From a virus: a stretch of DNA of 64,000 nt. Shown in pieces: positions 1 through 64,000 of the stretch. The position numbers were made by a program, and so were the translations under genes. Every line of letters starts with the position of its first letter. Position 1 is the stretch's first letter. Below the pieces are notes generated by a model. That model saw nothing but the letters and a program-made list of their open reading frames with translations, did no database searches and was not told the DNA's origin. Location of the stretch: positions 1 through 64,000 of IMG/VR virus record IMGVR_UViG_3300045988_180769. One strand, given 5' to 3'.

Positions 1-288
1 TAGTGTTGATCATCAATCTTTTATGAAAACCACTAAATGTCTCAGTGAGCTCACTATTTACTTCAATGGAATAACTTAAATAGTCTTCTAAAAATTCTTT
101 GTCACCTATAGCTCTCTCACTACAATTTCTTTCAAAATTCGCTCGTAGATCTACTTTATATGTGTATTCACTCTTTTTTAGGAATTGAAAATTGTTTGTC
201 TCTTCCATTGTTCTCAATAGGAATTCGTACTCGAATGGTATGATTACTACTCGATCATGATACTTGTTGATAAATTGTTCTTTGGTCA
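1..288 (-). CDS. hypothetical protein (first 96 codons; 3' end runs off the window)
   Basis: ATG at 288-286, and the frame stays open to base 1 (MTKEQFINKYHDRVVIIPFEYEF...). It is absent from the track because no stop lies inside the window. Confidence 0.45.
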
Positions 289-320
289 TAACTTTACTGG
301 GTTTTATAGATGTAACAATA

Positions 321-360
321 GCCTTGGAGACATTTCGCTCCAAGGCCTTTTATTTATTCT
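321..360. terminator. GC-rich hairpin, terminator-like, with its T-run on the plus-strand side
   Basis: GCCTTGGAG (321-329) pairs with CTCCAAGGC (338-346) across an 8-nt loop, then CTTTTATTTATTCTTTT follows on the plus strand. On the coding (minus) strand the trailing sequence is only weakly T-rich. Confidence 0.4.
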
Positions 361-370
361 TTTCAATACT

Positions 371-685
371 TTATTGTGCTTCGATAAACTCGACCATCTT
401 ATCCATTGGAATGTATTTATTGTCATAGAACAATAACTTTGTGATCGAAGACCATTTTAATCCTTCTTGTTCTATCTCGAAACAATCTGGAATGATCCAT
501 TCGTCAGTTGCTTTAATCAATGTTGTACATGTTTTAAACTCGTTATCACTTCTACAAGACAATACTTGTCCATTCTTGTTGAATGAGAAGTAATATGCAT
601 TGTCATCACCTTGGGTATAGTGTTCATAACCAAACTTCATGCCTTTTTCTTTTGCTAACTTTCTTAATTGATCGATTGTTGTCAT
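371..685 (-). CDS. hypothetical protein
   Basis: 104-aa ORF with a promoter-like motif 30 nt upstream and a hairpin downstream. No recognisable motif. Confidence 0.65.
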   Translation of the reverse strand: MTTIDQLRKLAKEKGMKFGYEHYTQGDDNAYYFSFNKNGQVLSCRSDNEFKTCTTLIKATDEWIIPDCFEIEQEGLKWSSITKLLFYDNKYIPMDKMVEFIEAQ

Positions 686-713
686 AATTATTCTTGTTTT
701 ATTGTTTTCAATA

Positions 714-726
714 CCTAAAGATACAC
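714..726 (-). promoter_or_regulatory. promoter-like motif (coding strand GTGTATCTTTAGG)
   Basis: Member of the recurring TAAAGATAC (plus strand) family, 30 nt upstream of the ATG at 685. It shares the extended flank TTTTCAATACCTAAAGATAC with the site at 6260. Confidence 0.5.
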
Positions 727-758
727 TAAAAAGACCATATATGCTACTATATGGTCTT
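727..758 (-). terminator. intrinsic terminator-like hairpin after ORF 770..1069
   Basis: AAGACCATATA (731-741) pairs with TATATGGTCTT (748-758) across a 6-nt loop, followed on the minus strand by TTTT. Confidence 0.6.
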
Positions 759-769
759 AATATTTTGAT

Positions 770-1069
770 TTATTTCTTCATCTTTTCGATCGTATCTCTT
801 AATGTCTTTAGATCTTCATAGGTCATCTTATTAATGTCGATTGCATCAATGATCATCTCGTACATTCTTTCTTTCTCGTCTACTTCATTGAACAACTCGC
901 CCACTTCATCTTCTCCTTTGTACACTATTCCATCGCTATAGAAGTATGTTATTCCAGTGGTCTCGTCTATTAAGAATGCTTCGTCATTGTTGATCATATC
1001 ATCTACTCTTAATGTCCACTTTTCGTCTCTCTCGTAGTTTAAAAATGTTACTAATTCATTTGTCTTCAT
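770..1069 (-). CDS. hypothetical protein
   Basis: 99-aa ORF bracketed by a promoter-like motif (1110-1142) and a terminator hairpin (727-758). Confidence 0.65.
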   Translation of the reverse strand: MKTNELVTFLNYERDEKWTLRVDDMINNDEAFLIDETTGITYFYSDGIVYKGEDEVGELFNEVDEKERMYEMIIDAIDINKMTYEDLKTLRDTIEKMKK

Positions 1070-1109
1070 AATCGTTTTTGTTTTAATTGTTACTATTTTC
1101 TTTTCTTTG

Positions 1110-1142
1110 TCTAAAGATACACTTTATTTGAACACGCGACAA
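1110..1142 (-). promoter_or_regulatory. Bacteroidota-type promoter candidate (TTG-N20-TATCTTTAG)
   Basis: On the minus strand, TTG at 1142-1140 and TATCTTTA at 1119-1112, 42 nt upstream of the ATG at 1069. Confidence 0.55.
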
Positions 1143-1300
1143 CAATCTCGACCATAAATTTTGTCACAATTTTCATATTAATTTTTCCATTCTTATTTAC
1201 TTTTCTTATTAAATCATTAATTGTCAACACACTTGTTAGAATAGAATCTCGCTGCACAAAACACCAATTTTCATTCACTTTTTCATTCTTCCATCTTTAT

Positions 1301-1346
1301 GAACAAAAAGAAAGGGATTTACGTAGTTTCACAACTAATAAATCCC
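1301..1346 (-). terminator. intrinsic terminator after ORF 1368..1553
   Basis: GGGATTTA (1314-1321) pairs with TAAATCCC (1339-1346), with inner TAGTT/AACTA pairing, followed on the minus strand by TTTCTTTTTGTTC. The flank ATGAACAAAAAGAAAGGG recurs at 36886-36905. Confidence 0.65.
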
Positions 1347-1367
1347 ATGACTAACGTATAAAAACAG

Positions 1368-1553
1368 TTATTCACTCCATGTTATAGAGTCTATTGACAA
1401 CACTTTGCCTTGTTCTTTCTCTTCGATTGCTTTGGTGATTGCTTCTTTTTCTTTCTTTGTAGGTGGAAGTTTTGTTATATTCATTTCTATTGGTACATGA
1501 ACTTGTTTTGTTACTTCCTCATCTACTTCTAATGTTGCTATTACTACTATCAT
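1368..1553 (-). CDS. hypothetical small protein
   Basis: 61-aa ORF followed by a terminator. No motif. Confidence 0.5.
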   Translation of the reverse strand: MIVVIATLEVDEEVTKQVHVPIEMNITKLPPTKKEKEAITKAIEEKEQGKVLSIDSITWSE

Positions 1554-1662
1554 AATCTTTATATATTATTTGGTTGTTAATTCTTGTTTCTTTTGAGTCA
1601 TGAGTACTTTAATGTGCAATTTATCGTTCTTATATTGTTTTCTTAAATTAAACCTTGTTTTA

Positions 1663-1703
1663 CTAAAAAGTAAGAAGATCTATTTTCACAAACCAATCTT
1701 CTT
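1663..1703 (-). terminator. terminator-like hairpin after ORF 1747..2859
   Basis: AAGAAGAT (1672-1679) pairs with ATCTTCTT (1696-1703) across a 16-nt loop, followed on the minus strand by ACTTTTTAG. Confidence 0.4.
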
Positions 1704-1746
1704 GTGTAATCAATTAATAAACTAAAAACGATACAACATTTATTAT

Positions 1747-2859
1747 TTAACCCTTTCTCATTACTTTTATTTTCTTTTTGAGTTTTTCTCTTATATCTTC
1801 TCCTTTTTCTTCTTGAATCACCTCTATATCAGTGATTTGAGGTGGTTTCATTTCATTTAGGAACTTTGTACTTTGCTCTTGTAATTCACCCCAATCGTAT
1901 TGTTTTATTAAGTCGCCAGGGAGCATTATTTGATCTTGTCCAAGGATGTTTCTATTAAATCCATTGAAGTCCTTATACCATGAGGTCGCTAATTGGTAGA
2001 TTAATGTCTCAGGTTTAAGTTGAGATTTTGCTGCTACAAGACCTATAATTATGCTATTTATAGGTATGTCTCTCATAATTCTACTTATATTCTCTCCTCC
2101 ATGAATTGTTGCGCTAATATCGATTTTACCATCGACTGTAAGTTTCAATTCATTACCTTTTACTTCTTTTCTCGCTTGTTCGAGGAGGTTTCTTATTTCT
2201 CGAGACATATTCACTGCTTTAGTCTCTTGTCCTTTTTCAATGTATTCCTCGTATTTTAATAGTAAATCTGTGAGTATATCGTTGATTATCTCTAATCGAC
2301 CTGCCTCAGTGGCCACCCTGTATTTATCGCTTTTTAACACGAATTTCGATTGTCTCGATTCAATTACAGTTTTATTCTCATTATAGAACTTTTGTAATTC
2401 TCCTTCTTCGAGATCGTAACCTTCTTTTTGCTTAATAATCTTTCGAACATCTCTTATTGAACACAATGATCCAAAAAGGTCAAGTAGTGTAGGTGTCAAT
2501 TTAGCGAGTGCTTTCGATCTATCATTATAGAGATCAAATGTATGGAAATACTTGGTTTTCGCACGATTATACTCTCCAAGTAGAGGCATTAAAACTTTTG
2601 CTCTAATTTCTTGGGCATCTTGAATTGCTTCTTCACTCGCACCTCTATTCTTCATAATACCCTTTACATTCACATACTTTAAGTCTATAGAATGCATCAC
2701 ATTATTATGACCAATATATGTGAGAAAACGATCTGGACATTGGTCCAATTTCAATCGTGCCCTCTCATATTCAACATACGCATCCTGCATGTATTTAGAT
2801 GCGATTTGAACGAAGTCTGGAGCTTCTTTAATTATATCTTCTCTACTTACCTTATCCAT
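1747..2859 (-). CDS. hypothetical protein
   Basis: 370-aa ORF, helix-rich and charged. No recognisable catalytic motif. Confidence 0.75.
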   Translation of the reverse strand: MDKVSREDIIKEAPDFVQIASKYMQDAYVEYERARLKLDQCPDRFLTYIGHNNVMHSIDLKYVNVKGIMKNRGASEEAIQDAQEIRAKVLMPLLGEYNRAKTKYFHTFDLYNDRSKALAKLTPTLLDLFGSLCSIRDVRKIIKQKEGYDLEEGELQKFYNENKTVIESRQSKFVLKSDKYRVATEAGRLEIINDILTDLLLKYEEYIEKGQETKAVNMSREIRNLLEQARKEVKGNELKLTVDGKIDISATIHGGENISRIMRDIPINSIIIGLVAAKSQLKPETLIYQLATSWYKDFNGFNRNILGQDQIMLPGDLIKQYDWGELQEQSTKFLNEMKPPQITDIEVIQEEKGEDIREKLKKKIKVMRKG

Positions 2860-2884
2860 TTGATTGCTTTTTGTCTAAATTATT

Positions 2885-2917
2885 CGTAAAGATATGCTAA
2901 AAAACAATTCAATGCAA
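2885..2917 (-). promoter_or_regulatory. promoter candidate, variant box (TTG-N20-TATCTTTAC)
   Basis: On the minus strand, TTG at 2917-2915 and TATCTTTA at 2894-2887, 27 nt upstream of the ATG at 2859. Confidence 0.45.
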
Positions 2918-3301
2918 TGGGGATGGATCTTTTTGTGCCTCTCGCTTATAATGTTGTCGAATTTCTTCTTTTGCTCCAATTTCTTCCAAAGGATTCATTA
3001 GTGGCTCCATTTTGTTCACTTTTACAAGATTCAAATAAAGACGATCGTTATTGAATTGAACATTTTGCTTTGCATATACTTCTACTTCTAATAAGTAACA
3101 ATTTTGATTTGGCACTACTTTTGGTTCAAAGTTATATGCAAAGACACTCATTAGATGAGAGTTGTCCATTTCATCTCGATATTGAACAACAAATGTTGTC
3201 AAAAACGATCCATCTTCATTGAATTGTTTAGTATACTTCTTTTGATAAAGAGTCACTATCACTTTTTGTGTCATAATCTTTCTCATTGAATTGTTGAGCA
3301 C
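2909..3301 (-). CDS. hypothetical protein (start uncertain)
   Basis: The track start at 3301 is GTG. In-frame ATGs at 3286 and 3274 (MRKIMTQKV...) are likelier. Confidence 0.55.
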   Translation of the reverse strand: MLNNSMRKIMTQKVIVTLYQKKYTKQFNEDGSFLTTFVVQYRDEMDNSHLMSVFAYNFEPKVVPNQNCYLLEVEVYAKQNVQFNNDRLYLNLVKVNKMEPLMNPLEEIGAKEEIRQHYKREAQKDPSPLH

Positions 3302-3413
3302 TTCTCACTTCCATACATGAATTCTTATCCTCATATGGACAATTCGATTGAAAGTTACACGATTTACATACTTCACCAAAACTCTTGTTGATGTCTTTAA
3401 TTTCTTTTGCCAT
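3228..3413 (-). CDS. small Cys-rich hypothetical protein
   Basis: 61-aa ORF with CKSCNFQSNCPYEDKNSC. It overlaps the next ORF by roughly 50-70 nt. Confidence 0.35.
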   Translation of the reverse strand: MAKEIKDINKSFGEVCKSCNFQSNCPYEDKNSCMEVRSAQQFNEKDYDTKSDSDSLSKEVY

Positions 3414-3762
3414 ATTCTTCTATTCCTTCTTTAAGTTCACAAACTGCAATATATACGAAAGATTGATTAAGAGGTGAATGAACTAAAACTTCATCTCTCC
3501 AATCTAATACACTTTCACTCCACCCTGCCCATTCATCTGTAGATGATGCTAAAACAAAAACCCTTTCGAATTCATCTATACAAAATCCTACTACCATCCA
3601 TTCATCGTCATCATAGATAAAATTCTTTCCAAGATTGGCTTTGATGAATTCTAATTTTTCTAATTCTTGTGCTATTAACATATTATTTCTTTTTAGGTTG
3701 TTCAACATTTGCTTTTTCGATAAGTGCGAGGTTTTTAGAAATAAAGATTTCTTTTTCACCAT
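3397..3762 (-). CDS. hypothetical protein
   Basis: 121-aa ORF. Confidence 0.55.
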   Translation of the reverse strand: MVKKKSLFLKTSHLSKKQMLNNLKRNNMLIAQELEKLEFIKANLGKNFIYDDDEWMVVGFCIDEFERVFVLASSTDEWAGWSESVLDWRDEVLVHSPLNQSFVYIAVCELKEGIEEYGKRN

Positions 3763-3961
3763 CTATTTCAAGATGATATTGTTTGCCACCTCCCTTTCCA
3801 CATATACTCGCTATCTTACTTATTCTTCCAATAAGCATCATATTCTTTGCTTTTAGAATCTTTACTCTATCTCCTATTCCAAGTGCCATTTTTATAAAAT
3901 ATTTTTCAAAAAGGAGAGACTCGAAACCTCCCAATATCAAACAAATAAGCATATTAAACAT
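3683..3961 (-). CDS. hypothetical protein (possibly starting at the internal ATG at 3889, MALGIGDRVKI...)
   Basis: 92-aa ORF with a promoter-like motif 38 nt upstream of 3961. Its 3' end overlaps ORF 3397..3762 by 80 nt. Confidence 0.45.
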   Translation of the reverse strand: MFNMLICLILGGFESLLFEKYFIKMALGIGDRVKILKAKNMMLIGRISKIASICGKGGGKQYHLEIDGEKEIFISKNLALIEKANVEQPKKK

Positions 3962-3997
3962 TATTAATTTTGTCTCGAGTCTTTCTCCTTTTCTTTG

Positions 3998-4010
3998 TCT
4001 AAAGATACAA
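3998..4010 (-). promoter_or_regulatory. promoter-like motif (coding strand TTGTATCTTTAGAC)
   Basis: TAAAGATAC at 4000-4008. The extended flank TTTTCTTTGTCTAAAGATACA is identical to the site at 1110. No TTG at the usual -33 spacing. Confidence 0.45.
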
Positions 4011-4019
4011 TTTTCTTGT

Positions 4020-4259
4020 CTATTTATTCTTTTTAAGGTCTATATTCTTTTCAACTTTATATCCCATCCTATTAAAGAATGTTTGTACAACCATCCTATT
4101 CAATATCCTTTTCCCTCCATGAGTGTACGATCCTGGAAGATTATTTTCTATTGACCATTGAATGAATGGTTTTGATTCAATAAACTCCCATAGGAGATGA
4201 GTATATTCTTCATCACTCATCTCCTTTACTTGTCCTTTTGGGTTTGTCAATCTTACCAT
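4020..4259 (-). CDS. hypothetical protein
   Basis: 79-aa ORF. Its start shares one nt with the stop of the upstream ORF. Confidence 0.55.
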   Translation of the reverse strand: MVRLTNPKGQVKEMSDEEYTHLLWEFIESKPFIQWSIENNLPGSYTHGGKRILNRMVVQTFFNRMGYKVEKNIDLKKNK

Positions 4260-4801
4260 TACTCAATTCGTTTTTGATATGACACATCTTCAAGATTATC
4301 CATCAAAGCACTTATTTCCATAATCTTCTTCCATCTTTCAGGTGTCATTGGCTTTTCTTCTTTTGGTTCATCATCTTCGACATTAGAGAAGATATTATGT
4401 TTATTAATAAATGCATTAATGAGCGTTTCGAGTAAATGTTTCTTTTCTTTCTTCCATTGAGTAAAAAAGAATTCGTACATGCTTTGAATTTCGAGATATT
4501 GAGAATTAGTCAAGTTGAAATAGATCTCGTTCTTATATTGTCCTGTATGATATGAAATCGTTTTTTGTCCAGTCACATTTGCATATACTTGAAAAAGTAT
4601 TGTTCGAGCAAATTGATCATAGAAGGGTAATTTGAAATATCGACTTTCCTTCTTTTCACTAAAAAGATCATCAATATCGATATTATGTTCTAAACATAAT
4701 TTCTCCAATGCTCTTTTTGCTGCCAAAGCTTCACCATCAACACCTCTTTCTACAAGTGCCTGTAATTTCTTGACCTTATCTATTACTTTTTCGTATTCCA
4801 T
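4259..4801 (-). CDS. hypothetical protein, DUF2786-like N-terminus
   Basis: The N-terminal helix pair KVKKLQALVERGVDGEALAAKRALEKL resembles the DUF2786 pattern. Judged by eye only. Confidence 0.5.
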   Translation of the reverse strand: MEYEKVIDKVKKLQALVERGVDGEALAAKRALEKLCLEHNIDIDDLFSEKKESRYFKLPFYDQFARTILFQVYANVTGQKTISYHTGQYKNEIYFNLTNSQYLEIQSMYEFFFTQWKKEKKHLLETLINAFINKHNIFSNVEDDEPKEEKPMTPERWKKIMEISALMDNLEDVSYQKRIE

Positions 4802-4807
4802 TGTCGA

Positions 4808-5101
4808 CTAAATTTTAATCGTTTGCACATATTTTAATTCACCACTATAACCTCTCGATCTTAATTCATCCATAAGTTGCTTTGGAGTAAATTTAGCGAG
4901 TTCGACATTATTGTAGACTTTTTTCATATGGGGGGGGGTAGAAGATCGTTCACTTTTGAGTCGATCGTGATATTGTCTATTAATTTCTCTTGTACAATCT
5001 TTGCAATAAGATTGTAACCCATCCTTTGAACTTGCATTTTTAGCAAAACAAGACACATCTTTTGTCTCTTGACATCTTTTACATTCCTTCGTTGTACTCA
5101 T
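4808..5101 (-). CDS. zinc-finger protein (CxxC...CxxC) with a small C-terminal helical domain
   Basis: CKRCQETKDVSCFAKNASSKDGLQSYCKDC resembles the N-terminal module of the two HNH proteins at 7565 and 26371. Contains a C9 homopolymer on the coding strand (4930-4938). Confidence 0.6.
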   Translation of the reverse strand: MSTTKECKRCQETKDVSCFAKNASSKDGLQSYCKDCTREINRQYHDRLKSERSSTPPHMKKVYNNVELAKFTPKQLMDELRSRGYSGELKYVQTIKI

Positions 5102-5121
5102 AGTTTTTATTTATTAAAAAG

Positions 5122-5592
5122 TTATACTCCAAAGCAACTTATCATTGCTTCTGTTCCATATCTCAATTTACCTTCTTCACAATAATCTCTTTCTTGATAT
5201 AAAGCATCATTATCTTCTTTTGAAGAAAACCAATAAAGATGGTTTAGTGAATAATATGGTGGAATAAATTGATCTTTATATCTACTATCTTTATCTATTC
5301 GATAAAACTCAAAAAGAGTATTATAAATGACAAATTGATATGATGAATTTTTAGCAAAGTCTATTGCATTTTCACGACAAATATTACCTATCATCTTAAA
5401 TATTTCAATCACATTGCATATTGGTTTATTGAATGGTATCCACACTGGTTGGTGAATTTTATTCCAACTGTAACAATTTAATTCTGCGAGTCCAATTAAT
5501 TGCCATACGAACAAAGTTGTATGACCTTCACGTCTTCCTACGAGCTCATCTTCGTTTAGGAAGAGATTGTGTAGTCTATCTATATCTACCAT
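5122..5592 (-). CDS. hypothetical protein
   Basis: 156-aa ORF. Confidence 0.65.
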   Translation of the reverse strand: MVDIDRLHNLFLNEDELVGRREGHTTLFVWQLIGLAELNCYSWNKIHQPVWIPFNKPICNVIEIFKMIGNICRENAIDFAKNSSYQFVIYNTLFEFYRIDKDSRYKDQFIPPYYSLNHLYWFSSKEDNDALYQERDYCEEGKLRYGTEAMISCFGV

Positions 5593-5594
5593 AT

Positions 5595-5825
5595 TTATAC
5601 TTCCATTACTATTTCTACTTTCGCTAATTCAAAAAATACATTTTTTAATTGATCTAAATTCAATTCATCTGAGAGTACCATAATAGTTGAATTATCACTT
5701 TGATAATAGCTCAACTTTATAGGTTTGATATCAATCACCTTTTCATGAAAAGTTTTGATAACATGTTCGAGATCAATTCCTTTTAAGACCTTGATCTCGT
5801 AAACGCGTAATTTATTTTTAGACAT
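5595..5825 (-). CDS. hypothetical protein
   Basis: 76-aa ORF, abutting its neighbours. Confidence 0.55.
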   Translation of the reverse strand: MSKNKLRVYEIKVLKGIDLEHVIKTFHEKVIDIKPIKLSYYQSDNSTIMVLSDELNLDQLKNVFFELAKVEIVMEV

Positions 5826-6214
5826 TATCTTTCAACGATTTCGTAAGACTCTATTTCATATTCAACCCAATCCCATCTTTCTTCTGGATCGTCTTCTACT
5901 ACGCTTTGGATTTCTTCTTCTTCAATAGAAAAACGTTCTTCACTATCTTTAAAGTATAAGTAATCTTTATCACTCAACTTTTCATCAATAGTTCTTTCAA
6001 TAGTTTCTTCGCTGTCTAAGATCTTTCCAATGAAAATTTTCGTTTTCTCTTTATCATCTGATAAAATGTATTCACATTTTAAAGAATCAAAAATTAGCAA
6101 TATATCATCCTCTTTACTATTTCTTATTGCAGTTTGATATGCTTTCAATATAGTTTTGTAATAATTAGAGTCTTTTACAAATGCTCCATTAAGTTCTAAA
6201 TAAAATCGTTTCAT
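5825..6214 (-). CDS. hypothetical, strongly acidic protein
   Basis: 129-aa ORF, very D/E-rich toward the C-terminus (SIEEEEIQSVVEDDPEERWDWVEYEIESYEIVER). Promoter-like motif 47 nt upstream. Confidence 0.65.
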   Translation of the reverse strand: MKRFYLELNGAFVKDSNYYKTILKAYQTAIRNSKEDDILLIFDSLKCEYILSDDKEKTKIFIGKILDSEETIERTIDEKLSDKDYLYFKDSEERFSIEEEEIQSVVEDDPEERWDWVEYEIESYEIVER

Positions 6215-6259
6215 AATTGTATTGGTTTTTAGTTTGTTATTAATTGTCCTTTTTCAATA

Positions 6260-6291
6260 CCTAAAGATACGACTTTTTATTGACATAACAA
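6260..6291 (-). promoter_or_regulatory. Bacteroidota-type promoter candidate (TTG-N19-TATCTTTAG)
   Basis: On the minus strand, TTG at 6291-6289 and TATCTTTA at 6269-6262. Confidence 0.55.
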
Positions 6292-6302
6292 CCTTTTATG
6301 TC

Positions 6303-6351
6303 CAAAAAAAAATTAAAAAGTTGGCACCTTATTTCACAACAAAATGCCAAC
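6303..6351 (-). terminator. intrinsic terminator after ORF 6367..6798
   Basis: GTTGGCA (6320-6326) pairs with TGCCAAC (6345-6351), followed on the minus strand by TTTTTAATTTTTTTTTGG. Confidence 0.7.
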
Positions 6352-6366
6352 TATCGACTAAACTGA

Positions 6367-6798
6367 TTAGGGAATGTAATGTTCTATTTTAGTTTCTTTA
6401 ACATTAACGATCCTTGAATCATAATGTATATCGTTCATTTCTTTAAACGCGATTTTACTTGCTTCTGTAGAGTTCTTTGCTCTTACAAGAAAGTTCATTT
6501 TATAATTTTTCACTTTTCCTGTATGATCATTAATTTCGCTCCATTCTCCTTGACAAATGAACCATGGTCCTAAATCTTCTTCGTATACTCCTGAAATATC
6601 AATCTCTTTAATTGGTCTAATGGAATAATCTACATCAATATTCACATTGGCCCACTTTGTTGCAATTGATTCTGCGTGAGTATAATTTTCACCATAACAT
6701 GCAATTACATGAGTAAACTTCTTTATTCTTCCATTAAATGAGTCTGGATCAATATCATAATAGCTTATAGTAATTTCGAAATTCATCTTTGACAACAA
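6367..6798 (-). CDS. hypothetical protein, translationally coupled to the dpdA-like gene
   Basis: 143-aa ORF overlapping the upstream gene by 16 nt. The two halves look internally similar (YGENYTHAESIATKW versus AKNSTEASKIAFKEM). Confidence 0.65.
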   Translation of the reverse strand: MLSKMNFEITISYYDIDPDSFNGRIKKFTHVIACYGENYTHAESIATKWANVNIDVDYSIRPIKEIDISGVYEEDLGPWFICQGEWSEINDHTGKVKNYKMNFLVRAKNSTEASKIAFKEMNDIHYDSRIVNVKETKIEHYIP

Positions 6799-7568
6799 AA
6801 TTTTAAAAAATCGACATTATGTTCGATCAAAGGAATTTGTTCCTTTGTGATCGTTTTTTCAAAATAATCATGAGGAGTTGGTATTCTTTCAAACGATTGT
6901 TGACGAACTAAATCGATATTGTGAAGTGAAGAAAGAATAGGATAACAACTATCTGTGGATCGTACTATTTCTTCAGTGTAAGGATATGATAAAAACTCTC
7001 TTGGATCGCCTTGTCCTAAAAAATGCAATGGTTTCTTTAGAAGGTTTGATTTATCAAGTATCTCCACAAGATGAATTCTTGATGATGCAATCTCGTTGTC
7101 TCTCATAATATGAGGAATTGCTTTCTTACTCATTCCTATCGTAGCAACATGTTTGCTATACAAAAAGAACTTATAACATTCCATCCAATCTTTAAAAGTC
7201 TCTCCTTGTGGACACGCGAGAATGTTTGTATCATCCAACTCTCCTTTGATTTTTGCTTCTTTCATCCATTCAAGAAATTGATTGAAATTGATCAATGTTT
7301 GATCTTTATCATAAAGCACATCAAGTGGAATAACTTCATTTGGTTTTATTTCAAGTGTCAACTTGAATAATTCTTCATTAGTTAAAACTTCTCCTTCTTC
7401 TCCAGTACCATTGTCAAGTATAGTAAAACGACCATTTTGAATAGCTTCATGAACATACTTTCGATATGTTTCGTTTTTCTTATAATATTGACCTATAATA
7501 TAAAGATTATTATCTCCCAATTCACTTAATTCTAAATGATTCATAGGAGGAGTTAAAAATATTTTCAT
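6783..7568 (-). CDS. dpdA: DpdA-like (TGT-fold) DNA 7-deazaguanine transglycosylase, putative
   Basis: The ordered motifs ILDNGTGE, IPLDVLYD, ACPQG, IGMSK, LHFLGQG and RSTDSCYP match my recollection of the TIM-barrel TGT/DpdA pattern (DSG, QG, LHxxG, FDS). folE, queE and queD are also in the window. Confidence 0.6.
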   Translation of the reverse strand: MKIFLTPPMNHLELSELGDNNLYIIGQYYKKNETYRKYVHEAIQNGRFTILDNGTGEEGEVLTNEELFKLTLEIKPNEVIPLDVLYDKDQTLINFNQFLEWMKEAKIKGELDDTNILACPQGETFKDWMECYKFFLYSKHVATIGMSKKAIPHIMRDNEIASSRIHLVEILDKSNLLKKPLHFLGQGDPREFLSYPYTEEIVRSTDSCYPILSSLHNIDLVRQQSFERIPTPHDYFEKTITKEQIPLIEHNVDFLKFCCQR

Positions 7569-8206
7569 AAATTCTTTTTTATTTGATTAATAAATTCTTT
7601 TGCATTTTCTGGAACTTTTGCATTTTTAATTCCAGAATTCTCTTTTGCCCATAGAGGCTGTAAATTTCTGTAATTGAAGCAAATGTATAGTTGAGTTTCA
7701 TCGATTAAATTAAAATAACTTCTTGGAATGATATGATCAATCTGCCATCCTTCCTTTCCTCCATAATTATCCCAATTCATTTCTTCTTGAAATTGTTGTT
7801 CAAGATGTCGCTTTAAATGCTCAATTGAACAACCAAGAACTTTTAATAAACTTTGATACCAATTACATTTGTCAGGTTTAGTAGGTGGTATATTCAAAGC
7901 CTTGTATAATCTATTCGTATATAGCATTGAAGTTCTATAATTCTCATCTTGATATCTCTTTTTACTTCTCAAAGACTCTGCACCATTTTCTTGACGTTTT
8001 TGCCTTACTTTCTTTTGAGTAGACTTTCCTTTTTGTGATTGTCTATAATTCTTTTCTACTTCTTTTCCTCTTTCAGATTGTTTATAACGCATTTTTGCAG
8101 GCATGGCACATTCTTTGCATATGTAATATAAACCATCTTTATATGTTTTACATTTAAAAAAGTCTGTTTCATCCTTGTTTTTATTACATTTTGGACAATA
8201 TTTCAT
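7565..8206 (-). CDS. free-standing HNH endonuclease with an N-terminal zinc finger
   Basis: CPKCNKNK...YICKECA, then WQIDHIIPRSYF...NYRNLQPLWAKENSGIKN (H-N-N). Paralogue of 26371..27066. Confidence 0.85.
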   Translation of the reverse strand: MKYCPKCNKNKDETDFFKCKTYKDGLYYICKECAMPAKMRYKQSERGKEVEKNYRQSQKGKSTQKKVRQKRQENGAESLRSKKRYQDENYRTSMLYTNRLYKALNIPPTKPDKCNWYQSLLKVLGCSIEHLKRHLEQQFQEEMNWDNYGGKEGWQIDHIIPRSYFNLIDETQLYICFNYRNLQPLWAKENSGIKNAKVPENAKEFINQIKKNL

Positions 8207-8208
8207 AT

Positions 8209-9132
8209 TTAATCTTCTATTGAATAAACTACCTTTGTTCTTTCACTCAAACAAGTTAAAGCATGTATCATAAGATCTTTAACTCCTATTTTATTGTCTC
8301 CTTCTTCGATCTCCTCAAAAGAAAGATTTTTATTTTTTCTTTTATCCTTCTCCATCTTCTCATATCGAGACCTTCTTACTTTCATAGGAACGCACATAAC
8401 AATGATGTCATAATCAATCATTTGATCGAATGATTTTAGAACACCTTCTAATATACTAATTTGTCTACAACCAACAATGTAAATGTGTTTACTTTCTTGA
8501 AAAGGATTGTTCACTATTTCCATTATCTTATAATAGATGTTTTGAACAATCAAATTATCCAATGATCTATCAAATACTCTCGAAGTTGATGAAGTGATTT
8601 CTTGTACAATCTTACCAACTTCAATTGTGCAATCCAATACCTCTTTATTCTTTTGTACATAAGTTGTCTTTCCAGAAAAAGCCTCTCCTATGACAAAAAT
8701 AATTTTAGGAATTGGTTTTGTTGACTTCTTTTCTGGTATAATCGTCTCTATCAATTCTTTTCGCACACTCTTAATATCTTGTTCTACAATAGCATAGTTT
8801 TCGCCATCTTCACTTACTTTTACGCTGTCAAAACCAAATTGTATCAAGATCTCTTCAGCGATCATCTCACAGGATTTAGGACCAAAAGAACATACACCAA
8901 TGGTTTTATCTGGATAAGAGCTTAAAATCCATTGCTTTACTCTTCTATTAAGAATAATGAATTCTTCATCACGATCATTATGATTCACTCTCTTTCTACA
9001 TTCAATCTTAAATAGGTGTCTATGAGGATATTCAAGAAAACCAACTTCCTCACCATGATTTTTTGATGCTGTTGGATAATTGTGAAAACCTTCAACTTCT
9101 AATTTTATTCCTACAAATGCTTTCATAATCAA
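8209..9132 (-). CDS. QueD/PTPS-like domain fused to a P-loop NTPase/kinase-like domain
   Basis: The N-terminus (GFHNYP...FLEYPHRHLFKIE) resembles PTPS/QueD-like phage proteins. The C-terminus carries Walker A (GEAFSGKTT) and a hydrophobic strand (IYIVGC). Confidence 0.55.
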   Translation of the reverse strand: MIMKAFVGIKLEVEGFHNYPTASKNHGEEVGFLEYPHRHLFKIECRKRVNHNDRDEEFIILNRRVKQWILSSYPDKTIGVCSFGPKSCEMIAEEILIQFGFDSVKVSEDGENYAIVEQDIKSVRKELIETIIPEKKSTKPIPKIIFVIGEAFSGKTTYVQKNKEVLDCTIEVGKIVQEITSSTSRVFDRSLDNLIVQNIYYKIMEIVNNPFQESKHIYIVGCRQISILEGVLKSFDQMIDYDIIVMCVPMKVRRSRYEKMEKDKRKNKNLSFEEIEEGDNKIGVKDLMIHALTCLSERTKVVYSIED

Positions 9133-9386
9133 TAAGTTATATTAAATCTTCTTTTTTCGTTCTCTTTTGTTATTCCATATGTCGCACAATATTTTTTCTT
9201 CTTTGTTTGACATAATGTTACAGGGCCTTTGTAAATACATTTACCATCAAGGAACAATCTCATGATCTTTTGACCATTTATGTTCTTGTTCCTTTTCACT
9301 CTTTCTATGACTTCTTTTGTCACTTTATCATCTACCCAACCATTTTTGTGATAGATGAAATCTTTAAGTTCCTTTTCCATCTTCAA
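9129..9386 (-). CDS. hypothetical protein
   Basis: 85-aa ORF with a 4-nt overlap with its neighbour. Confidence 0.5.
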   Translation of the reverse strand: MKMEKELKDFIYHKNGWVDDKVTKEVIERVKRNKNINGQKIMRLFLDGKCIYKGPVTLCQTKKKKYCATYGITKENEKRRFNITY

Positions 9387-9708
9387 TCATTGGTTGAATT
9401 ATACATATTGGAATTGATGGATATTGTAAAACAAGTGGAATATGATCTTTATATTGATGTAAAGTCTTTCCACTTATCTTTTCAATAAGATCTTTAAATA
9501 TCTCCCTTCCTATTGTGATATACAAAGGTTTAGGTTTGTAAGATGCATCTTTTTCAAGTTCAATATGTTGAATCCTCATATGAATTTGTAGAGCTTCTTT
9601 ACATGGAAGATATTGCTTTAATTCCTTAATCTTATTAGCACTCACTAATGTTATCTTGTATTCCTTCACTTTTACAGGAATATACATTTTCGCTACTTCT
9701 TTTTCCAT
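9364..9708 (-). CDS. hypothetical protein
   Basis: 114-aa ORF. Start uncertain because it overlaps 9635..9910. Confidence 0.45.
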   Translation of the reverse strand: MEKEVAKMYIPVKVKEYKITLVSANKIKELKQYLPCKEALQIHMRIQHIELEKDASYKPKPLYITIGREIFKDLIEKISGKTLHQYKDHIPLVLQYPSIPICIIQPMIEDGKGT

Positions 9709-9910
9709 TACTCACTTTTTTATAAATACCATAACCAATTCTTTTTAGTTCTCCATTGTCACACTTTCTCTTCAAAGTCATATCGATTGCTGTTCGAATA
9801 GAAGTTGGTTTGCAATCTTGTAACTTTCGAACAAGTGTAGCTCTTTCTACAATTTCTTTTGAATTGTCAATAAGCTCTCCAACGATTTCAAAGTATGTCT
9901 TTCCTCTCAT
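9635..9910 (-). CDS. hypothetical protein, possibly winged-helix DNA-binding
   Basis: 91-aa ORF. ATLVRKLQDCKPTSIRTAIDMTLKRKCDNGELKRIGYGIYKK looks like a wHTH. Weak. Confidence 0.4.
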   Translation of the reverse strand: MRGKTYFEIVGELIDNSKEIVERATLVRKLQDCKPTSIRTAIDMTLKRKCDNGELKRIGYGIYKKVSNGKRSSENVYSCKSEGIQDNISEC

Positions 9911-9913
9911 AGT

Positions 9914-12472
9914 TTAAATATAACAATAAATTAATTCTTCTTTTGCTCTTGTAATTGCCACAAACTTCAAACACATTTCACTGTAGTATGCATCTTGTGT
10001 AATAGCATGTGGATTTGGAATTAGGTTTGGATTCAAAAAGAACACTTTGTTCGCTTCGAGCCCTTTTGACTTATGTATTGTACTTAATACCACTCCTTCA
10101 ATATCCTCTGTATAAATTTGTTTTATATGAGTTTCAAGTGAATCAAGATTATTCCATATCTTATATAGTTGAAATAAAATAGAACACTTTTCAACGAGAT
10201 TTATGTATGTAGGATTTTGAATTGCAACTTGATAAGATATTCCTTTCTCCATAAGTTTATTCACCTTCTCTTCTTTTAGAGCTTCTAAATCCTCAATCTT
10301 TTCAATCTTATCAAGAATTGCACAAAGTGCATCACCAAAGTCTTTTCCCTTTATTGTAGCTTTTACTCCTCTTTCGAGTAATGCTATGAATGCATCAATG
10401 AGTGGAAGATTGTTTCTACACAATACAAAGTCACCATCTTTTGCTTCTATCACATCACCATTTCTCACCAAACCTTCTATCGCATTAGGTGCACATTCAA
10501 TCCCACTTGAAAACACAGTTTTAGCTTCTTCTACTATTCTTTTTGCACAACGATAAGAAACATCGAGTGGTAAGGTTATTGTGTTTGGTAGATTTTCTAA
10601 CAATCTAAAATTTGATACACTTGATCCTTGGAACGCATAGATGTTTTGCCTTGGATCGCCAACTGCAATAAATCGACCAAATCGAGGCTTTAAATATCTT
10701 AATAGAAGTTCCCTTTGAATTACATTCATATCTTGTACTTCATCAGCGACAACTACATCGTATTTTGGAAAATCTTCATCATTCACTAAAATATATGGTA
10801 ACCACAACATATCAGTGAAATCCATTTGAAACTCTTTATTTCCATTGATCTTTTTCGCTTTCTTCATCCATTCTTCGTCAATCAATCGAATATCCTCTAC
10901 CATTCTTTCTCGAAATTCGATTTCCTTACCAATGCAAATGTTCATTATATCGTTCTCATAATCAACAAGTAGATTCATTCTTACTACATTCCATATATCT
11001 TGTAATTCAAAAAGATATCTCATTTGTTGTTTATAAGGAAGTTCTTTGAGATCAAGAATCTTCTTTGCGAGTACAAAACATTTATTCTCGTTCAACTTCA
11101 TTGTAAATGAAAAGTTGTAAAAAAGCACCTTTAGACCTTTGGCATGGAAAGTGTTAACTTCCACTCTTTCAGGAAGTCTACTTCTCAATTCCTCAGCAAT
11201 ACTCTTATTGAATGCCATGAAAAGAGATCTTTTTGTTATAGGTGTTCTTCGACAACATTCAACGATTGTTGTGGTCTTTCCTGAGTTATGAGTTATTGTA
11301 AAATCTCCTAAAACAAATCTTTGGTCTTTATCTACTGAAAAACCATACCAATCATCTATTTCTAATTTTTCAATTGAAAATCCAGTATGAAGAACGTTTT
11401 TAATTTGTCTTCTTGGTAACGCTTGTTTTCTTTTTAATTTTGTAGGAATTATTGATAAATCTCCAGAAATTGATATTAAATTATATTGTCCTTCAAAATT
11501 GATAGACTTTATTCTTCTTATAACTTTTTTAGAATAAGCTGCTAAACCAACGCTTCTACATAAATATAAGATTACATCTTTCAAATGATCGTATTTTGTC
11601 GTAATTTCAAAATAACCTGAACTTAAATTTCCATGAGTATCTCTAACTGTTGAATAACCATCTCCATCTAATAATCCAGCTAAAAATGCTAAACGATTTT
11701 CAAAAGAATTTATATAATATTCTTGAGGAACAATAATATCATTTCCTCTAAAAAGTTTAGAAAGTTTGTTCCATAAGGGGTTCGAATTTTTACCAGTTTC
11801 TTTTGTAGAATAATCTATGCACCAACAATTCCCTTTTTGCTTCGTTTTTCTTACAATCAACTTATTTTCTCCTTGAATATGAAAATTTTCCAAATATTCA
11901 AGAATTTCTAAATCGTCACAATTTACTGAAAGTTGACATTTATTCACTTGCTTTGTTCCATCAGCAAACCATAATCCTACAAAATAAGGATCTAAATCTA
12001 AATCTTTATATTTAAAATCAATTTTCGCTCGTTGCAAAAACAAATAAGATACATTTCCTTTTGGTGTTAACTTTCTATTTAAAATCTTATCCATTGGATA
12101 ATCTACTAAAGCAGTCTTGTGTTTAGAACATTTACTTTTCTTCATTTGAGCGTTAATATATTCATCCCAAACAGTTAAAATATGTTTGTCATTACATATC
12201 CATTCTTCTCCTTTTGTAGGTTTAATCTTATACAATTGACTTCGACCTTTGTGTATTTGCAATACATTGCGAGGTGTCGAATCGACACCCATTACTTGAT
12301 CTCCAATTTTGATATCTTGAACTTTTTTCAAAGAACCATCGTACATAAGAATATTAGTATCTTTTCCTAAACATCCTGCTGTAGCGTCTACAACGAGATT
12401 CTTTTTAGTGCATTCATAATTATCAAAAATGGTTTCTTGTCTAAAACTCCATTTGTTTGTTCCCATAATCAT
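9914..12472 (-). CDS. UvrD/PcrA-like SF1 DNA helicase, interrupted by an intein in Walker A
   Basis: After removing the intein, the extein reads DATAG|SGKTT. Downstream motifs are VVADEVQDMN, VGDPRQNIYAFQGS, VSYRC, STIHKSKGLE and VAITRAKEEL. Confidence 0.9.
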   Translation of the reverse strand: MIMGTNKWSFRQETIFDNYECTKKNLVVDATAGCLGKDTNILMYDGSLKKVQDIKIGDQVMGVDSTPRNVLQIHKGRSQLYKIKPTKGEEWICNDKHILTVWDEYINAQMKKSKCSKHKTALVDYPMDKILNRKLTPKGNVSYLFLQRAKIDFKYKDLDLDPYFVGLWFADGTKQVNKCQLSVNCDDLEILEYLENFHIQGENKLIVRKTKQKGNCWCIDYSTKETGKNSNPLWNKLSKLFRGNDIIVPQEYYINSFENRLAFLAGLLDGDGYSTVRDTHGNLSSGYFEITTKYDHLKDVILYLCRSVGLAAYSKKVIRRIKSINFEGQYNLISISGDLSIIPTKLKRKQALPRRQIKNVLHTGFSIEKLEIDDWYGFSVDKDQRFVLGDFTITHNSGKTTTIVECCRRTPITKRSLFMAFNKSIAEELRSRLPERVEVNTFHAKGLKVLFYNFSFTMKLNENKCFVLAKKILDLKELPYKQQMRYLFELQDIWNVVRMNLLVDYENDIMNICIGKEIEFRERMVEDIRLIDEEWMKKAKKINGNKEFQMDFTDMLWLPYILVNDEDFPKYDVVVADEVQDMNVIQRELLLRYLKPRFGRFIAVGDPRQNIYAFQGSSVSNFRLLENLPNTITLPLDVSYRCAKRIVEEAKTVFSSGIECAPNAIEGLVRNGDVIEAKDGDFVLCRNNLPLIDAFIALLERGVKATIKGKDFGDALCAILDKIEKIEDLEALKEEKVNKLMEKGISYQVAIQNPTYINLVEKCSILFQLYKIWNNLDSLETHIKQIYTEDIEGVVLSTIHKSKGLEANKVFFLNPNLIPNPHAITQDAYYSEMCLKFVAITRAKEELIYCYI
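11285..12373 (-). mobile_element. class 1 intein (363 aa) with a LAGLIDADG homing endonuclease, in the helicase P-loop
   Basis: Starts CLGKDTNILMYDG (Cys1, aa 34) and ends FTITHN followed by Ser+1 (aa 396/397). LAGLIDADG motifs are YFVGLWFADGT and LAFLAGLLDGDGY. Confidence 0.9.
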
Positions 12473-12939
12473 TCTAAATCTTGTTCATAATCTATAAAGT
12501 TCTTATAATTAGCCAACACATCTGCGACTGCGTTGCCATATACAATAGGGTCACTTAAATCTTTATCATGTCCTTTATGCCAATTTAATCGAATTCTCAT
12601 CTTTTTTCTCTTATTGAGTTCTTCGACAACTTTCTTCCAAAGATCGACATTAGAACACCCTTCCCAATCATCTTGTATATATTGAAAGAGTTTTTTCATA
12701 CCTTCCACAACATATTGACTATCGCTCCATATTGTGACATTCATTGGTTGAGTTTCACTTAATGATTCTATAGCAATGAGAAAAGCTCTTAACTCACATC
12801 TACTTATAGTTGTGTTACAATAACCTTTTTGAAGAAAATACTCTTCTTCTTTATGTTGGATATAAATACCACAACCACCTTTTCGAATTTTCCAATAACA
12901 CGATCCATCGATAAAGATTGTTAGTTGTTTTCTTTCCAT
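12469..12939 (-). CDS. rnhA: ribonuclease HI
   Basis: IFIDGSC...CGIYI, ELRAFLIAIE, IWSDSQYVV and WHKGH...NAVADVLA follow the RNase H D-E-D-D pattern. Confidence 0.85.
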   Translation of the reverse strand: MERKQLTIFIDGSCYWKIRKGGCGIYIQHKEEEYFLQKGYCNTTISRCELRAFLIAIESLSETQPMNVTIWSDSQYVVEGMKKLFQYIQDDWEGCSNVDLWKKVVEELNKRKKMRIRLNWHKGHDKDLSDPIVYGNAVADVLANYKNFIDYEQDLE

Positions 12940-12940
12940 G

Positions 12941-12971
12941 TCTAAAGATACTAAATATTTATCACTTTCAA
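12941..12971 (-). promoter_or_regulatory. promoter candidate abutting the rnhA ATG (possible leaderless transcript)
   Basis: On the minus strand, TTG at 12971-12969 and TATCTTTA at 12950-12943, then GAC and the ATG at 12939. Confidence 0.45.
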
Positions 12972-15821
12972 CTATTTCTTGTTCCTACTTTTATCTTTGA
13001 TTTTCTTTATGAGAAGCGTATCTGTCGATTCGTCATTATTAATTATTGTGTCGATTCCTTTATTCACTGCATCAGTAATTTTTATCTTATAATCAAGAAT
13101 TTCTCTTGTCTCAACATCTATTGTTTCTTGTGACATGAGATAATATGCATTCATATTATGAACTTGACCCATCCTATCAATTCTCGCTGTCGCTTGTTCA
13201 AGTTCAGTTGGGGTTTGTGGCAATTCAATAAAAACTATATTATAACAACAATCTTGTAGACCATCTATTCCTGTAGAAAGTGTTTCCATGTTTGCAAATA
13301 AAAATTGTTTGTCTCTCTTCCAATTCTCTACTTTATTCATCTTTTCTTCAGTACTTCCACCACCAACAACCAATTCACTATATTTTGAAAATTCCTTATA
13401 CAATTCTTTCAATGGTTCTTTCATCATACCAAATACAATGAGCTTCAATTCTTCATCACTTTCTCTCCAATCTTTCAAAAATTGTATGATGAACTTTGTT
13501 TTTCCTTTTATAGAGAGTCTCTTTAAATTTGTCAATCTTACCAAATGTTCTGCGTTTTTTGCTTTTTCTGCAGCTTCAATATCAATTCCTTCAAGATACT
13601 CAATAAAGTTCTCCTCAGCCATTTTGTATTCTTTCTTATTGGTAATGGAGCAATCAATCGTTTGTTCAATAATGGGTGGAAGTTCTTTTAATACCTCTCT
13701 TCTTTCTTTTCTAAAATAACAATAATGTCTTAATATCTCATTAAGTTCCAATGTATAAGATGCTCCAGTGACATTAAGTCCAAAAGGTGTCATTTTAGCA
13801 TTACAATATCTATAAAGAAAATATTTTAAATCTGGAAATATCTTATCAAACTTACCAATGATCTTGAGAACACTAATGATTTCTTGTGGTCTATTCATTA
13901 TGACTGCTCCACTTAAAGCAACGATCTTGTTTGATTGCTTTGCAATCTTTTCTACTGCCTTAGATCTCAATGCCTTTGGATTTTTACACAAGTGAACTTC
14001 ATCTAAAATCAATGCTTCCCAATCTTTTAACAATTCTTCACCATATCTAATCTTTACATCTTTTTTGTCACCATCACTATTTTTCTCAAACAAAAAGTCA
14101 TAATTAATCACTGTCACATCAACTTCCCAATCGACATTCTTTGAACTTTTCGAATCAAGTATATGAAGTGTTCTTTTTGGATTACATCTTTTCCACTCTC
14201 TTTCCCAACTTGTTTTTACAGTAGAAGGACAAACAATAATGCATGGAAATAAATCAAGTAACTCTACAAAAGCAATTGTTTGTCTTGTATTGTGAGTTAA
14301 TATGATATCTTCTCCTGAAGCATATAAAGCGTCTTTATTAGAAACTTTGATACATTGCATTTCTTTTTCACCTACATATTCGATAGATTTTATCGCTCTA
14401 CAAGGCTCTTGTCTATTTTCTTTCAACAACTTTACTTTTCGTGATAGTCTACAAGGTAAAAATTTTTTAGGTAATTTTAATACTGTTCTATAAACATCTT
14501 TACATTCGATTATCTTTCCATCTTTATCTTTATAATGAGTTTTCATTGACCAAATTTTTCTTGATGTTCCTCCTAAACTTTTTGCAATAAATGCAACTTG
14601 TTCTGTTAGTTTTTTAGAAACACAAGCAAATTCTATTAAACCATTCTTTGAAACATATCCATCTGAGTCTATTAAACCTTGTAATATTGACAATCTTACT
14701 TCTGCTGTGTTATATAAATATTCTACTGGAATTTCTTTTTCGTGTGCACATTTATTCATCAATCCATAACTATCTAATCTCTCTCTAATCTTAGACATAT
14801 CTTTGCCACATAGATTAAAATCAATTGAACCTTTTGCATTTTCATTCCAAGTAACGTTTTCTTCAAAGTGCAATCTTTTAAATACTTCCTCTTGGTCTTG
14901 ATGTGCAATAGTTACCATGATTCGATTTCTTCTTAAACAACCATCTCCTAATAAGTAACCTATAATATAAGGATCTATAGAAGTTTCTTTTGAAGGAAAA
15001 TTCATTTCTTTAATCATCGGAAGTCTCCACCAATACACTCCATGATTGTGTCTATAATATGATTTATCTTGATCGACTCCCTTACCTCTTAATCCAGTTT
15101 GCATAATCTCTTTTAAAGAAACTGTTTTAAGTTTGCGAGATTTATATCCATTTGTTTTTCCATACCATAATGTCCACAAATGATCATCACAACATTCCAC
15201 TTGCGAATCATCTGAAAAAACAACTTTATAGCACTCCTTTTTACCTTGAGGATAAATATGTTCTACAACCTGAAGTTGACCATCACTACCAAAAATTTTA
15301 TCTCCCTCTTTCAAATCTCCAAATAAACAAGGTCCTTTTTCAGTATAAATTATCATATCTAAAGGCTGTGCTTTTCCTAATCCCATTGAACAACCATTAA
15401 TACAATTAGCGTGATTTATCATATATGTCAATCCCTCTAATTGATAATCTCTTAAATTTAATGGTAAGTTGAGACATTCAATCATTTCCTCTACCAATTC
15501 CTCATCGACAGCATTTTCAATAGGTTTTAATTCAATTTCTCTTGATTGAATAACTCGTCCTTTCTCGAAACCATTTTCTTCGAGAAATCCTTTTAGCAAC
15601 AAAGACTTTTCGAGTCCAAGTTGTAAATACCATTCTTTTGTTGCAGGATTATATTTTGCTCCAAAATCTTTCTTCATCTTTGTTGCGAGATAAGGTCTAT
15701 AATCGAAGCCAATATATATCCAATCTTTTTCTCTATAATAATATCTCATAGGTCTTTTTAAATAGATAAAGAGGGAATTTTGTTTCTCAACACAACTCCC
15801 TCTGCAATTATGACAATCCAA
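12972..15821 (-). CDS. SNF2-family helicase/ATPase, interrupted by an intein in motif I
   Basis: The extein reads DYQLEG...MGLGK|TRQTIAF. Later motifs are ILDEVHLCKN (DExH), SGAVIMNRPQE, and the C-terminal helicase motifs LSTGIDGLQ and QATARIDRMGQ. Confidence 0.9.
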   Translation of the reverse strand: MDCHNCRGSCVEKQNSLFIYLKRPMRYYYREKDWIYIGFDYRPYLATKMKKDFGAKYNPATKEWYLQLGLEKSLLLKGFLEENGFEKGRVIQSREIELKPIENAVDEELVEEMIECLNLPLNLRDYQLEGLTYMINHANCINGCSMGLGKAQPLDMIIYTEKGPCLFGDLKEGDKIFGSDGQLQVVEHIYPQGKKECYKVVFSDDSQVECCDDHLWTLWYGKTNGYKSRKLKTVSLKEIMQTGLRGKGVDQDKSYYRHNHGVYWWRLPMIKEMNFPSKETSIDPYIIGYLLGDGCLRRNRIMVTIAHQDQEEVFKRLHFEENVTWNENAKGSIDFNLCGKDMSKIRERLDSYGLMNKCAHEKEIPVEYLYNTAEVRLSILQGLIDSDGYVSKNGLIEFACVSKKLTEQVAFIAKSLGGTSRKIWSMKTHYKDKDGKIIECKDVYRTVLKLPKKFLPCRLSRKVKLLKENRQEPCRAIKSIEYVGEKEMQCIKVSNKDALYASGEDIILTHNTRQTIAFVELLDLFPCIIVCPSTVKTSWEREWKRCNPKRTLHILDSKSSKNVDWEVDVTVINYDFLFEKNSDGDKKDVKIRYGEELLKDWEALILDEVHLCKNPKALRSKAVEKIAKQSNKIVALSGAVIMNRPQEIISVLKIIGKFDKIFPDLKYFLYRYCNAKMTPFGLNVTGASYTLELNEILRHYCYFRKERREVLKELPPIIEQTIDCSITNKKEYKMAEENFIEYLEGIDIEAAEKAKNAEHLVRLTNLKRLSIKGKTKFIIQFLKDWRESDEELKLIVFGMMKEPLKELYKEFSKYSELVVGGGSTEEKMNKVENWKRDKQFLFANMETLSTGIDGLQDCCYNIVFIELPQTPTELEQATARIDRMGQVHNMNAYYLMSQETIDVETREILDYKIKITDAVNKGIDTIINNDESTDTLLIKKIKDKSRNKK
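14289..15371 (-). mobile_element. class 3-type intein (361 aa, Ala1, WCT triad) with a LAGLIDADG endonuclease
   Basis: Begins AQPLDMIIYT right after GLGK. Block B is CDDHLW (Trp two residues after His), block F is MQCIKV (Cys), and it ends LTHN followed by Thr+1. LAGLIDADG motifs are IIGYLLGDGCL and ILQGLIDSDGYV. Confidence 0.8.
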
Positions 15822-15825
15822 TTTG

Positions 15826-17778
15826 TTAAGTTAAGAATTTCTCCTTAAACTCTTGGATTGTAAAGATAGAGATTCCAAGTGATTGTGCTTTCTTTTCTTT
15901 TGTTGATGCGATACCCTTTTCTTTCACCACAACACAAGAAGTTTTCTTTGAAACAGAAGAACCAATCTTATGACCAAGTTGAATTAATCGATTTTCAAGT
16001 GATTTGTCTCTAAATCCAGTGAAAACAACAGTCATTTGTCCTTCAAATGTTTTTTCTTCAAGTCCATAGAAGGTGATTGGTATGAAGTTATAATGATTTC
16101 CACTTTCTTTGCTCCATTCATCAATTCCTTTCATAAATGCAATCGCAGTTGTTTCTCCAATTCCTTCAATGTTAGCAATATCGCTATAAGTCACATTTCT
16201 TTCAATTCCTCCTTTATCAAGAACTTCTATAAATGCATCAACATCTTTTTTGGTAAACAATTTCATGCCATTAAGGATTTTTTGACATGTTTTTTCAGCC
16301 AATACACCTTTGAAATAATTTATTGCAGTTAGAAGTTTTGCAAAGTTTGTACCTTTCTTCTTTAATGTTTCAAATTGTTTTAAGAGATAATTTGATGCAA
16401 CTTTACCCAAACCTTCTACCTCATTCAACTCCTCCTCACTCATATCAATGATTTGATAAGGATATTTGTATCCAAAATTGAAGATCTTTTTTATAGTTGA
16501 TTCTCTAAACTCTTCGAATTCAAGTGTCGAAAAAAAGTATACACATCTCGCTAAAAGAATTCCATCACAATCTTCATTGCTACAAATCAAGTCTACACCA
16601 TTTTCATTCCACTTCACTGGCTTCCCACAACATGGACATAATGTTGGTAAATTTGTTTGTTGAGGCTTCACTACTGTTTTTAAATGTTTAGGAATGACAT
16701 CGCCAGATCTCGCAATGACTATTCGAGCTCCTTTATCAATGTTTTCATTAAATACATATCGAGCATTATATGCTGTGCATTTTGAAACAGTTGCTCCACA
16801 CAATTCCACTGACTCTACATAAACCACTGGAGCGAGTCTTCCATCTTTCGATATTTGCCAATCAACTTTTTTAACGATCGTTTCTTCTCTTTCTGCCCAA
16901 TCAGGATTTTTATAAGCAATCGCATATTTTGGGTTTCCATTTGGAAGGCGACCTAATTCATTTCTTTTCTTTGCATCATTGACATCTATCACAAGACCAT
17001 CGCACTTAAAATTCATCGTCAACTTTTCAAACAATGTATTCATTTGATCAATAAACGATTTTTCATTTTGAATCAATGAACCAATAGGAATACAAGTAAA
17101 CTTACATGTTTCACAATAACTCGCTTCATTAAGAAATTCAAGTTGTACTTTTTTATCCCAATCTTCTCTGTCACAACCATATCGAATATATGTAATGTTT
17201 TGCACAAGTGAAGATATTTGAGGTGAATTAATTAAACCTGCCACAGCGTTTCTCGCTGCTTTATATGGCGACCTTTCTTTGATCTTTAAAAAAGTATCAT
17301 TTCTAAAGATTGCTTCTCCAAATGTAAGTTCAATATCATCATAACTGTGAGGGTCCCATAAATTATTTCTCATCATTTCAAAGTGAAGATTGCAATGTTG
17401 ACCAAACTCTCCATCTCCTCTTGTCCATGCATCTCCTACATATTCGTTCACACATAATGATATTCCATCGTACTTAGGTGTTATGACTACGAGATCGTTG
17501 TTTTGAAGTTCTAAAGACTTTACCCATTTACAAATTTCCTCGTAAGACTTTGTTTTTTCAAGAGAATACATTGGAATAGGTAGTTTCTCTTTACGATCTC
17601 CTACATAATCATTTATACCTCTTTTAAACCAATTTGCATTTGGATTTATTTTCTTCAATAATTCCACAAGATCGTCAAATTCTTCATCAGTGACTTTTGG
17701 AGAGCCTTGTCTATAAAAATCATTCAACATCCTTATTTGTCTCTCCAATTCAATTGGATTTACTTGTTTTGCTCCCAT
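15826..17778 (-). CDS. ligA: NAD-dependent DNA ligase
   Basis: KYDGISL adenylation lysine, four-Cys zinc finger (CPCCGKPV...CSNEDC), HhH region (IEGIGETTA) and a C-terminal BRCT-like domain (VVFTGFRDKSLE...SVSKKTSCVVV). Confidence 0.9.
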   Translation of the reverse strand: MGAKQVNPIELERQIRMLNDFYRQGSPKVTDEEFDDLVELLKKINPNANWFKRGINDYVGDRKEKLPIPMYSLEKTKSYEEICKWVKSLELQNNDLVVITPKYDGISLCVNEYVGDAWTRGDGEFGQHCNLHFEMMRNNLWDPHSYDDIELTFGEAIFRNDTFLKIKERSPYKAARNAVAGLINSPQISSLVQNITYIRYGCDREDWDKKVQLEFLNEASYCETCKFTCIPIGSLIQNEKSFIDQMNTLFEKLTMNFKCDGLVIDVNDAKKRNELGRLPNGNPKYAIAYKNPDWAEREETIVKKVDWQISKDGRLAPVVYVESVELCGATVSKCTAYNARYVFNENIDKGARIVIARSGDVIPKHLKTVVKPQQTNLPTLCPCCGKPVKWNENGVDLICSNEDCDGILLARCVYFFSTLEFEEFRESTIKKIFNFGYKYPYQIIDMSEEELNEVEGLGKVASNYLLKQFETLKKKGTNFAKLLTAINYFKGVLAEKTCQKILNGMKLFTKKDVDAFIEVLDKGGIERNVTYSDIANIEGIGETTAIAFMKGIDEWSKESGNHYNFIPITFYGLEEKTFEGQMTVVFTGFRDKSLENRLIQLGHKIGSSVSKKTSCVVVKEKGIASTKEKKAQSLGISIFTIQEFKEKFLT

Positions 17779-18323
17779 TACTTATTATATTTTGAAAGTT
17801 CAGCTCGAAGGTTTTCGATATTATCACAAGAGTTATCTTGAATTTCTTCTTTTGGAATGTTCATCAAAATTAGATATGCTTCAGGAAATTGATCCTTTAA
17901 TTGCTTTGTCGTATTAATATTGTCCAATACACATCTCGTTCTTCCCTTCAAAGATCTTAGCTTCTCTTTCAATTGCTCAACTTCTCTAACAAATTTTACT
18001 CCTTCTTTTAAAGACATAATGCGATCAATAACATCTTCTTTGTTGTGAAAATTAGGAATAAAGTTGCTCACTGGAATGTGAATATATCTTCTATCTTCCT
18101 TTTTGGAAAAATCGCTAAAATAAAAGTATTCTCTTGTTGGAATTAAATCTTTGTATTTAGCTCTAAATGCTCTGATATCGTCAGGAGTTTCTCTTATGAG
18201 AAAGGGTTCCAATATATTTTTACTAAAATCCTCTATTTTTTGAGAAAGCTCTTTTTCAACTGGTTTGAGGATGTTTTTAACAATGTTTTCACGATCATCG
18301 TTTGTTAATCTTTGACTTGCCAT
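17778..18323 (-). CDS. hypothetical protein
   Basis: 181-aa ORF with a 1-nt overlap with ligA. Confidence 0.65.
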   Translation of the reverse strand: MASQRLTNDDRENIVKNILKPVEKELSQKIEDFSKNILEPFLIRETPDDIRAFRAKYKDLIPTREYFYFSDFSKKEDRRYIHIPVSNFIPNFHNKEDVIDRIMSLKEGVKFVREVEQLKEKLRSLKGRTRCVLDNINTTKQLKDQFPEAYLILMNIPKEEIQDNSCDNIENLRAELSKYNK

Positions 18324-18334
18324 AATTATTTGTT

Positions 18335-18658
18335 TTAATATTCATTCTTTTTATTTGAAATCAACCACATGTAATTGTCATGACCAAACTTGAAATCCTT
18401 TCTTGATCGACCTTGAATACGATCTTCGATTGTTATAGGGTTCAAGGATGCCATTTGAAAAGACATGTTTGATGCGAGGTCAGTGATGTCTTGTGCTCCT
18501 CGAACTTCGTTGAAAAAGACATCTCTTACTTTTGGTGAAAAACTTTCGACAAGATATGCTTTTATCTCACCAAGAAAATTGATCACAAGTACTTGTTTTT
18601 CTGTTGTAGCAACAATTGTCCATAAATTGTTGATCAATGAATTATCTCCTACTTCCAT
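18335..18658 (-). CDS. hypothetical protein
   Basis: 107-aa ORF. The promoter-like motif ends only 13 nt upstream of the ATG. Confidence 0.6.
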   Translation of the reverse strand: MEVGDNSLINNLWTIVATTEKQVLVINFLGEIKAYLVESFSPKVRDVFFNEVRGAQDITDLASNMSFQMASLNPITIEDRIQGRSRKDFKFGHDNYMWLISNKKNEY

Positions 18659-18669
18659 ATCATTTTTGT

Positions 18670-18702
18670 TTTAAAGATACTACTTTCTTATCTATTGACC
18701 AA
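18670..18702 (-). promoter_or_regulatory. promoter candidate (TTG-N20-TATCTTTAA)
   Basis: On the minus strand, TTG at 18702-18700 (inside the 3' end of ORF 18692..19021) and TATCTTTA at 18679-18672. Confidence 0.45.
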
Positions 18703-19021
18703 AGAAAGACTTTGTAACTTGTTCTCTTTTTACTCTTATTTTTTCATCAATGTCTTTTTTGATTCCTTCTTTATATCGCTTCTTCAACATTGTTGATTTA
18801 TCTTCATTACTCATTGAATTAAAAGAAGCGAATGCTACATTGATTTCTCCATCACTTTCAGGAAGTTCCTCTCTATATCCCATTTGTTTACCACAACACT
18901 TACAATATGGAATATCAATAGGTACTGTACCATTTGAAGTATACTTAAACATTGGCTTTACTTCGATTATTTCTTTGCCAAATTGCTCACAATCTTTATT
19001 TTCACATTTCCAATACAACAT
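18692..19021 (-). CDS. zinc-ribbon hypothetical protein
   Basis: CENKDC...CKCCGKQM. Confidence 0.6.
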   Translation of the reverse strand: MLYWKCENKDCEQFGKEIIEVKPMFKYTSNGTVPIDIPYCKCCGKQMGYREELPESDGEINVAFASFNSMSNEDKSTMLKKRYKEGIKKDIDEKIRVKREQVTKSFFGQ

Positions 19022-19023
19022 AA

Positions 19024-19512
19024 CTAATAATTTTTTCTTCGACCATATTCAGCTAATAAGAGAGCGTCTGCGAAGTTATCGTCTTCACTTGTACACCTCT
19101 TCGTTCTTTTTAAATCAACTGTAGGAAAAAGTCTATGACATGCCATAAAGCTCATTGTCTTTTTATCATCCTTATTTGGGATTCCTTGGTGCATAACTTT
19201 TTGCCAAGTCTTTGGAGCTACTTTTGTGTATGGCATTCCAAGAGATGAAATTGTTCCTTCTATCACACCAACAATCCATCCAAAATTAAAATTGGATTTT
19301 GCTGAACTTCCAAGGATAGAGTGTACATCTTCAAGTATTATATGACAATCATCTTCATAGATACTTAAATCAAATAATCTCGTCACAAGATCGTTCACAT
19401 CAACAACTTTATGATCTCTTAATAGAGAAAATGCATTGACAAACTTTCCTTTTTCATCTATCACAACAACAAAACCTTTTTGACCAGGATCGATACCAAT
19501 GTAATGTTTCAT
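19024..19512 (-). CDS. RuvC-like Holliday junction resolvase
   Basis: IGIDPGQKG, ILEDVH and DNFADALLLAEYG form the acidic tetrad pattern of the RuvC/RNase H fold. Confidence 0.75.
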   Translation of the reverse strand: MKHYIGIDPGQKGFVVVIDEKGKFVNAFSLLRDHKVVDVNDLVTRLFDLSIYEDDCHIILEDVHSILGSSAKSNFNFGWIVGVIEGTISSLGMPYTKVAPKTWQKVMHQGIPNKDDKKTMSFMACHRLFPTVDLKRTKRCTSEDDNFADALLLAEYGRRKNY

Positions 19513-19514
19513 AC

Positions 19515-21515
19515 TTATTCCTCCAATCTACTTATTCCATTCTCTTTAATAATCTTCACTTGTTTAATCTCTTCATTCAACTTTGGTACATGAGTAATGA
19601 TGATTGTTGGTTGCTTTAAGAAACTCATTGATGAAATAATGTTTTCTACTCCAAGAGGATCGCAACTTTCTAATACTTCATCAACAAGTAGGAAGTTCAT
19701 ACCACCATATGTTTTTGTAGCATTAATCATTTGTTGAATAGCGAGTATCAATGCTATTTCAACTCTCGCCTGTTCTCCTCCTGAATAATAGAAGAATGAT
19801 TCTATTTCCTCTCTAAACACATAAGGAGTGATTTCCTCTTTCACTTTATTATTAGCACCTTTCTTAAAACCTTCTATGACCAATCTCAAATCACTACCCA
19901 TTGACTTCAATACATCATTCGCTCTCAATTGAATATTCTTCAATTGTTCTAAAGCGAGATACATCTTGAAATCTTTAAATCGAGTAGTCCATTGAGAAAC
20001 TTTGAATACTTCATTACTCTTGTCAAGAATTTTTGGATCAAGTGTTTTAACTTGTTTATCAATTTCTTTAATAGAATGCTCTACTCCTGATGTATCGACT
20101 TTCAATACAGGATCATTTGTAAGAGAATATTTTTGTTCTTTTTTAGTATTGATATATTCTTGATTATCAAGAATTTCCTTATTCTTAACTTCGATCTCTT
20201 TTGTTCTTCTCGTTTCTTCCAGATTAAGGTGAATTAATTGTTCCTCAATTAGACCAATCTTTTGTCTTATAATCTTTTGTTTTTGAATAAGTTCTTTTTC
20301 TTCTTCATATGTCTCTTTATTGAGAATATTATATTGTTCAATGATTTCATAAATCTCCTCAAGATTACTTTCAATAGAAGATTTGTTCTCTTTATTCTTT
20401 ATCACATCTCTTTCAACAATTGACTTCTCCTTTCTCAATTCATCAACACTTTTATCGTTTTTGAGTAGAAATTCATGATGACACTTTGGACAAACAATTA
20501 CACCAGCGAGTAATGTTTCAATCTTTGAAAGACTTGATTGTAACGAAAAAAGTTTTGCTCTCATTTCTTTGAGTTTAGACTCATGAACATCTCTTTCTCT
20601 TTTTTGTTGTACAAGATCTTCTTCAATATCTTTATAGATGGCTTTGAACGATTCGAGATCAATTTCATTCAATTCATTCTCAATGTCTTTTTTGAGTTTT
20701 TCTTTCTCTTTTCGTGATGCTTTAATTTCAATGATTTTCTTCTTACAAGAATCAATGTCAAGTCTTAAATCATTGTTTCTACCTTCTGTGATAATGATTT
20801 CTTTTTGAATTGCATTTATTTGATCTTTTCTTTCTTGTTCAACATCTTTTTCAAGTAATTGTTTTAACTGCTCTTCATAAACTGACCTTTTACCCAATAA
20901 AGATGTTTTCGAATCTTCTAATTTTCGTTTTTCCTCGTTTATTTTAGAAATCTTCTCTTCAATAACACTCTTGGTTTTATCTATATTGGAAAAGTTAATA
21001 AACCTACTTATAAGAGCTAATTTCTCAGTATTAGAAGATGAAAAGAAAGATTTATAATTTCCTTTGCTTATCACATAATAGGATTTAGCATCTTCTGCTG
21101 AAATTTCAATCCATTCAGCAACAAACTTATTACCATCATTTACTGTGGCAACATTTACAAGATTCCAATTACATTCTTCATCAATAAGAGCAATTTCGAG
21201 TTTCGAACTACCTTTGATTGGTATTGTTCGATTTATCTCTAAAGTCTTCTTTCTTATTGGACAATAAATTTGAACCTGTACAAATGCACAATCAGCACCA
21301 ATATGAATTAGCTTCTTATCGAGAACACCTCTCAAGTTTGTGCCATATATTCCATAGAACAATCCTTGTTCCATAAAACTTTTTCCTGAACCATTCGATA
21401 ATTGATCGTCTTGTGTACGATTTTCTCCAATGATCGCAATTGGTTCATGAACAAAATCGTAAGACAATGACTCAAATGGTCCAAAATTCTCTAATACTAA
21501 TCTTGTTGGATACAT
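19515..21515 (-). CDS. sbcC: SbcC/Rad50-like recombination ATPase
   Basis: N-terminal Walker A (NGSGKSF), long coiled coil, central CPKCHHEF zinc hook, signature SGGEQARVEIAL and Walker B (FLLVDEV). Confidence 0.85.
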   Translation of the reverse strand: MYPTRLVLENFGPFESLSYDFVHEPIAIIGENRTQDDQLSNGSGKSFMEQGLFYGIYGTNLRGVLDKKLIHIGADCAFVQVQIYCPIRKKTLEINRTIPIKGSSKLEIALIDEECNWNLVNVATVNDGNKFVAEWIEISAEDAKSYYVISKGNYKSFFSSSNTEKLALISRFINFSNIDKTKSVIEEKISKINEEKRKLEDSKTSLLGKRSVYEEQLKQLLEKDVEQERKDQINAIQKEIIITEGRNNDLRLDIDSCKKKIIEIKASRKEKEKLKKDIENELNEIDLESFKAIYKDIEEDLVQQKRERDVHESKLKEMRAKLFSLQSSLSKIETLLAGVIVCPKCHHEFLLKNDKSVDELRKEKSIVERDVIKNKENKSSIESNLEEIYEIIEQYNILNKETYEEEKELIQKQKIIRQKIGLIEEQLIHLNLEETRRTKEIEVKNKEILDNQEYINTKKEQKYSLTNDPVLKVDTSGVEHSIKEIDKQVKTLDPKILDKSNEVFKVSQWTTRFKDFKMYLALEQLKNIQLRANDVLKSMGSDLRLVIEGFKKGANNKVKEEITPYVFREEIESFFYYSGGEQARVEIALILAIQQMINATKTYGGMNFLLVDEVLESCDPLGVENIISSMSFLKQPTIIITHVPKLNEEIKQVKIIKENGISRLEE

Positions 21516-22477
21516 AATGCTTCTTTTAATGTTTCATCAATCTCATTGAATAATTCAATATCATTTACAAGTACATCTCGAACATTATCCATTCCTTGTC
21601 CTAACTTTTCTTCACCATAATAGAACCAAGAACCTCTTTTTGCACATATTCCTCTTTTTACAGCGAGTTCAATTGTTTCTTGAATTGTATCAAAACCAAT
21701 TCCAAATCGAAGCATAACCTCACAAACTCTAAAAGGAGGAGCGATCTTATTCTTTACCACTTTGATCTTTGTCTTATTAGCGACAGCAATATCATCGTCT
21801 TTTTCTGTACCTATTCGAGCAAACTCTACTCTCTGCGTTGAATAGAATTTCAATGCTTCTCCTCCTGGAGTGGTGGTTGAAGATCCTCCAAAACCAAACC
21901 CTCCACCAATTTTATTTCTTATTTGGTTTAAACACAAAAGCATATTATTATTCTTGTTACACTTGTTCTTCAACACATTTAATTGTGCAGAAAGAAGTCT
22001 CGCGACCAAAGCCACCTTTGCATCACCAGCTTCGCCTTGTAATACAGCTTGTGGTACGAGACCTGCTATAGAATCAAGTACTACAACTCCTATTTCTGGT
22101 GTTTCAATCATTTCTCGAACTATTTCCAATGCTTCTTCTGCAGAATTTGGTTGAGTCATAATCCATTTATCTCTATCTAAAGATACACCAATTTGCTGTG
22201 CATATTCAAGATCAAGGGCCTGTTCTGTGTCTACAAAACCAACTGCTCTTCCAAGAGTCTGTTGAACTGATTTACACAAATGAAGCGCTGCTGTGGTCTT
22301 TCCAGATGAATTACCACCATATACTTCATGAATTCTACCTAAAGCCCAACCACCTCCAAGTGCTTCATCAAACGCTTTCGATCCTGATGATACAGTTGAT
22401 ACTTCAACATGATTGCCAACTACTGCTTCTTTACCAAAGCGCTTTTCAATTCTTCCACATAAATCGTCAAGTCCCAT
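21497..22477 (-). CDS. recA: RecA recombinase
   Basis: IEKRFGKEAVV, GRIHEVYGGNSSGKTTAAL (Walker A), VVVLDSIAGL, and a C-terminal KRGSWFYYGEEKLGQG typical of bacterial RecA. Confidence 0.85.
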   Translation of the reverse strand: MGLDDLCGRIEKRFGKEAVVGNHVEVSTVSSGSKAFDEALGGGWALGRIHEVYGGNSSGKTTAALHLCKSVQQTLGRAVGFVDTEQALDLEYAQQIGVSLDRDKWIMTQPNSAEEALEIVREMIETPEIGVVVLDSIAGLVPQAVLQGEAGDAKVALVARLLSAQLNVLKNKCNKNNNMLLCLNQIRNKIGGGFGFGGSSTTTPGGEALKFYSTQRVEFARIGTEKDDDIAVANKTKIKVVKNKIAPPFRVCEVMLRFGIGFDTIQETIELAVKRGICAKRGSWFYYGEEKLGQGMDNVRDVLVNDIELFNEIDETLKEALCIQQD

Positions 22478-22478
22478 A

Positions 22479-23504
22479 TTATATTACTTCTTTTAAGATT
22501 TCTATTCCTTCTTCACAATCATATTCATTTTGTTCACAGAACAATTTGAATTTATCTACAATATCTATAGTAGTGAGTGCTCTTACTTCTTCTATGTCAC
22601 CATCTATGTTTTCAATCTCATTGACTTTTGTTTTGATATCAATACCGAGAGATTGATATTCTTTTTTATCAATTGATTTAATAGCATCTTCACTACCTTT
22701 TATTTCTACTCGAACAAAGCTATCGTTATTCTCTTCTTTGAATTTCTTAATAACCTTATCAACCTGTTTAAAAGTCATTTCATCCAAGTTTACTACCAAC
22801 TTTCTATACTTCTTACCATCAGATGGTATAAGATCATAAGAAAGATCTTCATAAATGACCCAAAATCCTTTATTCTCATCTTCACCAAAATTGTTTTGGG
22901 TTATTGATCCAAGATGAATTACATTGTCTGTCAATTCTTGATGATCATGATAATGACCTGAAAAAACTTTACCCCAATCTTTAAACATAGATGGTGTTAT
23001 CGAACTCTCTACAAGTGTACCATCATTGTTTCTACTTCCTTGGAATGCTAAATGAGTGAATAAAATGCTGTTTGAAAGTTTAATCGCACTACCTATCTGT
23101 TTATATTCATCACACCATATTTCATTGGTAAAAAATGGAATGAAAAAACAAAAGATCTTTTCAATAGTAAAATAATCAACCCTTGTAATCAATTTAAAAT
23201 TAGGATGGTATTGAAATGCATCAAGAAATGATGTTTCGCTTTCGTAACTTGTTTTATCATGATTTCCAGGAATACAAAAGATACAATGACCATGATGTTG
23301 ATAAAGCTCTATGATTTTTGTCAATGCATTTAATACCTCTTCTCTTTGGCTTATTCGAGAATCAAAGATATCTCCAAGCCAAACATGATTCTTGATACCA
23401 AGTTTCTTTGCTTCAAGTATCTCTTGTTCCTGAAGTTTATATATCTCTTCAAGATTAGATGGCTTTAAGTGCCAATCTGTACTAACTAATATCTTTGGTT
23501 TCAT
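22479..23504 (-). CDS. sbcD: SbcD/Mre11-like nuclease
   Basis: Calcineurin-like phosphoesterase motifs STDWH, LGDIFD, GNHD and SGHYHDH. Confidence 0.85.
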   Translation of the reverse strand: MKPKILVSTDWHLKPSNLEEIYKLQEQEILEAKKLGIKNHVWLGDIFDSRISQREEVLNALTKIIELYQHHGHCIFCIPGNHDKTSYESETSFLDAFQYHPNFKLITRVDYFTIEKIFCFFIPFFTNEIWCDEYKQIGSAIKLSNSILFTHLAFQGSRNNDGTLVESSITPSMFKDWGKVFSGHYHDHQELTDNVIHLGSITQNNFGEDENKGFWVIYEDLSYDLIPSDGKKYRKLVVNLDEMTFKQVDKVIKKFKEENNDSFVRVEIKGSEDAIKSIDKKEYQSLGIDIKTKVNEIENIDGDIEEVRALTTIDIVDKFKLFCEQNEYDCEEGIEILKEVI

Positions 23505-24255
23505 TTTCTTTCTTTTTGTATAAAATATGATATGAATAATCGTTTTTATCAGGAACTACCAAATGATCAAAACCCCAATAAATTGGATAATAAAAAGCAA
23601 CTGATAATTCATCGTTATAGCCTTTATGACCACCTCGCTTACACCATTCTGCACAAACTGATTTACTATTCATAGGTAAATTCAATTCTTTTGCAATGTT
23701 TTCGTGTTCTTTTTTAATAATTTCCAACCTATTTTGAAATTTAATCTCTTCCTCTTCATTTCTATTTTTCAAATAAAAACAATGAATATTATTAAGATAG
23801 TAACGATCGATATCTTTAAATCTTTCTTTATATTCGTCTTCTGTAAAAGTGATTTCTAAAACTTCTGAACGACCACATCTTCGATCTTTAATATCAAATA
23901 ATGAAATACTAAGATCTTTCATTATTTTTGACCACCTTTTAACAGTAATTATTTTCTTCAATATCATACTATCATCTTTTTCAAGATGATTTGATGCTAT
24001 AAAAGAAGGGACAAAATCTATTTCTACTTTTATAATGGGTTGACAAATTGCTTCTTGTTCAAGAAGAATTCTTTGATACTGTTTGAATAGACTCGATAAA
24101 GATCGATCGTTAATTCCAGAACAATCTACATCTAAATAAAGAAGTTCGCTCTCTTTATTGAAATGAATAGCATTTTGAATCATTTCCACTACAATAAAGT
24201 TTACACTTTGTTGATCAATAACGTTCTTTGAAACTGAATAATAATTCTTTTTCAT
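23482..24255 (-). CDS. hypothetical protein
   Basis: 257-aa ORF. Confidence 0.65.
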   Translation of the reverse strand: MKKNYYSVSKNVIDQQSVNFIVVEMIQNAIHFNKESELLYLDVDCSGINDRSLSSLFKQYQRILLEQEAICQPIIKVEIDFVPSFIASNHLEKDDSMILKKIITVKRWSKIMKDLSISLFDIKDRRCGRSEVLEITFTEDEYKERFKDIDRYYLNNIHCFYLKNRNEEEEIKFQNRLEIIKKEHENIAKELNLPMNSKSVCAEWCKRGGHKGYNDELSVAFYYPIYWGFDHLVVPDKNDYSYHILYKKKENETKDIS

Positions 24256-24308
24256 ATTACTTAAATTTTAATTAAACATTTGGCGATTTTAACGAAGATT
24301 TAAGTACA

Positions 24309-24938
24309 TTACTTCCAAATTAAATATGTTCCTGTGACACCTACAAAGATATCAAATTGTTTATTGAATAAACCATAACCAGCTCCAATTGAAGCGCCAA
24401 AACCAAATCGAGGTTTTTTATTAGGTTTTGTCCATATTGTTACATCTTGAATTTTTCCTGGAAGATAAGAATTTATTTCCATTCTATTATCACTTCCAAC
24501 TTGTTGATGGGTCAAGATAAATCTATTGGTAAGATTAAAATCGAGTTTATATTTTGCAACATGAGTCGCCCATATATCTAATTTATATCCCACTGTATCA
24601 GTTTGTTCAGTAAAACGATAAAGAGAATCACTCTTTTCAAACTCACTTACTTTGTATTCGAGGCCCTCATACTTATACTTCCATTCAAACTCTATTGCTG
24701 TAATAAGATCTTCCTTTTCTTTTATCTTATTATAAAGCTCTTTATTCTCTTTTTTTAGCTTTGAAAATTCTGTAGAAGGATATAACTTGACATATCGATT
24801 TAAGGAGTCAATATAAAACTCGACATCTTTTGTTAATGAATCAACTCTTTTTTGATACCTATAATTCTTATAGCATAGAATAAGACTACTGATTATTATA
24901 AGAGTCGCTATCATCGAAACAAGTTTTAGTCTATTCAT
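24309..24938 (-). CDS. membrane-anchored hypothetical protein
   Basis: N-terminal hydrophobic helix (LVSMIATLIIISSLILCY), a coiled segment, and a Gly/aromatic-rich C-terminus (FGFGASIGAGYGLF...GTYLIWK). Confidence 0.65.
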   Translation of the reverse strand: MNRLKLVSMIATLIIISSLILCYKNYRYQKRVDSLTKDVEFYIDSLNRYVKLYPSTEFSKLKKENKELYNKIKEKEDLITAIEFEWKYKYEGLEYKVSEFEKSDSLYRFTEQTDTVGYKLDIWATHVAKYKLDFNLTNRFILTHQQVGSDNRMEINSYLPGKIQDVTIWTKPNKKPRFGFGASIGAGYGLFNKQFDIFVGVTGTYLIWK

Positions 24939-24953
24939 AAAAAGATAAATTAT

Positions 24954-24977
24954 GGGAGAAAGAATATTCTTTCTCCC
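24954..24977. terminator. perfect palindromic hairpin between the SSB gene and the membrane-protein gene
   Basis: GGGAGAAAGAA (24954-24964) pairs with TTCTTTCTCCC (24967-24977). Both sides are T-rich, so it may act bidirectionally. Confidence 0.5.
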
Positions 24978-24984
24978 TGTTTTG

Positions 24985-26349
24985 TTACTTTCTTTTCTTT
25001 TGGAGCTCTCGAAGTGCCTTCAATCTATCTGTTGCATCTTTTACAACATGACTATTTCTTACACTTTGTTTAATAGGTACTTCATCTCGCTCTTCATCTG
25101 AAGCACCTTCTTCAAAAGGGAGATCATCGACAGATTCTTCGTTTGTCTTGTAATCTTCAAATGGTAACATCATACCTTCTTTCATAAGATCATACCACTT
25201 TCTCATTTCGATCAATGGAAGAGATGGTAACACTTCAGTGCCCTCATATTCTCTTTCAATGTATTCATTGAGTTCACTCTTCATCTTTATAAGAGGAGGA
25301 TATGTTTTTGCTGTATCTTGTGTAGAAGATGATCTTTGTTGAACTTGAGTTTTCTTTGACTCTACGCTTTTAGCTGGTTCTTTTGTTTGTGTAGGAATTT
25401 TTGCAGCTTCTTTTACTTCGTTATCTTCAGGAACAAGTTTTTCAAGTTCTTCCAATTCACTCAAAAACTGATCATCCTGGAAAATATCGTAACCAGCTTG
25501 TTTATCAAGTCTTTCAAGACCTTCTAACTGCATATCCCAATCCTTTCTTGAAAATACGTCTACATATTGATCTTCAAGTGAAGGAAGTTCTTCGAGTGCT
25601 TCGAGAATGCTATCGCTCACAGAAGTTCTTTTGAAAAATTCGTCCCAACTTTCATTTACCTTTGGAAGGTCACAGGAAAGATCGTATTGCATCTTATTCT
25701 TATCATCCTTAGAAGCATTGATTATCAATGGGTACCCATTATCAGGATCAGAAAAAATGTCTATATTTATAACATCATCATTTGATCTTTCTACAGACAT
25801 TGTCTTCATCTTTTTCCACCACTGTGGTCTTATGTCGAATCGATGGATTTCTTCTTCAGCGTAAATGTAAGAAACATAATTCAAGTTTGGACTCGCACCC
25901 CAGACCCATTGTTTTTGTTTATTTCTATAGCCAGTAATTGGTGACAGAAACTTCTTTCTTTCGTCTACATCTTGAATTTCACTCGCTAAATTGTATACAT
26001 AATCAATGTAAATCAATACAGCATCTTTTCCTCCCATTCGATTGCTATGAATGTCAGATGTAAAGACATCTTTTGGTCGAACTTCCTTCTTACCAGTATC
26101 CTTACCATCTTTATCATAGACAGGACATTCAATAGGGAGTTTTACTGTTTTACGAGGCACATATGGCTTTTGTTCTTCAGGGGCAGGTAAAAATCGAATA
26201 ATATATCGACCTTCATTTCCTACTGAGAAAAAACTTGCTCTTCCACCTTGATTGCTGAACATAGGGTTCTTCATTGTGGACTCAGCGCTTTTCATTGATT
26301 CATCAATTTCATCCAAATTCGCTTTTTTGTACTTACTTCTATCAAACAT
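24985..26349 (-). CDS. gp32-like single-stranded DNA-binding protein, putative
   Basis: GRYIIRFLPAPEE and FDIRPQWWKKMKTM resemble T4 gp32 AVIRFLPS and YRFGKKIWDKINAM. It has a long low-complexity linker and an acidic tail. No Zn-finger cysteines. Confidence 0.5.
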   Translation of the reverse strand: MFDRSKYKKANLDEIDESMKSAESTMKNPMFSNQGGRASFFSVGNEGRYIIRFLPAPEEQKPYVPRKTVKLPIECPVYDKDGKDTGKKEVRPKDVFTSDIHSNRMGGKDAVLIYIDYVYNLASEIQDVDERKKFLSPITGYRNKQKQWVWGASPNLNYVSYIYAEEEIHRFDIRPQWWKKMKTMSVERSNDDVINIDIFSDPDNGYPLIINASKDDKNKMQYDLSCDLPKVNESWDEFFKRTSVSDSILEALEELPSLEDQYVDVFSRKDWDMQLEGLERLDKQAGYDIFQDDQFLSELEELEKLVPEDNEVKEAAKIPTQTKEPAKSVESKKTQVQQRSSSTQDTAKTYPPLIKMKSELNEYIEREYEGTEVLPSLPLIEMRKWYDLMKEGMMLPFEDYKTNEESVDDLPFEEGASDEERDEVPIKQSVRNSHVVKDATDRLKALRELQKKRK

Positions 26350-26370
26350 GATAATTAAAATTTAAAAGAT

Positions 26371-27066
26371 TTATAATATTTCACTTTTTAAAAATTCAAA
26401 TAACTCTTCAATATTTTCAGGAAGTTCATCACTTTTCTTCAAATTATCTCTTTTCCATAGAGGTTGAAGATTCCTGTAATTGAAGCAAATGTACTGATTC
26501 TCAGGATCTTTCAAATCAAAATAAGAACAAGGAATGATATGATCAATCTGCCATTCACCATAATTGTCCCAAGTCATTCCTTGTTCAAATTGAGATTCAA
26601 GATATTGTTTTAAATGTTCTAATGAACAACCAAGAAGATTGAGTGTTCGAACTGATTTTTGATTATTCTTGAGAGCGAGATTGGTTCTACTTCGCAAAAG
26701 TCTTTTTAATCTAAACTCAATATCATATTTATATCGCATTCTGTAATATTCAGCACATTTACCTGAATTAATATATTTTACAGATCGTCTTTTTATACAC
26801 TCTTTACCTTTTTCTTTTTGATAATATTTTTTATCTACTATTTTCCTTTTCTCAGATCGAATATATTTCTTATATGATTCTTGACCACTTTCAGTTTTAT
26901 AATATTTTCTGTTATAAATTCTTTTCTCTTCTTTTGTGCGAATTGTTTTAGAACAAGATTTACAGTAACCATATAATCCATCTTTAGTTTGATTGCTTTT
27001 ATAAAAAGAGTCTCTTGACAAGAATCTTTTACAATAAGGACAATATTTAACTTCTCTGTTCATCAA
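26371..27066 (-). CDS. free-standing HNH endonuclease with an N-terminal zinc finger (paralogue of 7565..8206)
   Basis: CPYCKRF...GYCKSCS, then WQIDHIIPCSYF...NYRNLQPLWKRDNLKK. It shares exact 20-nt and 24-nt DNA strings with the other copy. Confidence 0.85.
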   Translation of the reverse strand: MMNREVKYCPYCKRFLSRDSFYKSNQTKDGLYGYCKSCSKTIRTKEEKRIYNRKYYKTESGQESYKKYIRSEKRKIVDKKYYQKEKGKECIKRRSVKYINSGKCAEYYRMRYKYDIEFRLKRLLRSRTNLALKNNQKSVRTLNLLGCSLEHLKQYLESQFEQGMTWDNYGEWQIDHIIPCSYFDLKDPENQYICFNYRNLQPLWKRDNLKKSDELPENIEELFEFLKSEIL

Positions 27067-27344
27067 TGTTTATTTAATAACTTATTAACTATTTCTGTAC
27101 TAATCTTTTTATACTCTTTAATGTAATCTTCAAATGTTTTTAAATCTTTCTCACTTTCAAATATCTCATAATCTGCGATCTTCTTCATTAAATGCTCCAA
27201 TGTTAATCCATAAGCAACTGGAGTTTCTACTCTCACATTTTCTTTACCACCTCTATTTCCATAAGAAACTTTCATAAGGTCCCAACAAAATGGAGCGTGT
27301 AAACATTGTTCTATAAAGAACTTTTCTGTCAATTCAATTCTCAT
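27063..27344 (-). CDS. hypothetical protein
   Basis: 93-aa ORF, coupled by 4-nt and 1-nt overlaps. Confidence 0.6.
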   Translation of the reverse strand: MRIELTEKFFIEQCLHAPFCWDLMKVSYGNRGGKENVRVETPVAYGLTLEHLMKKIADYEIFESEKDLKTFEDYIKEYKKISTEIVNKLLNKH

Positions 27345-27874
27345 TATAATTTTGGTTTTTTAATCATAAATGAATTTATCTTACCTTCAATCAATTCTTG
27401 AAAAAACTCTTTTGGAACAATCTTTGGAAGAAGGTTGTTCAACTTCTTATCTTTTGATTGTATTGCCCAAAATAATGAATCAAGTTTGTCTCTTTTTGCT
27501 TCGAAATCAATTTGCTCGATTTGTAATTCTTGATACTTTTCATCCAACAATACTATCTCTTCAAGTCCTTTTTCAGTCAATTTGAATGTCTCATTATCAA
27601 TAGTAACTCTACCATTGTTTATTGCAGCTTCTCTTCTTATTGACTTTTTCAATCCTGAAACATAAACATCACAATAAAGTTTTGCTTCTTTTGCTTTCCT
27701 CTCATAATCTGCTTTCCACATTCCTACTTTATTCAATAATGCAGAAATTGTCACTGCCTCACCATAGAGGTTTGCATAATTTATCGTTGTCACTTCTTCA
27801 AGATTGATCTCTTCATCTTCATCAGATGAAACAAGAACTATTGTTTTATCTCCTTCTTCAATGATTATCTTCAT
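27344..27874 (-). CDS. hypothetical protein
   Basis: 176-aa ORF, coiled-coil-like. Confidence 0.65.
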   Translation of the reverse strand: MKIIIEEGDKTIVLVSSDEDEEINLEEVTTINYANLYGEAVTISALLNKVGMWKADYERKAKEAKLYCDVYVSGLKKSIRREAAINNGRVTIDNETFKLTEKGLEEIVLLDEKYQELQIEQIDFEAKRDKLDSLFWAIQSKDKKLNNLLPKIVPKEFFQELIEGKINSFMIKKPKL

Positions 27875-27894
27875 AGAATTTCTATTTTTACAGA

Positions 27895-27927
27895 TGTAAA
27901 ATTACTGTTTATTTTTGTTTTATCCAA
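27895..27927 (-). promoter_or_regulatory. promoter candidate, variant box (TTG-N20-TAATTTTAC)
   Basis: On the minus strand, TTG at 27927-27925 and TAATTTTA at 27904-27897, 22 nt upstream of the ATG at 27874. Confidence 0.35.
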
Positions 27928-27971
27928 CTTTCAATTGTTTGAATATGAACTTATCATTCTCATTTGTGAAC

Positions 27972-30035
27972 TCACGATAAAACTGTAAAACGCGAATCTA
28001 AATTTGTTTGTAGAACATATTCTTGTCTCCATTTGTCATATTGAATGTAACCATCAATAAGAAGAATGTTTCCTTTGCTTTCTTGAATGAAATTGGAATA
28101 TTCAGCATAGATGTCAGAGAAGATGATTATATTAATGAATTCATAGTTACTTTCAAGAATAACTGTAGCGAAAGGTCCTTTTCTTGATTTTCTTTCTATC
28201 ACATCGATAACAAAGCCACCTATCGCACATTCAACTGATCTTCCTGTTCCATCCCAATACTTAATTTGACCTATATCAAAGAACTCAATATCGTCTGTCT
28301 TAATAAGATGATACTCATTGACGAGTGATTCGTAATCAAATGTAGCGAATCCAGAAAGTTTCTTTTGTTGTAAAATCCACCACCAATTGTTTTTCTCTTT
28401 TCGTGCTTTTATAATACTTGTTAACAAGTCTTTGTCTTCAAGTATCTTCACTTTCTTATTCTCTCGATATGATTCTATCAATCGAAGTCTTTCTTTTGGC
28501 TCTACAATACCTTCGAGTTTATCGAATGCACCACTATAAATCAAATTCTCGATCACTGACTTATTCACTGGAGAATTCTTTATTACACATCTATCGATAA
28601 ATTCTTCTAATGAAAAGAATTCACCATTCTCTTGTCTTTCATTGTGAATAAATTCTTGTGCTTTCTCTCCACATTGCTTTACTGAATTTAATGCCCAATA
28701 CATACTATTGGTCTTTATATCAGAAACAATGTTAATATCACTCATATTGATATCTACTGATTTAATCTCAATATTTCCTGATCTTTGAATTTCATTAATG
28801 TAATAGGGGTAATCTTTGATCTCAGCGTGTGAGAATGTTACAGACCAAAACTCTATTGGATAATGAACTTTCAACCAAATACAAATGTATCCATTTCTCG
28901 AATATGAAATAGCATGACTAAAGTTGAATGCATATTTACCAAACTCTTCCATTTGTTTCCATAATCCTTCTGCATCTTCTTTACTCACATCAAACTTATT
29001 CATGTACCCATCTACAAACTTGTCTTCAAATGCTTTTAGTTTTGACATGATCTTTTTACCCATTGCTTTTCTCACTGAGTCAGTAGTTTCAAGGTCAAAA
29101 CCAGCTAAATGTTGACAAAGTCTCATGATATCTTCTTGTGTAATCAAAAGTCCAAGATGTGGCTTTAAGATCTCTTCAGCTCCAACTGGATATACGATAT
29201 CACTATCACCTCTTTTTCGAAGAATGTATTCATTATGATAATTGTTTTCAATAGGACCTGGACGATACAATGCAGCACAAAGTCCCATTTCATCCAAACT
29301 CTCTGGTTGCATTTGTACACAATAAGAAGAAAGTCCTTTCGCTCCAAAGTGAAATACATCTCCAAGAAATCCTTGTTTAATATATTCAAACACAGTTGGA
29401 TCGTCAATAGGAATATCTTTATAGAGATCAAGTCTTATTCCATGATTTTTCTCGATAAGATCGACCATATCTGTCCATTTATCAAGTTGTGCAATTCCAA
29501 GAATATCTTCTTTAAGAAAACCAGCTTCTTCAATCTCGTTACCTTCCCATTCTGTGACAATCAATCCTTTTTGTTCTTTAACTGGTACCCATTGTGCAGA
29601 AATCTTATCATCTGGAAAGATAATCGTTCCACATGCATGTATACTCGCTGCTTTAGGAGAATTAAGACATACCATCACATCATTAATGAGTTCTGTATGG
29701 TCTTTCACAAACTCTCTTAATTCTGTGTCTTTGCATATAACTTTGAAAAAGTCTTCAATGCTTTTCATTCCTTCTTCATCTCGAAGTTTAGATGTTATTC
29801 TTCGAACTACTTGAATTGGAATACTTTCACACCTCGCGAGGTCAGTGATTGCAGCTTTTAACTGCATTGTTGTATATGTTCCTAAAGAAGTTACTTGTGT
29901 TGCTCCAAACCTCTTTTCCATATATTCTTTCACCCTTGGTCTTTGTCGACCACCAAAATCTGTATCAATGTCAGGTAAAGATCCAAGTTTGGTAGACTCA
30001 ACTACTTCTTTTTTAATCGTTTTAATTGTTATCAT
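27972..30035 (-). CDS. dnaE: DNA polymerase III alpha subunit, C-terminal piece (palm, fingers, OB)
   Basis: LPDIDTDFGG (catalytic Asp motif), FHFGAKGLS, LYRPGP and FNFSHAISYS. The track start at 30068 is GTG. The ATG at 30035 (MITIKTIKK...) overlaps the upstream stop by 14 nt and is likelier. Confidence 0.85.
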   Translation of the reverse strand: MITIKTIKKEVVESTKLGSLPDIDTDFGGRQRPRVKEYMEKRFGATQVTSLGTYTTMQLKAAITDLARCESIPIQVVRRITSKLRDEEGMKSIEDFFKVICKDTELREFVKDHTELINDVMVCLNSPKAASIHACGTIIFPDDKISAQWVPVKEQKGLIVTEWEGNEIEEAGFLKEDILGIAQLDKWTDMVDLIEKNHGIRLDLYKDIPIDDPTVFEYIKQGFLGDVFHFGAKGLSSYCVQMQPESLDEMGLCAALYRPGPIENNYHNEYILRKRGDSDIVYPVGAEEILKPHLGLLITQEDIMRLCQHLAGFDLETTDSVRKAMGKKIMSKLKAFEDKFVDGYMNKFDVSKEDAEGLWKQMEEFGKYAFNFSHAISYSRNGYICIWLKVHYPIEFWSVTFSHAEIKDYPYYINEIQRSGNIEIKSVDINMSDINIVSDIKTNSMYWALNSVKQCGEKAQEFIHNERQENGEFFSLEEFIDRCVIKNSPVNKSVIENLIYSGAFDKLEGIVEPKERLRLIESYRENKKVKILEDKDLLTSIIKARKEKNNWWWILQQKKLSGFATFDYESLVNEYHLIKTDDIEFFDIGQIKYWDGTGRSVECAIGGFVIDVIERKSRKGPFATVILESNYEFINIIIFSDIYAEYSNFIQESKGNILLIDGYIQYDKWRQEYVLQTNLDSRFTVLS

Positions 30036-31638
30036 AATCAACCAATATATCGTTTTCTTGTAAGTCACTCGCCTTTATCACCAATTTTTCATCTCCTCTA
30101 AAGATCCTAACAAAATCTTTGCTTTTAATTCTTATGGGTGATGAACTTTCTTCATTGATTATAACTTCCTCAACCTTCTCATGTCTTATCAATCGACCCA
30201 TTGTTAAAAACCTTTCAAACAGTAAGTCATAATCGAGAGGATTGACCTGAACAAGACCTAATAGGTAAGAGACTAAACTACCTGCTGCAGAACCTCTTCC
30301 TGAACCAAGTAAAATATTCTCTTTCTTACACCAATTCACGATATCTCTCAAAGTAAGAAAATAGTCAACTACCTTTCCATCTTCAATTACTTTAAGCTCA
30401 CGATCAAGTCTTTCCCCAATAATTTCATCTGAATACTTCTCAAGTAATTCTGGGTGTTCTTCGACACCTTTGAATACAAGATCTTCGAACATTTGAATAT
30501 TATCTTCATATTCGAGCGCTTCTTCGTCTGTCATATAATAAACAGGCATATGTCGATTTTGAGTTTCGATCAAGAAATTACATTCAAAGGAAATATCTTT
30601 CAAATTGCTTATTGCATTGTCATATGTTTCAATGAACTTATCGTCATCGCCAAATAATGAACCTAATTCCTCAAAATATTCTTGATAATTTTTGAAATAT
30701 TGATTTTGACTTTCGTGAGTAACAATCTTTCCTAATGAATTAACTTTCTTTTTGATAGGAGCAAGCTCTTTTTCTGTGTAATAAGCATCACACATTGCCA
30801 CTGGTTTTAAATTGCTTTTAAAGAACTTCTTTAGATTATCGAGATATGCTTTATCTCTTTCTTCTTTTTCAAATACAACTGTATCTAACTGATAATATTC
30901 CACTATTTCATTGAAACTCCTTGGAATATTTGAATAACTTATTGTTTTTGGGTCCCATATGAAAATTAACCCATCGTAATAGTCTTCTATATCCTCTTCT
31001 GAAACATATGAAGAACCTTCTACATTCATTATTTCACTGAGTCTCAATAAATTAGACCATCCTTCTTTGTTCTTTACAAATGCTTTAATGGTGTATCTAA
31101 GATCCTTTTTCTCATTTAGAACATTAATCTCAAGACCTTGAATTGGTCTAAGACCCACTTTTTGACATGCATCCTGAAATTTCATTGATGCAGCTAATGT
31201 TCCTCTTTCGCATATACCAAGACTTGTAATTCCTAAGAACTTTGCTTTCTTACACCATTCGTCATAAAGCTCTAATCCATTCATTAATTCAAAAGAGCCA
31301 TGAACACCAAGATATGTATCAATATACAATTCATCTGAAAATAGGTTTGCTTTTCCAATCCATTTAACTTTTTCAAGTTTAACATTGTTTTCATTACCTT
31401 TCTTCAATGAATACCATATACTACCAAACTTGAAAATATAATTATCATAATTGGTTCGATCACAAGCCCAATGAAATTCTTCATCAAAGAAAATCCCTTT
31501 ATCTTGATCCTCCCATTTGAATGGCTCAAAAAGCTCATATGTTTGTCCATCTATATTGATAACAAATTCACTAACTTCTTCATATAGAATGAAATTGTCA
31601 GCGAGATATTGTAATAACTCACCATATAATTCTCTCAT
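30022..31638 (-). CDS. dnaE: DNA polymerase III alpha subunit, N-terminal piece (PHP domain to LFERFL)
   Basis: PHP-like GVHGSFELMNG...GITSLGICERG and GSGRGSAAGSLVSYLLGLVQVNPLDYDLLFERFL, then a 56-aa non-polymerase tail before the stop. Confidence 0.85.
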   Translation of the reverse strand: MRELYGELLQYLADNFILYEEVSEFVINIDGQTYELFEPFKWEDQDKGIFFDEEFHWACDRTNYDNYIFKFGSIWYSLKKGNENNVKLEKVKWIGKANLFSDELYIDTYLGVHGSFELMNGLELYDEWCKKAKFLGITSLGICERGTLAASMKFQDACQKVGLRPIQGLEINVLNEKKDLRYTIKAFVKNKEGWSNLLRLSEIMNVEGSSYVSEEDIEDYYDGLIFIWDPKTISYSNIPRSFNEIVEYYQLDTVVFEKEERDKAYLDNLKKFFKSNLKPVAMCDAYYTEKELAPIKKKVNSLGKIVTHESQNQYFKNYQEYFEELGSLFGDDDKFIETYDNAISNLKDISFECNFLIETQNRHMPVYYMTDEEALEYEDNIQMFEDLVFKGVEEHPELLEKYSDEIIGERLDRELKVIEDGKVVDYFLTLRDIVNWCKKENILLGSGRGSAAGSLVSYLLGLVQVNPLDYDLLFERFLTMGRLIRHEKVEEVIINEESSSPIRIKSKDFVRIFRGDEKLVIKASDLQENDILVDYDNN

Positions 31639-31657
31639 ACACTCTTTTTTTAAATAA

Positions 31658-31691
31658 GAAAGGCTGGAATATACTTCATACCCAGCCTTTC
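31658..31691 (-). terminator. terminator-like hairpin after ORF 31721..32239
   Basis: GAAAGGCTGG (31658-31667) pairs with CCAGCCTTTC (31682-31691), followed on the minus strand by TTATTT. Confidence 0.55.
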
Positions 31692-31720
31692 TTCCTCATT
31701 TGAAATTGGAATTTATTTAT

Positions 31721-32239
31721 TTAAGCGACAATGTCGAAGTGTTTATCGCAAACATGTTTTACTACAGTGTAGTAAGTTCCAAGTGATTTTGCAATTTGAT
31801 AGAAAGAGCGACCATCATTCTTCAAAAGTTCATCATAGATGTTTGAAGAAATAGTTGACATCTTTTCAGGCTTTTCACCTTTTGCTTTAACATTCAACAG
31901 AACTTTTGGAGCTTTTTCCTTCTTCTCCTTAGGTGCTTTCTTTGCTTTTGGAGCTTTTTCAGCCTTTTCCTTTTTTGCAGCTTTACGCTTCTTTTCATCT
32001 TCAGGACGAGGTTCTTCAGCACCTTTCTTCACAGTCTTGGCATGTTCATTCACCAATTCCTCTTCCTTTGCCACATCTTCGTCAGATGCGATCATTTCAG
32101 GATCAATGTAAGTTTCAATACCTGCCTCTTTCTGTTCGATCAACTTTGCAAGTTCTTCTTTTGAATACTTTGCATAATTCTGAATACCAAGTTCGTTTGC
32201 CTTTTTACGAAGTTCCAATAATGATAATTTCTTTTCCAT
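31721..32239 (-). CDS. Lys/Ala/Glu-rich histone H1-like DNA-binding protein with an N-terminal HeH (Rho_N/SAP-like) motif
   Basis: LSLLELRKKANELGIQNYAKYSKEELAKLI, then KKRKAAKKEKAEKAPKAKKAPKEKKEKAPK. Confidence 0.6.
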   Translation of the reverse strand: MEKKLSLLELRKKANELGIQNYAKYSKEELAKLIEQKEAGIETYIDPEMIASDEDVAKEEELVNEHAKTVKKGAEEPRPEDEKKRKAAKKEKAEKAPKAKKAPKEKKEKAPKVLLNVKAKGEKPEKMSTISSNIYDELLKNDGRSFYQIAKSLGTYYTVVKHVCDKHFDIVA

Positions 32240-32279
32240 AACTAAATTAATTTTAAATGTTTTGTTTTTCTTTTGACTA

Positions 32280-32312
32280 TGTAAAGATCGACCTTTATTT
32301 TCAATGTTGCAA
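32280..32312 (-). promoter_or_regulatory. promoter candidate, variant box (TTG-N20-GATCTTTAC)
   Basis: On the minus strand, TTG at 32312-32310 and GATCTTTA at 32289-32282, 42 nt upstream of the ATG at 32239. The leader resembles those of the other sites (CAAAAGAAAAAC). Confidence 0.4.
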
Positions 32313-32324
32313 CATGTTGTCTAT

Positions 32325-32906
32325 TTATTTCGAAGAAAAGATGACCTCTTTTATTTTCTCAATTCTTTCTTCCACTGTACCAGTAATAACTATATGTGGA
32401 ATTTTATAGTTGTTCAAAAATTGGACAATCTTTCTATCTATATCTTGTTGAAAGACTTCATCAGAAGATCTTACTCCATCATCCACAACTGGAAATTCAA
32501 TAGGAAGATAAACCACAAGTTCCAACTCCTTTGCTCTCTGAAGAACTCTTTTTCTTTCTTCAAATTCTTCGAGAGAAAGATTTTGATATTCCTCCAAATC
32601 TTCAGAACAATTATCAAATAAAACTGAAGTATAAGCAGCAACATCTACAATACATCTGTCACTTATAGAAGGCTGTTCAAATGTCTTATCTAACAATTTG
32701 TCATACTCTTCAAAGATCTTATGTTGAGATTTTGCATTACCATTTTCATTAATGGTAACTTCTCCTTTCTTCAACATATCTCGAACCAATTCTGGATAAA
32801 AAGCCCATCCTTTGAAGGATGGGTCTTTCTTTAATGCTTCGAGTAATGTTGTCTTACCAGTTCCTTGTGTTCCACAAAGATTGATTCTTTTGTTCAACGT
32901 TTTCAT
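32325..32906 (-). CDS. P-loop ATPase/kinase, AAA_28 (NadR-like) type
   Basis: NLCGTQGTGKTTLLEAL Walker A, a DRC.VD segment, and VVDDGVRSSD. Confidence 0.6.
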   Translation of the reverse strand: MKTLNKRINLCGTQGTGKTTLLEALKKDPSFKGWAFYPELVRDMLKKGEVTINENGNAKSQHKIFEEYDKLLDKTFEQPSISDRCIVDVAAYTSVLFDNCSEDLEEYQNLSLEEFEERKRVLQRAKELELVVYLPIEFPVVDDGVRSSDEVFQQDIDRKIVQFLNNYKIPHIVITGTVEERIEKIKEVIFSSK

Positions 32907-33472
32907 CGATTATCACCTGCTCCATGAATTACTCCTCTCTTTTTTCGAGAGGCCAATTTCTCATTGTTTTGAACAGCAACTTCTTCAATAGTCATACCCA
33001 TACTATGACAAAGACCATTCAAATACTTCCAAATGTTTTTCCAAGACTCGAGTACAATTGGTTTTCTATGTTCAGGAAAGATTGATTCTTCTCCTTCTTT
33101 CCATTCATCTCTCAACCACTTCTTTACTTGTTCAGCAATCTTTCCTACTTCGACAGGAAGTTGAAATGGATCTGGTTTCAACATTTCACTCCAATTCCAA
33201 TCTTTTTCAAGTGGAAGATCAAGTTCAACTCGAATACTTGCTAAATACCATAATTGATCGCCAATTTCTTTTGACACTTCTTCGATCTGTTTCTTTTGAG
33301 ATTGATCGTCTATCTCAATGTTGATCTTTTCATATGTTTCACCAAGTTCTCCGCTTAAACCTAATACAACATAAGGAATGGCGACTTTTTGATCATAGGC
33401 CTTTGTTGTGATGGCCTTTTCTTCATACTCTCTGTAATTCATTTCTTTATTATTTAGAACAATTGTTTGCAA
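32903..33472 (-). CDS. MazG-like nucleoside triphosphate pyrophosphohydrolase
   Basis: LGLSGELGETYEKI and EIGDQLWYLA form the EExxE/D metal-binding helix pair of all-alpha NTP-PPases. Confidence 0.7.
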   Translation of the reverse strand: MQTIVLNNKEMNYREYEEKAITTKAYDQKVAIPYVVLGLSGELGETYEKINIEIDDQSQKKQIEEVSKEIGDQLWYLASIRVELDLPLEKDWNWSEMLKPDPFQLPVEVGKIAEQVKKWLRDEWKEGEESIFPEHRKPIVLESWKNIWKYLNGLCHSMGMTIEEVAVQNNEKLASRKKRGVIHGAGDNR

Positions 33473-34211
33473 TTAATTTACAAAAATTAATGAAATCATC
33501 CTGTGTTAAAGTTGATTTCATAATATTTACGCTTTTATGAACCCATTGAACGTTTCCTTCGATATAACCCTTCGACGAATCAATTCTATCTAAAGATATT
33601 GTTGATTCTAAACGACCTCTTTTAGATCCTAAACTGTAATTCGATATACATAAATCAATGCCAGATAGAGCACATTTCATATTTTGCTGTTTAAGTAAGT
33701 TATCAAGATATTCGTTTGAAACATTCCATTCTAAATTTCTTGCCACAGCTCCTTCTTGAGCTCTTCTAATAACTGAAAGATTCAAATTTCCAATCTTTTT
33801 ACTTCCCTTATTTATTCTACAATTTTGACAACAAGAACTTCTTCCTCCTGTTAAAAATGTAATTCTGACATAATTTTCTTCTCCACAATCACACTTTACT
33901 CTATAAGATCTTTCTTTACTTTTGGTTAAAACCTTGAAATCCTCTTTATCAACTATAGTCCAATGTCCAAATTTCATTCCAGTTTCTACTACAGTCCAAT
34001 GTTTTGGTTTTTGCTTTTTTGCTGCAATAGTTGCTCCATATCTACATTTTAAGCATTGTTTTGAAGTTCCTGTTTTTAGATCGTAAAATCTTTTTGTTAT
34101 AACTTCTCCACATTCACATTGAACTTTAACTTGTCCTCCTGGAATTATTTCTATTATGGTCCATTTACCATACTTGTCTCCAATTTTAGGATATATTGTT
34201 TCTAACTTCAT
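33450..34211 (-). CDS. HNH-family (His-Me finger)-like endonuclease with duplicated Cys-rich modules, putative
   Basis: Two repeats (GKWTIIE...CECGE...CLKCR and GHWTIVD...CDCGE...CQNCR), then SLDRIDSSKGYIEGNVQWVHKSVNIMK. Confidence 0.5.
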   Translation of the reverse strand: MKLETIYPKIGDKYGKWTIIEIIPGGQVKVQCECGEVITKRFYDLKTGTSKQCLKCRYGATIAAKKQKPKHWTVVETGMKFGHWTIVDKEDFKVLTKSKERSYRVKCDCGEENYVRITFLTGGRSSCCQNCRINKGSKKIGNLNLSVIRRAQEGAVARNLEWNVSNEYLDNLLKQQNMKCALSGIDLCISNYSLGSKRGRLESTISLDRIDSSKGYIEGNVQWVHKSVNIMKSTLTQDDFINFCKLIANNCSK

Positions 34212-34840
34212 TTTTTTACATTTGAAATCATATCAAAAAATTCTTTTCTTGATCCAATTTCATTAGTTTTAAAATATCCACTACAATATGAAGTTTGCAT
34301 TGTTGAATCTTGTTCAATTCCTCTCAATTTAACGCACATATGCTCAGCTTTAATAAAAACAATTACTCCTTGATTATCTGGTAAAATTTCACAAAGATAA
34401 TCATGTATTTGTTTTGTTAAAAACTCTTGAGTTTGAGGACGTTTTGATAAAAAATCTACAATACGATTTAGTTTGGATAAACCTATAATATCACCATCTT
34501 TTTTTGGAATATAAGCTAAATGACAAATTCCAACTATACTTGCAAAATGATGAGCACATAAGCTGTGAACAGGTATATCTCCTTGAAATACAATACCATC
34601 ATATTGAGAATCATTTGGAAATACTGTGATCTTTGGAGGATTATCGTATGCTCCTGATGTAATTTCTTTTACATACATTTTTGCTACTCGAAAAGGAGTC
34701 TTCTTCATCGACTCATCATTTTCCCAATCGTATCCCAATGCTGTTAAAAACTCACCATACGCTTTTTCAGCGTCTTTTAACATCTTCTCTCTTTCTTCTT
34801 CTGACAGAATCATATTCTGTCCTGATTTAATTTTCTTCAT
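34208..34840 (-). CDS. folE: GTP cyclohydrolase I
   Basis: VHSLCAHHFASIVG, GLSKLNRIVDFLSKRPQTQEFLT and AEHMCVKLRG, the FolE type I signature motifs. Confidence 0.85.
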   Translation of the reverse strand: MKKIKSGQNMILSEEEREKMLKDAEKAYGEFLTALGYDWENDESMKKTPFRVAKMYVKEITSGAYDNPPKITVFPNDSQYDGIVFQGDIPVHSLCAHHFASIVGICHLAYIPKKDGDIIGLSKLNRIVDFLSKRPQTQEFLTKQIHDYLCEILPDNQGVIVFIKAEHMCVKLRGIEQDSTMQTSYCSGYFKTNEIGSRKEFFDMISNVKK

Positions 34841-34843
34841 AAT

Positions 34844-35695
34844 TTATCTGTATCTTTCTGTTCCCCAAATAACAATTTGCAATCTATCTGAATAGATAAA
34901 ACCATTCTTTGCACAATATTCTGCCACCATTTTCCTATTTTGATCTAATTCTTCGTTGGTCGATCCTGATGGCATTAATATAATATTTAGTGGTTGAATA
35001 AATTCATCATCTTCCCATACAATATTAGAATTTCTATATAGAGGGACTTTCATTCGATTTCTTTTATAAACATCATAATCGATAAGATCTTTAATTTGTT
35101 GATGAATTTCTTCAAAATCATTTTTGCTACCAACAACATATTTCAATCTAAAGTCCTGAGAATATGTCAATAAGTCCCATAATGCATCTATATTCCAACG
35201 ATTTTTAGAATGATTTTTCATGACTTCTGTCATCTTCATTCCAAGTTTAGCGCATTTCTCTTCTGTAGGTTCTGATGACTTTAATTTAGGAGAAATATTA
35301 ATTAAATCAATATTTCCTATTATTTTTGGACAAGGTGCTATTGTTCCATTTGTTTCAACGATTACATTTTTATCATAGGTTTTAGCAATTTCAATAATGT
35401 CTCTAACGATTTCAGGATAAAGAAATACTTCGCCACCTGTAATAGATATATCTTTTGTCAATGGATATTTTTCAATTTCATCTATTATAGACTGGTATGT
35501 ATACTTTCCTTTTTCAGGATTAAAACTTGAATACGCTGTATCACAAATACTATTATCAAAACAGCATCTAAGATTACAACCACTTAATCGAACAAACAAA
35601 GTTGGATTCCCAGTTGTGATTCCTTCACCTTCTATCGAAGTAAATACCTCAATAATTGGTCTATATTTAGAAAGATCTATATTACTTATTTTCAT
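34844..35695 (-). CDS. queE: 7-carboxy-7-deazaguanine synthase (radical SAM)
   Basis: FTSIEGEG, VRLSGCNLRCCFDNSICDT (Cys cluster) and ITGGEVFLY. Confidence 0.8.
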   Translation of the reverse strand: MKISNIDLSKYRPIIEVFTSIEGEGITTGNPTLFVRLSGCNLRCCFDNSICDTAYSSFNPEKGKYTYQSIIDEIEKYPLTKDISITGGEVFLYPEIVRDIIEIAKTYDKNVIVETNGTIAPCPKIIGNIDLINISPKLKSSEPTEEKCAKLGMKMTEVMKNHSKNRWNIDALWDLLTYSQDFRLKYVVGSKNDFEEIHQQIKDLIDYDVYKRNRMKVPLYRNSNIVWEDDEFIQPLNIILMPSGSTNEELDQNRKMVAEYCAKNGFIYSDRLQIVIWGTERYR

Positions 35696-36327
35696 ACTTG
35701 TTGATCTACTTTAGGATTTATAAACAAATCTTCATTTGGATTTTTATATGACGATTTTCCTTTCAAATACCAATTCCAGAGATCAGTTCCCCAATCTTTA
35801 GTTACTCCTGTCGAAAATTGAATAGTACCTTCTTTAGTCTCTCCATTTGTCATCACACCAAAAATATTTGGCATATCTAACAAATCTGAAACAAAACTTG
35901 TTGCACTTCCAGTTCTTGTTTCGTAATATTGTACAGAAAGAGCTGTCAATTCAGCTTCACCATTATTCGTTTGAGTGCACATAAGAATACCTTGAATTGC
36001 AGATAAAAGAAATAATGAGAGCATTTCAGCAGAAGGATTAAATGGAAGACTTATCCATCTATCACTATGCTTCATGATGAACTTAATATATTCTTCATCA
36101 TCCTGATTCCAAAACACAGTGCAGTGATCAAAAGAATCAATAAATTGCTTAATTGACCCTTTCATTAATCCAAAATCATAAATCATACCTGCATTATCTA
36201 ATTTAGAAGCAGTGAGACTTACAAGAACTTTGTAAGAATGACCATGAATAGATCTCTTACATCTTTCTGTTGAACAATTGCGCACAATGTGTGCCATTTC
36301 ACCTTCGAATTCTTTAGTAATTATCAT
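35692..36327 (-). CDS. queD: 6-carboxy-5,6,7,8-tetrahydropterin synthase
   Basis: FEGEMAHIV, CKRSIHGHSYKV and MIYDFG, the PTPS/QueD fold motifs. Confidence 0.75.
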   Translation of the reverse strand: MIITKEFEGEMAHIVRNCSTERCKRSIHGHSYKVLVSLTASKLDNAGMIYDFGLMKGSIKQFIDSFDHCTVFWNQDDEEYIKFIMKHSDRWISLPFNPSAEMLSLFLLSAIQGILMCTQTNNGEAELTALSVQYYETRTGSATSFVSDLLDMPNIFGVMTNGETKEGTIQFSTGVTKDWGTDLWNWYLKGKSSYKNPNEDLFINPKVDQQV

Positions 36328-36350
36328 ATCTTTTGTTTTAAATTTGATGT

Positions 36351-36383
36351 TCTAAAGATACTATAATTACTTTAAATCGTCAA
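36351..36383 (-). promoter_or_regulatory. Bacteroidota-type promoter candidate (TTG-N20-TATCTTTAG) ahead of queD
   Basis: On the minus strand, TTG at 36383-36381 (inside the 3' end of ORF 36367..36855) and TATCTTTA at 36360-36353, 25 nt upstream of the ATG at 36327. Confidence 0.5.
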
Positions 36384-36855
36384 TTGAAATGGTAGTTAAC
36401 ATTTTAAGTTTTACGTCAATATAAGGAACTATAAATGGAAGGCCTTTCTTTCTCACCATAATTACATTTTCATCAGGATTATTTGTTTTCACTCTATAAT
36501 CTACATCCTTCCATGTAACCATTCGTCCTTCACTAAAAAGATAGAATTTATCCCAATAAGAAACTGCTTCTTTCTTTGCAGAATATTGTAGTTTTGGAAG
36601 CCCATATTCCTGAAGAAATTTACTTCTCCAAAATATCTCGAAATTTTCATCTGAATCAAAAATTGTTTCCTTTCGATATCGTTTTGCTACATTTTGAATT
36701 TTCTCTTTCTTTTTTGCAGCAATATCGCTATTCATCTTTCTGAACTCAGGAACTTCATAGATTATTGATCTTAATTTATAACTCAAATATTCGAGTTGCA
36801 ATGTTTTTATAAATTCTTCTATCGAGAGACTTCTTGATTTTTCTTCCATGATCAC
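36367..36855 (-). CDS. hypothetical protein
   Basis: 162-aa ORF. Confidence 0.65.
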   Translation of the reverse strand: MIMEEKSRSLSIEEFIKTLQLEYLSYKLRSIIYEVPEFRKMNSDIAAKKKEKIQNVAKRYRKETIFDSDENFEIFWRSKFLQEYGLPKLQYSAKKEAVSYWDKFYLFSEGRMVTWKDVDYRVKTNNPDENVIMVRKKGLPFIVPYIDVKLKMLTTISIDDLK

Positions 36856-36889
36856 TTTTTGTTTGTAAAGCTATACAAATTAACTTTAT

Positions 36890-36922
36890 GAACAAAAAGA
36901 AAGGGTTACTTAATTGTAACCC
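36890..36922 (-). terminator. intrinsic terminator after ORF 36929..37300
   Basis: GGGTTAC (36903-36909) pairs with GTAACCC (36916-36922), followed on the minus strand by TTTCTTTTTGTTC, the same trailing sequence as at 1301-1313. Confidence 0.65.
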
Positions 36923-36928
36923 TAAAAC

Positions 36929-37300
36929 TCACCAATTAATTTTTACTAATCGTGCTCCCCATCCTTTTCCAGTTGCACCATTTAATCCACTTGTTCTATG
37001 TACTATTTTAAGATTCTTATTAATTCCTACTACGTGTTCATGGATAACTTGACCATAAGCACCATATCTATAAGACGCTTTTACAAACTCTCCATTTTCT
37101 TTTCTTAGAGAAGCTGAACACCATTTTTCAAGTTCTTGTGGATTGTAAAAACAAAGATGTCCTTCAATTTCAATTGATTCGTATTCATTTTCAACAGTAT
37201 AAGATTCTGTAACACTCTTCATCTTCTTTGTAGATTTTCCATTTCTCATCACTGGAACTTCTATAGTTCTAAACTTTGTATCTATAAAAATCTTCTTCAT
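36929..37300 (-). CDS. hypothetical protein
   Basis: 123-aa ORF with its own promoter-like motif and terminator. Confidence 0.65.
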   Translation of the reverse strand: MKKIFIDTKFRTIEVPVMRNGKSTKKMKSVTESYTVENEYESIEIEGHLCFYNPQELEKWCSASLRKENGEFVKASYRYGAYGQVIHEHVVGINKNLKIVHRTSGLNGATGKGWGARLVKINW

Positions 37301-37340
37301 AATTTTTCTCGTTTTTAATTGTTGTCCTTTTCTTTTGATA

Positions 37341-37373
37341 CCTAAAGATACACCTTTTGGACCAATGTAGCAA
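37341..37373 (-). promoter_or_regulatory. Bacteroidota-type promoter candidate (TTG-N20-TATCTTTAG)
   Basis: On the minus strand, TTG at 37373-37371 and TATCTTTA at 37350-37343, 42 nt upstream of the ATG at 37300. Confidence 0.55.
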
Positions 37374-37375
37374 CA

Positions 37376-38383
37376 CTAAACAAGATTATTTGTATAAAAA
37401 TTTATAGGTTCGACCATATTATCGAGAGCTTCAAGTAATTCTTCCTGAGTAGCATCTCCTGGATCTTTTTTCTTGTCTTTTAAACATGCTATTCTTACAG
37501 TGAAATATTTCTGTAGAGTCATTGAAACACTTTTAATCGTTTCAGGTTTATCAGGATCGTACATAAGAACTACTGATTGAACACTTTTCTTCTTTCTCAG
37601 TAACCTAATTTGATCTGTTCCTATATTATTACCAAAAGTGAAAATACATTTGATTTCTTCTGTCTCATAGAGATGAAGCTTTTCATCTACTGAAATATAA
37701 TCAAACATTCCTTCTACAACAATCACTGTGTCAGTCTTGTCAGTAATTTTATCATAACCTCCTATCACCTTTGCAAAACCATCTCTTGAATTTTCATATC
37801 GAAGTATGAGTTTTGACTTTCCTTCTTTGAATTCTTGTAGATTTTTATCATGCCATTCTTTCGACTTATTTGAACGAGCCAACCACGCAACAGTCTTATC
37901 GTTCATCGTAAATTGAAAAATGAACTTATCGTGTAGCTTTTTCTCTAAAAAGAATTTTGTGATTGCAGGTTTAAATTCTTCATAGTATCTTTTATTAAAT
38001 CCTCGATCGTCAAGATATGAATCGTTTTTAAGATATTCTAATTTTCTTGGCAATTCACACTCGTCAAGTTCTAAATTCGTTTCCTCATCTTCTTTTTCAT
38101 CTACAAGAGGAGTTAGCTTTGAAACTTTTACACTATTTTCATAGTTTATTTTAGCTAAATCCATCCTTTCGATCTTAAATAGGTATCCCTTTAAGTTAGT
38201 TTTATGACCACATTTAAAACAATGAAAAACACCATCGTTTCCATGATCATTAAAATGAATAGCCCATTTTTTACCTTTGCCACAAAATGGACAAGAAGTA
38301 TCTTTATCTTGCATCCATCCAGAAGCACCAAAAGGAGTCAGATTAAGTTCTTGTATAATTTCTAATTTATCAACTCTAAACAT
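37376..38383 (-). CDS. dnaG: DNA primase (zinc finger plus TOPRIM)
   Basis: CPFCGKGKK...HCFKCGH zinc finger, plus TOPRIM-like VIVVEGMFDYISV and VVLMYDPD. Confidence 0.75.
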   Translation of the reverse strand: MFRVDKLEIIQELNLTPFGASGWMQDKDTSCPFCGKGKKWAIHFNDHGNDGVFHCFKCGHKTNLKGYLFKIERMDLAKINYENSVKVSKLTPLVDEKEDEETNLELDECELPRKLEYLKNDSYLDDRGFNKRYYEEFKPAITKFFLEKKLHDKFIFQFTMNDKTVAWLARSNKSKEWHDKNLQEFKEGKSKLILRYENSRDGFAKVIGGYDKITDKTDTVIVVEGMFDYISVDEKLHLYETEEIKCIFTFGNNIGTDQIRLLRKKKSVQSVVLMYDPDKPETIKSVSMTLQKYFTVRIACLKDKKKDPGDATQEELLEALDNMVEPINFYTNNLV

Positions 38384-38385
38384 AA

Positions 38386-39816
38386 TTAAATTCTTTCAGC
38401 CTTTTTTAACTTCGTTTCTTTTTTTTGTTTATCATCTTTCTTTTTGACTGGATGATAATTGGTAAAAAGTTCTCTTGTTCTTCCTTTATTGCAAAATCTT
38501 CCTCGATCATAATCTGTTGCAATAGGAATGATTTCTTGAGATCCTTTATAATCTCGAATCTTGTCAACATATACTCGTAAAACAGATTGCTTCAATTCTT
38601 CTCTTGTTTGATTTCCAGTTAACACAAAAGAAAATGGCTTCACTAATGTCTTGTCTCCTTCAGTATAACTTCTATCAATCACTTTATCAGAATTATCCCA
38701 TATCTCTATAGGAACGTTACTTGCCTGTGTTGCAGTAACTCCAACCATTTTAAACTCCACACAAATGTTTTTGAATAATTGAGCACTTGTTTGAAGTTTA
38801 TCTTTTTTATATGCAGGATTCGTATCAATAATTTTATTTATTCCTGTTGCTACAAGATCTAACGAGTCCATCACCAACACTTTTGGAAAGAAACCATGTA
38901 CTTTGCCATAATCAAGAACAAGGTTTCTAACATCAACCATCGTTGCTTCTCCAAACTTCTCAAAACCATATACATCAATGTCTTGACCATATTCAATCAT
39001 AGACCTATATGATTGTGTAACCTTCTTTTGATCTTCTGCTTTTAAAAATCCCTGTCGAATATCGTTAAACGATTGATTCGTCCAAAACTGATCATACTTA
39101 TCCAAACATGCCTGTACACCACCTTCTAACTGAATATGTAACACTGGATTGCCATCTAACGCTGCAGCCATAGCCTGATATCTTAATGCTGTCGACTTTC
39201 CTATTCCAGACCTCATTATCCATAGAACAGTATCTTCACAGAGAGCACCTCCATATGCGAGATCGTCTAATTGATCTATTCCAAAAGTAATCTTTATAGG
39301 TGTTTGACTTGTTTCAATATTCTCTCGTCTTTTTTTCATTCGAGTATTGAAATTTCCAAACACTTTATGAAAATTTCCTCCATCGTGTCTTAATGAAAGA
39401 GATAGTATTCTTTGACTTTCTTCAGCGTTAACTCTTATAGCTTCATCTTTTTTACCATCTTCGTATAAATCATGAACTTTCTTTGACAATAATTGAAACT
39501 CAATATCTTTTATGTATGACTCAAGTTGATCTATTATTATTTCTCTATCAACTTTTGCAGCTTTATGTATTTCATCAATCGACTCTTGTACAAAGTCATT
39601 GTCAATATATTTCTGTGAAACAACTCCTAATGATGGAACTGTTTCTTTCTTTGTGAAAATTTCAATTGCTTCTCGAAGAAGATATTTATATCCAGACCAT
39701 TCTTTTGGTATTAATTGATATGTTAAATTGCTCACAGCTATCTGTGTCAATACTGGATCGAGATAAATCAATTTAAAGAGTTCAGCCATAAAATTGGCTG
39801 ATAATTTCTGTGCCAT
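38386..39816 (-). CDS. dnaB: DnaB-like replicative helicase
   Basis: Walker A (MRSGIGKSTAL), Walker B-like (VLVMDSLDLV), and a helical N-terminal domain of about 180 aa. Confidence 0.8.
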   Translation of the reverse strand: MAQKLSANFMAELFKLIYLDPVLTQIAVSNLTYQLIPKEWSGYKYLLREAIEIFTKKETVPSLGVVSQKYIDNDFVQESIDEIHKAAKVDREIIIDQLESYIKDIEFQLLSKKVHDLYEDGKKDEAIRVNAEESQRILSLSLRHDGGNFHKVFGNFNTRMKKRRENIETSQTPIKITFGIDQLDDLAYGGALCEDTVLWIMRSGIGKSTALRYQAMAAALDGNPVLHIQLEGGVQACLDKYDQFWTNQSFNDIRQGFLKAEDQKKVTQSYRSMIEYGQDIDVYGFEKFGEATMVDVRNLVLDYGKVHGFFPKVLVMDSLDLVATGINKIIDTNPAYKKDKLQTSAQLFKNICVEFKMVGVTATQASNVPIEIWDNSDKVIDRSYTEGDKTLVKPFSFVLTGNQTREELKQSVLRVYVDKIRDYKGSQEIIPIATDYDRGRFCNKGRTRELFTNYHPVKKKDDKQKKETKLKKAERI

Positions 39817-39817
39817 A

Positions 39818-42523
39818 TTATATTAGAGTTATTCCAACTTTGACTTCTTTTTCATCTTCTCTCAAACTATTGATTGCTAAAAATGCACTCATGGTGATAT
39901 CGTCATGTCCTGAACTTGCTTCGAGTTTACCATTATCACTTTTAAATGTAATAGAAGCAAACTCTCCAAACATTATTTCCACTGCTTGTTTTGTTTCTCC
40001 AGGAGCATATGGACATTTGATCTGTCCTCTTTCAAACATTGCTGAAAGACTTGGCAATCCAGTATAAAGATCCTTTTTATTTCCTTCAGTTGTTGTAAAT
40101 GGCTCTATATTTTTTAATCCTCTTTCTTGTGCCAATCCTGATAATATGGACTGAAATCCATTCGCTTCACATATAATTTTGTTTGGTCTAAAAAGACGAT
40201 CAAGTTGAACAATCTTATCTACCTGCTCATTATGAGACATTCCTTTTTGCCTATAATAATAAAGTAAATAGAAGTTCTTCATTGCATCAATGCCCCAAAC
40301 TGAATAAACAGTATAGTCAGCACCAATATTACCAGACACAGCAAAGTCAACACCAATATGAACTCTTGTCAACTTGATTGGAAATTCATCTATTGAACTC
40401 GCAAACCTTATATTCTCCATTCCAACAATACTTCTCATAAGGTATTCATATGGAAAGATCGTTGAAGAGTCACTAATTGGAACAACTAAATATTCTCGAT
40501 TGAATACAATTGTTCCAAGTTCTTCTTTCTTTTCGAGTATCTGTGAAAAAGTAAATCTATCTGGTGCCAATGGACGTCCATTTGGAAAGACGATTGGATA
40601 TTCAAAGCAATAAAATCGTTTATCTGCTTTTAATAATTGATACAATTCATTAGGAGCTGAAGAGAATGGAGTTCCACAAATAAGAAAATATCCATAAGGT
40701 TCTACGATAGGCTCTATTGTACCTTTTAAAAGCTCTTTCATCTTTTCTCTCTGTTCATCTGAATAAAGAGATGATTCATCAGGCATGTCATCGCATAATG
40801 CAGCTCCAACATGAAGACCTCGAATAAATCCATCCTTACCACGAACATGAAGAATTGAACCAGTTTCTGTTGTGATACCAGTCTCACCAATAGACGCTTT
40901 ATTGTTTGGATTTAACTTTTCCTTAATAAGATCATTTGTTTCAATTTCTTCTCTCACTTTGGCAACTTGTACTTTCGCCAGTGTCATCGTAGAAGTGATG
41001 TAACAAGTTTCCTTTCTATTGGCATTATCTATTGTATCAGGTCTCCAAACAGTTGGTCTACAATAACTCCACAATCTCCATAATATAAAAGCATAAGACC
41101 ACTCAAAACTATTGTGAACTACTGTTCCATCTTTATGAAGATATAAATGATCACCATCAAGATAAAAACCATAGAATTTTGTTCTCTCACCTTTGGTAAC
41201 TTCAATCTTTCCTCTTCTATAGTCTTGTCTATAATGAATCTGATGAGCTCGTTTTCTCTCGACTCTTGTTGGAATTGTATGTAAATCCAATGAAATTCTT
41301 AATTCGTCTCTACTAAATCCTTTTATAGTTCGTGAGCTTAAAGAAGTTCTAAATCCTAAAGACCAGGCTAAATCTTGAACTTGTTTAATAAAACTTCCTG
41401 ATTTTAAAGTTAATTCAAAAATAGTTCCTGTTGAACTTAAATGTCCATCTGTATCAAGTATTCCTGCTAATAATTGAAGTCTCTGCTCTCGAGAACCTCT
41501 CATATAAATATCAGGAATATGTTTATTATTCAATACATTAAGCTCTCTAAGAACATTCAAAACTGGATTAATCTCTCCATGTTTTTGTTCAACATTGGTT
41601 AAAGAATATTCGTATTTGTTTTTTAATTTGAATAATTTCATTCCAAGTGATTCTGCATACTCTTTCCAAGCATCTATAATTTCTATATCTGCAGAAGTCA
41701 ACTTTGTACAATTACTATGTCTATCTCCTAACCAAGTTCCAAAAATATATGGATCAATAGGAAGTGATTGATCAGAAAGCTCCCAACCATTAATTCTGTA
41801 ACCATATAATCTTTTTTGTTTTGATCTTGGAAGATCATAAAAATCCTTTGCTGAAATTTCAACTATTTCTTGTCCATTCTTTCTATAATTTCCATGTCCA
41901 TATTCCATATATCCAAACTTATCTTTTTGTAGATGAAGTATGTGTCTGGAATTAACAACATAATCTAATCCATGTTTTTGCTTAATATGATAAGAATCAT
42001 CTTCACATACGTGAGTTTGTAGAACTACTCGAGGTGTCGAATCGACACCCATCACTTTATCTCCTACTTTAATATCTTCGATCTTTTTTAAAGACCCATC
42101 AAACATTACAACTTCAGTTCCAGCGATCTCTGTTTTTCCACTTGCTCTACTACACAAGTAACAGCTCCATGGAAAAAGTTGTGTTAAATTTCCCCATTCA
42201 ATATTTCTCCATCCCATTCTGAACTTTGGGAGCATTGTTGTTTTGAAATAATTGAACGATAAAATTTTAAGCGTAGAATCCATTGAAGATTTTACATTCT
42301 CAACATACTCAAGATTCTCTGAATCAAGTGATTTACCCAGATATAACGCTCTTTCTGCCTGTGTTGTCATTTCTTTTAGCATCGCATCAACATCATTATC
42401 ATATCCTTCCATGAGTTGATATAATGCTTTTCCAGGAAGAGCTTCAATTACTTTATCTATTGTATCACATAAATAATTGAGTTGTATGTTTGAAAGTAAG
42501 TCTTTTCCATCAGGTGTTAGCAT
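39818..42523 (-). CDS. terL: terminase large subunit, interrupted by an intein in Walker A
   Basis: The extein reads CSRASGK|SFEWSYAFILW (P-loop). The C-terminal RNase H-like nuclease domain has HIGVDFAVSGNIGADYTV, ICEANGFQ and SGHDDITMSAFLA. Confidence 0.85.
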   Translation of the reverse strand: MLTPDGKDLLSNIQLNYLCDTIDKVIEALPGKALYQLMEGYDNDVDAMLKEMTTQAERALYLGKSLDSENLEYVENVKSSMDSTLKILSFNYFKTTMLPKFRMGWRNIEWGNLTQLFPWSCYLCSRASGKTEIAGTEVVMFDGSLKKIEDIKVGDKVMGVDSTPRVVLQTHVCEDDSYHIKQKHGLDYVVNSRHILHLQKDKFGYMEYGHGNYRKNGQEIVEISAKDFYDLPRSKQKRLYGYRINGWELSDQSLPIDPYIFGTWLGDRHSNCTKLTSADIEIIDAWKEYAESLGMKLFKLKNKYEYSLTNVEQKHGEINPVLNVLRELNVLNNKHIPDIYMRGSREQRLQLLAGILDTDGHLSSTGTIFELTLKSGSFIKQVQDLAWSLGFRTSLSSRTIKGFSRDELRISLDLHTIPTRVERKRAHQIHYRQDYRRGKIEVTKGERTKFYGFYLDGDHLYLHKDGTVVHNSFEWSYAFILWRLWSYCRPTVWRPDTIDNANRKETCYITSTMTLAKVQVAKVREEIETNDLIKEKLNPNNKASIGETGITTETGSILHVRGKDGFIRGLHVGAALCDDMPDESSLYSDEQREKMKELLKGTIEPIVEPYGYFLICGTPFSSAPNELYQLLKADKRFYCFEYPIVFPNGRPLAPDRFTFSQILEKKEELGTIVFNREYLVVPISDSSTIFPYEYLMRSIVGMENIRFASSIDEFPIKLTRVHIGVDFAVSGNIGADYTVYSVWGIDAMKNFYLLYYYRQKGMSHNEQVDKIVQLDRLFRPNKIICEANGFQSILSGLAQERGLKNIEPFTTTEGNKKDLYTGLPSLSAMFERGQIKCPYAPGETKQAVEIMFGEFASITFKSDNGKLEASSGHDDITMSAFLAINSLREDEKEVKVGITLI
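41111..42133 (-). mobile_element. intein (341 aa) with a LAGLIDADG endonuclease in the TerL P-loop; apparent Thr at position 1
   Basis: TEIAGTEVVMFDGSLKK aligns residue for residue with CLGKDTNILMYDGSLKK of the helicase intein. It ends GTVVHN followed by Ser+1. LAGLIDADG motifs are IFGTWLGDRHS (degenerate) and LLAGILDTDGH. Confidence 0.8.
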
Positions 42524-43188
42524 AATTGAAAACTTTCTCTGTATCGAACAGTTTTTTCATTCATTAATTCACTTTGTCCTTCTCCTCTCAATTTCTTGAT
42601 GTATGATATTAGAAGTTCAGCATTCGCATCAACATCATTCTGTGCTCTATGAGCATCAACGAGATCGACACCTGCCAATTGACAACAAGTTCCCAACTTG
42701 TAATCCATTTGCTCTAACGCTGAAAGATGAGCTATATGCATTGTATCAAGATAAAACTTCACATACCTATCAATATCATCTCCCATAAATTTAAAGAAGT
42801 TTTTGAGGAAAGCATTATCAAAACTAACAATATTGTGACCAGCTAAAGTGCACATTTGTCTTGGATTTTTGTACTTTGTAAACCAATCTCTACATGTTTT
42901 AAAAATCTCTTTCAATGGAACTGAATTCTCATCTTGTGTTTCTTTTGTTATTCCATGTACTTCTAATGCCTGTTGAGAATAAATTAGACCTTCTTTATAT
43001 CCATAAGGAAAAATCATATCAACTCGATCGATAATCTCTAATTTTCTCAGATCAATACAAGACATTGCTATTTCAACACATGGTGAATTTTCGAATGCAA
43101 TAATATCTTTAGTACAAAGATTTCCTGTTTCAAAATCGTAAACGATTACATAATTACAACTACTCTTCATATACTTTATTATTTTCAT
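42517..43188 (-). CDS. DnaQ-like DEDDh 3'-5' exonuclease
   Basis: Exo I is VYDFETGN, Exo II is GHNIVSFDNAFL, and Exo III is HRAQNDVDANAEL. Confidence 0.8.
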   Translation of the reverse strand: MKIIKYMKSSCNYVIVYDFETGNLCTKDIIAFENSPCVEIAMSCIDLRKLEIIDRVDMIFPYGYKEGLIYSQQALEVHGITKETQDENSVPLKEIFKTCRDWFTKYKNPRQMCTLAGHNIVSFDNAFLKNFFKFMGDDIDRYVKFYLDTMHIAHLSALEQMDYKLGTCCQLAGVDLVDAHRAQNDVDANAELLISYIKKLRGEGQSELMNEKTVRYRESFQLC

Positions 43189-43399
43189 TAGACAATACCT
43201 GATACATCTTTATAGTACAGTGTTTTTTTGGCACAACTCTAATTTCATTTCCTCCTAAATATTCTGGAATGTGACCTCTTATCAAATATGCCTGTACATC
43301 ATTTCGATTAAATGGTTTGCCATTTTCTTTGGTGAAATTTTCATTCATCCAATTCATCAAACCTTGTGCATTTACATCTGTTATTAAATACTTCTCCAT
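43160..43399 (-). CDS. hypothetical protein
   Basis: 79-aa ORF. Confidence 0.5.
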   Translation of the reverse strand: MEKYLITDVNAQGLMNWMNENFTKENGKPFNRNDVQAYLIRGHIPEYLGGNEIRVVPKKHCTIKMYQVLSNENNKVYEE

Positions 43400-43400
43400 T

Positions 43401-43793
43401 TTATCTCGCTATTAAAAGTCTTTCATAATCGATATCTCGATCCTCTTCATTTTCATATATCACATAACAATTCTTTATAGGATTGTCTTTAAATGAAGCT
43501 GTTTCATCCTCGAGTTTATTTATAATAATCACTGGCCTTCCATCTTTATCGTAATCCTTTTCTGTTGATATGATTAAAAACTTGAGAAGACTATAATTAT
43601 TTCCAAAGATAAAATTCTTCCTTTTTATCTCATTTTCAAAACCCTGCCATCGAAGAGCTTCTTCATATACTTTATCAAGATTAGAAGAATCAGGAAACTC
43701 CATATAATCTTCCAATCTTGATGCTAATCTTTTTGCTCCTATGCTTTTAAACACTTCTGTACAAAGTTCAATTATTTCTTGATCTTTACTCAT
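43401..43793 (-). CDS. hypothetical protein
   Basis: 130-aa ORF. Confidence 0.6.
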   Translation of the reverse strand: MSKDQEIIELCTEVFKSIGAKRLASRLEDYMEFPDSSNLDKVYEEALRWQGFENEIKRKNFIFGNNYSLLKFLIISTEKDYDKDGRPVIIINKLEDETASFKDNPIKNCYVIYENEEDRDIDYERLLIAR

Positions 43794-44217
43794 TTTTCTC
43801 TTTTTCTAAAAGTTCTTCTAAATGATCTCTTGAAATTTGATATTTCAATCTCGATCTATCTCCAAAATCATAGATATAATGGCATTCTCTACAAGCCAAT
43901 ACAATATTATCTTCATCACATCTTAACTTTGGATGAGCACCTCTTGAAAGAATGTGACTAAAATAAATCGGCTTCATTGTTGATCCTAAATAAGTTCCAC
44001 AATGGAAACAATAATGAGTTCTTTTCTCCCATATCCTTTCCATTACAACTTGAAGATCATTTTCATCATTCTCTAATGTGGCTCGATTAAACTTCTCTTT
44101 CTTTTTATTAGAAGCACAATCTTTACAAAGCCATTTATTTCGATCGTAAATCTTATGATTTGTTTTGCAACAAACACAAGGCCTTACTTCTTCTTTTTCT
44201 TTTCTGAAATAGGACAT
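43786..44217 (-). CDS. Cys-rich HNH/NinG-like nuclease, putative
   Basis: CVCCKT...CKDCA, then HCFHCG...FSHILSRGAHPKLRCDEDNIVLACRECH (H...N...H His-Me-like arrangement). Confidence 0.4.
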   Translation of the reverse strand: MSYFRKEKEEVRPCVCCKTNHKIYDRNKWLCKDCASNKKKEKFNRATLENDENDLQVVMERIWEKRTHYCFHCGTYLGSTMKPIYFSHILSRGAHPKLRCDEDNIVLACRECHYIYDFGDRSRLKYQISRDHLEELLEKEKNE

Positions 44218-44220
44218 ATC

Positions 44221-44718
44221 TTAATATGTTAATGCACTTTTACATGCATGTTTATATTGACAATCTTTACACTCAATTTCATCATAGAGTAATCCATCGT
44301 ATTCTCCACATAATATAAAACCTCTTGGAGTGTTCCAAAACTTCTTTCTTTGATACTCTATATATTCCTTTGAATAACTATATTTATTACTCTTCAAAGG
44401 ATTAACAAGTCTTCTTTCTCTTTGAAATCTCGATACAATAAAACTCCTTGTACTTGTTCTTTCATTCCATCGTTTTATAGAGTTTAAACTTATACTCTTC
44501 AATAATGTGAAAGATACTCTTCGAGAATAACGATTTTCAGATAAAACAGCCTGAAACAATAAAAACTCCCATATTCCATCAATTGAATTAATCTTTGTTT
44601 CCTCAAAGAAACGATTAATTGCTTTGAGATTTTTTGGAGTTCTTTTCACTTCATATGAAGGAGAACAATTTAATCTTTGTACTAAATACTCAAATATTTC
44701 ACAAAATTCCTCTAACAT
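44221..44718 (-). CDS. hypothetical protein
   Basis: 165-aa ORF, preceded by a promoter-like motif plus hairpin. Confidence 0.65.
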   Translation of the reverse strand: MLEEFCEIFEYLVQRLNCSPSYEVKRTPKNLKAINRFFEETKINSIDGIWEFLLFQAVLSENRYSRRVSFTLLKSISLNSIKRWNERTSTRSFIVSRFQRERRLVNPLKSNKYSYSKEYIEYQRKKFWNTPRGFILCGEYDGLLYDEIECKDCQYKHACKSALTY

Positions 44719-44740
44719 AATAAAATAGTATCTATTGATT

Positions 44741-44770
44741 GTAAAAGAAAGGATGAGTAATCATCCTTTC
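44741..44770 (-). terminator. hairpin with a short T-run, lying downstream of a promoter-like motif (terminator or leader attenuator)
   Basis: GAAAGGATGA (44747-44756) pairs with TCATCCTTTC (44761-44770) across the loop GTAA, followed on the minus strand by TTTTAC. Confidence 0.5.
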
Positions 44771-44774
44771 CAAG

Positions 44775-44790
44775 TCTAAAGATACAAAAC
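44775..44790 (-). promoter_or_regulatory. promoter-like motif (coding strand GTTTTGTATCTTTAGAC)
   Basis: TAAAGATAC at 44777-44785, starting 8 nt after the stop of ORF 44799..45356 and 58 nt upstream of the ATG at 44718. Confidence 0.45.
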
Positions 44791-44798
44791 ATTCAAAA

Positions 44799-45356
44799 TC
44801 AATCCCACGAAATTTTAAGATTAAGTTTCTCTTCCTGATCATGAACAATAGGTTTGTATCTTGATTCTGTTGTCAAGTCTCTTTCTGCAACAGTATTGTA
44901 TTCCAAAAGAGCTTTCTCTTTATCAACAGATCTTGATATCCATAAACCAATCATTTGATTTGGCTCCATATTTCCAATTGTTACTTTTTGATCAATTGTC
45001 GCTTCATACAATTCAGTCTCAAAAGGTTTACTGTAAGAATCATCTACACTTTCCATATACTGTTCATCTCCACTTTGTGTCAGTAATGTTGCTCCTATCA
45101 TAAAAGTACAGACATTTGTTTCTGGCGATTCAAACCACAACTCAACATTTTCAGCTACTTTCTCAGAATTATTCTGTAAAATTATTGCTCTGTATTGTGT
45201 CTTTGCATCTTTAATTTCTGACAAACTCAATTCATCAAACAAGTTTCCATTAACATCATTGGGAACACGAGTTGAAGATGGAAATCCACCCAAAGAATTG
45301 ATATAATTCGTTTGAGGTTGTAAATATCCTGAACTTACTGTATAATATAATTTCAT
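44799..45356 (-). CDS. hypothetical protein, probable virion component
   Basis: 185-aa ORF at the head of the structural block. The call is by position only. Confidence 0.6.
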   Translation of the reverse strand: MKLYYTVSSGYLQPQTNYINSLGGFPSSTRVPNDVNGNLFDELSLSEIKDAKTQYRAIILQNNSEKVAENVELWFESPETNVCTFMIGATLLTQSGDEQYMESVDDSYSKPFETELYEATIDQKVTIGNMEPNQMIGLWISRSVDKEKALLEYNTVAERDLTTESRYKPIVHDQEEKLNLKISWD

Positions 45357-45359
45357 CTC

Positions 45360-46193
45360 TTAATTTGATTTTGGAAAATTAGCCAAAGACCAATATTCTG
45401 ATTTAACTGTATTGTCAATAGAAACGACTCCTCCATTGTTTCTCACTCTCGCAATATAGAATTCGTTTTCTGATTTTACAGGAGGTTGTTCTAATGTCAC
45501 CTCTTGTACCAAACTGAAATTGTAGTAACTATATGTATAAAGTCCTTTCAATTGCTCATCTGTGAAAACTTTTCCCAATGGAATTGTACCTAAAATAATA
45601 ACTTGAAGATTAGTTTCTGCAACAAAATCTGACGCTGATGTTAACACAAGATTTTGATTATCGATTACATTAACAATCTCATAAATACCATTATTCAAAG
45701 GTAGTGAACCATCTTCTTTGATAAATCTTATTGCAACTGGAGTTTTTCCTGATTGTCCTCTTACTTTTCCACTAAAATCAACTGTTCCAGTTACAACACC
45801 TTTTTGATTTACACTCACTAAACCATTTTCATAATTCTTCGTTGTATAACCTACTTTCAACCAATAATAGGTGCTATCAGCAGGAATTGAGAAGTTGTCA
45901 TAAATATTTGTTAAGTTCACTACTTGTCCCAAAGCATTTACTGTCATTCCTGGAAGAATTTGAACTGTTCCTCCTGTTGTTCCTTGTTGCACTTCAAATG
46001 GATTTAAATCTACAAAACCATCTTTTGTTACAAAGTCAGGATTAAACACTTTAGGATTGTTTGTTACAATACCATAAGTATAACTCGTTGCAACAAGAAT
46101 CTGTCCAAGTGGATGATTCTGTAAGAAGCTCTGTAAATTCATTACTTCTTCCTTCTCTAAGAAGGTGTTTCTATTTACATTAATCTGTGTCAT
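45360..46193 (-). CDS. hypothetical protein, probable baseplate/fiber-associated
   Basis: 277-aa beta-rich ORF adjacent to the giant fiber genes. The call is by position only. Confidence 0.6.
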   Translation of the reverse strand: MTQINVNRNTFLEKEEVMNLQSFLQNHPLGQILVATSYTYGIVTNNPKVFNPDFVTKDGFVDLNPFEVQQGTTGGTVQILPGMTVNALGQVVNLTNIYDNFSIPADSTYYWLKVGYTTKNYENGLVSVNQKGVVTGTVDFSGKVRGQSGKTPVAIRFIKEDGSLPLNNGIYEIVNVIDNQNLVLTSASDFVAETNLQVIILGTIPLGKVFTDEQLKGLYTYSYYNFSLVQEVTLEQPPVKSENEFYIARVRNNGGVVSIDNTVKSEYWSLANFPKSN

Positions 46194-46208
46194 ATATCTT
46201 TTTCTTAA

Positions 46209-49200
46209 TTAAAACCAATTTGGATACTGATCATGAAGATCTTGATATTCTGTTAAACTTGTACAATTATAATAGCAATTAGTATGAGCGATTTGACTCA
46301 TTGATGGGAAACCATCAAAAGTTAATTGGAATGCTGGATCAAACATAAATGGCATTGGTAGATCCAGATAAACTCCATATTTGTTATACAATTCACAATA
46401 TGGAGCGTTTATCAATTTCGAACAATTATAGAACAAATTGTTATAAGCCAAACAAGTTTTAAATAAGCCACTTGTTATTGTAGCATTCGAAATTGAATAT
46501 CCAAATGGATACTTATCCATATTAGTCAAGTTTATACATCCTGAAAACATTTCAACTACAGATTGAATACTATTGCTACTTGCTGGTATAATCGTTGAAC
46601 CAATTGTTCTTAGGTTTGTACAATTCTTAAAACATCCCACATAAGAAGCACATTTATCGCTAACAAAGTAATTACTTGGAATTGTCACAACGCCACTTCC
46701 TTCAAAAGTGCTTTGACATAATATAGCATCGTTGAGCTTTATATTATCAATATTCAAAAGAACTTTATTATCCATAAATGTTTGAACCCAAGAAATACTT
46801 AATGTTGCATGTACATTAAATGCATTCGAGCTTACTTGTGATAAGTTCGTACTCGCGAATGCCTGTGTAAATACAGCTGTATTTACATTTCCAATAAATG
46901 AATTAGACTGTAATGATGTTATTCCTGTACCTGCACAAAAATATGTCGCATCGCAATCACTTCCACTCATAAATGAAATTTGACATGGTGCACTTAGAGA
47001 TGTACATCTTCTAAACATTCCAATACAATTGATAATGTTTATGGCGTTTATATCAAATTGTATGCTCGTTAGAATAGAGCAATCTTGAAACATACTACCA
47101 ACAGTACATCCTTGTCCTGATGGTGAAATTTGTCCAGTTACATTTGTAATTTTTGTACCAGCAAAAGTCCTATAATAATTATCTACTCCATATCCACCAA
47201 GATAATTTGTAAGATTTATAGCTCCACTAATATTACTTCCTTCATAAGTAGAGATATAACTTGTTCCAAACGATAATTGATTCGAAGGAACACTCTTTAA
47301 TGAAGAGCAATTGAAAAAGAAGTAATCTGTACTACCAGATATCAATCCTGTTGTCCATGATGCAACTTCTGTCAATTTCGAACAATTTGCAAACGCTCTT
47401 TCTGTGAATGAAGTGGAAACCTTTGTTGTAAACCATTTAACCACTCTTCTTAATTGTGTTTGGAACGAAACTAATGGATATGGTTGGCCCCAGATCATTT
47501 GAACAGTTTGATCATTAAAATCAAAAGTGATCGTATAAGTTCCCATTGTTCCATATGTATGAGAAATTGTTCCAATTGTTTGAGATCCATCTCCCCAATT
47601 TACTCTTAAATTGCCCAATCCTGTTACAGAAGTATTCTGAATTGGTAATGATACTGGTTCGCCATTCGTAGAAGTTTGAATTTCTATTACAGCTCCATCT
47701 TCCATTGTAATATAAACAGTCTTTGAAGTTTCTGTTGGTCCTACTGTATATTGACCATTTACAGTGAAATAATATGGTGAAGTTGCACTATATCCATATA
47801 TATCACCAGCAGGTACATACCATTGAACTGTTCCTGATGTTCCAGTCACACCACTACTTATTCTATCAGTTACAGTCACACCACTAATTGGCTGACCAGC
47901 TGTGTTTCGAACATTGTATGTCACCATACATTTATTTCTTGGCATTACAACATTCACTGTAGTATCCATCTCTAAAACAGTTCCTGAACCACTTTGACTT
48001 TGATATGCATCTTTTGTCGCCTGCCATGAAAATGCTGTACCTGCTGGATAAGAACTAAAAATACAATAACCTGAACTACTTATGTAGTTTAATGTTCCAT
48101 TACATCTTATCGCTACATCAGAAAGATAATTACCTGAATCATCTCTTACCCAAAAAATAATCGAATAATATTTAGCCCCTAATTCAATAGGAAATATTGG
48201 TGTCGCCTTATTAACAGTAAAGAATGTAGTATTACTTGGATAAACTGGTAATTTACTCGCAGTACAAATCAATGAATTATCTGACATAGGAACATTATAA
48301 AATAATGCATTTCCATCAGCACCTGAAACTGAACTCGTATTATTAAAGTTTACACTCGCACCTTGAATTGCTCTTTGTGTTCCTCCATAATTCTCATAAC
48401 AAAAAATCGTAACTGTTGTAGTCTTTCTTATGAAAGTCAAATTTACAGTCATGTTATTATACACTGTAAAGTCAGATTCCAGATCTGTGAAATATGTTCC
48501 ATACTTTGCAATGTAATGATAAGTACCTGCTGCAAGTTGAACTACAACTCTACCATTGGCATCTGTTGCCACAGTAGTTTCTCCATCAATTGTTATCGAA
48601 GCACCCTCTAATGTGTTTTGTCCTTCTTTGGCAATAAAAGTCACATTATAAAGAACTGCATCTTTTTCTGTCAATCTTATAGTGTAGTTGTTTTGACCTT
48701 GTACAATGTTTAAATTTCCTGAATTAGGTTTGTAATCTGTATGTGATGCTGTCCAAGGCCAAGTACCAAGAATTAAACTCCAATTCCCTGCAATACCATT
48801 AATATTAGAATATTTTGTTTCTCCATTGATTGTAACTGCAGCATTATTTATCGCAGTGCTTGTTGCATTATCTACAACAGTAACTGTAAGAGTTCCTCTT
48901 GTTTTGGCGAGATCAACAACAATTGCGATTGACTGATTTGTCAAAACTGCTGTTCCTGTTTGAATATCGTATCCTGTTCTTGTTACTGACCAAGGATAAG
49001 CACCTGGAATCTTAGTAAATGTAACATTACCTCTACCATCTGTATTCAAAGTTTCCTCATTACTTCCTGAACCAACTACTACTGGTTGATTAACTACTGG
49101 CTGTCCATCAATTCGAACTGTAAATACGATATTATAGGTTATCAACTTCAATACAACATTCACTGTTTTATTGAAACTATTTACAATTACAACTCCTTGT

Positions 49201-51647
49201 TGCAGATAATAACCATCTTTATTTACTGTCCAGTTATACGATCCTGAAATTCTTACAAATTGAGCTTTTCCTTGTTCATCTGTATTAATTGATTCTGTAC
49301 CAATAGTAATAAGAGCGTCTGCAAGTGGTTGATCGTTTATATCAACAACTGTAAAATCGATTGTGTATCCTATTTGAATAAGATTAATCTCTTTTATAAC
49401 TGGTTGGCCATTGATTGTTATTTGACCTTGTTGTGTATAAAATTCTGTTTTTGTAACTTGCCAATTATATGTTCCATCAATCTCTGAAAATACAACTGTT
49501 CCATTGGCATCTGTTTGCAAAGTCATTCCATTGAATGTAACATTTGCTTTCGCAACTGGAAGGCCATTACTTCGAACAATAAATGTTGCATCATACTTAG
49601 GAACAGGATTAAACTGCACATCTATGATTGCATTATTATAAATCGTAAAATCAGCTTCTTTTGTAACAAAGCCTTCTTTAACGACTTTATAGTGATATGT
49701 ACCTGCTGCTAATACAAAACCTGTTCCCAATCCTTGAGCATTCGTTACTCCTGTTTGAGGATCAATATCTGTACCAGTAACTAATATTGATGCACCTGAA
49801 ACTGGATCGACACCATTTCGAACTCTAAATGTAACATTGTAATATGGAATTTTTTCGAGCTCGATTTCAATATTGGTACTATCGATAATCTCAGCATTTC
49901 TTCTTATCGTATAATAATCTTCATACTCGACAACATATGGATAAATTCCTGGAAACACATCAAATGTTGCAATACCACTTGAACTTGTATACTGAATCTT
50001 ACCTCCAAAAGTGATCTTTACATTCTGCATCAATTCTTTTGTTACAGAGTCTCTCACATAGAATGTGACCACTCTTTCATAGGCCAAACCTGGAAGTTGA
50101 ATATACTCAACAGAATCTTTTGTTACAATCAAAACTCCTTCAACTTCATTAAAGTTCTCTGCTGTCGCTTTATAATACCATTGCCCTCTTGGAAGTATAA
50201 TAGATGCTTCACCATTTACATCTGTTTTTAACATTTGTCCATTTATCTCAATAGAAGTGTTTGGTATATATTTATTTCTACTTGAAAACACTTTAAAAAG
50301 TACTCTATAAGTCTCTTCTCCAGTATATGGTCTAATCAATTCACTACCAAAAACATTCTTATATCCAATAAGATAGGTTTTTAAGAAGTTTTCTACAGAG
50401 AATTTCGCCTGATAAGAGTTATTCTTATAATATGCTGCAATGATATCTCTTTCTCCAAGATAACCCTGAGAAAATGGCAAATACAATGGTTTTACTTTGA
50501 AGTCATATACATAAGCATAAGGTGAATTCGATTCTGGTGTTCTATCCTGAATAAATATTGGTGCTATGTATTTCATATTAGGAAGAATTGACAATGCTCT
50601 TCCAGTTGCGAAATTTAAACTTGGTGCATTGAGGAATTTCTCATTTGTTGATAAAAGAAGTCCTTTTATGTAATAATACATTCCTTCGTTTGGCAAATTC
50701 AAATATTCAGCAGTATGAAACCATATCGAATTTCCTGTGATCTGTCCATTTTCGAGAACTCCCATTTCAAGTGGAGCTCCATCTGTTGTTTCATAACCTG
50801 CAACACCAAACTTTAAATTTTCATTAGTTGTTCCTGAAACTTTTACTTGTAATGAAATCTCATAGCTTAAATTAGGATCAATGAGAATAAGTTTACTTAA
50901 ATCCTCTCTTCCATCAATACCAACCATTTGATTTCCAAAGAAAGTCATTGCATTAAAGATCTCACCATCGTCACCATTTTCATCTTGTGTCAAACTAATG
51001 TTTCCTGATGGAAATAATGGATAGTTGTCTAATGACTCTACTCCTTTTGTATATTCGAATGCTTTTGTTACATTCATTACAGTATTCGTTCGATCATAAG
51101 TTGGAGAACTATGACCCATCGCCCATCCTGTACTTTCAGGTTTCAATAAAGCAAAGATAAATTCATCTAATGAATTGTATCTAATTAAGCGAAGGAGTTC
51201 TCCTAAGATTTCTCCTTCTTTGCTTATAATATCTAATCGTCCTCTTTTTGAATATTCCAGTAAATAATTATAGAAGAGATATTCCATTTGATCCTGACTA
51301 TCTACAAGATTAGTCACAAGACCTCTGTTTTGAATAAAGAGTTCGAATAATATCTTGTTTGAATCAATTTCCTTATACTTTCGAGCATAGAGAACTGTTA
51401 ATGCAAACATATGTGTTATCGTTCCCCAAAAAGCTCTAAAGTCAGGATTATCTTTCTTTTTGATGAAAGTTGGTAAAATTCCGATTCCTTCCAATTTAGC
51501 TAATACATTTTCAGCCCAACCCATAACAGCTTTATCATTTTCTTCGAAAAAGCGACTAAAGACCAGGTTATCATATATTGAAGAACTTGAAGTTATAAAT
51601 AAGTCTCCACATGGATGTTCTTCTCTTGGATCAATTCTTTCTCTCAT
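46209..51647 (-). CDS. giant tail fiber/baseplate-associated protein (1812 aa) with 11 tandem beta-sandwich repeats and a BspA-type LRR C-terminus
   Basis: Uninterrupted 5.4-kb ORF. It has repeats of about 80 aa of the CarboxypepD_reg-like type (Y.V.F.V......G A.V...G...TD..G......G.Y.Y.V) and C-terminal F.NCS.L repeats. Confidence 0.85.
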   Translation of the reverse strand: MRERIDPREEHPCGDLFITSSSSIYDNLVFSRFFEENDKAVMGWAENVLAKLEGIGILPTFIKKKDNPDFRAFWGTITHMFALTVLYARKYKEIDSNKILFELFIQNRGLVTNLVDSQDQMEYLFYNYLLEYSKRGRLDIISKEGEILGELLRLIRYNSLDEFIFALLKPESTGWAMGHSSPTYDRTNTVMNVTKAFEYTKGVESLDNYPLFPSGNISLTQDENGDDGEIFNAMTFFGNQMVGIDGREDLSKLILIDPNLSYEISLQVKVSGTTNENLKFGVAGYETTDGAPLEMGVLENGQITGNSIWFHTAEYLNLPNEGMYYYIKGLLLSTNEKFLNAPSLNFATGRALSILPNMKYIAPIFIQDRTPESNSPYAYVYDFKVKPLYLPFSQGYLGERDIIAAYYKNNSYQAKFSVENFLKTYLIGYKNVFGSELIRPYTGEETYRVLFKVFSSRNKYIPNTSIEINGQMLKTDVNGEASIILPRGQWYYKATAENFNEVEGVLIVTKDSVEYIQLPGLAYERVVTFYVRDSVTKELMQNVKITFGGKIQYTSSSGIATFDVFPGIYPYVVEYEDYYTIRRNAEIIDSTNIEIELEKIPYYNVTFRVRNGVDPVSGASILVTGTDIDPQTGVTNAQGLGTGFVLAAGTYHYKVVKEGFVTKEADFTIYNNAIIDVQFNPVPKYDATFIVRSNGLPVAKANVTFNGMTLQTDANGTVVFSEIDGTYNWQVTKTEFYTQQGQITINGQPVIKEINLIQIGYTIDFTVVDINDQPLADALITIGTESINTDEQGKAQFVRISGSYNWTVNKDGYYLQQGVVIVNSFNKTVNVVLKLITYNIVFTVRIDGQPVVNQPVVVGSGSNEETLNTDGRGNVTFTKIPGAYPWSVTRTGYDIQTGTAVLTNQSIAIVVDLAKTRGTLTVTVVDNATSTAINNAAVTINGETKYSNINGIAGNWSLILGTWPWTASHTDYKPNSGNLNIVQGQNNYTIRLTEKDAVLYNVTFIAKEGQNTLEGASITIDGETTVATDANGRVVVQLAAGTYHYIAKYGTYFTDLESDFTVYNNMTVNLTFIRKTTTVTIFCYENYGGTQRAIQGASVNFNNTSSVSGADGNALFYNVPMSDNSLICTASKLPVYPSNTTFFTVNKATPIFPIELGAKYYSIIFWVRDDSGNYLSDVAIRCNGTLNYISSSGYCIFSSYPAGTAFSWQATKDAYQSQSGSGTVLEMDTTVNVVMPRNKCMVTYNVRNTAGQPISGVTVTDRISSGVTGTSGTVQWYVPAGDIYGYSATSPYYFTVNGQYTVGPTETSKTVYITMEDGAVIEIQTSTNGEPVSLPIQNTSVTGLGNLRVNWGDGSQTIGTISHTYGTMGTYTITFDFNDQTVQMIWGQPYPLVSFQTQLRRVVKWFTTKVSTSFTERAFANCSKLTEVASWTTGLISGSTDYFFFNCSSLKSVPSNQLSFGTSYISTYEGSNISGAINLTNYLGGYGVDNYYRTFAGTKITNVTGQISPSGQGCTVGSMFQDCSILTSIQFDINAINIINCIGMFRRCTSLSAPCQISFMSGSDCDATYFCAGTGITSLQSNSFIGNVNTAVFTQAFASTNLSQVSSNAFNVHATLSISWVQTFMDNKVLLNIDNIKLNDAILCQSTFEGSGVVTIPSNYFVSDKCASYVGCFKNCTNLRTIGSTIIPASSNSIQSVVEMFSGCINLTNMDKYPFGYSISNATITSGLFKTCLAYNNLFYNCSKLINAPYCELYNKYGVYLDLPMPFMFDPAFQLTFDGFPSMSQIAHTNCYYNCTSLTEYQDLHDQYPNWF
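46300..47615 (-). repeat. BspA-like leucine-rich-repeat region preceded by a WGDG/PKD-like module (approximate bounds)
   Basis: RVNWGDGSQTIGTISHTYGTMGTYTITF, followed by ERAFANCSKLTEV, FFFNCSSLKSVP, MFQDCSILTSI, GMFRRCTSLSAP, CFKNCTNLRTI, MFSGCINLTNM and LFYNCSKLINA. Confidence 0.7.
47700..50315 (-). repeat. array of about 11 tandem repeats, each about 240 nt (about 80 aa), beta-sandwich type (approximate bounds)
   Basis: Units begin YRVLFKVF, VVTFYVRD, YNVTFRVR, YDATFIVR, YTIDFTVV, YNIVFTVR, TLTVTVVD, YNVTFIAK, TVTIFCYE, YSIIFWVR and MVTYNVRN. Confidence 0.8.
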
Positions 51648-51701
51648 CTTATTGTTATTTACTGCATAAAAATACTAATTAATCTTTTAATTACAAACTC
51701 C

Positions 51702-54700
51702 TTACCAGATTAATTTATAACCATAAAAAGTTGTTGGTAACTTTCCTGATATGGCTGGATTTGAATATGATGGGTATGCAAAAGAAATATAAGAATCTCC
51801 ATTCCAAGATAAAACTTCATAAACAGATGGTCTATATACTTCTGATAATCCCCCTGCAACAGATTGATTATATGTACCCTCCATATTAATCTTATCTCCT
51901 GAGCCACCTAAAGATTTCCAAACTCCTTCTACATCGCTATATTGCCAACATGAAAATGATTTTGGATTATTTCCTTCTGCATATGATGTATTTTGAAATA
52001 ATGCTCCAAAACAACCTGCTGTTCCACTTATAAATAAAATCATTTTTGTACCTGACTTTGAAAAAATAATTTCTTGAACATAATAAGAAGCCATTTGACT
52101 TCTTAAAAAAGCTGTATGTTCTGTGTTCATATAAGTTTGTGAATCAACAATAAACCCATTCGCATTAATAATAACATTTCCATTATAATAATAAGAATAA
52201 AGTCCTTTTGCATATCCAAATAAAGTTGGAGACCCTTTTGGAACAAAAAACATCCATGTACAATTAGAATTGATCCAACAATTAGCACCAAGATTTGCTT
52301 GAATTACAGAAACTTGATTATCATAGTATGAATAGTTTGTTGAATTGTTAACTTGTAATGTTCTATCGTATTTTATACAAGAGAGTTTCCATGCTGTTAG
52401 TGCTGAAGCCTGGTCCAAACCCAATGCTAAAGTCACAAAGTATGTATTATCTTCGTAAGCCTTCATAAACTTATAATAAGAAGTTGTTGTATTCACACTA
52501 CCACTCATGTTTATAAGCGTATTGGAGGGTACATAATTATGTAATGTTGCTACGAAAGATTTTGGTTCAAAAGAGGGTGATATGATTATTTCACCTGACT
52601 CCACTGTATTATGACCAAGTACTACACCACCAATGCAAGAATAACTATTTAAACAGCCAAAATTACTAAAATAGTTATTTGGATTAGATGAAGTTCCGAA
52701 TGTTGTATTTATTATTAATCGCGATAAACACTGTTGATGATTGATATTATACATAAGTGTAAATGTTGCAATCGCAATTTTTGGCAAAGATTCCTGAGGT
52801 GATGCTGTGAACATATACAGAATACATTTTTCAAAAGTTCCCCAAGCACCAGATGTTTGGCTTGAAATCTCATGAAAAATCACTTTTGATTTCATTATAT
52901 TCTGATCATACATAGATAAACTTAACTGTTCTGAATATTGTCCAATATTTGAAGTATTCACAGCTGCCATATCAAATTGTCCAAGATTAAAGAAACCTCG
53001 ACTTGAATAAAAGTTAGCGCAACCAACTGATGGGATTTTATTCGAAGGTAAATTATTATAATCAAGAGGAACTACATAGGCTGAACTGTTACTTGGTTGA
53101 GAATAATAAGGATTATAACTTGGACCAATTCCTGTATATCTTCCATAACTATATTGATTACCTGCTGCATAATCATACACTTTTTGCACCCAACCATTAT
53201 TGCCAATATACATAGCTCTTACTTGTACACTTTGATCAATATTAAAGTTCCATACAGCAGGATATGTTGTGGTAACTGGATAATCACCTGAACTTGCACC
53301 TGTGCCCCATCCAGTTACCAATCCTCCTAACTGTAAGTAATAAGCTCCTGGTCTAATAACAATCGATACTGTACCTGCAGAATTCGTTGTTCCTGAATAA
53401 TTTATTGTGCTTTTGTTCGTAGATAATTTTACTGCACAATTAGCTGCAACCAAAGATGTATTATCCTCTCTCACTACATTAAATGTAATCGTAGCTTCAC
53501 TTGGTACGAGCTTAATTGTAAAGTTCGTAGTATTGGCATTAGTTGTCTCTAATGAATCATATTTGGAAGCACTTACTTGGTATCTGTTCGTAAGTCCTGA
53601 TACATAAACTGTTGCCTGTCCTGATGCATTTGTTGTAACAGTTTGTGGTGCGTAACCACCTGAAAAGGCACCTGAAATTGCATTACTACCATTAAGACCA
53701 TACATCTTTATTGTCGCTCCACTTACTGCAGCATTTGTTAAACTGTTTTGAACAGTCACTACAATCGTCTTTATCGCAACAGATGTAAATGCATTTGATT
53801 CTGCAGTTGGAACATTACTGAAATTATATGTAGGGGTGATAACATAAGGAGTTTCAGTTGTAGTTGCTCCTGTTACGAAGTAATTTGCAACTTTTGCCAC
53901 TACTGTTGTCGCAATACCTGCAATCCAAGTATAAGTTCCTAAATAAGAAACAGCTTCACTATTGGAAAGAGTTACTGTAGTTGCAGTACCTGCTGTTGTA
54001 TAAACAGGTTTCATATAAGTATTTATTGCCCACCAACCTAACGCAGAACCATACTTAATTCTAAAAAACGATCCAATAGATCTTGTCAATCTTGAAGCAT
54101 TGTGTGTTGATGCTGCAGTTGGCATATTAATGTTTGCACTACCAGCGACCCAATAACTTGTTCCTCCTCCCCATCTTACTATGTATGTACCAGTAATCAT
54201 TGGTCCAAAACTTACTTGACCTGATGAATTAGTACTTCCACTGAATGTAATAGTAGAAAGAGTTGTATTTGTTAATGTAACTGGACAGCCATTTGTATTT
54301 CCTTTTATGACTCCTTGATATACATCTTTAATCGTAATCGTAATCGAAGAAGTTGCTTCACTCAATATAATATTTACTGGAGAAGCAGTACCTGCAGCTA
54401 ATTGTGCAGATCCTGAAACATAATTTGTTTTTGAATAGGAATAAGTTCTTGTTACAGCACATCCACTTCGTAACAAAGATACATTTCCTGAAGAGTCTGT
54501 TGTTCCAGTTTGACCCAACATTGTTAATGTAACACCACTTAAATTTCCACCATAGTTTTTACTCTTTACATTAAAAGTTATTCTTGTGGAAGCAGTTAAA
54601 TTCATTGTCCAACCTTCACCTTCAGTAGTCCATGTATGAGTCTGTGTGGCATTGCTATAATAACTTGCATAGTTCTTAGGAGTATAAGTGTAAACAAGGC

Positions 54701-57700
54701 CTGCATAGACTGTATTTGATTTTTGACCATTTCCATCTAACGTTAGATCTGCATTTCCTCCAGTACTTGTTCTCGACATCACAGTAGAAGCCAATCTATA
54801 ACTATTCGATCCGATAACTTCATTCACTGTTAATGTTACAGTTACTGTTGTTCTCAGCATTGTAATCGTATATGGACTTGTCTGAGCTGCTGTCACAGTT
54901 CCTGAATAAGGATTGAAATATGTAGCTGTTCCTGTTAATGGTTTATCTAATCCACTTCGATAAAAGAAAACATATCCTTCTGATGTCGTTGTTTCTTTTT
55001 GACCAAAATAAACTAAATTCGCCCCAGGCAACACTGTACTCGCTGGTACATTTGAAACAACATTTACTCTTATTGAATTATTACATTTCAAACTTATCAA
55101 TGCCACCTGACCTGACGAAGTAAAGGTAATCGCATTATCTGGATTACTATAATAATTTCGATAATCAACTACACCAAAAGTAATTGGAGTTCCAAGATAA
55201 CAAGCGAAAGTTACATTTCCTGCTGTATCTAATGTCAATGGACTTGTAGAAGCTGCAGGTGTGAAAGTCATCTTCTTTGATGGATAAACAGATACTGGGT
55301 TGTACGAACCATTACTTGGCGTTGCCTTTCTTGTTAATGTCACTGCTGAACCACCACTATTATTATAGATAGTGATATTATTATTCCCATTTTGGAAAGA
55401 ATAGTCAGAATGACGAGATACCATCTTATCATATGTACATGCTCTCTGGATAATGGTTCCTGCTGTAGAACTTGTAAAATTATTTCCTGTTATATCATAA
55501 ACAGTTGCCAATCCTAATTGCCACGCCACAGGTCTTGTTGTTCCTTGTAAAACAAAGAAGAATGTTGATGAAAATGTTCCAGTAGAGTATGTTCTTATAT
55601 AATACATGTATAAACCCCAATCTCCTGTACCTGCAGTTCCAGTTAACCATCGTGATACTGCACTATCTCCAATTGCATTCGTATGAAAAGAAATACTATA
55701 TCCAGTAGGAACTTTTGCATAAAAATATGCTACATATTCTTTATTTGCAGCAGTTGGGAATGAATATGTAAATCCTCCTAAACCAGGACTTGTACTTCCA
55801 CTTGCTGCAGTCGCAATTTCCAAACAATAACCACTATGAACTAATGTAGCTTCTTGTACACTTAAAGTGACATTCGCAGATAAACGAGAAAGAACAACAT
55901 TCACTGTTCCAGTAGTTCCTGAACCAATCTGCCCAGATGTTCCTGTATGATATGTAGCTGAAACTTGATATTCTCTTCCTGGAACGCCTCTATAGAAACT
56001 TACATTACCACTCGAATCAGTCACACCAGCCTGTCCAAAGAAAGTTACATTCGCACCACTCAAATTAGTCCCTGATGGAATATTTGATTTAATATTGAAT
56101 GTAATTCGAGCTGTAATATTCAATGTCATTTTGAAAGTTTGATTCGCAGCAGTGAAAGTATAAGTTTGTGTTGGATTGCTATACCACGAAGGCGCTTCTT
56201 GTACTGTAAATGTTGTTGGCGTTCCAAGATATGCTGTAAATGATACAGTACTGTTTGCATTCAATGTAACACTGCTTCCACTTGTAAGTGGTGAAACAGT
56301 TATAGGTCGATTTGGGTAACTATAATCTGTTGTTGCCCCTGGATATCTTTCAACCACCTGTAAAGTTACAGTAGCAGTCTTTCTTGTCAATACAATATTG
56401 AATGGAGATGCAGAAGTTGATAATATTGTTCCGCTATAACCATTTATATAAGAACTGTCGCCTACAGTTATTGACTTATCCAATCCACTTCTATAGAAAG
56501 ATGCGTTTCCTGAAGCATCTGTGGTTTTCGTTTGATTGAAATATGTCACGCTCATATTTGCAGCGACATTTCCAGTTGGAACATTTACTTTAGTATTTAC
56601 CACAATCTGTTTTGCACAAGTCAATGACATCGTCTGTGATTGACCTTCACTTGTATATGTGAATGATTGAGATGGATTACTATAAAAATCAGTATTTTCT
56701 GTTACACTAAATGTTATCGCTGTTCCAAGAATACCACTGAATGAAACATTTCCTGAAGAATCTGTTGTAATATTTCCAGTAGATGAACCTGCTGTCCATT
56801 TAATCGTTTTACCAGCGTAAGCAAATGTTCCTGTGACTCCTGGAATTGTTTCTACTACTTTCAATACAATAGGAGTTGTTGCTCTTATCATTGTAATATT
56901 GAAAGGGGAAGATTGTGCTGCAGTCAGGGTCGTTGATAATGTATCAAAATATGTCGCAGAAGAAGAAAGGCTTTGATTCAAACCACTTCTTAAGAAAGTC
57001 GCATTTCCAGATGCATCTGTTGTCTTTGTCTGATGGAAATACGATACAGATGCTCCTTGAATATTTGTACTCGCAGGAATATTTGATTTAACATTTACCA
57101 CTACATTTGCAGAACAAGTTAAATTCATCACCCATGACTGTCCTGATGCTGTGAATGTATGAGCTTGACTGGCATTACTGTAATAGTTCGAATAATTCGT
57201 TGGAACAAATGTATAAGAAATTCCAAGATAATAAGTACCACTGACTAATTGTCCATTAGCGTTTAGATCATGAGAAGATCCTGTTATCCCTGGTCTTGAA
57301 ATTGTAATTTTGCTATTCGCCAATGGATAGTTTGTTCCTGAAATCGTTTCATTTACTGTTAAAAGCGCAGTAACAGCAATTCTTGTCAATGTCACTGTAA
57401 GTGGTGATGTTTGAGCTGCTGTAATTGTTCCAGAATAAGGATTGAAGTAAGAACCATTACTTACACTTAATCCTTGTGTTAATCCACTTCGATATAATGA
57501 AACTGTACCATCGCTCGCTGCTGTTCCTGTTTGATTGAAATATGTAACTGTTGCTCCACCTAAATTAGGATCGGTTACATATATGTCTGTTATGGCTTTA
57601 ATCGTTATTTTTGCTGAACAAGTTAAATTCATTGCAAACGATTGACCTGCTGCAGTATATGTATGAGATTGAGTTGGATTGGAATAAAACTCAGGGTGCA

Positions 57701-60700
57701 ATACAACTGCGAAACTTATTGGAATGCCTAAGTATGCATCAAAAGATGCTGTACCTGTCGCGCTTAATGTTAATGTCCCATTTCCTGCTGCAGATGTATA
57801 ATTGATCGTCATTCCATTATAAGCAAACGATCCAGTCACTCCTGGAATAACCTCTGCAACACTAATTGTTACTGTTTGCTTAATTCTATATAGCAATACA
57901 TTTACTGGAGAAGTAGTTGTAGGAGTTATAGTTCCTTGTTTAGTATCGTATCCACTATCATCTACACTATAATCTTTTGTTAAAGCAGAACGATATAAAA
58001 CAGCGTTTCCTGATGCATTCGTTGTTACTTGTTGTGAATTCCAAGTTACTGTTGCTCCTTGTAAATTAGTACCAGCATATTGATCTTTTACATTAAATGT
58101 GATTTGAGCTGATACGTTCAAATTCATTGGCCAAATATATCCATCCTCTGTCCAAGTATAAGTTTGTGTTGGATTTGAATAAAAGTTTGGATAAGCATCT
58201 GTTGTAAATGTATATGGTAGCGTTTTGATCAATGTCATATTTGCATATCCATTCTCATCTAAGGTAATTGTAATTTCACCTGCCTTAGATGTCATTGTAA
58301 GAGTTTGGTCTGCTAAATAAGCACTTCCATTTGAACCAAAAATCTCTGACACCTGAATACCAGCATTAATCAATTCATACTTAACCTCAACATCAATAAC
58401 TGTTCCAGTAGAAGTTTGAGGATGAAAGAATGTTCCAGTTGTGATTTCACCAGCCAAAACTGCGTAACTGTAATTTCCAGTAAATACATCTGGAATAATT
58501 GTTAAACCATTTACATCAGTTGTTCCTTCATAAACAAGTGTTGACTTATCTTCATTGGTAATTCTTACTATGATTCCTTCTGGTGCTATAATACCTCCTG
58601 TAGAAACATTGAATGTAACTGGAAAGACTTGTGCTTTCAATGTAATATCCATTCTTGTTTCACTTCCAGTAGGAGTAAATGTCAATGTCGTTGTATCATA
58701 ATATTGAGCGCTTACTGTATAATTCATCGATATTGGTGAAAGATACATATAAACTATTCCATCACTATCTGTAGTTTGAGTTTGATCAACACTCATTCCT
58801 TTGAAGACAACAGTTGCTCCTGTTAATTCTCCATATTGATCACTTGTAACATAAACAGGTATTCTTTTTGAACAAGTATATGTTAAAATAGGAGTTTTGG
58901 CATCTGTGTTATTAAGTTTTACTACTGCTCCATTACCTTCATAAAAAACAACTGGTTGTACCTCAAATCTCTCAGGCAAACCAGCATAAATTGTTTTTGT
59001 GAATTGACCACTCGCGTTGGTCGTAACATTGGGTCCTGATGAAGTACCATTTTCATTGTAATAACATGCTAATACAAGACCAGCTTTGACAGGATTCGCT
59101 GTGGACGATATTAATGGCAGAATTTCTTTTACTGTCGCTGTGATAGAGAACGATCTTCTCGTAGCAATAATGCTCGTTGTTTTTTCTGTAGGTAGATAGA
59201 TATCTTTTGTTGCGACCTCATAATTTCCATTTGCATCTCCAACAGTGATTTTATAATTTCCAGGTGGAATATTAAATGTTCCATTTCCAAGAGTATTCAA
59301 TACACCATTGGCATTCGTTGTCCCTGTAAATGTATATTGTTGACTTGGTGTCCCACCCCAAGTACTTGATACTGTTACAGGACAAGATTCTGCAACATGA
59401 TTATATGGAACAGTATTACTTACTGTTAGATTAAATGTGATCTGTTCATATGTTAATACGAGATCAATATAATCATTCGTCAATGGAGGAGTAAATGTTC
59501 CAGTCAATACATTATGATCGGGGAATGTACAAGTGTAACCCATTGTTAATGGAGTAATATATACTTTCGCTGAACCATCTGATCCTGATGTAACAGTTTG
59601 ATCTAAACTCATTCCTGTTACAACTATCTCTGCACCTTCCAATGGTCTTAATGTATTTGCCTGTTTTACTCGAAGTTCTAATTGTTTAGAAGCTGTGATT
59701 TGCATATCAACAGGAAAATTTCCTTCGAAATTCCATGACATTATAAATAATCCATTGTTTGTATAGAAACCAGCTTCTGTGATTGTAAATTCATAAGAAA
59801 CTCCTGGAGTTATATCTGGAAAAATTGCTCCATTTTCATTAGTAGTATATTGCTTTGTTGTTCCATCGACAGTATTCTTTGCAGTTACCTTTAATCCTGA
59901 TTTAACTGGCATAAAACGAGAAGACTTTTGTTGAGTCAACTTTATATTTCCAGTTGATTGACTAACTTCTGTTGTAACTGTTAAATCAATATAACATTCT
60001 CTTGGTGTCGCGTCCCTTTTTAGTTCAACATTTTCAGCTACATTTATCTGAGTTCCTTCTAAAGTAGCAAATGGACTGGGTATGGGGATAATGTTTATAT
60101 CTAATCGAGCACCACCTAACAATAACCAATCGTATTCGACATTCAAACCTCCATCTTCTGGTCTTCTAAAAGTTTGAACCAAATCTCTCATGTCAAAAGA
60201 AATAGCACTGTTTGGAACAAGAATACTTTCAGGCATTCTTAAAACATAATAAAAACCATCATTTCCTAAGGCTTCTACTGATTTTACTCCTGATACTTTA
60301 ACTGTATCTTCATCTCCACTTACTCCTGGAATAAACTCTGTTAAATCAACTTCTGTATTAATGTCTTTTCTTTTCATTGTAAATGGCACCTCAATATCTT
60401 TGAGCTTTTCTAATGTAACATCTTGTGTCACTGAAATATACCATTTGTGAGTTGCAGTCCAAGTATAATCATCAGCCTCTGCTGATAAGGTTACTTGACC
60501 TAAAGCATTCGTTACTCCTGAAGTAACTTTCTCCATTGTACCTTTATTTACAAGATCAATGTTCACTCCTTCAATTACTTCTCCAGTTAATTGATCTGTG
60601 GCAATGAAAGTTACTTCTGTATCTCGAATTTGAATATAAATTGTTTCAACTACATCCTGATCTTTAATAGTAACTGTTCCAGTATATCTCTTATAATTAG

Positions 60701-63002
60701 GATTCGTCACTACATATGTATATGTTCCATTTCCCAACATCACTGATGTAACTCCATTGACATTAGTGATCGCTGTCTCTCCATTGATTGATAATTGTGC
60801 TCCTTGAATGAAATTTCCATTCTCAATATCTCTAACTGTCAATCTAAAAGTATAATATGCCTTTCCTAACTTTACAATCTGTGATATTGACTCTCCATCT
60901 ACAACCAGTCTATTGGAATAAGTCATGTATCCTGTTTTGAAAATAGAATAATCATAAATACCATCAGGTAAACTAATAATTGCAACACCATTTTCATCTG
61001 CAATATATGTTGCATTATTTATCGAAACAGTAGCTCCAGGAATAACTGTTTCAGTCTCTTCATCTAATATCGTGAATTTGATTTCATAAGGAACTGCAGC
61101 CATTTCAATCACAACGCAGTTTGGTTCTTCACCAACTACTGTAATGTTTTGAGTTTTCCTTTGATATCCCTCTTTTAATACAGTTACTTCGTAATTACCA
61201 ACCTCAAGTCCTATTTCAGCCTGTCCTTCTTCGTTGGTTACTTCGTTTTGATTGACTACAGAAATATTCGCTTGTGGAACATAAACACTTCTTGTTCTAT
61301 CTATCACTGCAAAACTTACTGTAAGTGTTTCTAAAAACATTCTTTCGAATATTTCTAATGGTTGATTTTCAACTGTCAGAACACTTTCAATTGTTTTAAA
61401 TCCAGCCTTAGTTATTGTATAACTATATGTTCCAGGTTCGAGCTCAACTTTTGCTATTCCATCAGGATCTGTTGTTATTGTATAAATACCAACATTTATC
61501 GAAGCACCTTCCATTGGCGCGTTTCCTTCGTAAACAGTAAATACGACTTCATAAGGAGTCGCTGTAAAATCATTTACTGTTACAAAAACAGGACCATTTA
61601 ATACAACAAATTCACCAGTCTTTTGAGTCCAATTTGCTTTTGTTAAGCTAAAACTATATTCACCATTTTCGAGAAGAATATTCGCTGTTCCATTAGCATC
61701 TGTGATAATTACTTTATTACCTATTGTAATGTAAGCACCAGGAACTGGAATATTTTTTAAATTTGTTACAGTAAAAGATACAAGATATTTTTGAGATACA
61801 ATAGTTGTTTGTGTTCCTTTATAAATGTCATTATCACTCGCAGGATAAAAGATGTTCGAAAGATCAGAACCAGAATCATATAAAATATTCCCTTCCAGAT
61901 CTCTCATTCTAAATCCTTTGATTCTTGGTAACATATTCAAAGGTACTTCTTCATCATAATAGGGAAAGAAATATTCATCAGGAACATACTTAACACCATC
62001 TGATGATTTCACTACTTGTAAAAGATCGTCCCACTGAACAGTTTTTCCTGGCTCCCAAAATCTAAAATCCAAATATTTGGTCATTGCAATTTGAATATTC
62101 TTTCTTACATCTGCAATGTCTGTATCAGGATAAAGTTCAACTCTAAAGTCTACACCTTCTTCTCCACCAACATACATCCATTTTGCATTCTCAAGAACAA
62201 CACCAATTGTTTCTCCTGACAAATTTAATTCTGTTAAACCAAAATAAGGAGTTGCTTGTTCGAGGAGTGTTTCAAGTTCGTCATCAGTAAAAAACGATCC
62301 ATTCTGTGTAACAAGATAGATATGTGTTTTACCATCCTCACCAAGTCCAACATTCATCACTCTCAAAATTCTACTATCTAAATCCTGGAATATTTGTGTC
62401 CAAGATTCCATTGTTTCTTCTGAAAGCTTATTGTTGTAATTTATAATTCTGTTTCTAAATGTCTCATCATCCTCATAATCACGACCTCCAATAGCTGCAT
62501 ATTCATTTGTACACTCAATATGTGTCAATGGTCTTGGAGATACTTGAGTTATACTGTTTGCTTCTACATTAGTTGCTGAACCAGTAATAACACTCTTTAC
62601 ACTTACATATCCATATCCTGAATTATCAACTGTATAAGCCTGATCAACAATAAATCGTATACCATTCTTTGAAATGAAATATGTTCCAACTGCATAAATT
62701 GTTCCAGGTTGTGCAAAAACTCGTACATAAGTAGATGATCCTAAAGCCTGTTTTCTTGGACTTACACCAAACAATGCTGCAGACTTATCCAGATAATCTC
62801 CAGTCGCTGATTTTGGAAATATCTGCGCTTCTACGATACTAATGTCTTTAAGTGCTTTTTGTGCAACCTTTGCTGTACCAAAAGCAACTCCATTCAAGAT
62901 CGATCCATCAGCAATGTTGGACACCTTATCTGTCTTATTTAAAAACATTTCGATCCACAAGTTTTTTAAATTTGCGATCGTACTACTTGTTTTTGTAATC
63001 AT
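51702..63002 (-). CDS. giant baseplate-J-like::fiber fusion protein (3766 aa)
   Basis: Uninterrupted 11.3-kb ORF. The N-terminal ~390 aa are baseplate J/gp6-like (GSILNGVAFGTAKVAQKAL...FPKSATGDYLDKSAALFGV). These are followed by several families of tandem beta-sandwich repeats and a ~600-aa unique C-terminal domain. Confidence 0.85.
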   Translation of the reverse strand: MITKTSSTIANLKNLWIEMFLNKTDKVSNIADGSILNGVAFGTAKVAQKALKDISIVEAQIFPKSATGDYLDKSAALFGVSPRKQALGSSTYVRVFAQPGTIYAVGTYFISKNGIRFIVDQAYTVDNSGYGYVSVKSVITGSATNVEANSITQVSPRPLTHIECTNEYAAIGGRDYEDDETFRNRIINYNNKLSEETMESWTQIFQDLDSRILRVMNVGLGEDGKTHIYLVTQNGSFFTDDELETLLEQATPYFGLTELNLSGETIGVVLENAKWMYVGGEEGVDFRVELYPDTDIADVRKNIQIAMTKYLDFRFWEPGKTVQWDDLLQVVKSSDGVKYVPDEYFFPYYDEEVPLNMLPRIKGFRMRDLEGNILYDSGSDLSNIFYPASDNDIYKGTQTTIVSQKYLVSFTVTNLKNIPVPGAYITIGNKVIITDANGTANILLENGEYSFSLTKANWTQKTGEFVVLNGPVFVTVNDFTATPYEVVFTVYEGNAPMEGASINVGIYTITTDPDGIAKVELEPGTYSYTITKAGFKTIESVLTVENQPLEIFERMFLETLTVSFAVIDRTRSVYVPQANISVVNQNEVTNEEGQAEIGLEVGNYEVTVLKEGYQRKTQNITVVGEEPNCVVIEMAAVPYEIKFTILDEETETVIPGATVSINNATYIADENGVAIISLPDGIYDYSIFKTGYMTYSNRLVVDGESISQIVKLGKAYYTFRLTVRDIENGNFIQGAQLSINGETAITNVNGVTSVMLGNGTYTYVVTNPNYKRYTGTVTIKDQDVVETIYIQIRDTEVTFIATDQLTGEVIEGVNIDLVNKGTMEKVTSGVTNALGQVTLSAEADDYTWTATHKWYISVTQDVTLEKLKDIEVPFTMKRKDINTEVDLTEFIPGVSGDEDTVKVSGVKSVEALGNDGFYYVLRMPESILVPNSAISFDMRDLVQTFRRPEDGGLNVEYDWLLLGGARLDINIIPIPSPFATLEGTQINVAENVELKRDATPRECYIDLTVTTEVSQSTGNIKLTQQKSSRFMPVKSGLKVTAKNTVDGTTKQYTTNENGAIFPDITPGVSYEFTITEAGFYTNNGLFIMSWNFEGNFPVDMQITASKQLELRVKQANTLRPLEGAEIVVTGMSLDQTVTSGSDGSAKVYITPLTMGYTCTFPDHNVLTGTFTPPLTNDYIDLVLTYEQITFNLTVSNTVPYNHVAESCPVTVSSTWGGTPSQQYTFTGTTNANGVLNTLGNGTFNIPPGNYKITVGDANGNYEVATKDIYLPTEKTTSIIATRRSFSITATVKEILPLISSTANPVKAGLVLACYYNENGTSSGPNVTTNASGQFTKTIYAGLPERFEVQPVVFYEGNGAVVKLNNTDAKTPILTYTCSKRIPVYVTSDQYGELTGATVVFKGMSVDQTQTTDSDGIVYMYLSPISMNYTVSAQYYDTTTLTFTPTGSETRMDITLKAQVFPVTFNVSTGGIIAPEGIIVRITNEDKSTLVYEGTTDVNGLTIIPDVFTGNYSYAVLAGEITTGTFFHPQTSTGTVIDVEVKYELINAGIQVSEIFGSNGSAYLADQTLTMTSKAGEITITLDENGYANMTLIKTLPYTFTTDAYPNFYSNPTQTYTWTEDGYIWPMNLNVSAQITFNVKDQYAGTNLQGATVTWNSQQVTTNASGNAVLYRSALTKDYSVDDSGYDTKQGTITPTTTSPVNVLLYRIKQTVTISVAEVIPGVTGSFAYNGMTINYTSAAGNGTLTLSATGTASFDAYLGIPISFAVVLHPEFYSNPTQSHTYTAAGQSFAMNLTCSAKITIKAITDIYVTDPNLGGATVTYFNQTGTAASDGTVSLYRSGLTQGLSVSNGSYFNPYSGTITAAQTSPLTVTLTRIAVTALLTVNETISGTNYPLANSKITISRPGITGSSHDLNANGQLVSGTYYLGISYTFVPTNYSNYYSNASQAHTFTASGQSWVMNLTCSANVVVNVKSNIPASTNIQGASVSYFHQTKTTDASGNATFLRSGLNQSLSSSATYFDTLSTTLTAAQSSPFNITMIRATTPIVLKVVETIPGVTGTFAYAGKTIKWTAGSSTGNITTDSSGNVSFSGILGTAITFSVTENTDFYSNPSQSFTYTSEGQSQTMSLTCAKQIVVNTKVNVPTGNVAANMSVTYFNQTKTTDASGNASFYRSGLDKSITVGDSSYINGYSGTILSTSASPFNIVLTRKTATVTLQVVERYPGATTDYSYPNRPITVSPLTSGSSVTLNANSTVSFTAYLGTPTTFTVQEAPSWYSNPTQTYTFTAANQTFKMTLNITARITFNIKSNIPSGTNLSGANVTFFGQAGVTDSSGNVSFYRGVPGREYQVSATYHTGTSGQIGSGTTGTVNVVLSRLSANVTLSVQEATLVHSGYCLEIATAASGSTSPGLGGFTYSFPTAANKEYVAYFYAKVPTGYSISFHTNAIGDSAVSRWLTGTAGTGDWGLYMYYIRTYSTGTFSSTFFFVLQGTTRPVAWQLGLATVYDITGNNFTSSTAGTIIQRACTYDKMVSRHSDYSFQNGNNNITIYNNSGGSAVTLTRKATPSNGSYNPVSVYPSKKMTFTPAASTSPLTLDTAGNVTFACYLGTPITFGVVDYRNYYSNPDNAITFTSSGQVALISLKCNNSIRVNVVSNVPASTVLPGANLVYFGQKETTTSEGYVFFYRSGLDKPLTGTATYFNPYSGTVTAAQTSPYTITMLRTTVTVTLTVNEVIGSNSYRLASTVMSRTSTGGNADLTLDGNGQKSNTVYAGLVYTYTPKNYASYYSNATQTHTWTTEGEGWTMNLTASTRITFNVKSKNYGGNLSGVTLTMLGQTGTTDSSGNVSLLRSGCAVTRTYSYSKTNYVSGSAQLAAGTASPVNIILSEATSSITITIKDVYQGVIKGNTNGCPVTLTNTTLSTITFSGSTNSSGQVSFGPMITGTYIVRWGGGTSYWVAGSANINMPTAASTHNASRLTRSIGSFFRIKYGSALGWWAINTYMKPVYTTAGTATTVTLSNSEAVSYLGTYTWIAGIATTVVAKVANYFVTGATTTETPYVITPTYNFSNVPTAESNAFTSVAIKTIVVTVQNSLTNAAVSGATIKMYGLNGSNAISGAFSGGYAPQTVTTNASGQATVYVSGLTNRYQVSASKYDSLETTNANTTNFTIKLVPSEATITFNVVREDNTSLVAANCAVKLSTNKSTINYSGTTNSAGTVSIVIRPGAYYLQLGGLVTGWGTGASSGDYPVTTTYPAVWNFNIDQSVQVRAMYIGNNGWVQKVYDYAAGNQYSYGRYTGIGPSYNPYYSQPSNSSAYVVPLDYNNLPSNKIPSVGCANFYSSRGFFNLGQFDMAAVNTSNIGQYSEQLSLSMYDQNIMKSKVIFHEISSQTSGAWGTFEKCILYMFTASPQESLPKIAIATFTLMYNINHQQCLSRLIINTTFGTSSNPNNYFSNFGCLNSYSCIGGVVLGHNTVESGEIIISPSFEPKSFVATLHNYVPSNTLINMSGSVNTTTSYYKFMKAYEDNTYFVTLALGLDQASALTAWKLSCIKYDRTLQVNNSTNYSYYDNQVSVIQANLGANCWINSNCTWMFFVPKGSPTLFGYAKGLYSYYYNGNVIINANGFIVDSQTYMNTEHTAFLRSQMASYYVQEIIFSKSGTKMILFISGTAGCFGALFQNTSYAEGNNPKSFSCWQYSDVEGVWKSLGGSGDKINMEGTYNQSVAGGLSEVYRPSVYEVLSWNGDSYISFAYPSYSNPAISGKLPTTFYGYKLIW
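54370..58380 (-). repeat. seven-copy tandem array of a two-domain unit of about 495 nt (about 165 aa) (approximate bounds)
   Basis: Each unit contains the [FY]YSN[PA][TSD]Q..T[FWY]T landmark, at about 58190, 57695, 57200, 56690, 56190, 55165 and 54680. The spacing is about 485-510 nt except for one 1025-nt gap that holds an insertion. Confidence 0.8.
60370..61800 (-). repeat. six tandem beta-sandwich repeats of about 78 aa (approximate bounds)
   Basis: Units begin YLVSFTVT, YEVVFTVY, TVSFAVID, YEIKFTIL, YTFRLTVR and EVTFIATD, each with a G[AT].[IV]...G....TD..G core. Confidence 0.8.
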
Positions 63003-63007
63003 AGCAA

Positions 63008-63910
63008 TTATATTGGAACATTAATTAAAAAATCTTCTTTTGTTACTGTAACAGCTTTCACTTTCATGAAAACACTATCGTCTTTTTTCACCAAATCAAT
63101 TAATTCAGCACTCGCCCATCTATTGTCTCTCTGGAACATATTCATCAATGCTTTAAAAATAATAGGGTATTGAATTGCATTGGTTGTTGTGCCTATAAAT
63201 TCATTGGGGAGTCCATAATCTTTAAATTCTGGAATGCAACCTTTTAGAGCTTCAAGTACAATTGTTAAGGCCTGATCCATCGATTCGTGATACTTAATTG
63301 CTCTCAAATCATTATTCTCAAAACTAAAGTTCATATCTATATCTTTCCCAAGAATATTTTGATCCACAAGAGTATCAACTACATTATCAACATAATTCAC
63401 ACCCATGTTTTTCAAATTAACAAAGAAAGTATTACTACCTTCACCTGCCACATAATCCTCCTCAATTATATATTGAGGAATAGTTATATCCATCCAATCA
63501 TCTTCAGGTTCATTTGATTCCATTTGTTCAGAAACTGATTCAAATGTTTCTCCTGTCCTGAGTTGTTTGGCCATCTGTAATGTATTTGTTCTTCCAACTG
63601 TAGCACTTCTTAACCATCTGTCAGAGTTCTTTATCGTTAGAAGTTTTGTTTCAATCTCAGAAAAGTCTTCCAATAGCTCCCACATAGAAAGATCGTCCAA
63701 CTTATTTTCATGAAGTTGAAATAGTGGCTCGATTATTCTTACTTGTGAAATGAGTTTATCTAATTCATGGAATGACTTTGCATCTATTTCTCCTCCCTGA
63801 TAATAATCAACAATGTAAGGATAGTAGTTGTTGCAAAAGTCTACATATGATTGGAAAAACTCTTTTATGTTATAACCAGTCACTGATTTGAATTTTTCAA
63901 ACATATCCAT
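63008..63910 (-). CDS. hypothetical protein, probable baseplate component
   Basis: 300-aa ORF immediately upstream of the baseplate-J-like gene. The call is by position only. Confidence 0.65.
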   Translation of the reverse strand: MDMFEKFKSVTGYNIKEFFQSYVDFCNNYYPYIVDYYQGGEIDAKSFHELDKLISQVRIIEPLFQLHENKLDDLSMWELLEDFSEIETKLLTIKNSDRWLRSATVGRTNTLQMAKQLRTGETFESVSEQMESNEPEDDWMDITIPQYIIEEDYVAGEGSNTFFVNLKNMGVNYVDNVVDTLVDQNILGKDIDMNFSFENNDLRAIKYHESMDQALTIVLEALKGCIPEFKDYGLPNEFIGTTTNAIQYPIIFKALMNMFQRDNRWASAELIDLVKKDDSVFMKVKAVTVTKEDFLINVPI

Positions 63911-63912
63911 AG

Positions 63913-64000
63913 TTATAATATATTAGCGATTGATGCAGCTAAATCATTCACACCTTTTTGAACAACACCTGCTGCACAGATTTTTGTTAATGCTGTTTTT
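63913..64000 (-). CDS. hypothetical protein (last ~28 codons; 5' end beyond the window)
   Basis: Open frame ...KTALTKICAAGVVQKGVNDLAASIANIL with TAA at 63915-63913, 2 nt before the next ATG. Confidence 0.4.
   Translation of the reverse strand, partial: KTALTKICAAGVVQKGVNDLAASIANIL

What the first reader, a model, noticed from the sequence alone, without database searches (positions are those of the whole stretch)
6367..9132. DpdA-like locus lies 25 kb from the precursor genes and holds two uncharacterised partner genes and an HNH invader
Seen: the gene order on the coding strand is QueD-like::P-loop fusion (8209..9132), HNH endonuclease (7565..8206), dpdA-like (6783..7568), then a 143-aa protein (6367..6798). 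All are joined by 4-16 nt overlaps and closed by a strong terminator (6303..6351). Inference: the tight coupling suggests the 143-aa protein and the fusion protein act with DpdA, for example in base tailoring, decarboxylation or substrate delivery. The free-standing HNH gene looks like a later insertion into this operon. Accessory enzymes for deazaguanine tailoring are still being discovered, so these are reasonable candidates.
Basis: inference. Interest (0 to 1): 0.65.

Follow-up and report, generated by a model that had tools for sequence, protein, structure and literature searches.

The report
Deazaguanine DNA module with dedicated kinase
This gut-phage locus is the DNA-insertion half of a known 7-deazaguanine DNA-modification pathway, and it shows that a small nucleotide-kinase-like protein, previously dismissed, is an obligate and often fused partner of the proposed decarboxylase DpdL, while the other suspected partner (DUF4494) is just a neighbouring backbone gene.

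Summary
The four ORFs exist as described. The dpdA-like gene is a DpdA3-subfamily transglycosylase, 37.5% identical to Cellulophaga phage phiST CGPG_00065.

The 'QueD-like::P-loop' gene fuses two known parts. The first is DpdL, the QueD paralogue proposed in 2023 as the 7-carboxy-7-deazaguanine decarboxylase; it carries the signature LxxxHRHxF. The second is the phiST CGPG_00066 family, which I show has an NMP-kinase-like fold ('KIN').

KIN is a tiny family: 124 clusters among 1.84 billion representatives. Of the 23 long members, 22 are DpdL::KIN fusions. All 6 stand-alone members I sampled sit directly after dpdL, with dpdA3 downstream. KIN is therefore a dedicated third component of dDG-type modules. 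That contradicts the published statement that it has no homologues in other deazaguanine phages.

The HNH gene is mobile: it occupies this site in only 2 of 27 related contigs.

The 143-aa DUF4494 protein is not a DpdA partner. About 47 related phage loci keep it without the cassette, and every other DpdL/DpdA3 lineage lacks it.

FolE, QueD and QueE lie 25 kb away and no QueC is present, so I predict dG is replaced by 2'-deoxy-7-deazaguanosine. What the kinase does is inferred: most likely it phosphorylates a deazaguanine nucleotide.

The parts
8779..9132 (-). DpdL domain (aa 1-118) of the fusion gene. It is a QueD-paralogue T-fold and the proposed 7-carboxy-7-deazaguanine decarboxylase. The start is probably ATG 9126.
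   Evidence: It is 50% identical to phiST gp040 (DpdL), E 6e-37. The signature L33-E-Y-P-H-R-H-L-F41 equals LxxxHRHxF. It matches phrog_17812 at 2.6e-33. Foldseek matches E. coli QueD 4ntk with TMt 0.66.
8710..8778 (-). Low-confidence linker (about aa 119-141) between the two domains.
   Evidence: The AlphaFold2 model has pLDDT below 50 for residues 121-131. This stretch varies in length in alignment A4.
8209..8709 (-). KIN domain (aa 142-307). It is a P-loop NMP-kinase-like domain of the phiST CGPG_00066/gp041 family.
   Evidence: It aligns with phiST gp041 and the MA9V-3 ATPase. Foldseek matches UMP/CMP kinase 1uke (E 4e-8), adenylate kinases and the Sulfolobus AdkA-like protein 3lw7. The family profile hits 3lw7 (AMP-bound) over its full length at E 5e-8. 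Invariant residues are the Walker A G-K, R46, G82-x-R84-Q85, R117 and K127.
7565..8206 (-). Free-standing HNH homing endonuclease inserted between the fusion gene and dpdA3.
   Evidence: It matches phrog_1035 and phrog_2340 endonuclease families and carries a DH...N...N motif. It is present at this site only in the contigs behind L004/L008 (75% identical) out of 27 cassette-bearing contigs. Homologues at 34-40% identity sit at other sites.
6783..7568 (-). DpdA3-subfamily 7-deazaguanine transglycosylase.
   Evidence: tblastn gives 37.5% identity, 98% coverage and E 5e-50 to phiST CGPG_00065, plus hits to Campylobacter CP220-like and Flavobacterium immuto DpdA3. It matches phrog_20335 at 4e-53. 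Invariant motifs are LDNG, PQG, HxLG and S-x-D-S. The profile gives a weak match to Salmonella DpdA 7ui4 at HxLG...S.DS.
6367..6798 (-). DUF4494 protein (139 aa from ATG 6786). It is an adjacent backbone gene and not part of the modification module.
   Evidence: Pfam PF14902 scores 60.7 bits. Synteny without the cassette holds in about 47 loci. The model has pLDDT 94.9 and two beta-beta-alpha-beta repeats, with only weak resemblance to ribosomal eL20.
6319..6352 (-). Terminator-like hairpin plus T-run that closes the gene string.
   Evidence: sequence.
34208..36327 (-). Precursor genes for 7-carboxy-7-deazaguanine: QueD (35692-36327), QueE (34844-35695) and FolE (34208-34840).
   Evidence: Pfam PF01242, PF04055/PF13353 and PF01227.
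32325..33472 (-). MazG-like NTP pyrophosphatase (32903-33472) and AAA_28 nucleoside/nucleotide-kinase-like gene (32325-32906), next to the precursor genes.
   Evidence: Pfam and PHROG hits. Orthologues of the AAA_28 gene flank DpdA3 in CP220 and immuto. They also occur in Streptomyces phages that have no que genes nearby.

Best explanation
The locus is the 'conversion and insertion' half of a dDG-type 7-deazaguanine DNA hypermodification pathway, carried by a roughly 105-kb human-gut phage.

FolE, QueD and QueE, 25 kb away, make 7-carboxy-7-deazaguanine (CDG). The genome has no QueC.

The cassette dpdL::kin - dpdA3 then turns CDG into 7-deazaguanine and puts it in DNA in place of guanine. DpdL is a Zn T-fold QueD paralogue and the proposed decarboxylase. 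DpdA3 is the TGT-like transglycosylase that makes the deazaguanine-deoxyribose bond.

The P-loop half of the fusion is a dedicated NMP-kinase-like enzyme and an obligate third component of all DpdL+DpdA3 modules.

My committed mechanism for it is an inference. It phosphorylates a 7-deazaguanine (deoxy)nucleoside monophosphate. Under this reading, part of the pathway runs at the nucleotide level: an NTP pyrophosphatase makes dGMP, DpdA3 exchanges the base, KIN makes the diphosphate, and the phage polymerase incorporates it.

The HNH gene is a selfish homing endonuclease that landed between the fusion gene and dpdA3. The downstream DUF4494 gene is a backbone gene of this phage group. The cassette was inserted beside it, and it has no specific role with DpdA.
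For: Shown:
- Identity of DpdA3 and of DpdL, including the LxxxHRHxF signature.
- The same order MazG-DpdL-KIN-DpdA3 follows QueD-QueE-FolE in phiST, whose DNA is fully dDG, and in L158-L164.
- No QueC in the window or in the que loci of related contigs. The sister phage L091 has QueC and a different DpdA3, but no DpdL or KIN.
- KIN has an NMP-kinase fold and motifs.
- The KIN family is 124 clusters among 1.84 billion representatives. Of the 23 long members, 22 are DpdL::KIN fusions. All 6 sampled stand-alone members lie directly after dpdL, with DpdA3 downstream wherever the contig extends.
- Fusions occur in several lineages: the window clade, L081-85, L166, L160, L161 and L163/164/188.
- The HNH gene is a presence/absence polymorphism.
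- DUF4494 is independent of the cassette.

Supporting the nucleotide-level inference:
- Two unrelated NTP-pyrophosphatase folds, MazG and DCD/dUTPase-like, occupy the slot just upstream of dpdL.
- Arg-rich acceptor-site residues are invariant, whereas the Asp that 5'-OH kinases need is not conserved.
- phiST, CP220 and immuto DNA is 100% substituted, and dADG nucleoside was reported in CP220-infected cytoplasm. Heterologous DpdL+DpdA expression without KIN failed (PMC10516641).
Against: - No biochemistry exists for DpdL, DpdA3 or KIN. The DpdL decarboxylase activity is itself only a published prediction.
- All characterised TGT/DpdA enzymes act on polynucleotides, and the authors of the 2023 study favour post-replicative insertion.
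- Foldseek scores polynucleotide-kinase domains (4gp6) almost as high as NMP kinases.
- One KIN member is fused to a DNA ligase.
- L145 has DpdL and DpdA3 but no KIN within the DNA held.
- DpdL homologues in ACP17-type phages lack KIN.
- The window covers 64 of about 105 kb, so a QueC elsewhere in the genome is not formally excluded.
- The window's KIN has Gln where most homologues have Arg or Lys in the IV(R/K) motif.
- A half-size DUF4494 sits inside the immuto deazaguanine cluster.
Confidence: 0.55

Rival explanations
1. Insertion is post-replicative, with KIN acting as an ATPase cofactor. DpdA3 exchanges G for 7-deazaguanine directly in duplex DNA, as proposed in 2023. The kinase-fold protein supplies ATP hydrolysis or complex assembly for DpdA3/DpdL, much as DpdB does for bacterial DpdA. 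No nucleotide is phosphorylated.
For: - DpdA3 is a TGT/DpdA homologue and shares the HxLG...S.DS motif with Salmonella DpdA.
- From my own knowledge: bacterial DpdA needs the ATPase DpdB.
- DpdA3 tested alone was inactive in E. coli.
- Several members give weak hits to P-loop kinase-fold families that assist nucleic-acid modification, such as KTI12.
Against: - KIN keeps the full set of NMP-kinase acceptor-site arginines.
- Its closest solved relative by profile search is an AMP-bound AdkA-like protein.
- It is fused to DpdL, never to DpdA3.
- A conserved NTP pyrophosphatase slot upstream has no role in a purely post-replicative scheme.
Confidence: 0.22
2. KIN is a guanylate-type kinase for precursor supply. 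It recycles GMP or dGMP to GTP, to feed FolE at the very high flux that complete G replacement needs. It has no direct contact with deazaguanine intermediates.
For: - KIN has an NMP-kinase fold.
- The pathway starts from GTP.
- Phage immuto carries a phosphoribosyltransferase in its cluster.
Against: - A general supply kinase would not be restricted to DpdL-containing clusters, nor fused to DpdL.
- The window already has a separate AAA_28 kinase next to MazG.
- The sister phage L091 makes a deazaguanine without KIN.
Confidence: 0.08
3. KIN is a polynucleotide 5'-kinase that works with DNA ligase to heal nicks arising during massive base exchange.
For: - Foldseek hits to Clostridium thermocellum Pnkp kinase rank near the top.
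- One family member is fused to an ATP-dependent DNA ligase, and a ligase gene lies between KIN and dpdA3 in L196 and L201.
Against: - The Asp that acts as general base in 5'-OH kinases is K, D, E, S or Q in this family.
- Only 1 of 23 long members is a ligase fusion, against 22 DpdL fusions.
- The TGT mechanism does not break the backbone (my own knowledge).
Confidence: 0.07
4. This is the first reader's proposal: the 143-aa DUF4494 protein is a DpdA accessory for base tailoring, decarboxylation or substrate delivery.
For: - It has a 4-nt ATGA overlap with dpdA3 and is conserved directly downstream in 27 related contigs.
- A half-length DUF4494 gene lies between FolE and MazG in Flavobacterium phage immuto.
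Against: - About 47 related loci keep DUF4494 at the same backbone position without DpdA3 or DpdL. There it is followed by a C5 methylase, or preceded by other cargo.
- It is absent from phiST, MA9V-3, L145, L091, CP220, L158-164 and L196-202.
- It is present in Porphyromonas Mu-like phages, pT24 and a crAss-like virus.
- The confident model shows no catalytic fold.
Confidence: 0.05

Closest known systems
Cellulophaga phage phiST dDG cluster (FolE, QueD, QueE, MazG, DpdL=CGPG_00067, CGPG_00066, DpdA3=CGPG_00065; Cui et al. 2023, PMC10516641)
   Same: The proteins and their order (DpdL, P-loop, DpdA3) are homologous. FolE, QueD, QueE and MazG are present, QueC is absent, and a split PolIII-alpha lies nearby.
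   Different: - Here DpdL and the P-loop protein are one polypeptide.
- The cassette has moved 25 kb from the precursor genes, into a variable slot beside the helicase module.
- An HNH gene interrupts it.
- An extra AAA_28 kinase is present.
- The host environment is the human gut.
- The 2023 paper discarded CGPG_00066 as unshared. The data here show it is the most specific marker of the module.
Bacterial Dpd system (DpdA transglycosylase + DpdB ATPase + DpdC), e.g. Salmonella DpdA, PDB 7ui4
   Same: Both have a TGT-like enzyme that inserts a 7-deazaguanine into DNA alongside an ATP-using partner. They share the HxLG...S.DS motif.
   Different: - The sequence match is only marginal (E 0.24).
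- The partner here has an NMP-kinase fold, not a ParB-like one.
- The base is predicted to be unsubstituted 7-deazaguanine, and replacement is expected to be complete rather than sparse.
Pre-replicative phage hypermodification pathways: T4 (dCTPase, dCMP hydroxymethylase, dNMP kinase) and S-2L (MazZ, PurZ, DatZ)
   Same: The logic is the same: an NTP pyrophosphatase, an enzyme that changes the base at the monophosphate level and an NMP kinase, all clustered beside the phage polymerase. This is a 'works like' resemblance only.
   Different: The enzymes are not homologous apart from the MazG and kinase folds. Nucleotide-level action of DpdA3 is untested.
QueD / 6-carboxytetrahydropterin synthase (E. 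coli, PDB 4ntk)
   Same: The T-fold and the Zn-binding histidines are shared.
   Different: The catalytic Cys of CxxxHGH is replaced, giving LxxxHRHxF. There is no Pfam PTPS hit. A canonical QueD is encoded separately.
Sulfolobus solfataricus SSO1041, AdkA-like/UPF0200 protein (PDB 3lw7, AMP-bound)
   Same: It is the closest solved relative of KIN by profile search. The alignment is full-length and includes the Walker A, SDVVR-like, GxR and lid motifs.
   Different: It is an archaeal stand-alone protein of unknown physiological substrate. The match is at E 5e-8 and identity is low.

Membership tests
DpdA3 (phage 7-deazaguanine DNA transglycosylase subfamily) | Sequence homology to phiST CGPG_00065, CP220 and immuto DpdA3 | tested here: met
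   37.5% identity, 98% coverage and E 5e-50 to phiST. Campylobacter and Flavobacterium members were also hit. phrog_20335 matches at 4e-53.
DpdA3 (phage 7-deazaguanine DNA transglycosylase subfamily) | TGT-superfamily relationship and conserved catalytic acidic residues | tested here: inconclusive
   Invariant LDNG and S-x-D-S motifs hold across 10 diverse members. An HMMER profile against PDB gives only E 0.24 to Salmonella DpdA, though at the expected motif. There is no Pfam TGT hit.
DpdA3 (phage 7-deazaguanine DNA transglycosylase subfamily) | Complete replacement of dG in virion DNA | not testable with these tools
   This needs nucleoside LC-MS of phage DNA.
DpdL (QueD paralogue, proposed CDG decarboxylase) | Signature LxxxHRHxF in place of the QueD signature CxxxHGH | tested here: met
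   Residues 33-41 read LEYPHRHLF. H37, R38, H39 and F41 are nearly invariant across 38 sequences. The definition comes from PMC10516641.
DpdL (QueD paralogue, proposed CDG decarboxylase) | QueD-like T-fold | tested here: met
   The AF2 model has pLDDT 83.7, with most 10-residue blocks of the N-terminal domain near or above 90 (range about 75-94). Foldseek matches 4ntk with TMt 0.64-0.66.
DpdL (QueD paralogue, proposed CDG decarboxylase) | Genome encodes FolE, QueD, QueE and a DpdA, but no QueC | tested here: met
   Caveat: only 64 of about 105 kb is in the window.
DpdL (QueD paralogue, proposed CDG decarboxylase) | CDG decarboxylase activity | not testable with these tools
   This has never been shown experimentally, even for phiST.
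P-loop NMP kinase superfamily (AAA_18 / AdkA-like) | Walker A GxxxxGK[ST] and the core kinase fold | tested here: met
   The Walker A reads GEAFSGKT. Foldseek matches 1uke at E 4e-8 (TMt 0.66), plus adenylate kinases, 3lw7 and thymidylate kinase. AAA_18 is hit by 10 of 13 family members, though the window's own copy is below threshold.
P-loop NMP kinase superfamily (AAA_18 / AdkA-like) | Acceptor-phosphate arginines (NMP-binding and lid) | tested here: met
   R46, R84 (in GxRQ) and R117 are invariant in 13 divergent members. The IV(R/K) position is Gln in the window.
P-loop NMP kinase superfamily (AAA_18 / AdkA-like) | Phosphotransfer to a nucleoside monophosphate | not testable with these tools
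   This needs an enzyme assay.
DUF4494 (PF14902) | Pfam model above the gathering score | tested here: met
   60.7 bits against a cut-off of 27, covering profile positions 2-133 of 139.
HNH homing endonuclease | HNH catalytic motif, plus sporadic presence at a conserved intergenic site | tested here: met
   The sequence DHIIP...N...LQPLWAKEN is present. PHROG endonuclease families match, but there is no Pfam HNH hit. The gene is present in 2 of 27 related contigs at this site and elsewhere in others.

The most novel reading that the evidence does not exclude
DpdA3-type systems replace guanine before replication, not after. A MazG or dUTPase-like enzyme converts dGTP to dGMP. DpdA3 swaps guanine for 7-deazaguanine on the mononucleotide. 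The dedicated KIN kinase, fused to the base-supplying DpdL, makes the diphosphate. The phage PolIII-alpha then incorporates 7-deaza-dGTP. This would make DpdA3 the first TGT-family enzyme acting on a free nucleotide. It would overturn the published conclusion that all phage deazaguanine DNA modifications are post-replicative.
Probability: 0.33. Interest if true: 0.85.

Novelty: new variant of a known kind. Interest (0 to 1): 0.55.

Why it matters
How phages make fully 7-deazaguanine-substituted DNA is unsolved. DpdL and DpdA3 have never been reconstituted, and the authors of the 2023 study suspected a missing enzyme. The fusion found here, together with the exclusive co-occurrence of KIN with dpdL, points to a specific candidate for that missing enzyme. 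It gives a directly testable three-gene minimal set: dpdL::kin plus dpdA3, on a CDG-producing background. It also gives a concrete reason to re-examine whether insertion happens before or after replication.

It further predicts that a widespread group of roughly 105-kb human-gut phages carries dDG-substituted DNA. That matters for restriction evasion and for sequencing or PCR bias in virome studies. It also matters for annotation: GenBank relatives are currently labelled 'antibiotic resistance protein'.

Tried and rejected
- Nucleotide search of the locus against 50,697 phage records found no match.
- A single-sequence word-index search with DUF4494 found one near-identical protein only. An alignment query was needed.
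- I tried to learn whether cassette-less DUF4494 phages also lack que genes, by scanning IMG/VR with QueE and PolIII-alpha. These scans reached only the cassette-bearing clade, so that point stays open.
- The 10-member DpdA3 alignment was too divergent for pattern search.
- DUF4494 against PDB gave only an Isthmin match by sequence (E 0.14) and weak eL20 matches by fold. I draw no function from these.
- I considered the AAA_28 kinase beside MazG as a DpdA3-specific partner, because orthologues flank DpdA3 in CP220, immuto and L091. I rejected that as a specific link, because 89 Streptomyces phage records carry the gene, and the one I inspected (Jay2Jay) has it in a replication region without que genes. 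KIN and AAA_28 share only the P-loop region by hhalign.
- I checked whether the 253-aa gene inside the precursor cluster was a second DpdA. It is another HNH endonuclease.
- Rfam found no riboswitch or other RNA family in the window.
- No supplementary files of the 2023 paper were held. I therefore could not check whether gut MAG homologues were already listed there.


Full report
**1. Observation**

Reading the junctions gives three corrections.
- The fusion gene and the HNH gene are separated by 2 nt. HNH and dpdA3 share an ATGA overlap.
- The 143-aa ORF more probably starts at ATG 6786, which gives 139 aa and another ATGA overlap. That matches the near-identical database protein P0121.
- The fusion gene probably starts at ATG 9126, giving 305 aa as in P0001.

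A hairpin plus T-run follows at 6352-6319. The precursor genes about 25 kb away are QueD, QueE and FolE. They are followed by a second HNH gene, a MazG-like pyrophosphatase, an AAA_28 kinase-like gene and a split PolIII-alpha. No QueC is detectable in the window.

**2. What the genes are**

*dpdA-like gene.* It has no Pfam hit. It is 37.5% identical over 98% of its length (E 5e-50) to the phiST protein that Cui et al. 2023 named DpdA3. It also hits the DpdA3 of Campylobacter CP220-like and Flavobacterium immuto phages. Ten diverse members share invariant LDNG, PQG, HxLG and S-x-D-S motifs. A profile of them touches Salmonella DpdA (7ui4) at the HxLG...S.DS motif, but only at E 0.24.

*N-terminal third of the 307-aa protein.* It is 50% identical to phiST gp040 = DpdL. 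It carries the published DpdL signature LxxxHRHxF, here LEYPHRHLF.

*C-terminal half of the 307-aa protein.* It aligns with phiST gp041 = CGPG_00066 and with the equivalent MA9V-3 gene.

*Structure of the fusion.* The AlphaFold2 model (pLDDT 83.7, with a disordered linker at 121-131) resolves two domains. One matches E. coli QueD. The other matches UMP/CMP kinase, adenylate kinases, thymidylate kinase and the kinase domain of a bacterial polynucleotide kinase. A profile of 13 divergent kinase domains finds the AMP-bound Sulfolobus AdkA-like protein 3lw7 over its full length (E 5e-8). It keeps the Walker A G-K, three arginines (R46, R84 in GxRQ, R117), K127 and G144 invariant. The position corresponding to the general-base Asp of 5'-OH kinases is variable. 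I call this domain KIN.

**3. The fusion is real and informative**

About 60 protein clusters of 293-313 aa share the whole architecture.

I searched the KIN domain alone against 1.84 billion representative proteins. Only 124 clusters came back. Of these, 23 are 250 aa or longer. Twenty-two of the 23 have an N-terminal DpdL domain, and the remaining one is fused to an ATP-dependent DNA ligase.

I then sampled six stand-alone members across the whole E-value range. In every case a dpdL gene lies immediately upstream. Wherever the contig continues, dpdA3 follows within two genes.

In IMG/VR loci recovered with DpdA3 itself, the picture is as follows.
- DpdL and KIN are adjacent genes in phiST-like contigs (L158, L159) and in L162.
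- They are a single ORF in L160, L161, L163/164/188, L166 and the window clade.
- Only L145 has DpdL and DpdA3 with no KIN in the DNA held; a DUF3310 gene sits there instead.

DpdL homologues in other phage types, such as ACP17 and PA5oct-like phages, match only the N-terminal domain. The one region I inspected, ACP17, has no kinase annotated nearby.

KIN is therefore a dedicated component of DpdL+DpdA3 modules. The 2023 paper set CGPG_00066 aside because no other deazaguanine phage then known encoded it. [quoted passage not shown]

**4. Architecture and history**

The common order is QueD-QueE-FolE-[NTP pyrophosphatase]-DpdL-KIN-DpdA3-...-PolIII-alpha. In the window's clade the DpdL::KIN-DpdA3 part sits instead between a small conserved gene (9129-9386) and DUF4494, beside the UvrD-helicase module. 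FolE, QueD, QueE, MazG and AAA_28 stay next to PolIII-alpha.

That slot is variable. Related phages carry a GH108-like (lysozyme-like) gene there, judged from its sequence only and not scanned against a family library. In others DUF4494 is followed by a C5 DNA methylase. A sister phage (L091) has QueC and a divergent DpdA3 inside the precursor cluster, and no DpdL or KIN. The cassette therefore behaves as a unit that decides which deazaguanine ends up in DNA.

The pyrophosphatase slot upstream of dpdL is filled in two ways.
- A MazG-like protein fills it in phiST, L158, L159 and L145.
- An unrelated DCD/dUTPase-like protein fills it in MA9V-3, L196, L198, L200 and L201.

**5. HNH**

The 213-aa protein matches phage endonuclease VII/HNH families. 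At this position it occurs only in the two contigs behind L004/L008, out of 27 cassette-bearing contigs. Homologues at 34-40% identity sit at other intergenic sites in relatives. The genome also carries a second HNH gene inside the precursor cluster and inteins in two helicases. This supports a later selfish insertion.

**6. DUF4494**

The 143-aa protein is PF14902. Among the loci recovered with a DUF4494 alignment and tabulated (L017-L090), 27 have the cassette directly upstream. About 47 have helicase, a 112-aa gene, a roughly 165-aa gene and then DUF4494, with no DpdA3 or DpdL within 8 kb.

HMM scans find no DUF4494 near DpdA3 in phiST, MA9V-3, L091, L145, CP220, L158-164 or L196-202. Structural and sequence relatives occur in Tenacibaculum phage pT24, a crAss-like virus and Porphyromonas Mu-like phages next to Gam.

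One counter-observation remains: a 65-aa half-DUF4494 gene lies between FolE and MazG in phage immuto.

The model is very confident (pLDDT 94.9) and shows two beta-beta-alpha-beta repeats. It gives no significant PDB match; the best is ribosomal eL20 at E 7e-3 and TM 0.33. I conclude it is a backbone gene of Bacteroidota-type phages, possibly nucleic-acid binding, and not a DpdA partner.

I could not establish whether the cassette-less phages lack que genes altogether.

**7. Mechanism**

*Shown.* Gene identities, the exclusive KIN-DpdL-DpdA3 association, the absence of QueC, and the NMP-kinase fold.

*From the literature.* phiST DNA is fully dDG. DpdL is the proposed decarboxylase. DpdA3 systems give complete replacement (PMC10516641).

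*Inferred.* This phage replaces dG by dDG, and KIN supplies an ATP-dependent step between CDG and dDG-DNA.

I favour phosphorylation of a deazaguanine nucleoside monophosphate, for four reasons.
- The acceptor-site arginines are invariant.
- A non-orthologously displaced NTP pyrophosphatase accompanies the module.
- Complete replacement is typical of pool-level pathways.
- Free dADG nucleoside was reported for CP220.

The rival readings are an ATPase cofactor role (like DpdB), guanylate recycling, and polynucleotide kinase plus ligase nick repair. They are listed with their evidence. None is excluded, and I put the nucleotide-level reading at about one third.

**8. Novelty**

DpdA3, DpdL and the pathway are known (2023). 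Four findings are new.
- The recurrent DpdL::KIN fusion.
- The demonstration that the CGPG_00066 family is specific to these modules.
- The relocation of the cassette.
- The prediction of dDG DNA in a common human-gut phage group, whose GenBank relatives are annotated 'hypothetical' or 'antibiotic resistance protein'.

Noticed in passing
window 9914-12472 (-) and 12972-15821 (-): Both helicases carry inteins. The UvrD-like helicase has a Hint plus LAGLIDADG insert, judged by eye to sit in its Walker A motif (AG|C...HN|SGKT). Relatives lack residues 43-391. The SNF2 helicase has a LAGLIDADG insert that splits its SNF2 domain.
   Followed up: partly
window 33450-34211 (-): A second HNH endonuclease lies between FolE and MazG in the precursor cluster. 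It is present in some relatives (L100, L105, L124, L150) and absent in most. In MA9V-3 a similar HNH is annotated as one ORF together with DpdL.
   Followed up: partly
L091 8037-10240 (IMGVR_UViG_3300045988_181155): This sister 105.7-kb phage has QueD-QueE-FolE-MazG, then a divergent 299-aa DpdA3-like gene, then AAA_28 and QueC. It has no DpdL or KIN. It looks like a natural swap between a QueC-type and a DpdL-type deazaguanine pathway on one backbone.
   Followed up: partly
window 32325-32906 (-): This AAA_28 (NadR-kinase-like, 'thymidylate kinase') gene sits next to MazG. Clear orthologues lie beside DpdA3 in Campylobacter phage CP220 (gp057), Flavobacterium phage immuto (_68) and L091. The family is also in 89 Streptomyces phage records; in the one inspected (Jay2Jay) no que genes lie nearby. 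In CP220 an HD-phosphohydrolase::AAA_33 kinase fusion lies on the other side of DpdA3.
   Followed up: partly
P0353 (526 aa, from the representative library): This member of the KIN family is fused to an ATP-dependent DNA ligase. In L196 and L201 a ligase gene sits between KIN and dpdA3.
   Followed up: partly
L156 2963-3160 (Flavobacterium phage immuto_2-6A) and Porphyromonas phages BK068089-94: Half-length (about 65 aa) DUF4494 genes exist. One lies inside the immuto deazaguanine cluster. Others lie next to a Mu Gam-like gene in 33-35 kb Porphyromonas phages. The full-length protein looks like an internal duplication of this unit.
   Followed up: partly
L043 6948-8001; L153 10436-11362: The slot between the 85-aa gene (window 9129-9386) and DUF4494 is a variable cargo site. 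It holds a 159-aa ORF plus a GH108-like (lysozyme-like) gene in L043 (judged from sequence only). In L153/L154 a C5 DNA methylase lies directly after DUF4494.
   Followed up: no
window 8600-8620 (-), fusion residue about 177: The window's kinase domain has Gln in the 'VGxIV(R/K)' motif, where every aligned homologue has Arg or Lys. All invariant residues are otherwise intact.
   Followed up: no
window 46209-63002 (-): There are two giant ORFs of 1812 and 3766 aa. They carry CarboxypepD_reg/PEGA repeats and a Baseplate_J domain, so they are probably tail or baseplate fibre proteins. Every ORF of 150 aa or more that is not nested inside a longer minus-strand ORF lies on the minus strand, with steady negative GC skew. 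No tRNA or other Rfam family reached threshold in 64 kb.
   Followed up: no
L145 2901-3137: This is the only DpdL+DpdA3 locus without KIN. It has a 78-aa DUF3310 gene exactly between dpdL and dpdA3, and a GIY-YIG homing endonuclease upstream of dpdL.
   Followed up: no

What the first reader, a model, noticed from the sequence alone, without database searches (positions are those of the whole stretch)
11285..42133. Three inteins in one 31-kb stretch, each inserted in the Walker A P-loop of a different ATPase
Seen: in the UvrD-like helicase the insertion is AG|intein|SGKTT. In the SNF2 helicase it is GLGK|intein|T. In TerL it is SGK|intein|S. All three carry double-motif LAGLIDADG endonuclease domains with the shared landmark DPY..G...GD. 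Established: inteins favour conserved catalytic sites such as P-loops. Inference: this genome has an unusually high intein density. The three host genes are not homologous outside the P-loop, so this looks like ectopic spread between P-loop sites within one genome or one phage gene pool.
Basis: partly seen in the sequence, partly recalled or inferred. Interest (0 to 1): 0.65.

Follow-up and report, generated by a model that had tools for sequence, protein, structure and literature searches.

The report
Three P-loop inteins in gut phage
A roughly 106-kb human-gut phage carries three separately acquired self-splicing protein elements (inteins) in the ATP-binding loops of its UvrD-like helicase, SNF2 helicase and large terminase; this arrangement is known from other phages, but the terminase intein starts with threonine, which intein papers from 2010 to 2023 do not list at that position.

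Summary
Three in-frame inteins sit at the stated coordinates, all on the minus strand. Each carries two LAGLIDADG motifs and splits a Walker A loop:
- UvrD-like helicase: ATAG|C…THN|SGKTT
- SNF2 helicase: GLGK|A…THN|T
- TerL: SGK|T…VHN|S

The three are not copies of one another: they are 24-29% identical overall and 21-35% in the splicing domains.

They belong to two mechanistic classes. The UvrD and TerL inteins are PI-SceI-like class 1. The SNF2 intein is class 3: Ala1, a Trp-Cys-Thr triplet and Thr+1.

A 96-97% identical phage lacks the UvrD and SNF2 inteins precisely. TerL relatives exist with a full intein, a mini-intein or none. So the inteins are currently or recently mobile in a pool of ~105-kb gut phages. 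Inteins clustering in P-loops, and related inteins sitting in unrelated ATPases, are already published.

The unexpected part is TerL residue 1, which is Thr. It is kept across a clade down to about 62% identity through three synonymous codons. I found no paper reporting a natural Thr1 intein.

The parts
9914..12472 (-). UvrD-like helicase precursor gene (852 aa including the intein)
   Evidence: ORF. Pfam UvrD-helicase 3.2e-14, AAA_19 and UvrD_C. An intein-free orthologue of 487 aa is 98% identical (P0126).
11285..12373 (-). UvrD intein, 363 aa, class 1. Cys1, block B NDKH, terminal THN and Ser+1. Inserted in Walker A between ATAG and SGKTT.
   Evidence: Boundaries. Hom_end_hint 6e-20, plus Hom_end and LAGLIDADG_3. 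Precisely absent from the 96-97% identical phage L007. Cys1 in nearly all orthologous inteins.
11957..11992 (-). UvrD intein, LAGLIDADG motif 1 (DPYFVGLWFADG). Motif 2 (FLAGLLDGDG) lies at 11657-11686.
   Evidence: The acidic residue is kept in both motifs.
12972..15821 (-). SNF2-family helicase precursor gene. The mechanical ORF starts at a TTG. Gene callers on other contigs give products that correspond to a start at Met25, about 15749 (925 aa).
   Evidence: ORF. SNF2-rel_dom 6.1e-18 and Helicase_C. P0241 is 925 aa at 100% identity. Intein-free P0242 is 564 aa at 99% identity.
14289..15371 (-). SNF2 intein, 361 aa, class 3. Ala1, block B DDHLW (Trp), block F MQCIKV (Cys), block G THN (Thr) and Thr+1. 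Inserted between Lys and Thr of GLGK|T.
   Evidence: Boundaries. Trp, Cys and Thr align to the engineered WCT triplet of gp41-1_WCT (6riz); the N-terminal region also matches the class 3 MchDnaB1 intein (6rix, 6riy). Of 96 relatives at the same kind of site, 78 start with Ala, none starts with Cys, Ser or Thr, and 94 have Thr+1. Absent from L007.
14940..14975 (-). SNF2 intein, LAGLIDADG motif 1 (DPYIIGYLLGDG). Motif 2 (ILQGLIDSDG) lies at 14658-14687.
   Evidence: LAGLIDADG_3 3.8e-8.
39818..42523 (-). Large terminase (TerL) precursor gene, 901 aa including the intein
   Evidence: ORF. Terminase_6C 5.3e-7. Orthologues occur as ~900 aa (full intein), 704 aa (mini-intein) and 560 aa (no intein). 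The Bacteroides phage DAC16 TerL has no intein.
41111..42133 (-). TerL intein, 341 aa, PI-SceI-like. Thr1, block B NSRH, terminal VHN and Ser+1. Inserted between Lys and Ser of SGK|S.
   Evidence: Boundaries. Gap-free alignment to Cys1 inteins at the same site. Hom_end_hint 1.5e-15. In the AlphaFold2 model the intein part has pLDDT ~85-95. Best structural match is PI-SceI 1ef0, E 1.6e-23.
42131..42133 (-). Codon ACA, the Thr at position 1 of the TerL intein
   Evidence: The same position is ACA, ACG or ACT in relatives whose inteins are about 62-95% identical (identities; codons). Every cluster member checked has Thr.
41720..41755 (-). TerL intein, LAGLIDADG motif 1 (DPYIFGTWLGDR; Arg where Gly usually follows the Asp). 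Motif 2 (LLAGILDTDG) lies at 41444-41473.

Best explanation
The window comes from a ~106-kb phage of the human gut. It carries three independently acquired mobile inteins. Each belongs to its own site-specific lineage, and each sits in the Walker A loop of an ATPase, at least one of which (the terminase) is essential for making phage.

Inferred from established intein biology, not tested here: each precursor is translated with the intein in its ATP-binding loop and cannot work until the intein cuts itself out. Splicing rejoins ATAG-SGKTT, GLGK-T and SGK-S. Each intein's LAGLIDADG endonuclease cuts intein-free alleles during co-infection. Repair then copies the intein in (homing).

The proposed chemistry differs between the three:
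- UvrD intein: standard class 1, through a Cys1 thioester.
- SNF2 intein: class 3. The block F Cys attacks the upstream peptide bond, and Ala1 is not a nucleophile.
- TerL intein: has the class 1 layout but starts with Thr. It most likely begins with an N-to-O acyl shift on Thr1 and passes the N-extein to Ser+1, using oxygen esters only.

Shown here: the anatomy, the class signatures, presence/absence polymorphism in near-identical phages, the grouping with same-site inteins, and conservation of Thr1. Inferred: splicing itself, endonuclease activity, and Thr1 acting as the nucleophile.
For: Anatomy and domains.

Independent origin:
- Pairwise identity is 24-29%.
- Splicing-domain identity to same-site inteins is 55-82% (UvrD, TerL) and 46-60% (SNF2), against 21-35% to one another.
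- NJ tree: UvrD-site clade 81%, Thr1 TerL clade 100%, class 1 separated from class 3 at 100%.

Class 3 assignment of the SNF2 intein:
- W, C and T align to the engineered WCT triplet of 6riz; the N-terminal region also matches the class 3 structures 6rix and 6riy.
- All 96 relatives have a non-nucleophilic first residue, and 94 have Thr+1.
- This matches the definition in PMC2807308.

Mobility:
- L007 is 96-97% identical in DNA and lacks both the UvrD and SNF2 inteins exactly.
- Five synonymous differences lie within 16 nt of the SNF2 junction. This is the densest cluster in the gene (P 4e-4; only 1% of 32-nt windows reach it).
- Full-intein, mini-intein and empty alleles exist for TerL and UvrD.

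Thr1:
- The spliced product SGK-SFEWSY matches empty alleles SGK-SFFWSY with no residue gained or lost.
- Thr is invariant in a clade that diverges to about 62% identity. It occurs in dozens of metagenome contigs of ~100 kb.
- Codons ACA, ACG and ACT are all used.
- Splicing regions are 81-82% conserved, against 58-68% for the linker and endonuclease regions. One member has lost both catalytic Asp residues of the endonuclease yet keeps Thr1 and the splicing blocks.
- A second Thr1 TerL intein represents a separate 50%-identity cluster (P0364).
- The fold model matches PI-SceI.
- An S1T mutant of the Tli pol-2 intein splices (PMC2807308).
Against: - No protein data exist. Splicing, ester chemistry and endonuclease activity are all inferred.
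- Tree support along the backbone is very low, so deep relationships between site lineages are unresolved.
- The cluster of differences at the UvrD junction is not significant (P 0.08).
- The available intein-free TerL DNA is only ~76% identical to the window. No homing signature could be read there.
- The Thr1 gut-phage clade also has a conserved Cys43 and a [K/R]-His54 that the Cys1 alleles lack. The more distant Thr1 intein P0364 lacks both. A different internal nucleophile in the gut clade is therefore not excluded.
- In the window, LAGLIDADG motif 1 of the TerL intein reads GDR instead of GDG. Its endonuclease may be weakened.
Confidence: 0.8

Rival explanations
1. One reading: one intein recently copied itself between the three P-loop sites inside this genome, or inside this one phage lineage.
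For: All three sit in Walker A loops. They share HINT-plus-double-LAGLIDADG architecture and a DPY..G...GD landmark. The UvrD and TerL inteins share a very similar N-terminal stretch (MYDGSLKKVQDIKIGDQVMGVDSTPRNVLQ against MFDGSLKKIEDIKVGDKVMGVDSTPRVVLQ). That stretch is also shared with Jerseyvirus, Segz_1 and many other inteins.
Against: Identities are 24-29%, which is at or below the ~30% level used to separate allelic from non-allelic inteins (PMC10710043). Each intein groups with same-site inteins. The SNF2 intein is class 3 and the other two are not. The three sites differ in position within the loop: G|SGKT against GK|T/S.
Confidence: 0.03
2. The three site lineages arose by old non-allelic homing between P-loops of unrelated ATPases across the wider phage gene pool. 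Similar GxxGK[S/T]-coding DNA would let a tolerant endonuclease cut a new gene. The lineages then diversified separately. This complements the best explanation rather than competing with it.
For: Among 144 complete intein domains in the best 150 representatives found with the TerL intein, 110 sit after GK and 18 before [S/T]GK. They occur in many different host proteins. In the tree the two kinds of site are intermingled within the class 1 clade. The nearest phage-database relatives occupy other hosts or other loop positions. Examples are the Jerseyvirus helicase GGGK|T and Segz_1 TerL GRG|SGKT, the class 3 relatives in the DnaB-like helicase of L002, in PhoH and in phi8074-B1 ORF42. Similar cases are published (PMC5050341; PMC2807308).
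Against: Backbone bootstraps are near zero, so direction and number of jumps cannot be read. Selective retention in P-loops (PMC4760082) could produce the same pattern without many jumps.
Confidence: 0.55
3. The TerL insert is not a working Thr1 intein. Three versions are possible. (a) It is a dead or decaying element or a sequencing error. (b) Thr belongs to the N-extein (GKT) and the intein starts at Glu. (c) Thr1 is a bystander and another residue, for example the clade-specific Cys43, starts the reaction as in class 3.
For: Intein papers list only Cys or Ser at position 1 (PMC10663303), and PMC2807308 notes Thr1 had not been observed. GKT would also be a valid Walker A ending, and some empty alleles read GK|TYQW. 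Cys43 and [K/R]-His54 are specific to the gut Thr1 clade.
Against: (a) TerL is essential. Thr1 alleles occur in many ~100-kb contigs from independent samples with intact ORFs. Three synonymous codons keep Thr. Splicing blocks are the best-conserved part. (b) The alignment to Cys1 inteins is gap-free with Thr opposite Cys. Starting at Glu would add one residue to the loop relative to every empty allele. (c) There is no WCT triplet: block B has Leu where Trp would be, and the block F stretch FYGFYL contains no Cys. P0364 has Thr1 but not Cys43.
Confidence: 0.15
4. The inteins are kept because they regulate the host ATPases through conditional splicing, rather than only as selfish elements.
For: All three block the ATP site of DNA-handling enzymes. 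The idea is argued in PMC4760082.
Against: Near-identical phages do without two of them, and empty, mini and full alleles coexist. That fits selfish gain and loss. Nothing here tests regulation.
Confidence: 0.1

Closest known systems
PI-SceI (yeast VMA1 intein) and Prp8 inteins: class 1 HINT domain with a nested double-motif LAGLIDADG endonuclease
   Same: The UvrD and TerL inteins hit Pfam Hom_end_hint and Hom_end. Sequence matches to Prp8 and PI-SceI chains reach 2e-13 to 1e-10. The TerL model superposes on PI-SceI at E 1.6e-23, TM 0.64. They share a terminal His-Asn.
   Different: The host is a phage ATPase P-loop, not a V-ATPase or Prp8. Identity is only ~20%. The TerL intein starts with Thr and uses Ser+1, so no cysteine sits at either junction.
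Mycobacteriophage TerL1-a/b P-loop inteins (Kelley et al. 2016, PMC5050341)
   Same: An intein between the invariant Lys and the Ser/Thr of the terminase Walker A. Several inteins per phage genome, a mix of class 1 and class 3, and empty alleles in related phages.
   Different: A different terminase family (Terminase_6C here), different hosts (human-gut phages related to Bacteroides phages) and Thr1.
Class 3 inteins: mycobacteriophage Bethlehem DnaB intein and Deinococcus radiodurans Snf2 intein (PMC2807308; the Brace et al. 2010 Snf2 paper is known to me only from a reference list)
   Same: The SNF2 intein has a non-nucleophilic residue 1, the WCT triplet, Thr+1, a helicase host and a P-loop site. 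These are the defining features.
   Different: It carries a full LAGLIDADG endonuclease and sits in a gut-phage SNF2 gene. I could not read the Dra Snf2 paper, so I did not confirm that its site is the same.
Intein of the Jerseyvirus (Salmonella phage SEP1-like) helicase, and TerL inteins of Salmonella phage Segz_1, Klebsiella KpV2811 and Vibrio pYD38-A
   Same: These are the best matches in the phage collection: 39% to the UvrD intein and 40% to the TerL intein. Same architecture, and all sit in P-loops.
   Different: The Jerseyvirus intein sits at GGGK|T in a different helicase. The Segz_1 intein sits at GRG|SGKT, three residues upstream of the window's TerL site. All start with Cys.
crAss-like Zeta-group gut phages with up to 3 inteins and 14 introns per genome (Yutin et al. 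2021, PMC7886860)
   Same: Human-gut phages whose core genes, TerL included, are heavily invaded by self-splicing elements.
   Different: This phage is a different lineage: ~106 kb with a Pol III alpha polymerase. No introns were noticed in the window.

Membership tests
Intein (HINT splicing domain), all three inserts | In-frame insertion in a conserved host protein that is precisely absent from close homologues | tested here: met
   L007 lacks the UvrD and SNF2 inteins exactly. Empty TerL alleles read SGK|SFFWSY.
Intein (HINT splicing domain), all three inserts | Conserved blocks: block B His, C-terminal His-Asn, and a Ser/Thr/Cys nucleophile at +1 | tested here: met
   NDKH...THN|S, DDHLW...THN|T and NSRH...VHN|S. 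Pfam Hom_end_hint for UvrD and TerL. PDB intein matches for SNF2 and TerL.
Intein (HINT splicing domain), all three inserts | Protein splicing actually occurs | not testable with these tools
   Needs expression, western blot or mass spectrometry.
Class 1 intein | Cys or Ser at position 1 as the first nucleophile (PMC10663303) | tested here: met
   This row is for the UvrD intein: Cys1, conserved in almost all orthologous inteins.
Class 1 intein | Cys or Ser at position 1 (TerL intein) | tested here: not met
   Residue 1 is Thr (ACA) and stays Thr through the clade. All other class 1 features are present. I therefore file it as a Thr1 variant that probably works like class 1, not as a textbook member.
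Class 3 intein | Non-nucleophilic residue 1 together with Trp (B:12), Cys (F:4) and Thr (G:5), and Ser/Thr at +1 (PMC2807308) | tested here: met
   This row is for the SNF2 intein: Ala1, HLW, MQC, THN|T. The W, C and T positions align to 6riz; the N-terminal region also matches 6rix and 6riy. The pattern is family-wide.
Class 3 intein | WCT triplet (UvrD and TerL inteins) | tested here: not met
   Block B reads KHIL and RHIL, with no Trp. The block F stretches read WYGFSV and FYGFYL, with no Cys.
Class 3 intein | Block F branched intermediate | not testable with these tools
   Biochemical.
Class 2 (KlbA-like) intein | Ala1, no WCT triplet, and direct attack by the +1 residue, usually Cys | tested here: not met
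   The TerL intein has Thr1 and Ser+1. Neither the UvrD nor the SNF2 intein fits either.
LAGLIDADG homing endonuclease (double-motif, PI-SceI type) | Two LAGLIDADG motifs, each keeping the catalytic acidic residue | tested here: met
   Motifs listed. Pfam LAGLIDADG_3 or Hom_end in all three. The TerL motif 1 has Arg after the Asp, and relative P0002 has lost both Asp residues.
LAGLIDADG homing endonuclease (double-motif, PI-SceI type) | Cleaves the intein-free allele | not testable with these tools
   Indirect only: presence/absence polymorphism and clustered synonymous differences at the SNF2 junction.
Split intein (considered for the two-piece DnaE gene in the window) | An N-fragment starting with a nucleophile after the extein, and a C-fragment ending in His-Asn or similar before a +1 nucleophile | tested here: not met
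   The N piece ends ERFL + TMGRL…DYDNN. The C piece starts MITIKTIKKEVVESTKLG|SLPDIDTDF, with no terminal Asn. No Pfam HINT hit and no phmmer hit.

The most novel reading that the evidence does not exclude
The TerL intein belongs to a natural clade of inteins that start protein splicing with threonine at position 1, paired with Ser+1, so no cysteine is involved at either junction. That nucleophile has been called chemically possible, but a 2010 paper said it had not been observed (PMC2807308). Later texts still list only Cys or Ser at position 1 (PMC10663303, 2023). The 2023 set of cysteine-less class 1 inteins in PMC10189870 contains only Ser1 inteins. The clade is widespread in human-gut phages. 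Its GenBank entries are annotated simply as 'Terminase large subunit'. It has Cys1 and Ser1 counterparts at the very same site, which gives a ready-made natural comparison.
Probability: 0.5. Interest if true: 0.65.

Novelty: new variant of a known kind. Interest (0 to 1): 0.45.

Why it matters
As first described, the finding is a good example of something already known. Phage ATPases collect inteins in their P-loops, several can share one genome, and related inteins turn up in unrelated ATPases.

The added value is twofold.

First, this gut-phage family is an unusually clean natural system for intein gain and loss:
- A 96-97% identical genome lacks the UvrD and SNF2 inteins.
- Full, mini and empty alleles exist at several sites.
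- Further intein sites are occupied in relatives' DnaE and DnaB-like genes.

Second, if the TerL intein does use Thr1, it would fill a gap noted since at least 2010. It would show that all three hydroxyl or thiol side chains are used by nature at position 1. It would also offer a new cysteine-free intein scaffold. Such inteins are sought for protein ligation under oxidising conditions (PMC10189870). The Cys1 and Ser1 alleles at the same site in the same protein would let the supporting residues be worked out by comparison.

Tried and rejected
1. NX motif. I looked for the '[K/R]-His plus upstream Glu' motif reported for cysteine-less Ser1 inteins (PMC10189870). The gut Thr1 clade does have a clade-specific Glu44 and [K/R]53-His54. 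But the spacing differs from the published case, the tools give no model coordinates to measure distances, and the second Thr1 intein P0364 lacks the His. I do not claim it.

2. Homing signature at junctions. It is significant for SNF2 only. UvrD gives P 0.08. For TerL the empty alleles with DNA in hand are only ~76% identical and uninformative.

3. TerL allele of L007. I tried to learn whether the near-identical phage L007 carries the TerL intein. The look-ups returned only the window's own contig and its copies. Matching 'longest contig' values (106,589 bp) for P0513, P0218 and P0252 hint at a genome with the TerL intein but neither of the others. This is not proven.

4. Fourth intein. None was found by phmmer. 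The odd 60-aa tail of the DnaE N piece has no Pfam match and fails the split-intein features.

5. Slippage or recoding at GGA AAA ACA as an explanation for Thr. Rejected, because relatives read GGG AAG ACG and GGA AAG ACT.

6. Papers. Tori & Perler 2011 and Brace et al. 2010 are not held. The exact Dra Snf2 site and any later note on Thr1 there are unchecked. Several full-text searches aimed at natural Thr1 inteins found no report, but the library omits most subscription journals.

7. Whole-precursor AlphaFold2 model. The exteins came out at low confidence. Only the intein part was used.


Full report
**What is there**

The window is AT-rich (about 31% G+C). Across the region examined it is coded almost entirely on the minus strand. 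Three long ORFs hold in-frame inserts:

| Host ORF | Intein (aa; window coordinates) | Junction |
|---|---|---|
| UvrD-like helicase, 9914-12472 | 34-396; 11285-12373 | VVDATAG\|CLGKDT…FTITHN\|SGKTT |
| SNF2 helicase, 12972-15821 | 151-511; 14289-15371 | CSMGLGK\|AQPLD…IILTHN\|TRQT |
| Large terminase, 39818-42523 | 131-471; 41111-42133 | CSRASGK\|TEIAG…GTVVHN\|SFEW |

Pfam recognises the hosts: UvrD-helicase, AAA_19 and UvrD_C; SNF2-rel_dom and Helicase_C; Terminase_6C. It also recognises the inserts. Hom_end_hint scores 6e-20 and 1.5e-15, and Hom_end or LAGLIDADG_3 hits occur in all three.

Each insert has two LAGLIDADG motifs that keep the acidic residue. A phmmer search of all six frames found no fourth intein.

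**Where the window comes from**

The identical TerL protein lies on 106-kb contigs from human-gut metagenomes. Its cluster includes GenBank third-party-annotation records named only 'Terminase large subunit [Caudoviricetes sp.]'.

The closest cultured relatives by TerL are Bacteroides phages of the DAC16 group, at 35% identity and with no intein. An unannotated gut-phage scaffold, MT835760.1, is closer at 57.5%.

**Are the three copies of each other?**

No.
- Whole-intein identities are 29% (UvrD and TerL), 24% and 25%.
- In the phage collection each has better matches elsewhere:
  - The UvrD intein is 39% identical to the Jerseyvirus helicase intein.
  - The TerL intein is 40% identical to the TerL inteins of Segz_1, KpV2811 and pYD38-A.
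  - The SNF2 intein is 37% identical to a DnaB-like helicase intein in MT835760.1 and 36% to a Clostridium phage ATPase intein.
- Searches with the whole precursors found many orthologues carrying an intein at the same site.
- In an alignment of splicing domains from 75 inteins, the window UvrD intein is 55-72% identical to UvrD-site inteins. The TerL intein is 75-82% identical to its clade, and the SNF2 intein 46-60% to SNF2-site inteins.
- UvrD against TerL is 34.8%, ranked 55-56 of 74. Either against SNF2 is 21-22%.
- In the neighbour-joining tree the UvrD-site clade has 81% bootstrap and the Thr1 TerL clade 100%. Class 1 is split from class 3 at 100%.

The tree backbone is unresolved, so nothing firm can be said about deeper relationships.

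**Two mechanistic classes**

The SNF2 intein starts with Ala. It has Trp two residues after the block B His (DDHLW), Cys in block F (MQCIKV), and Thr-His-Asn followed by Thr.
- These three positions align with the engineered Trp-Cys-Thr triplet of gp41-1_WCT (6riz); the intein's N-terminal region also matches the class 3 MchDnaB1 intein (6rix, 6riy).
- In 96 relatives at GLGK|…|T-type sites, the first residue is never Cys, Ser or Thr (78 are Ala). In 94 the +1 residue is Thr.
- This meets the published definition of class 3 inteins, which were noted from the start to sit in P-loops of helicases, SNF2 proteins and terminases (PMC2807308).

The UvrD and TerL inteins lack the triplet. They are PI-SceI/Prp8-like by sequence. 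For TerL the same holds by predicted fold: the intein part has pLDDT of about 85-95, and the best match is PI-SceI at E 1.6e-23.

**The inteins are mobile in this phage population**

Contig L007 is 96-97% identical in DNA to the window over about 21 kb. It lacks the UvrD and SNF2 inteins to the nucleotide.

Five synonymous differences lie within 16 nt upstream of the SNF2 junction. That is the densest cluster in the gene (P 4e-4). The UvrD junction has four nearby differences, which is not significant (P 0.08).

TerL orthologues come with a full intein (~900 aa), a 144-aa mini-intein (704 aa) or none (560 aa). UvrD orthologues show the same three states, plus inteins at other sites.

Relatives also carry a class 3 intein in the DnaB-like helicase P-loop and a mini-intein in DnaE. 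Both sites are empty in the window.

The class 1 family to which the UvrD and TerL inteins belong is very large: 16,403 representatives at E ≤ 0.001. It is strongly tied to P-loops. Of 144 complete domains among the best 150 representatives, 110 follow GK and 18 precede [S/T]GK, in many different proteins.

Close relatives occupy different hosts and different positions within the loop. The class 3 relatives of the SNF2 intein occur in DnaB-like, PhoH and other ATPases.

So old jumps between P-loops across the phage gene pool are likely. That has already been argued for mycobacteriophages and bacteria (PMC5050341; PMC4760082). Non-allelic homing has also been discussed for eukaryotes (PMC10710043).

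Three inteins per genome equals the intein maximum reported for crAss-like Zeta phages (PMC7886860).

**The unexpected feature: Thr at position 1 of the TerL intein**

The first residue is Thr (ACA). It aligns without gaps opposite the Cys of other inteins at the same site. Removing Thr…Asn gives SGK-SFEWSY, which matches empty alleles SGK-SFFWSY residue for residue.

Evidence that Thr is selected for:
- Thr is invariant in a clade of TerL inteins whose members fall to about 62% identity with one another and about 42% with the Cys1 clade.
- It is present in every cluster member read and in many contigs of about 100 kb.
- It is encoded by ACA, ACG and ACT in different members.
- Within the clade the splicing regions are 81-82% identical, against 58-68% for the linker and endonuclease regions.
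- One member has lost both catalytic Asp residues of the endonuclease yet keeps Thr1 and the splicing blocks.
- A second Thr1 TerL intein, P0364, represents a separate 50% cluster and is sister to the clade at 82% bootstrap.
- Among the 144 representative domains the first residue is Cys 141 times, Ser twice and Thr once.

What the literature says:
- A 2023 review still gives 'either a cysteine or serine' (PMC10663303).
- A 2023 study of cysteine-less class 1 inteins assembled only Ser1 examples (PMC10189870).
- Several searches aimed at this question found no report of a natural Thr1 intein. The library is incomplete, so I treat the novelty as probable, not certain.

Because the terminase is essential, the simplest reading is that these inteins splice with Thr1 as the first nucleophile. 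Two alternatives are less likely but open:
- A clade-specific internal nucleophile such as Cys43 (absent from P0364).
- A junction shifted by one residue.

**Verdict**

The headline interpretation, spread within one genome, is refuted by the test its author proposed. The broader idea of P-loop hopping in the phage gene pool is plausible but already known.

Two of the inteins are new members of known kinds. The third is a Thr1 variant of the class 1 kind and deserves a bench test.

Noticed in passing
window 27972-31638 (- strand); junction near 30022-30068: The phage Pol III alpha (DnaE) gene is in two overlapping ORFs. The break falls between ERFL and SLPDIDTDF (Pfam profile positions 98 and 100). 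The N piece ends in a 60-aa tail (TMGRLIRHEK…LVDYDNN) whose pattern resembles the start of a HINT domain. The C piece probably starts at the ATG inside TATGATAACAATTAA (MITIKTIKKEVVESTKLG). There is no terminal Asn, no Cys, and no Pfam or phmmer intein hit. The same split and tail are conserved in relative L004. It may be an intein remnant, or a two-subunit polymerase.
   Followed up: partly
L004 and L006, about 21179-21201: In relatives with an intein-free TerL, the catalytic PDIDTDF motif of the DnaE C piece is interrupted by 23 nt, TAGCCCCTTCGGGGGAACGAGTC. This contains an in-frame TAG and a CCCC-UUCG-GGGG hairpin, and its length is not a multiple of three. The hairpin core (CCCCTTCGGGGG) is present at the same position in two independent samples' contigs, and the L004 contig was seen in 8 samples. 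The window has the uninterrupted sequence and no copy of the hairpin. It could be a translational bypass element, a tiny insertion, or a dead gene.
   Followed up: partly
L004 19052-21043 (compare window around GSGRGSAAGS in ORF 30022-31638): The relatives' DnaE N piece holds a 127-aa mini-intein at GSGRG|CFHPKS…GVIVHN|SSAGS that is absent from the window. The gene table also shows a faint intein hit in their longer C piece (817 aa against 698 aa), which was not examined.
   Followed up: partly
L002 8086-10611 (MT835760.1); window 38386-39816: The DnaB-like helicase next to TerL carries a class 3 intein (GTGK|ALTLD…VTHN|T, 364 aa) in the related gut phage but is intein-free in the window (MRSGIGKST). 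That intein is 37% identical overall, and 44% in the splicing domain, to the window's SNF2 intein.
   Followed up: yes
P0076 (L060 501-3278): One TerL orthologue has Ser (TCG) as the first intein residue at the same site (SSGK|SHCRDT…). It belongs to the Cys1 clade by sequence, so Cys, Ser and Thr all occur at position 1 at this one site. It is seen on a single contig, so an error or a dead copy is not excluded.
   Followed up: partly
P0134, P0193 (UvrD orthologues): Rare UvrD-site inteins start with Trp or Gly instead of Cys (WLGKDT, GLGKDT). These are probably inactive copies or sequence errors.
   Followed up: no
window 46209-51647 and 51702-63002 (- strand): Two giant ORFs of 1812 and 3766 aa. 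The first has seven CarboxypepD_reg-like repeats plus PKD-like domains, so it is presumably a tail or fibre protein.
   Followed up: no
window 34844-36327 region and relatives L004 15177-17252: The relatives carry PTPS (QueD-like), radical SAM (QueE-like) and GTP cyclohydrolase I genes downstream of the primase. ORFs of matching sizes lie at the corresponding place in the window, and a copy of the window's own contig (L061) shows the PTPS and radical SAM hits. This suggests a 7-deazaguanine DNA-modification pathway.
   Followed up: no

What the first reader, a model, noticed from the sequence alone, without database searches (positions are those of the whole stretch)
29982..30192. DNA polymerase III alpha is split in a conserved loop, and both halves carry intein-like but catalytically dead appendages
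Seen: the N-piece ends ...LFERFLTMGR and then adds 56 extra residues (LIRHEKVEEVIINEESSSPIRIKSKDFVRIFRGDEKLVIKASDLQENDILVDYDNN, stop). The C-piece starts MITIKTIKKEVVESTKLG and then continues SLPDIDTDF. The stop and the start overlap by 14 nt. In one-piece DnaE proteins, FERFLNPER is followed directly by VSMPDFDVDF, so the break lies exactly between conserved residues. The N-appendage resembles the tail of a split-intein N fragment (compare ...DG..L.I.EI...DL..V). The C-appendage begins like a split-intein C fragment (MI.I.T.K). However, there is no Cys/Ser1, no block B His and no terminal His-Asn. Inference: this may be a decayed split intein now used only as a non-covalent docking module. 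Alternatively it may be an unrelated split with novel association peptides.
Basis: partly seen in the sequence, partly recalled or inferred. Interest (0 to 1): 0.65.

Follow-up and report, generated by a model that had tools for sequence, protein, structure and literature searches.

The report
Dead split-intein relic holding split DnaE
This phage makes its replicative DNA polymerase as two separate proteins, and the extra peptides at the break are a shrunken, chemically dead remnant of a split intein that has most likely been kept as a clasp to hold the halves together.

Summary
DnaE lies on the minus strand as two ORFs, 30022-31638 (538 aa) and 27972-30035 (687 aa). They overlap by 14 nt and break between Pfam PF07733 positions 98 and 100, three residues before the catalytic PDIDTDF motif.

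The 56-aa N-tail and 18-aa C-head are real and conserved, and the N-tail is under purifying selection (dN/dS 0.15). More than 100 independent assemblies and the cultured Cbastvirus phages share the split.

The tails derive from a Hint domain:
- A tail-only profile hits genuine split-intein N-fragments at library-wide E of about 1e-7.
- Profile-profile alignment places the tails from block B through the split site to the first C-intein strand.
- An AlphaFold model (pLDDT 85) returns only Hint-superfamily structures as its top 34 Foldseek hits.

Blocks A, F and G and every catalytic residue are missing, so splicing is not expected.

What survives is the acidic/basic strand pair that split inteins use to associate. 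Docking is therefore the likely function, but this is inferred, not shown.

Close relatives are one-piece without the insert. Others carry a free-standing endonuclease exactly between the halves. The closest precedent is the Aeh1 NrdA-a/NrdA-b tails. Similar dead tails occur on split PolA, PolB and RNR genes.

The parts
30193..31638 (-). DnaE N-piece extein, residues 1-482: PHP domain plus the first third of the palm (NTPase) domain, ending ...LFERFLTMGR
   Evidence: ORF. Pfam PHP matches residues 112-228 and PF07733 profile positions 6-98 match residues 387-482.
30025..30192 (-). N-tail, 56 aa (LIRHEKVEEV...ILVDYDNN), net charge -4. It is a Hint relic covering the degenerate block B strand through to the split site. 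The stop codon TAA is at 30022-30024.
   Evidence: conservation; R32 and D48 invariant. (dN/dS 0.15). (homology to intein N-fragments). (Hint fold).
30022..30035 (-). 14-nt overlap of the N-piece stop and the C-piece start (ATGATAACAATTAA). This is the likely site of translational coupling. In relatives it is the exact insertion point of a free-standing endonuclease gene.
   Evidence: One search shows the HNH/EndoVII-like ORF of L020 and L025 inserted at the ATGA of this overlap.
29982..30035 (-). C-head, 18 aa (MITIKTIKKEVVESTKLG), net charge +2. It is a relic of the first beta-strand of a C-intein; blocks F and G are absent.
   Evidence: conserved heads. (aligned to the first C-intein strand). 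(strand 63-72 of the model). (charges).
29955..29975 (-). Catalytic palm motif P-D-I-D-T-D-F (CCTGACATTGATACAGATTTT), starting two residues (Ser-Leu) after the C-head. It is uninterrupted in this window.
   Evidence: In 24 related contigs a 23-24-nt hairpin insert sits between the Ile codon and the next Asp codon of this motif.
27972..29981 (-). DnaE C-piece extein, residues 19-687 plus stop: the rest of the palm, the fingers, and the HhH domain
   Evidence: Pfam PF07733 positions 100-260, DNA_pol3_finger and HHH_6.
26371..27066 (-). Free-standing endonuclease VII/HNH-like ORF (231 aa), about 900 nt downstream of DnaE. It is a homologue of the endonuclease that sits between the two DnaE pieces in relatives. 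It is an associated mobile element, not part of the polymerase.
   Evidence: 49% identity, E 6e-71, to L020:1913-2611. PHROG phrog_1035 'endonuclease VII', E 3e-14. No Pfam hit.

Best explanation
The phage DnaE (Pol III alpha) gene is truly split into two separately translated proteins.

The 56-aa C-terminal tail of the first piece and the 18-aa N-terminal head of the second are what remains of a split intein. They correspond to the segment from the block B strand to the split site, plus the first strand of the C-intein. The parts that carry out protein splicing have been deleted: block A with its nucleophile, the block B Thr/His, blocks F and G, and the terminal Asn.

No peptide bond is formed between the halves. 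Instead the acidic tail and basic head co-fold into a half-Hint beta structure. This is the same pair of long antiparallel strands that brings normal split-intein fragments together. It clamps the two halves of the palm domain next to the catalytic aspartates.

The second gene is probably translated by coupling at the 14-nt stop/start overlap.

The split and its tails behave as the footprint of a mobile element. In relatives a free-standing endonuclease gene sits exactly in the overlap, and closely related polymerases are one-piece and lack the insert.

Shown: the split, tail conservation, Hint homology and predicted fold, absence of catalytic residues, and the patchy distribution. Inferred: non-covalent docking, translational coupling, and the cassette history.
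For: - Break position: exactly at PF07733 positions 98/100.
- Conservation: split and tails are kept in all 24 IMG/VR loci where the junction is present, in Cbastvirus phages and in more than 100 protein clusters.
- Selection: N-tail dN/dS is 0.15 against 0.18 for the adjacent extein.
- Invariant residues: R32 and D48.
- Sequence homology to inteins: the tail-only HMM hits genuine intein N-fragments (P0268 E 2.4e-7, P0272 E 5.1e-7, P0317, P0284, P0337 and others). The matches coincide with PF14890 positions of about 37-93.
- PDB sequence search: the top hits are the KlbA and TFIIB inteins.
- Profile-profile: hhalign score 27.2, P 1.6e-4, against controls of 13.7 or less. Query columns 6-69 align to intein columns 50-110 of 137.
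- Fold: AF2 model pLDDT 84.9, with a long strand at 3-12 and another at 63-72. The Foldseek top 34 hits are all inteins, Hedgehog or BIL domains, with TM up to 0.65.
- Charge: N-tails are -2 to -9 and C-heads 0 to +5 in 12 pairs. Dassa et al. [quoted passage not shown]
- Active inteins nearby: genuine, catalytically complete inteins exist at four other sites of the same gene family, so decay is specific to this site.
- One-piece relatives: at 53-57% identity they read FERFLNEGR-AKV-SLPDIDTDF and nest among split lineages.
- Mobile element: the endonuclease is inserted at the ATGA overlap in L020 and L025.
- Precedent: the Aeh1 NrdA tails are essential for activity and were suspected to be intein remnants (PMC3045599).
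Against: - No experiment or multimer model shows that the tails bind each other. Fusing them for AF2 imposes proximity.
- Pfam models do not detect the tails.
- A single-sequence AF2 model gave no Hint hits.
- Foldseek E-values are modest (0.03-1) because the query is only 74 aa.
- In the Aeh1 precedent the tails were not needed for heterodimer formation, only for higher-order assembly. The role here could therefore differ from simple docking.
- How both catalytic ends of an intein were trimmed while staying in frame is unexplained.
- Similar truncated tails on PolA, PolB and RNR pieces suggest a dedicated module rather than local decay.
Confidence: 0.72

Rival explanations
1. The tails are neutral leftovers of a mobile-element insertion. 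They are tolerated but do not contribute to assembly. The two palm-domain halves associate through their own complementary surfaces.
For: Split enzymes can reassemble without helpers. In Aeh1 NrdA the tail-less fragments still formed the heterodimer. One-piece relatives need no insert.
Against: N-tail dN/dS is 0.15, as low as the flanking polymerase sequence. R32 and D48 are invariant down to 15% identity. Opposite charges are conserved in all 12 pairs. The part retained is specifically the intein association interface. In Aeh1 the tails were still essential for activity.
Confidence: 0.15
2. The appendages form an unconventional but active split intein that still ligates the two halves by a non-canonical chemistry.
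For: They have a Hint-like fold and are homologous to inteins. The same truncated architecture recurs in several genes, which is how active mobile inteins behave. Atypical inteins such as class 2/3 and cysteine-less forms exist (PDB hits).
Against: Position 1 is L/M/V/I/T. No conserved Cys/Ser/Thr/His/Asn occurs anywhere. The C-head ends in LG, NG or PG. The +1 residue varies (S, T, N). Blocks A, F and G are physically absent, and 74 aa is about half a Hint domain.
Confidence: 0.05
3. A single polypeptide is made by a programmed +1 frameshift or hop at the overlap, or the split is a sequencing frameshift error.
For: The frames differ by +1 and overlap by 14 nt. Hop-like inserts occur in relatives.
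Against: In relatives the two pieces are separated by 480-690 nt holding another ORF. More than 100 independent assemblies give the same piece lengths. The ATG-initiated head is conserved. No shifty motif is present.
Confidence: 0.03
4. The insert is an unrelated small beta domain (SH3-like, or like the P-type ATPase A-domain) that decorated the palm and was later split by an endonuclease gene.
For: The GD hairpin also gives weak hits to P-type ATPase A-domains (E 0.1-0.2). Bacteroides phage SJC03 has an in-frame 59-aa insert at the same site.
Against: The ATPase hits cover only 19-24 residues. The library-wide significant hits and all top structural hits are Hint. The SJC03 insert is not detected by the tail HMM.
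Confidence: 0.05

Closest known systems
Aeromonas phage Aeh1 NrdA-a/NrdA-b split by the mobE HNH endonuclease, with tails acting as interaction domains (Crona et al., NAR 2011, PMC3045599)
   Same: An essential replication-related enzyme is split at its active site. Both pieces carry unique, oppositely charged C- and N-terminal tails at the break. An 18-aa head sits on the downstream piece. A free-standing HNH-type endonuclease is linked to the break (in relatives here). There is no splicing. The authors speculated that the tails could be remnants of a degenerate split intein.
   Different: The gene is different (DnaE) and so is the phage group (Cbastvirus-like). Here the tails are longer and are demonstrably Hint-derived, whereas the Aeh1 tails gave no database matches. 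The charge polarity is reversed: acidic N-tail and basic C-head here. No biochemistry is available here. The endonuclease is absent from between the pieces in this window.
'Fractured genes' with active split inteins and a free-standing homing endonuclease between the halves (Dassa et al., NAR 2009, PMC2677866)
   Same: The two halves are adjacent on one strand, in a phage-type replication gene that includes DnaE. The break carries split Hint halves. Relatives have an endonuclease gene between the halves. The association strands are electrostatically complementary. A true example exists in the same gene family at residue 450 (L022).
   Different: Fractured-gene inteins keep all six Hint motifs and five catalytic residues and do splice. 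Here blocks A, F and G and all catalytic residues are gone, the module is 74 aa instead of about 125-140, and the integration point is different.
Cyanobacterial DnaE split intein (Ssp/Npu DnaE)
   Same: It also splits Pol III alpha, and an acidic IntN/basic IntC strand pair mediates association.
   Different: That intein is active. It sits at a different site (after about residue 774) and its halves are at separate loci. It yields a ligated one-piece enzyme.
Phage T4 gene 39 / mobA / gene 60 cassette with the 50-nt translational hop (Manning and Atkins 2022 preprint)
   Same: A free-standing HNH endonuclease splits an essential gene. Tail-like extensions are present. In relatives of this window a short stop-containing hairpin (UUCG tetraloop) insert lies about 23 codons into the downstream piece, and it is always present where the endonuclease is.
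   Different: The window itself has no coding gap. The gap in relatives is 23-24 nt rather than 50. It lacks a perfectly matched take-off/landing pair. Its decoding is untested.

Membership tests
HINT superfamily (intein/Hedgehog/BIL fold) | Hint beta-fold | tested here: met
   AF2 model with alignment, pLDDT 84.9. The Foldseek PDB top 34 hits are all Hint proteins, probability up to 1.00, TM (query-normalised) up to 0.65. Only about half of the fold is present.
HINT superfamily (intein/Hedgehog/BIL fold) | Detectable sequence homology to inteins | tested here: met
   The tail HMM hits genuine intein N-fragments with E 2.4e-7 to 1e-4 in 1.84e9 proteins, and the matches overlap PF14890. hhalign scores 27.2 against 13.7 or less for controls. 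Pfam models alone do not detect the tails.
Protein-splicing intein (active) | Block A with an N-terminal Cys/Ser/Thr (or Ala in class 2) nucleophile | tested here: not met
   The first tail residue is L/M/V/I/T. The alignment starts at intein column of about 50, so block A is deleted.
Protein-splicing intein (active) | Block B TxxH | tested here: not met
   The aligned positions read K-S-K-D in the window and vary across the family.
Protein-splicing intein (active) | Blocks F/G with a terminal (His-)Asn and a +1 Cys/Ser/Thr | tested here: not met
   The C-head is 17-18 aa and ends in LG, NG or PG. The +1 residue is S, T or N. The alignment ends at the first C-intein strand.
Naturally split intein | Two fragments on separately translated polypeptides, with an acidic IntN and a basic IntC association strand | tested here: met
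   Separate ORFs. Charges are -4 and +2 here, and -2 to -9 against 0 to +5 in 12 pairs. The model has long paired strands at 3-12 and 63-72.
Naturally split intein | Produces a ligated extein product | not testable with these tools
   Needs MS or western blot of infected cells or a co-expression system.
Fractured gene (Dassa 2009) | Free-standing homing endonuclease gene between the two halves | tested here: not met
   In the window the halves overlap by 14 nt. The feature is met in relatives L020 and L025. A homologous endonuclease ORF lies about 900 nt downstream in the window.
Endonuclease-fragmented gene with interaction tails (Aeh1 NrdA type) | Active-site split with unique, oppositely charged tails at the break that are retained in the mature proteins | tested here: met
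   The split lies three residues before the first Asp of the PDIDTDF motif. The tails are conserved and charged. Retention in the mature protein is inferred from the lack of any processing signal or splicing residues.
Endonuclease-fragmented gene with interaction tails (Aeh1 NrdA type) | Tails required for enzyme assembly or activity | not testable with these tools
   Needs tail-deletion biochemistry as in PMC3045599.
T4 gene 60-type translational bypass cassette | Non-coding gap with a stop codon and hairpin inside the downstream piece | tested here: not met
   The window reads CCTGACATTGATACAGATTTT without interruption. The gap is present only in relatives.

The most novel reading that the evidence does not exclude
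The truncated, non-catalytic split-Hint tail and head are not a one-off decayed intein. They would be a dedicated docking module that travels with free-standing endonucleases as a 'gene-splitting kit', and it recurs on split DnaE, PolA, PolB and ribonucleotide reductase genes of phages.

In relatives of this phage the kit also includes a 23-24-nt stop-containing UUCG hairpin inserted inside the catalytic PDI|DTDF motif. That insert must be skipped during decoding. If so, it would be a second, independent natural case of programmed translational bypass, or a new kind of RNA-level excision, in phages.
Probability: 0.3. Interest if true: 0.85.

Novelty: new variant of a known kind. Interest (0 to 1): 0.66.

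Why it matters
- **Fate of inteins.** It gives the first sequence- and fold-level evidence that the 'interaction tails' on endonuclease-fragmented phage genes can be remnants of split inteins. Crona et al. 2011 proposed this for Aeh1 NrdA but could find no database matches. It shows a route by which a selfish protein-splicing element is reduced to a purely structural clasp: the chemistry is lost and the association interface is kept.
- **Tolerance of the polymerase.** A replicative Pol III alpha can function when cut three residues before its catalytic aspartates.
- **A possible tool.** It provides a natural, minimal (56 + 18 aa), non-splicing heterodimerisation pair that could be useful for protein engineering.
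- **Annotation.** The relatives expose a large, unannotated family. Gene callers mis-start many C-pieces at MEKRFG because of the hairpin gap.
- **Recoding.** The hairpin gap is a testable candidate for a new recoding event.

Tried and rejected
- **Pfam on the tails and fused inserts.** No Hint family appeared even at E of 10 or less. Pfam alone would have suggested 'not intein'.
- **Single-sequence AF2 of the fused insert.** pLDDT was 72 and Foldseek gave no Hint hits. This was superseded by the alignment-based model.
- **Rfam on the window and 10 loci.** No group I/II intron or other RNA family reached gathering score. An intron explanation for the 210-nt region is rejected, also because the tails are under protein-level selection.
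- **Megablast to phage genomes.** No match.
- **SJC03 insert.** I first read the in-frame 59-aa insert of Bacteroides phage SJC03 as a fused homologue of the tails. The tail HMM does not detect it, so I dropped that claim.
- **L004 (MT835494).** Its N-tail starts with Cys and has a longer tail. The tail HMM matches its residues 522-560 at 27.6 bits. hhalign of the single sequence against inteins was not significant. It remains only a possible intermediate.
- **Bacillus phage WH1.** Its 725-nt gap lies after PDVDTD, not at this site, and looks intron-like. It is a different element.
- **AF2 alignments with fused relatives.** MAFFT misplaced the isolated C-heads. The final alignment therefore covered the N-tail only.
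- **First protein search with the last 93 aa.** It returned only 'middle pieces' of about 125 aa.
- **Supplement of Dassa 2009.** It is not held, so their DnaE integration points could not be compared.
Full report
**1. The observation**

On the minus strand there are two ORFs.
- One runs 30022-31638 (538 aa). It ends ...LFERFLTMGR followed by 56 extra residues and TAA.
- The other runs from the ATG at 30033-30035 to 27972 (687 aa). It starts with 18 extra residues (MITIKTIKKEVVESTKLG) and then SLPDIDTDF.
- The ORFs overlap by 14 nt, and the second frame is the first frame +1.

Pfam places DNA_pol3_alpha (PF07733) profile positions 6-98 in N residues 387-482 and positions 100-260 in C residues 19-180. 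The polymerase sequence is therefore complete and is cut cleanly inside the palm. The cut lies three residues before the first Asp of PDIDTDF (29955-29975).

The coordinates given in the finding (29982-30192) are exactly the C-head plus the N-tail.

**2. The split is real, not an artefact**

- Independent assemblies hold the same pieces: P0017 (99% identity, 538 aa) and P0137 (94% identity, 687 aa).
- All 24 IMG/VR loci at 54-80% identity in which the junction is present keep the split and homologous tails. A twenty-fifth locus, L019, is cut off before the junction.
- So do the cultured Cbastvirus phages at 34-39% identity: Cellulophaga phi13:1, phiST and phi19:2, and Tenacibaculum Larrie. There the two genes are annotated separately.
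- In some relatives the pieces are 480-690 nt apart with another ORF between them. This excludes a frameshift product as the general solution.
- The first 50 codons of the N-tail have dN/dS 0.15, against 0.18 for the 60 codons of polymerase just upstream.
- Across tails as divergent as 15% identity, R32 and D48 are invariant.

**3. What the appendages are**

Pfam does not recognise them, and a single-sequence AlphaFold model was uninformative. Four other tests agree with each other.

(a) A profile of 30 tails searched against all PDB sequences ranked two inteins first. These were Mja KlbA (E 0.041) and the Mja TFIIB mini-intein (E 0.059). Both aligned over 42-44 residues that include block B.

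(b) hhalign of the tail/head alignment against 13 inteins gave score 27.2 (P 1.6e-4). The intein set included ones cut out of this same DnaE family. The reversed profile scored 13.7, and 30 column shuffles scored 13.1 or less. Query columns 6-69 aligned to intein columns 50-110 of 137. That span runs from the strand before block B, through the split/endonuclease-insertion site, to the first C-intein strand.

(c) AlphaFold2 with a 29-sequence alignment that contained no inteins gave pLDDT 84.9. Foldseek against the PDB then returned only Hint-superfamily structures in its top 34 hits: RadA, PolII, KlbA, TFIIB, VMA, CDC21 and the Aes123 PolB1 split intein, Hedgehog 1AT0, and BIL domains.

(d) The N-tail profile alone, run with HMMER over 1.84 billion representative proteins, gave 107 hits at E of 1e-3 or better. 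Almost all lie at the extreme C-terminus of the protein. Besides DnaE N-pieces, the hits include genuine intein N-fragments:
- class I/II ribonucleotide reductases (P0272, E 5.1e-7; P0317, P0284, P0302, P0322);
- NrdD (P0268, E 2.4e-7; P0296);
- an AAA ATPase (P0337).

In each case the match falls on Pfam Intein_splicing positions of about 37-93. For example, P0272 ends ...FTYNHKLLVYRNGEEIWIRCDELKEGDDIININEKQ, against the window's ...IKSKDFVRIFRGDEKLVIKASDLQENDILVDYDNN. Likewise the genuine C-intein start MIKIRKVKVTEKIYDINV...HN (P0284) parallels the C-head MITIKTIKKEVVESTKLG.

The homology to inteins is therefore statistically solid.

**4. Why it cannot splice**

- The alignment shows that block A, roughly the first 45-50 intein residues, is absent. 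So are blocks F and G.
- Position 1 is L/M/V/I/T.
- The block B Thr/His positions are K-S-K-D here and vary elsewhere.
- The head ends LG, NG or PG.
- The +1 residue is S, T or even N.
- At 74 aa the module is about half a Hint domain.
- In contrast, the same gene family carries canonical inteins with Cys1, TxxH and HN/C at four other sites: N residue 450, and C residues of about 300, 321 and 371. One of these is a true split intein with a gene between its halves (L022).

Decay is therefore specific to this site.

**5. What has been kept, and the likely function**

- The model has two long strands, tail residues 3-12 (RHEKVEEVII) and head residues 63-72 of the fused numbering.
- N-tails are acidic (-2 to -9) and C-heads basic (0 to +5) in all 12 pairs examined.
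- This matches the two long antiparallel strands along which Dassa et al. proposed that charge distribution is important in associated split inteins (PMC2677866).

I infer that the relic is retained as a non-covalent clasp that aligns the two halves of the palm. This step is inference; no tool here could test binding.

The 14-nt stop/start overlap suggests translational coupling. That would favour 1:1 synthesis.

**6. History**

- One-piece DnaEs at 53-57% identity to the C-piece read FERFLNEGR-AKV-SLPDIDTDF, with no insert. In a neighbour-joining tree they nest among split lineages.
- P0243 (one-piece at this junction) and P0109 (split) have nearly identical flanks.
- In L020 and L025 an endonuclease VII/HNH-like ORF is inserted exactly at the ATGA of the overlap, using the same ATG position. 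The window has a 49%-identical copy about 900 nt downstream (26371-27066).
- L004 (MT835494) has a longer N-tail that begins with Cys and keeps the block B Thr. A methylase gene and two HNH-family ORFs lie between its pieces. It may be a less decayed stage.

The pattern is that of a mobile 'fractured gene' cassette that lost its chemistry.

**7. Comparison with known systems**

The closest precedent is Aeh1 NrdA-a/NrdA-b. There, tails that arrived with the mobE endonuclease are essential for activity. The authors speculated they might be degenerate split-intein remnants but found no database matches (PMC3045599).

Fractured genes with active split inteins, including three DnaE loci at other sites, are described in PMC2677866. 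This case is not a member of the active-intein class, because its defining catalytic features were tested and not met. It works like the Aeh1 tails. I found no paper describing a Hint-derived dead tail pair.

I rate it a new variant of a known kind.

**8. Beyond the window**

Relic-like tails (no Cys1, no TxxH, 45-50 aa) also end the N-pieces of other split genes:
- PolA (P0301);
- PolB (P0326);
- RNRs (P0295, P0324, P0307).

In the PolA locus a 413-aa TnsA-like endonuclease ORF lies between the pieces, and the C-piece starts MKVNNIKKFEE..., like the DnaE heads. This hints at a reusable module.

Separately, 24 related IMG/VR contigs carry an insert between the Ile and Asp codons of PDI|DTDF.
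- The insert is 24 nt in 22 contigs and 23 nt in 2.
- It consists of a stop codon, then a CCCC-UUCG-GGGG hairpin, then a few bases ending in GUU, AUU or AGC.
- Both endonuclease-bearing alleles have it, and most others have it without the endonuclease.
- Many database gene calls start at MEKRFG because of it.

It must be bypassed or excised for the polymerase to have its catalytic aspartates. It recalls the T4 gene 60/mobA hop, whose known homologues are all reported in topoisomerase genes. The window itself lacks this insert.

Noticed in passing
Relatives only: L005 ~6064-6087, L020 ~2664-2690, L025 ~4066-4090, and L031-L055 except L039. The equivalent window site is between 29964 and 29965 (minus strand, inside PDI|DTDF).: In 24 IMG/VR contigs the DnaE C-piece is interrupted after ...GS[LM]PDI by an insert. 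It is 24 nt in 22 contigs and 23 nt in 2. The form is ATC + TGA/TAA + CCCCTTCGGGGG + 6-9 nt ending GTT/ATT/AGC, then GAYACAGAT. It carries one or two stop codons and a UUCG tetraloop hairpin. All interrupted alleles use ATC for Ile, and ATC can pair with the downstream GAU. Both endonuclease-carrying alleles have the insert. It is a candidate translational bypass or RNA excision analogous to the T4 gene 60 hop. GUU, AUU and AGC could partly re-pair with tRNA-Ile(GAU). Many database gene calls start at MEKRFG (about 650 aa) because of it.
   Followed up: partly
window 26371-27066 (-): A free-standing endonuclease VII/HNH-like ORF (231 aa; PHROG phrog_1035; no Pfam hit). It is 49% identical to the ORF that sits exactly between the two DnaE pieces in L020 and L025. 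Here it lies about 900 nt downstream of DnaE, after two small ORFs of unknown function (27063-27344 and 27344-27874).
   Followed up: partly
L022 947-3820; L017, L018 and L019 at C residue 371; L020-L022 at C residue ~321; L023-L029 at C residue ~300; P0069, P0109, P0112-P0126: The same DnaE family is a hotspot for canonical, catalytically intact inteins at four other sites. These comprise mini-inteins, inteins with LAGLIDADG or HNH domains (some N-pieces also carry a GIY-YIG domain after the site-450 intein half), and a true split intein with intervening ORFs at N residue 450. Some phages therefore encode DnaE in three or more pieces, including 'middle pieces' of about 125 aa such as P0005.
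   Followed up: partly
P0301 (locus L057 251-4524), P0326 (L058), P0295, P0324, P0307: Truncated, non-catalytic Hint-like tails of the same family end the N-pieces of split PolA, PolB and ribonucleotide reductase genes. In L057 a 413-aa ORF with a Tn7 TnsA-like N-terminal domain lies between the PolA pieces, and the C-piece begins MKVNNIKKFEE..., like the DnaE C-heads.
   Followed up: partly
L005 5522-5995; L011-L013 ~5609-5995: In four relatives the gap between the DnaE pieces holds a 127-157-aa ORF (MKFSELPIEVQEKLNAERLDL...). It has no Pfam or PHROG match, and its function is unknown.
   Followed up: partly
L004 (MT835494) 3220-5010: Between the DnaE pieces of this GC-rich faecal phage contig lie an N6/N4 DNA methylase gene and two HNH_3/NUMOD4-type ORFs, the upstream one possibly a fragment. 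The C-piece start needs a +1 shift at CCG-TAA-G just after a perfect 9-bp GC hairpin (GGAGGGCGG-ACATT-CCGCCCTCC). This is either a sequencing error or another recoding signal.
   Followed up: no
L030 (Bacillus phage vB_BceM_WH1) 2290-3010: This DnaE is interrupted after PDVDTD by about 700 nt without an ORF and is annotated as three separate genes. It is probably a group I-type intron, although Rfam gave no hit at gathering score.
   Followed up: no
L003 (Bacteroides phage SJC03) CDS 1351-5175, residues ~483-541: A one-piece DnaE with an in-frame 59-aa insert at exactly the same site (after FLNAGR, before ISLPDVD). The tail HMM does not detect it, and its origin is unknown.
   Followed up: partly
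window 33450-35695 (-): By eye from the ORF translations, upstream neighbours look like a GTP cyclohydrolase I (34208-34840) and a radical-SAM QueE-like protein (34844-35695), plus another HNH-like ORF (33450-34211). This suggests a 7-deazaguanine DNA modification module. None of these was checked with any tool.
   Followed up: no
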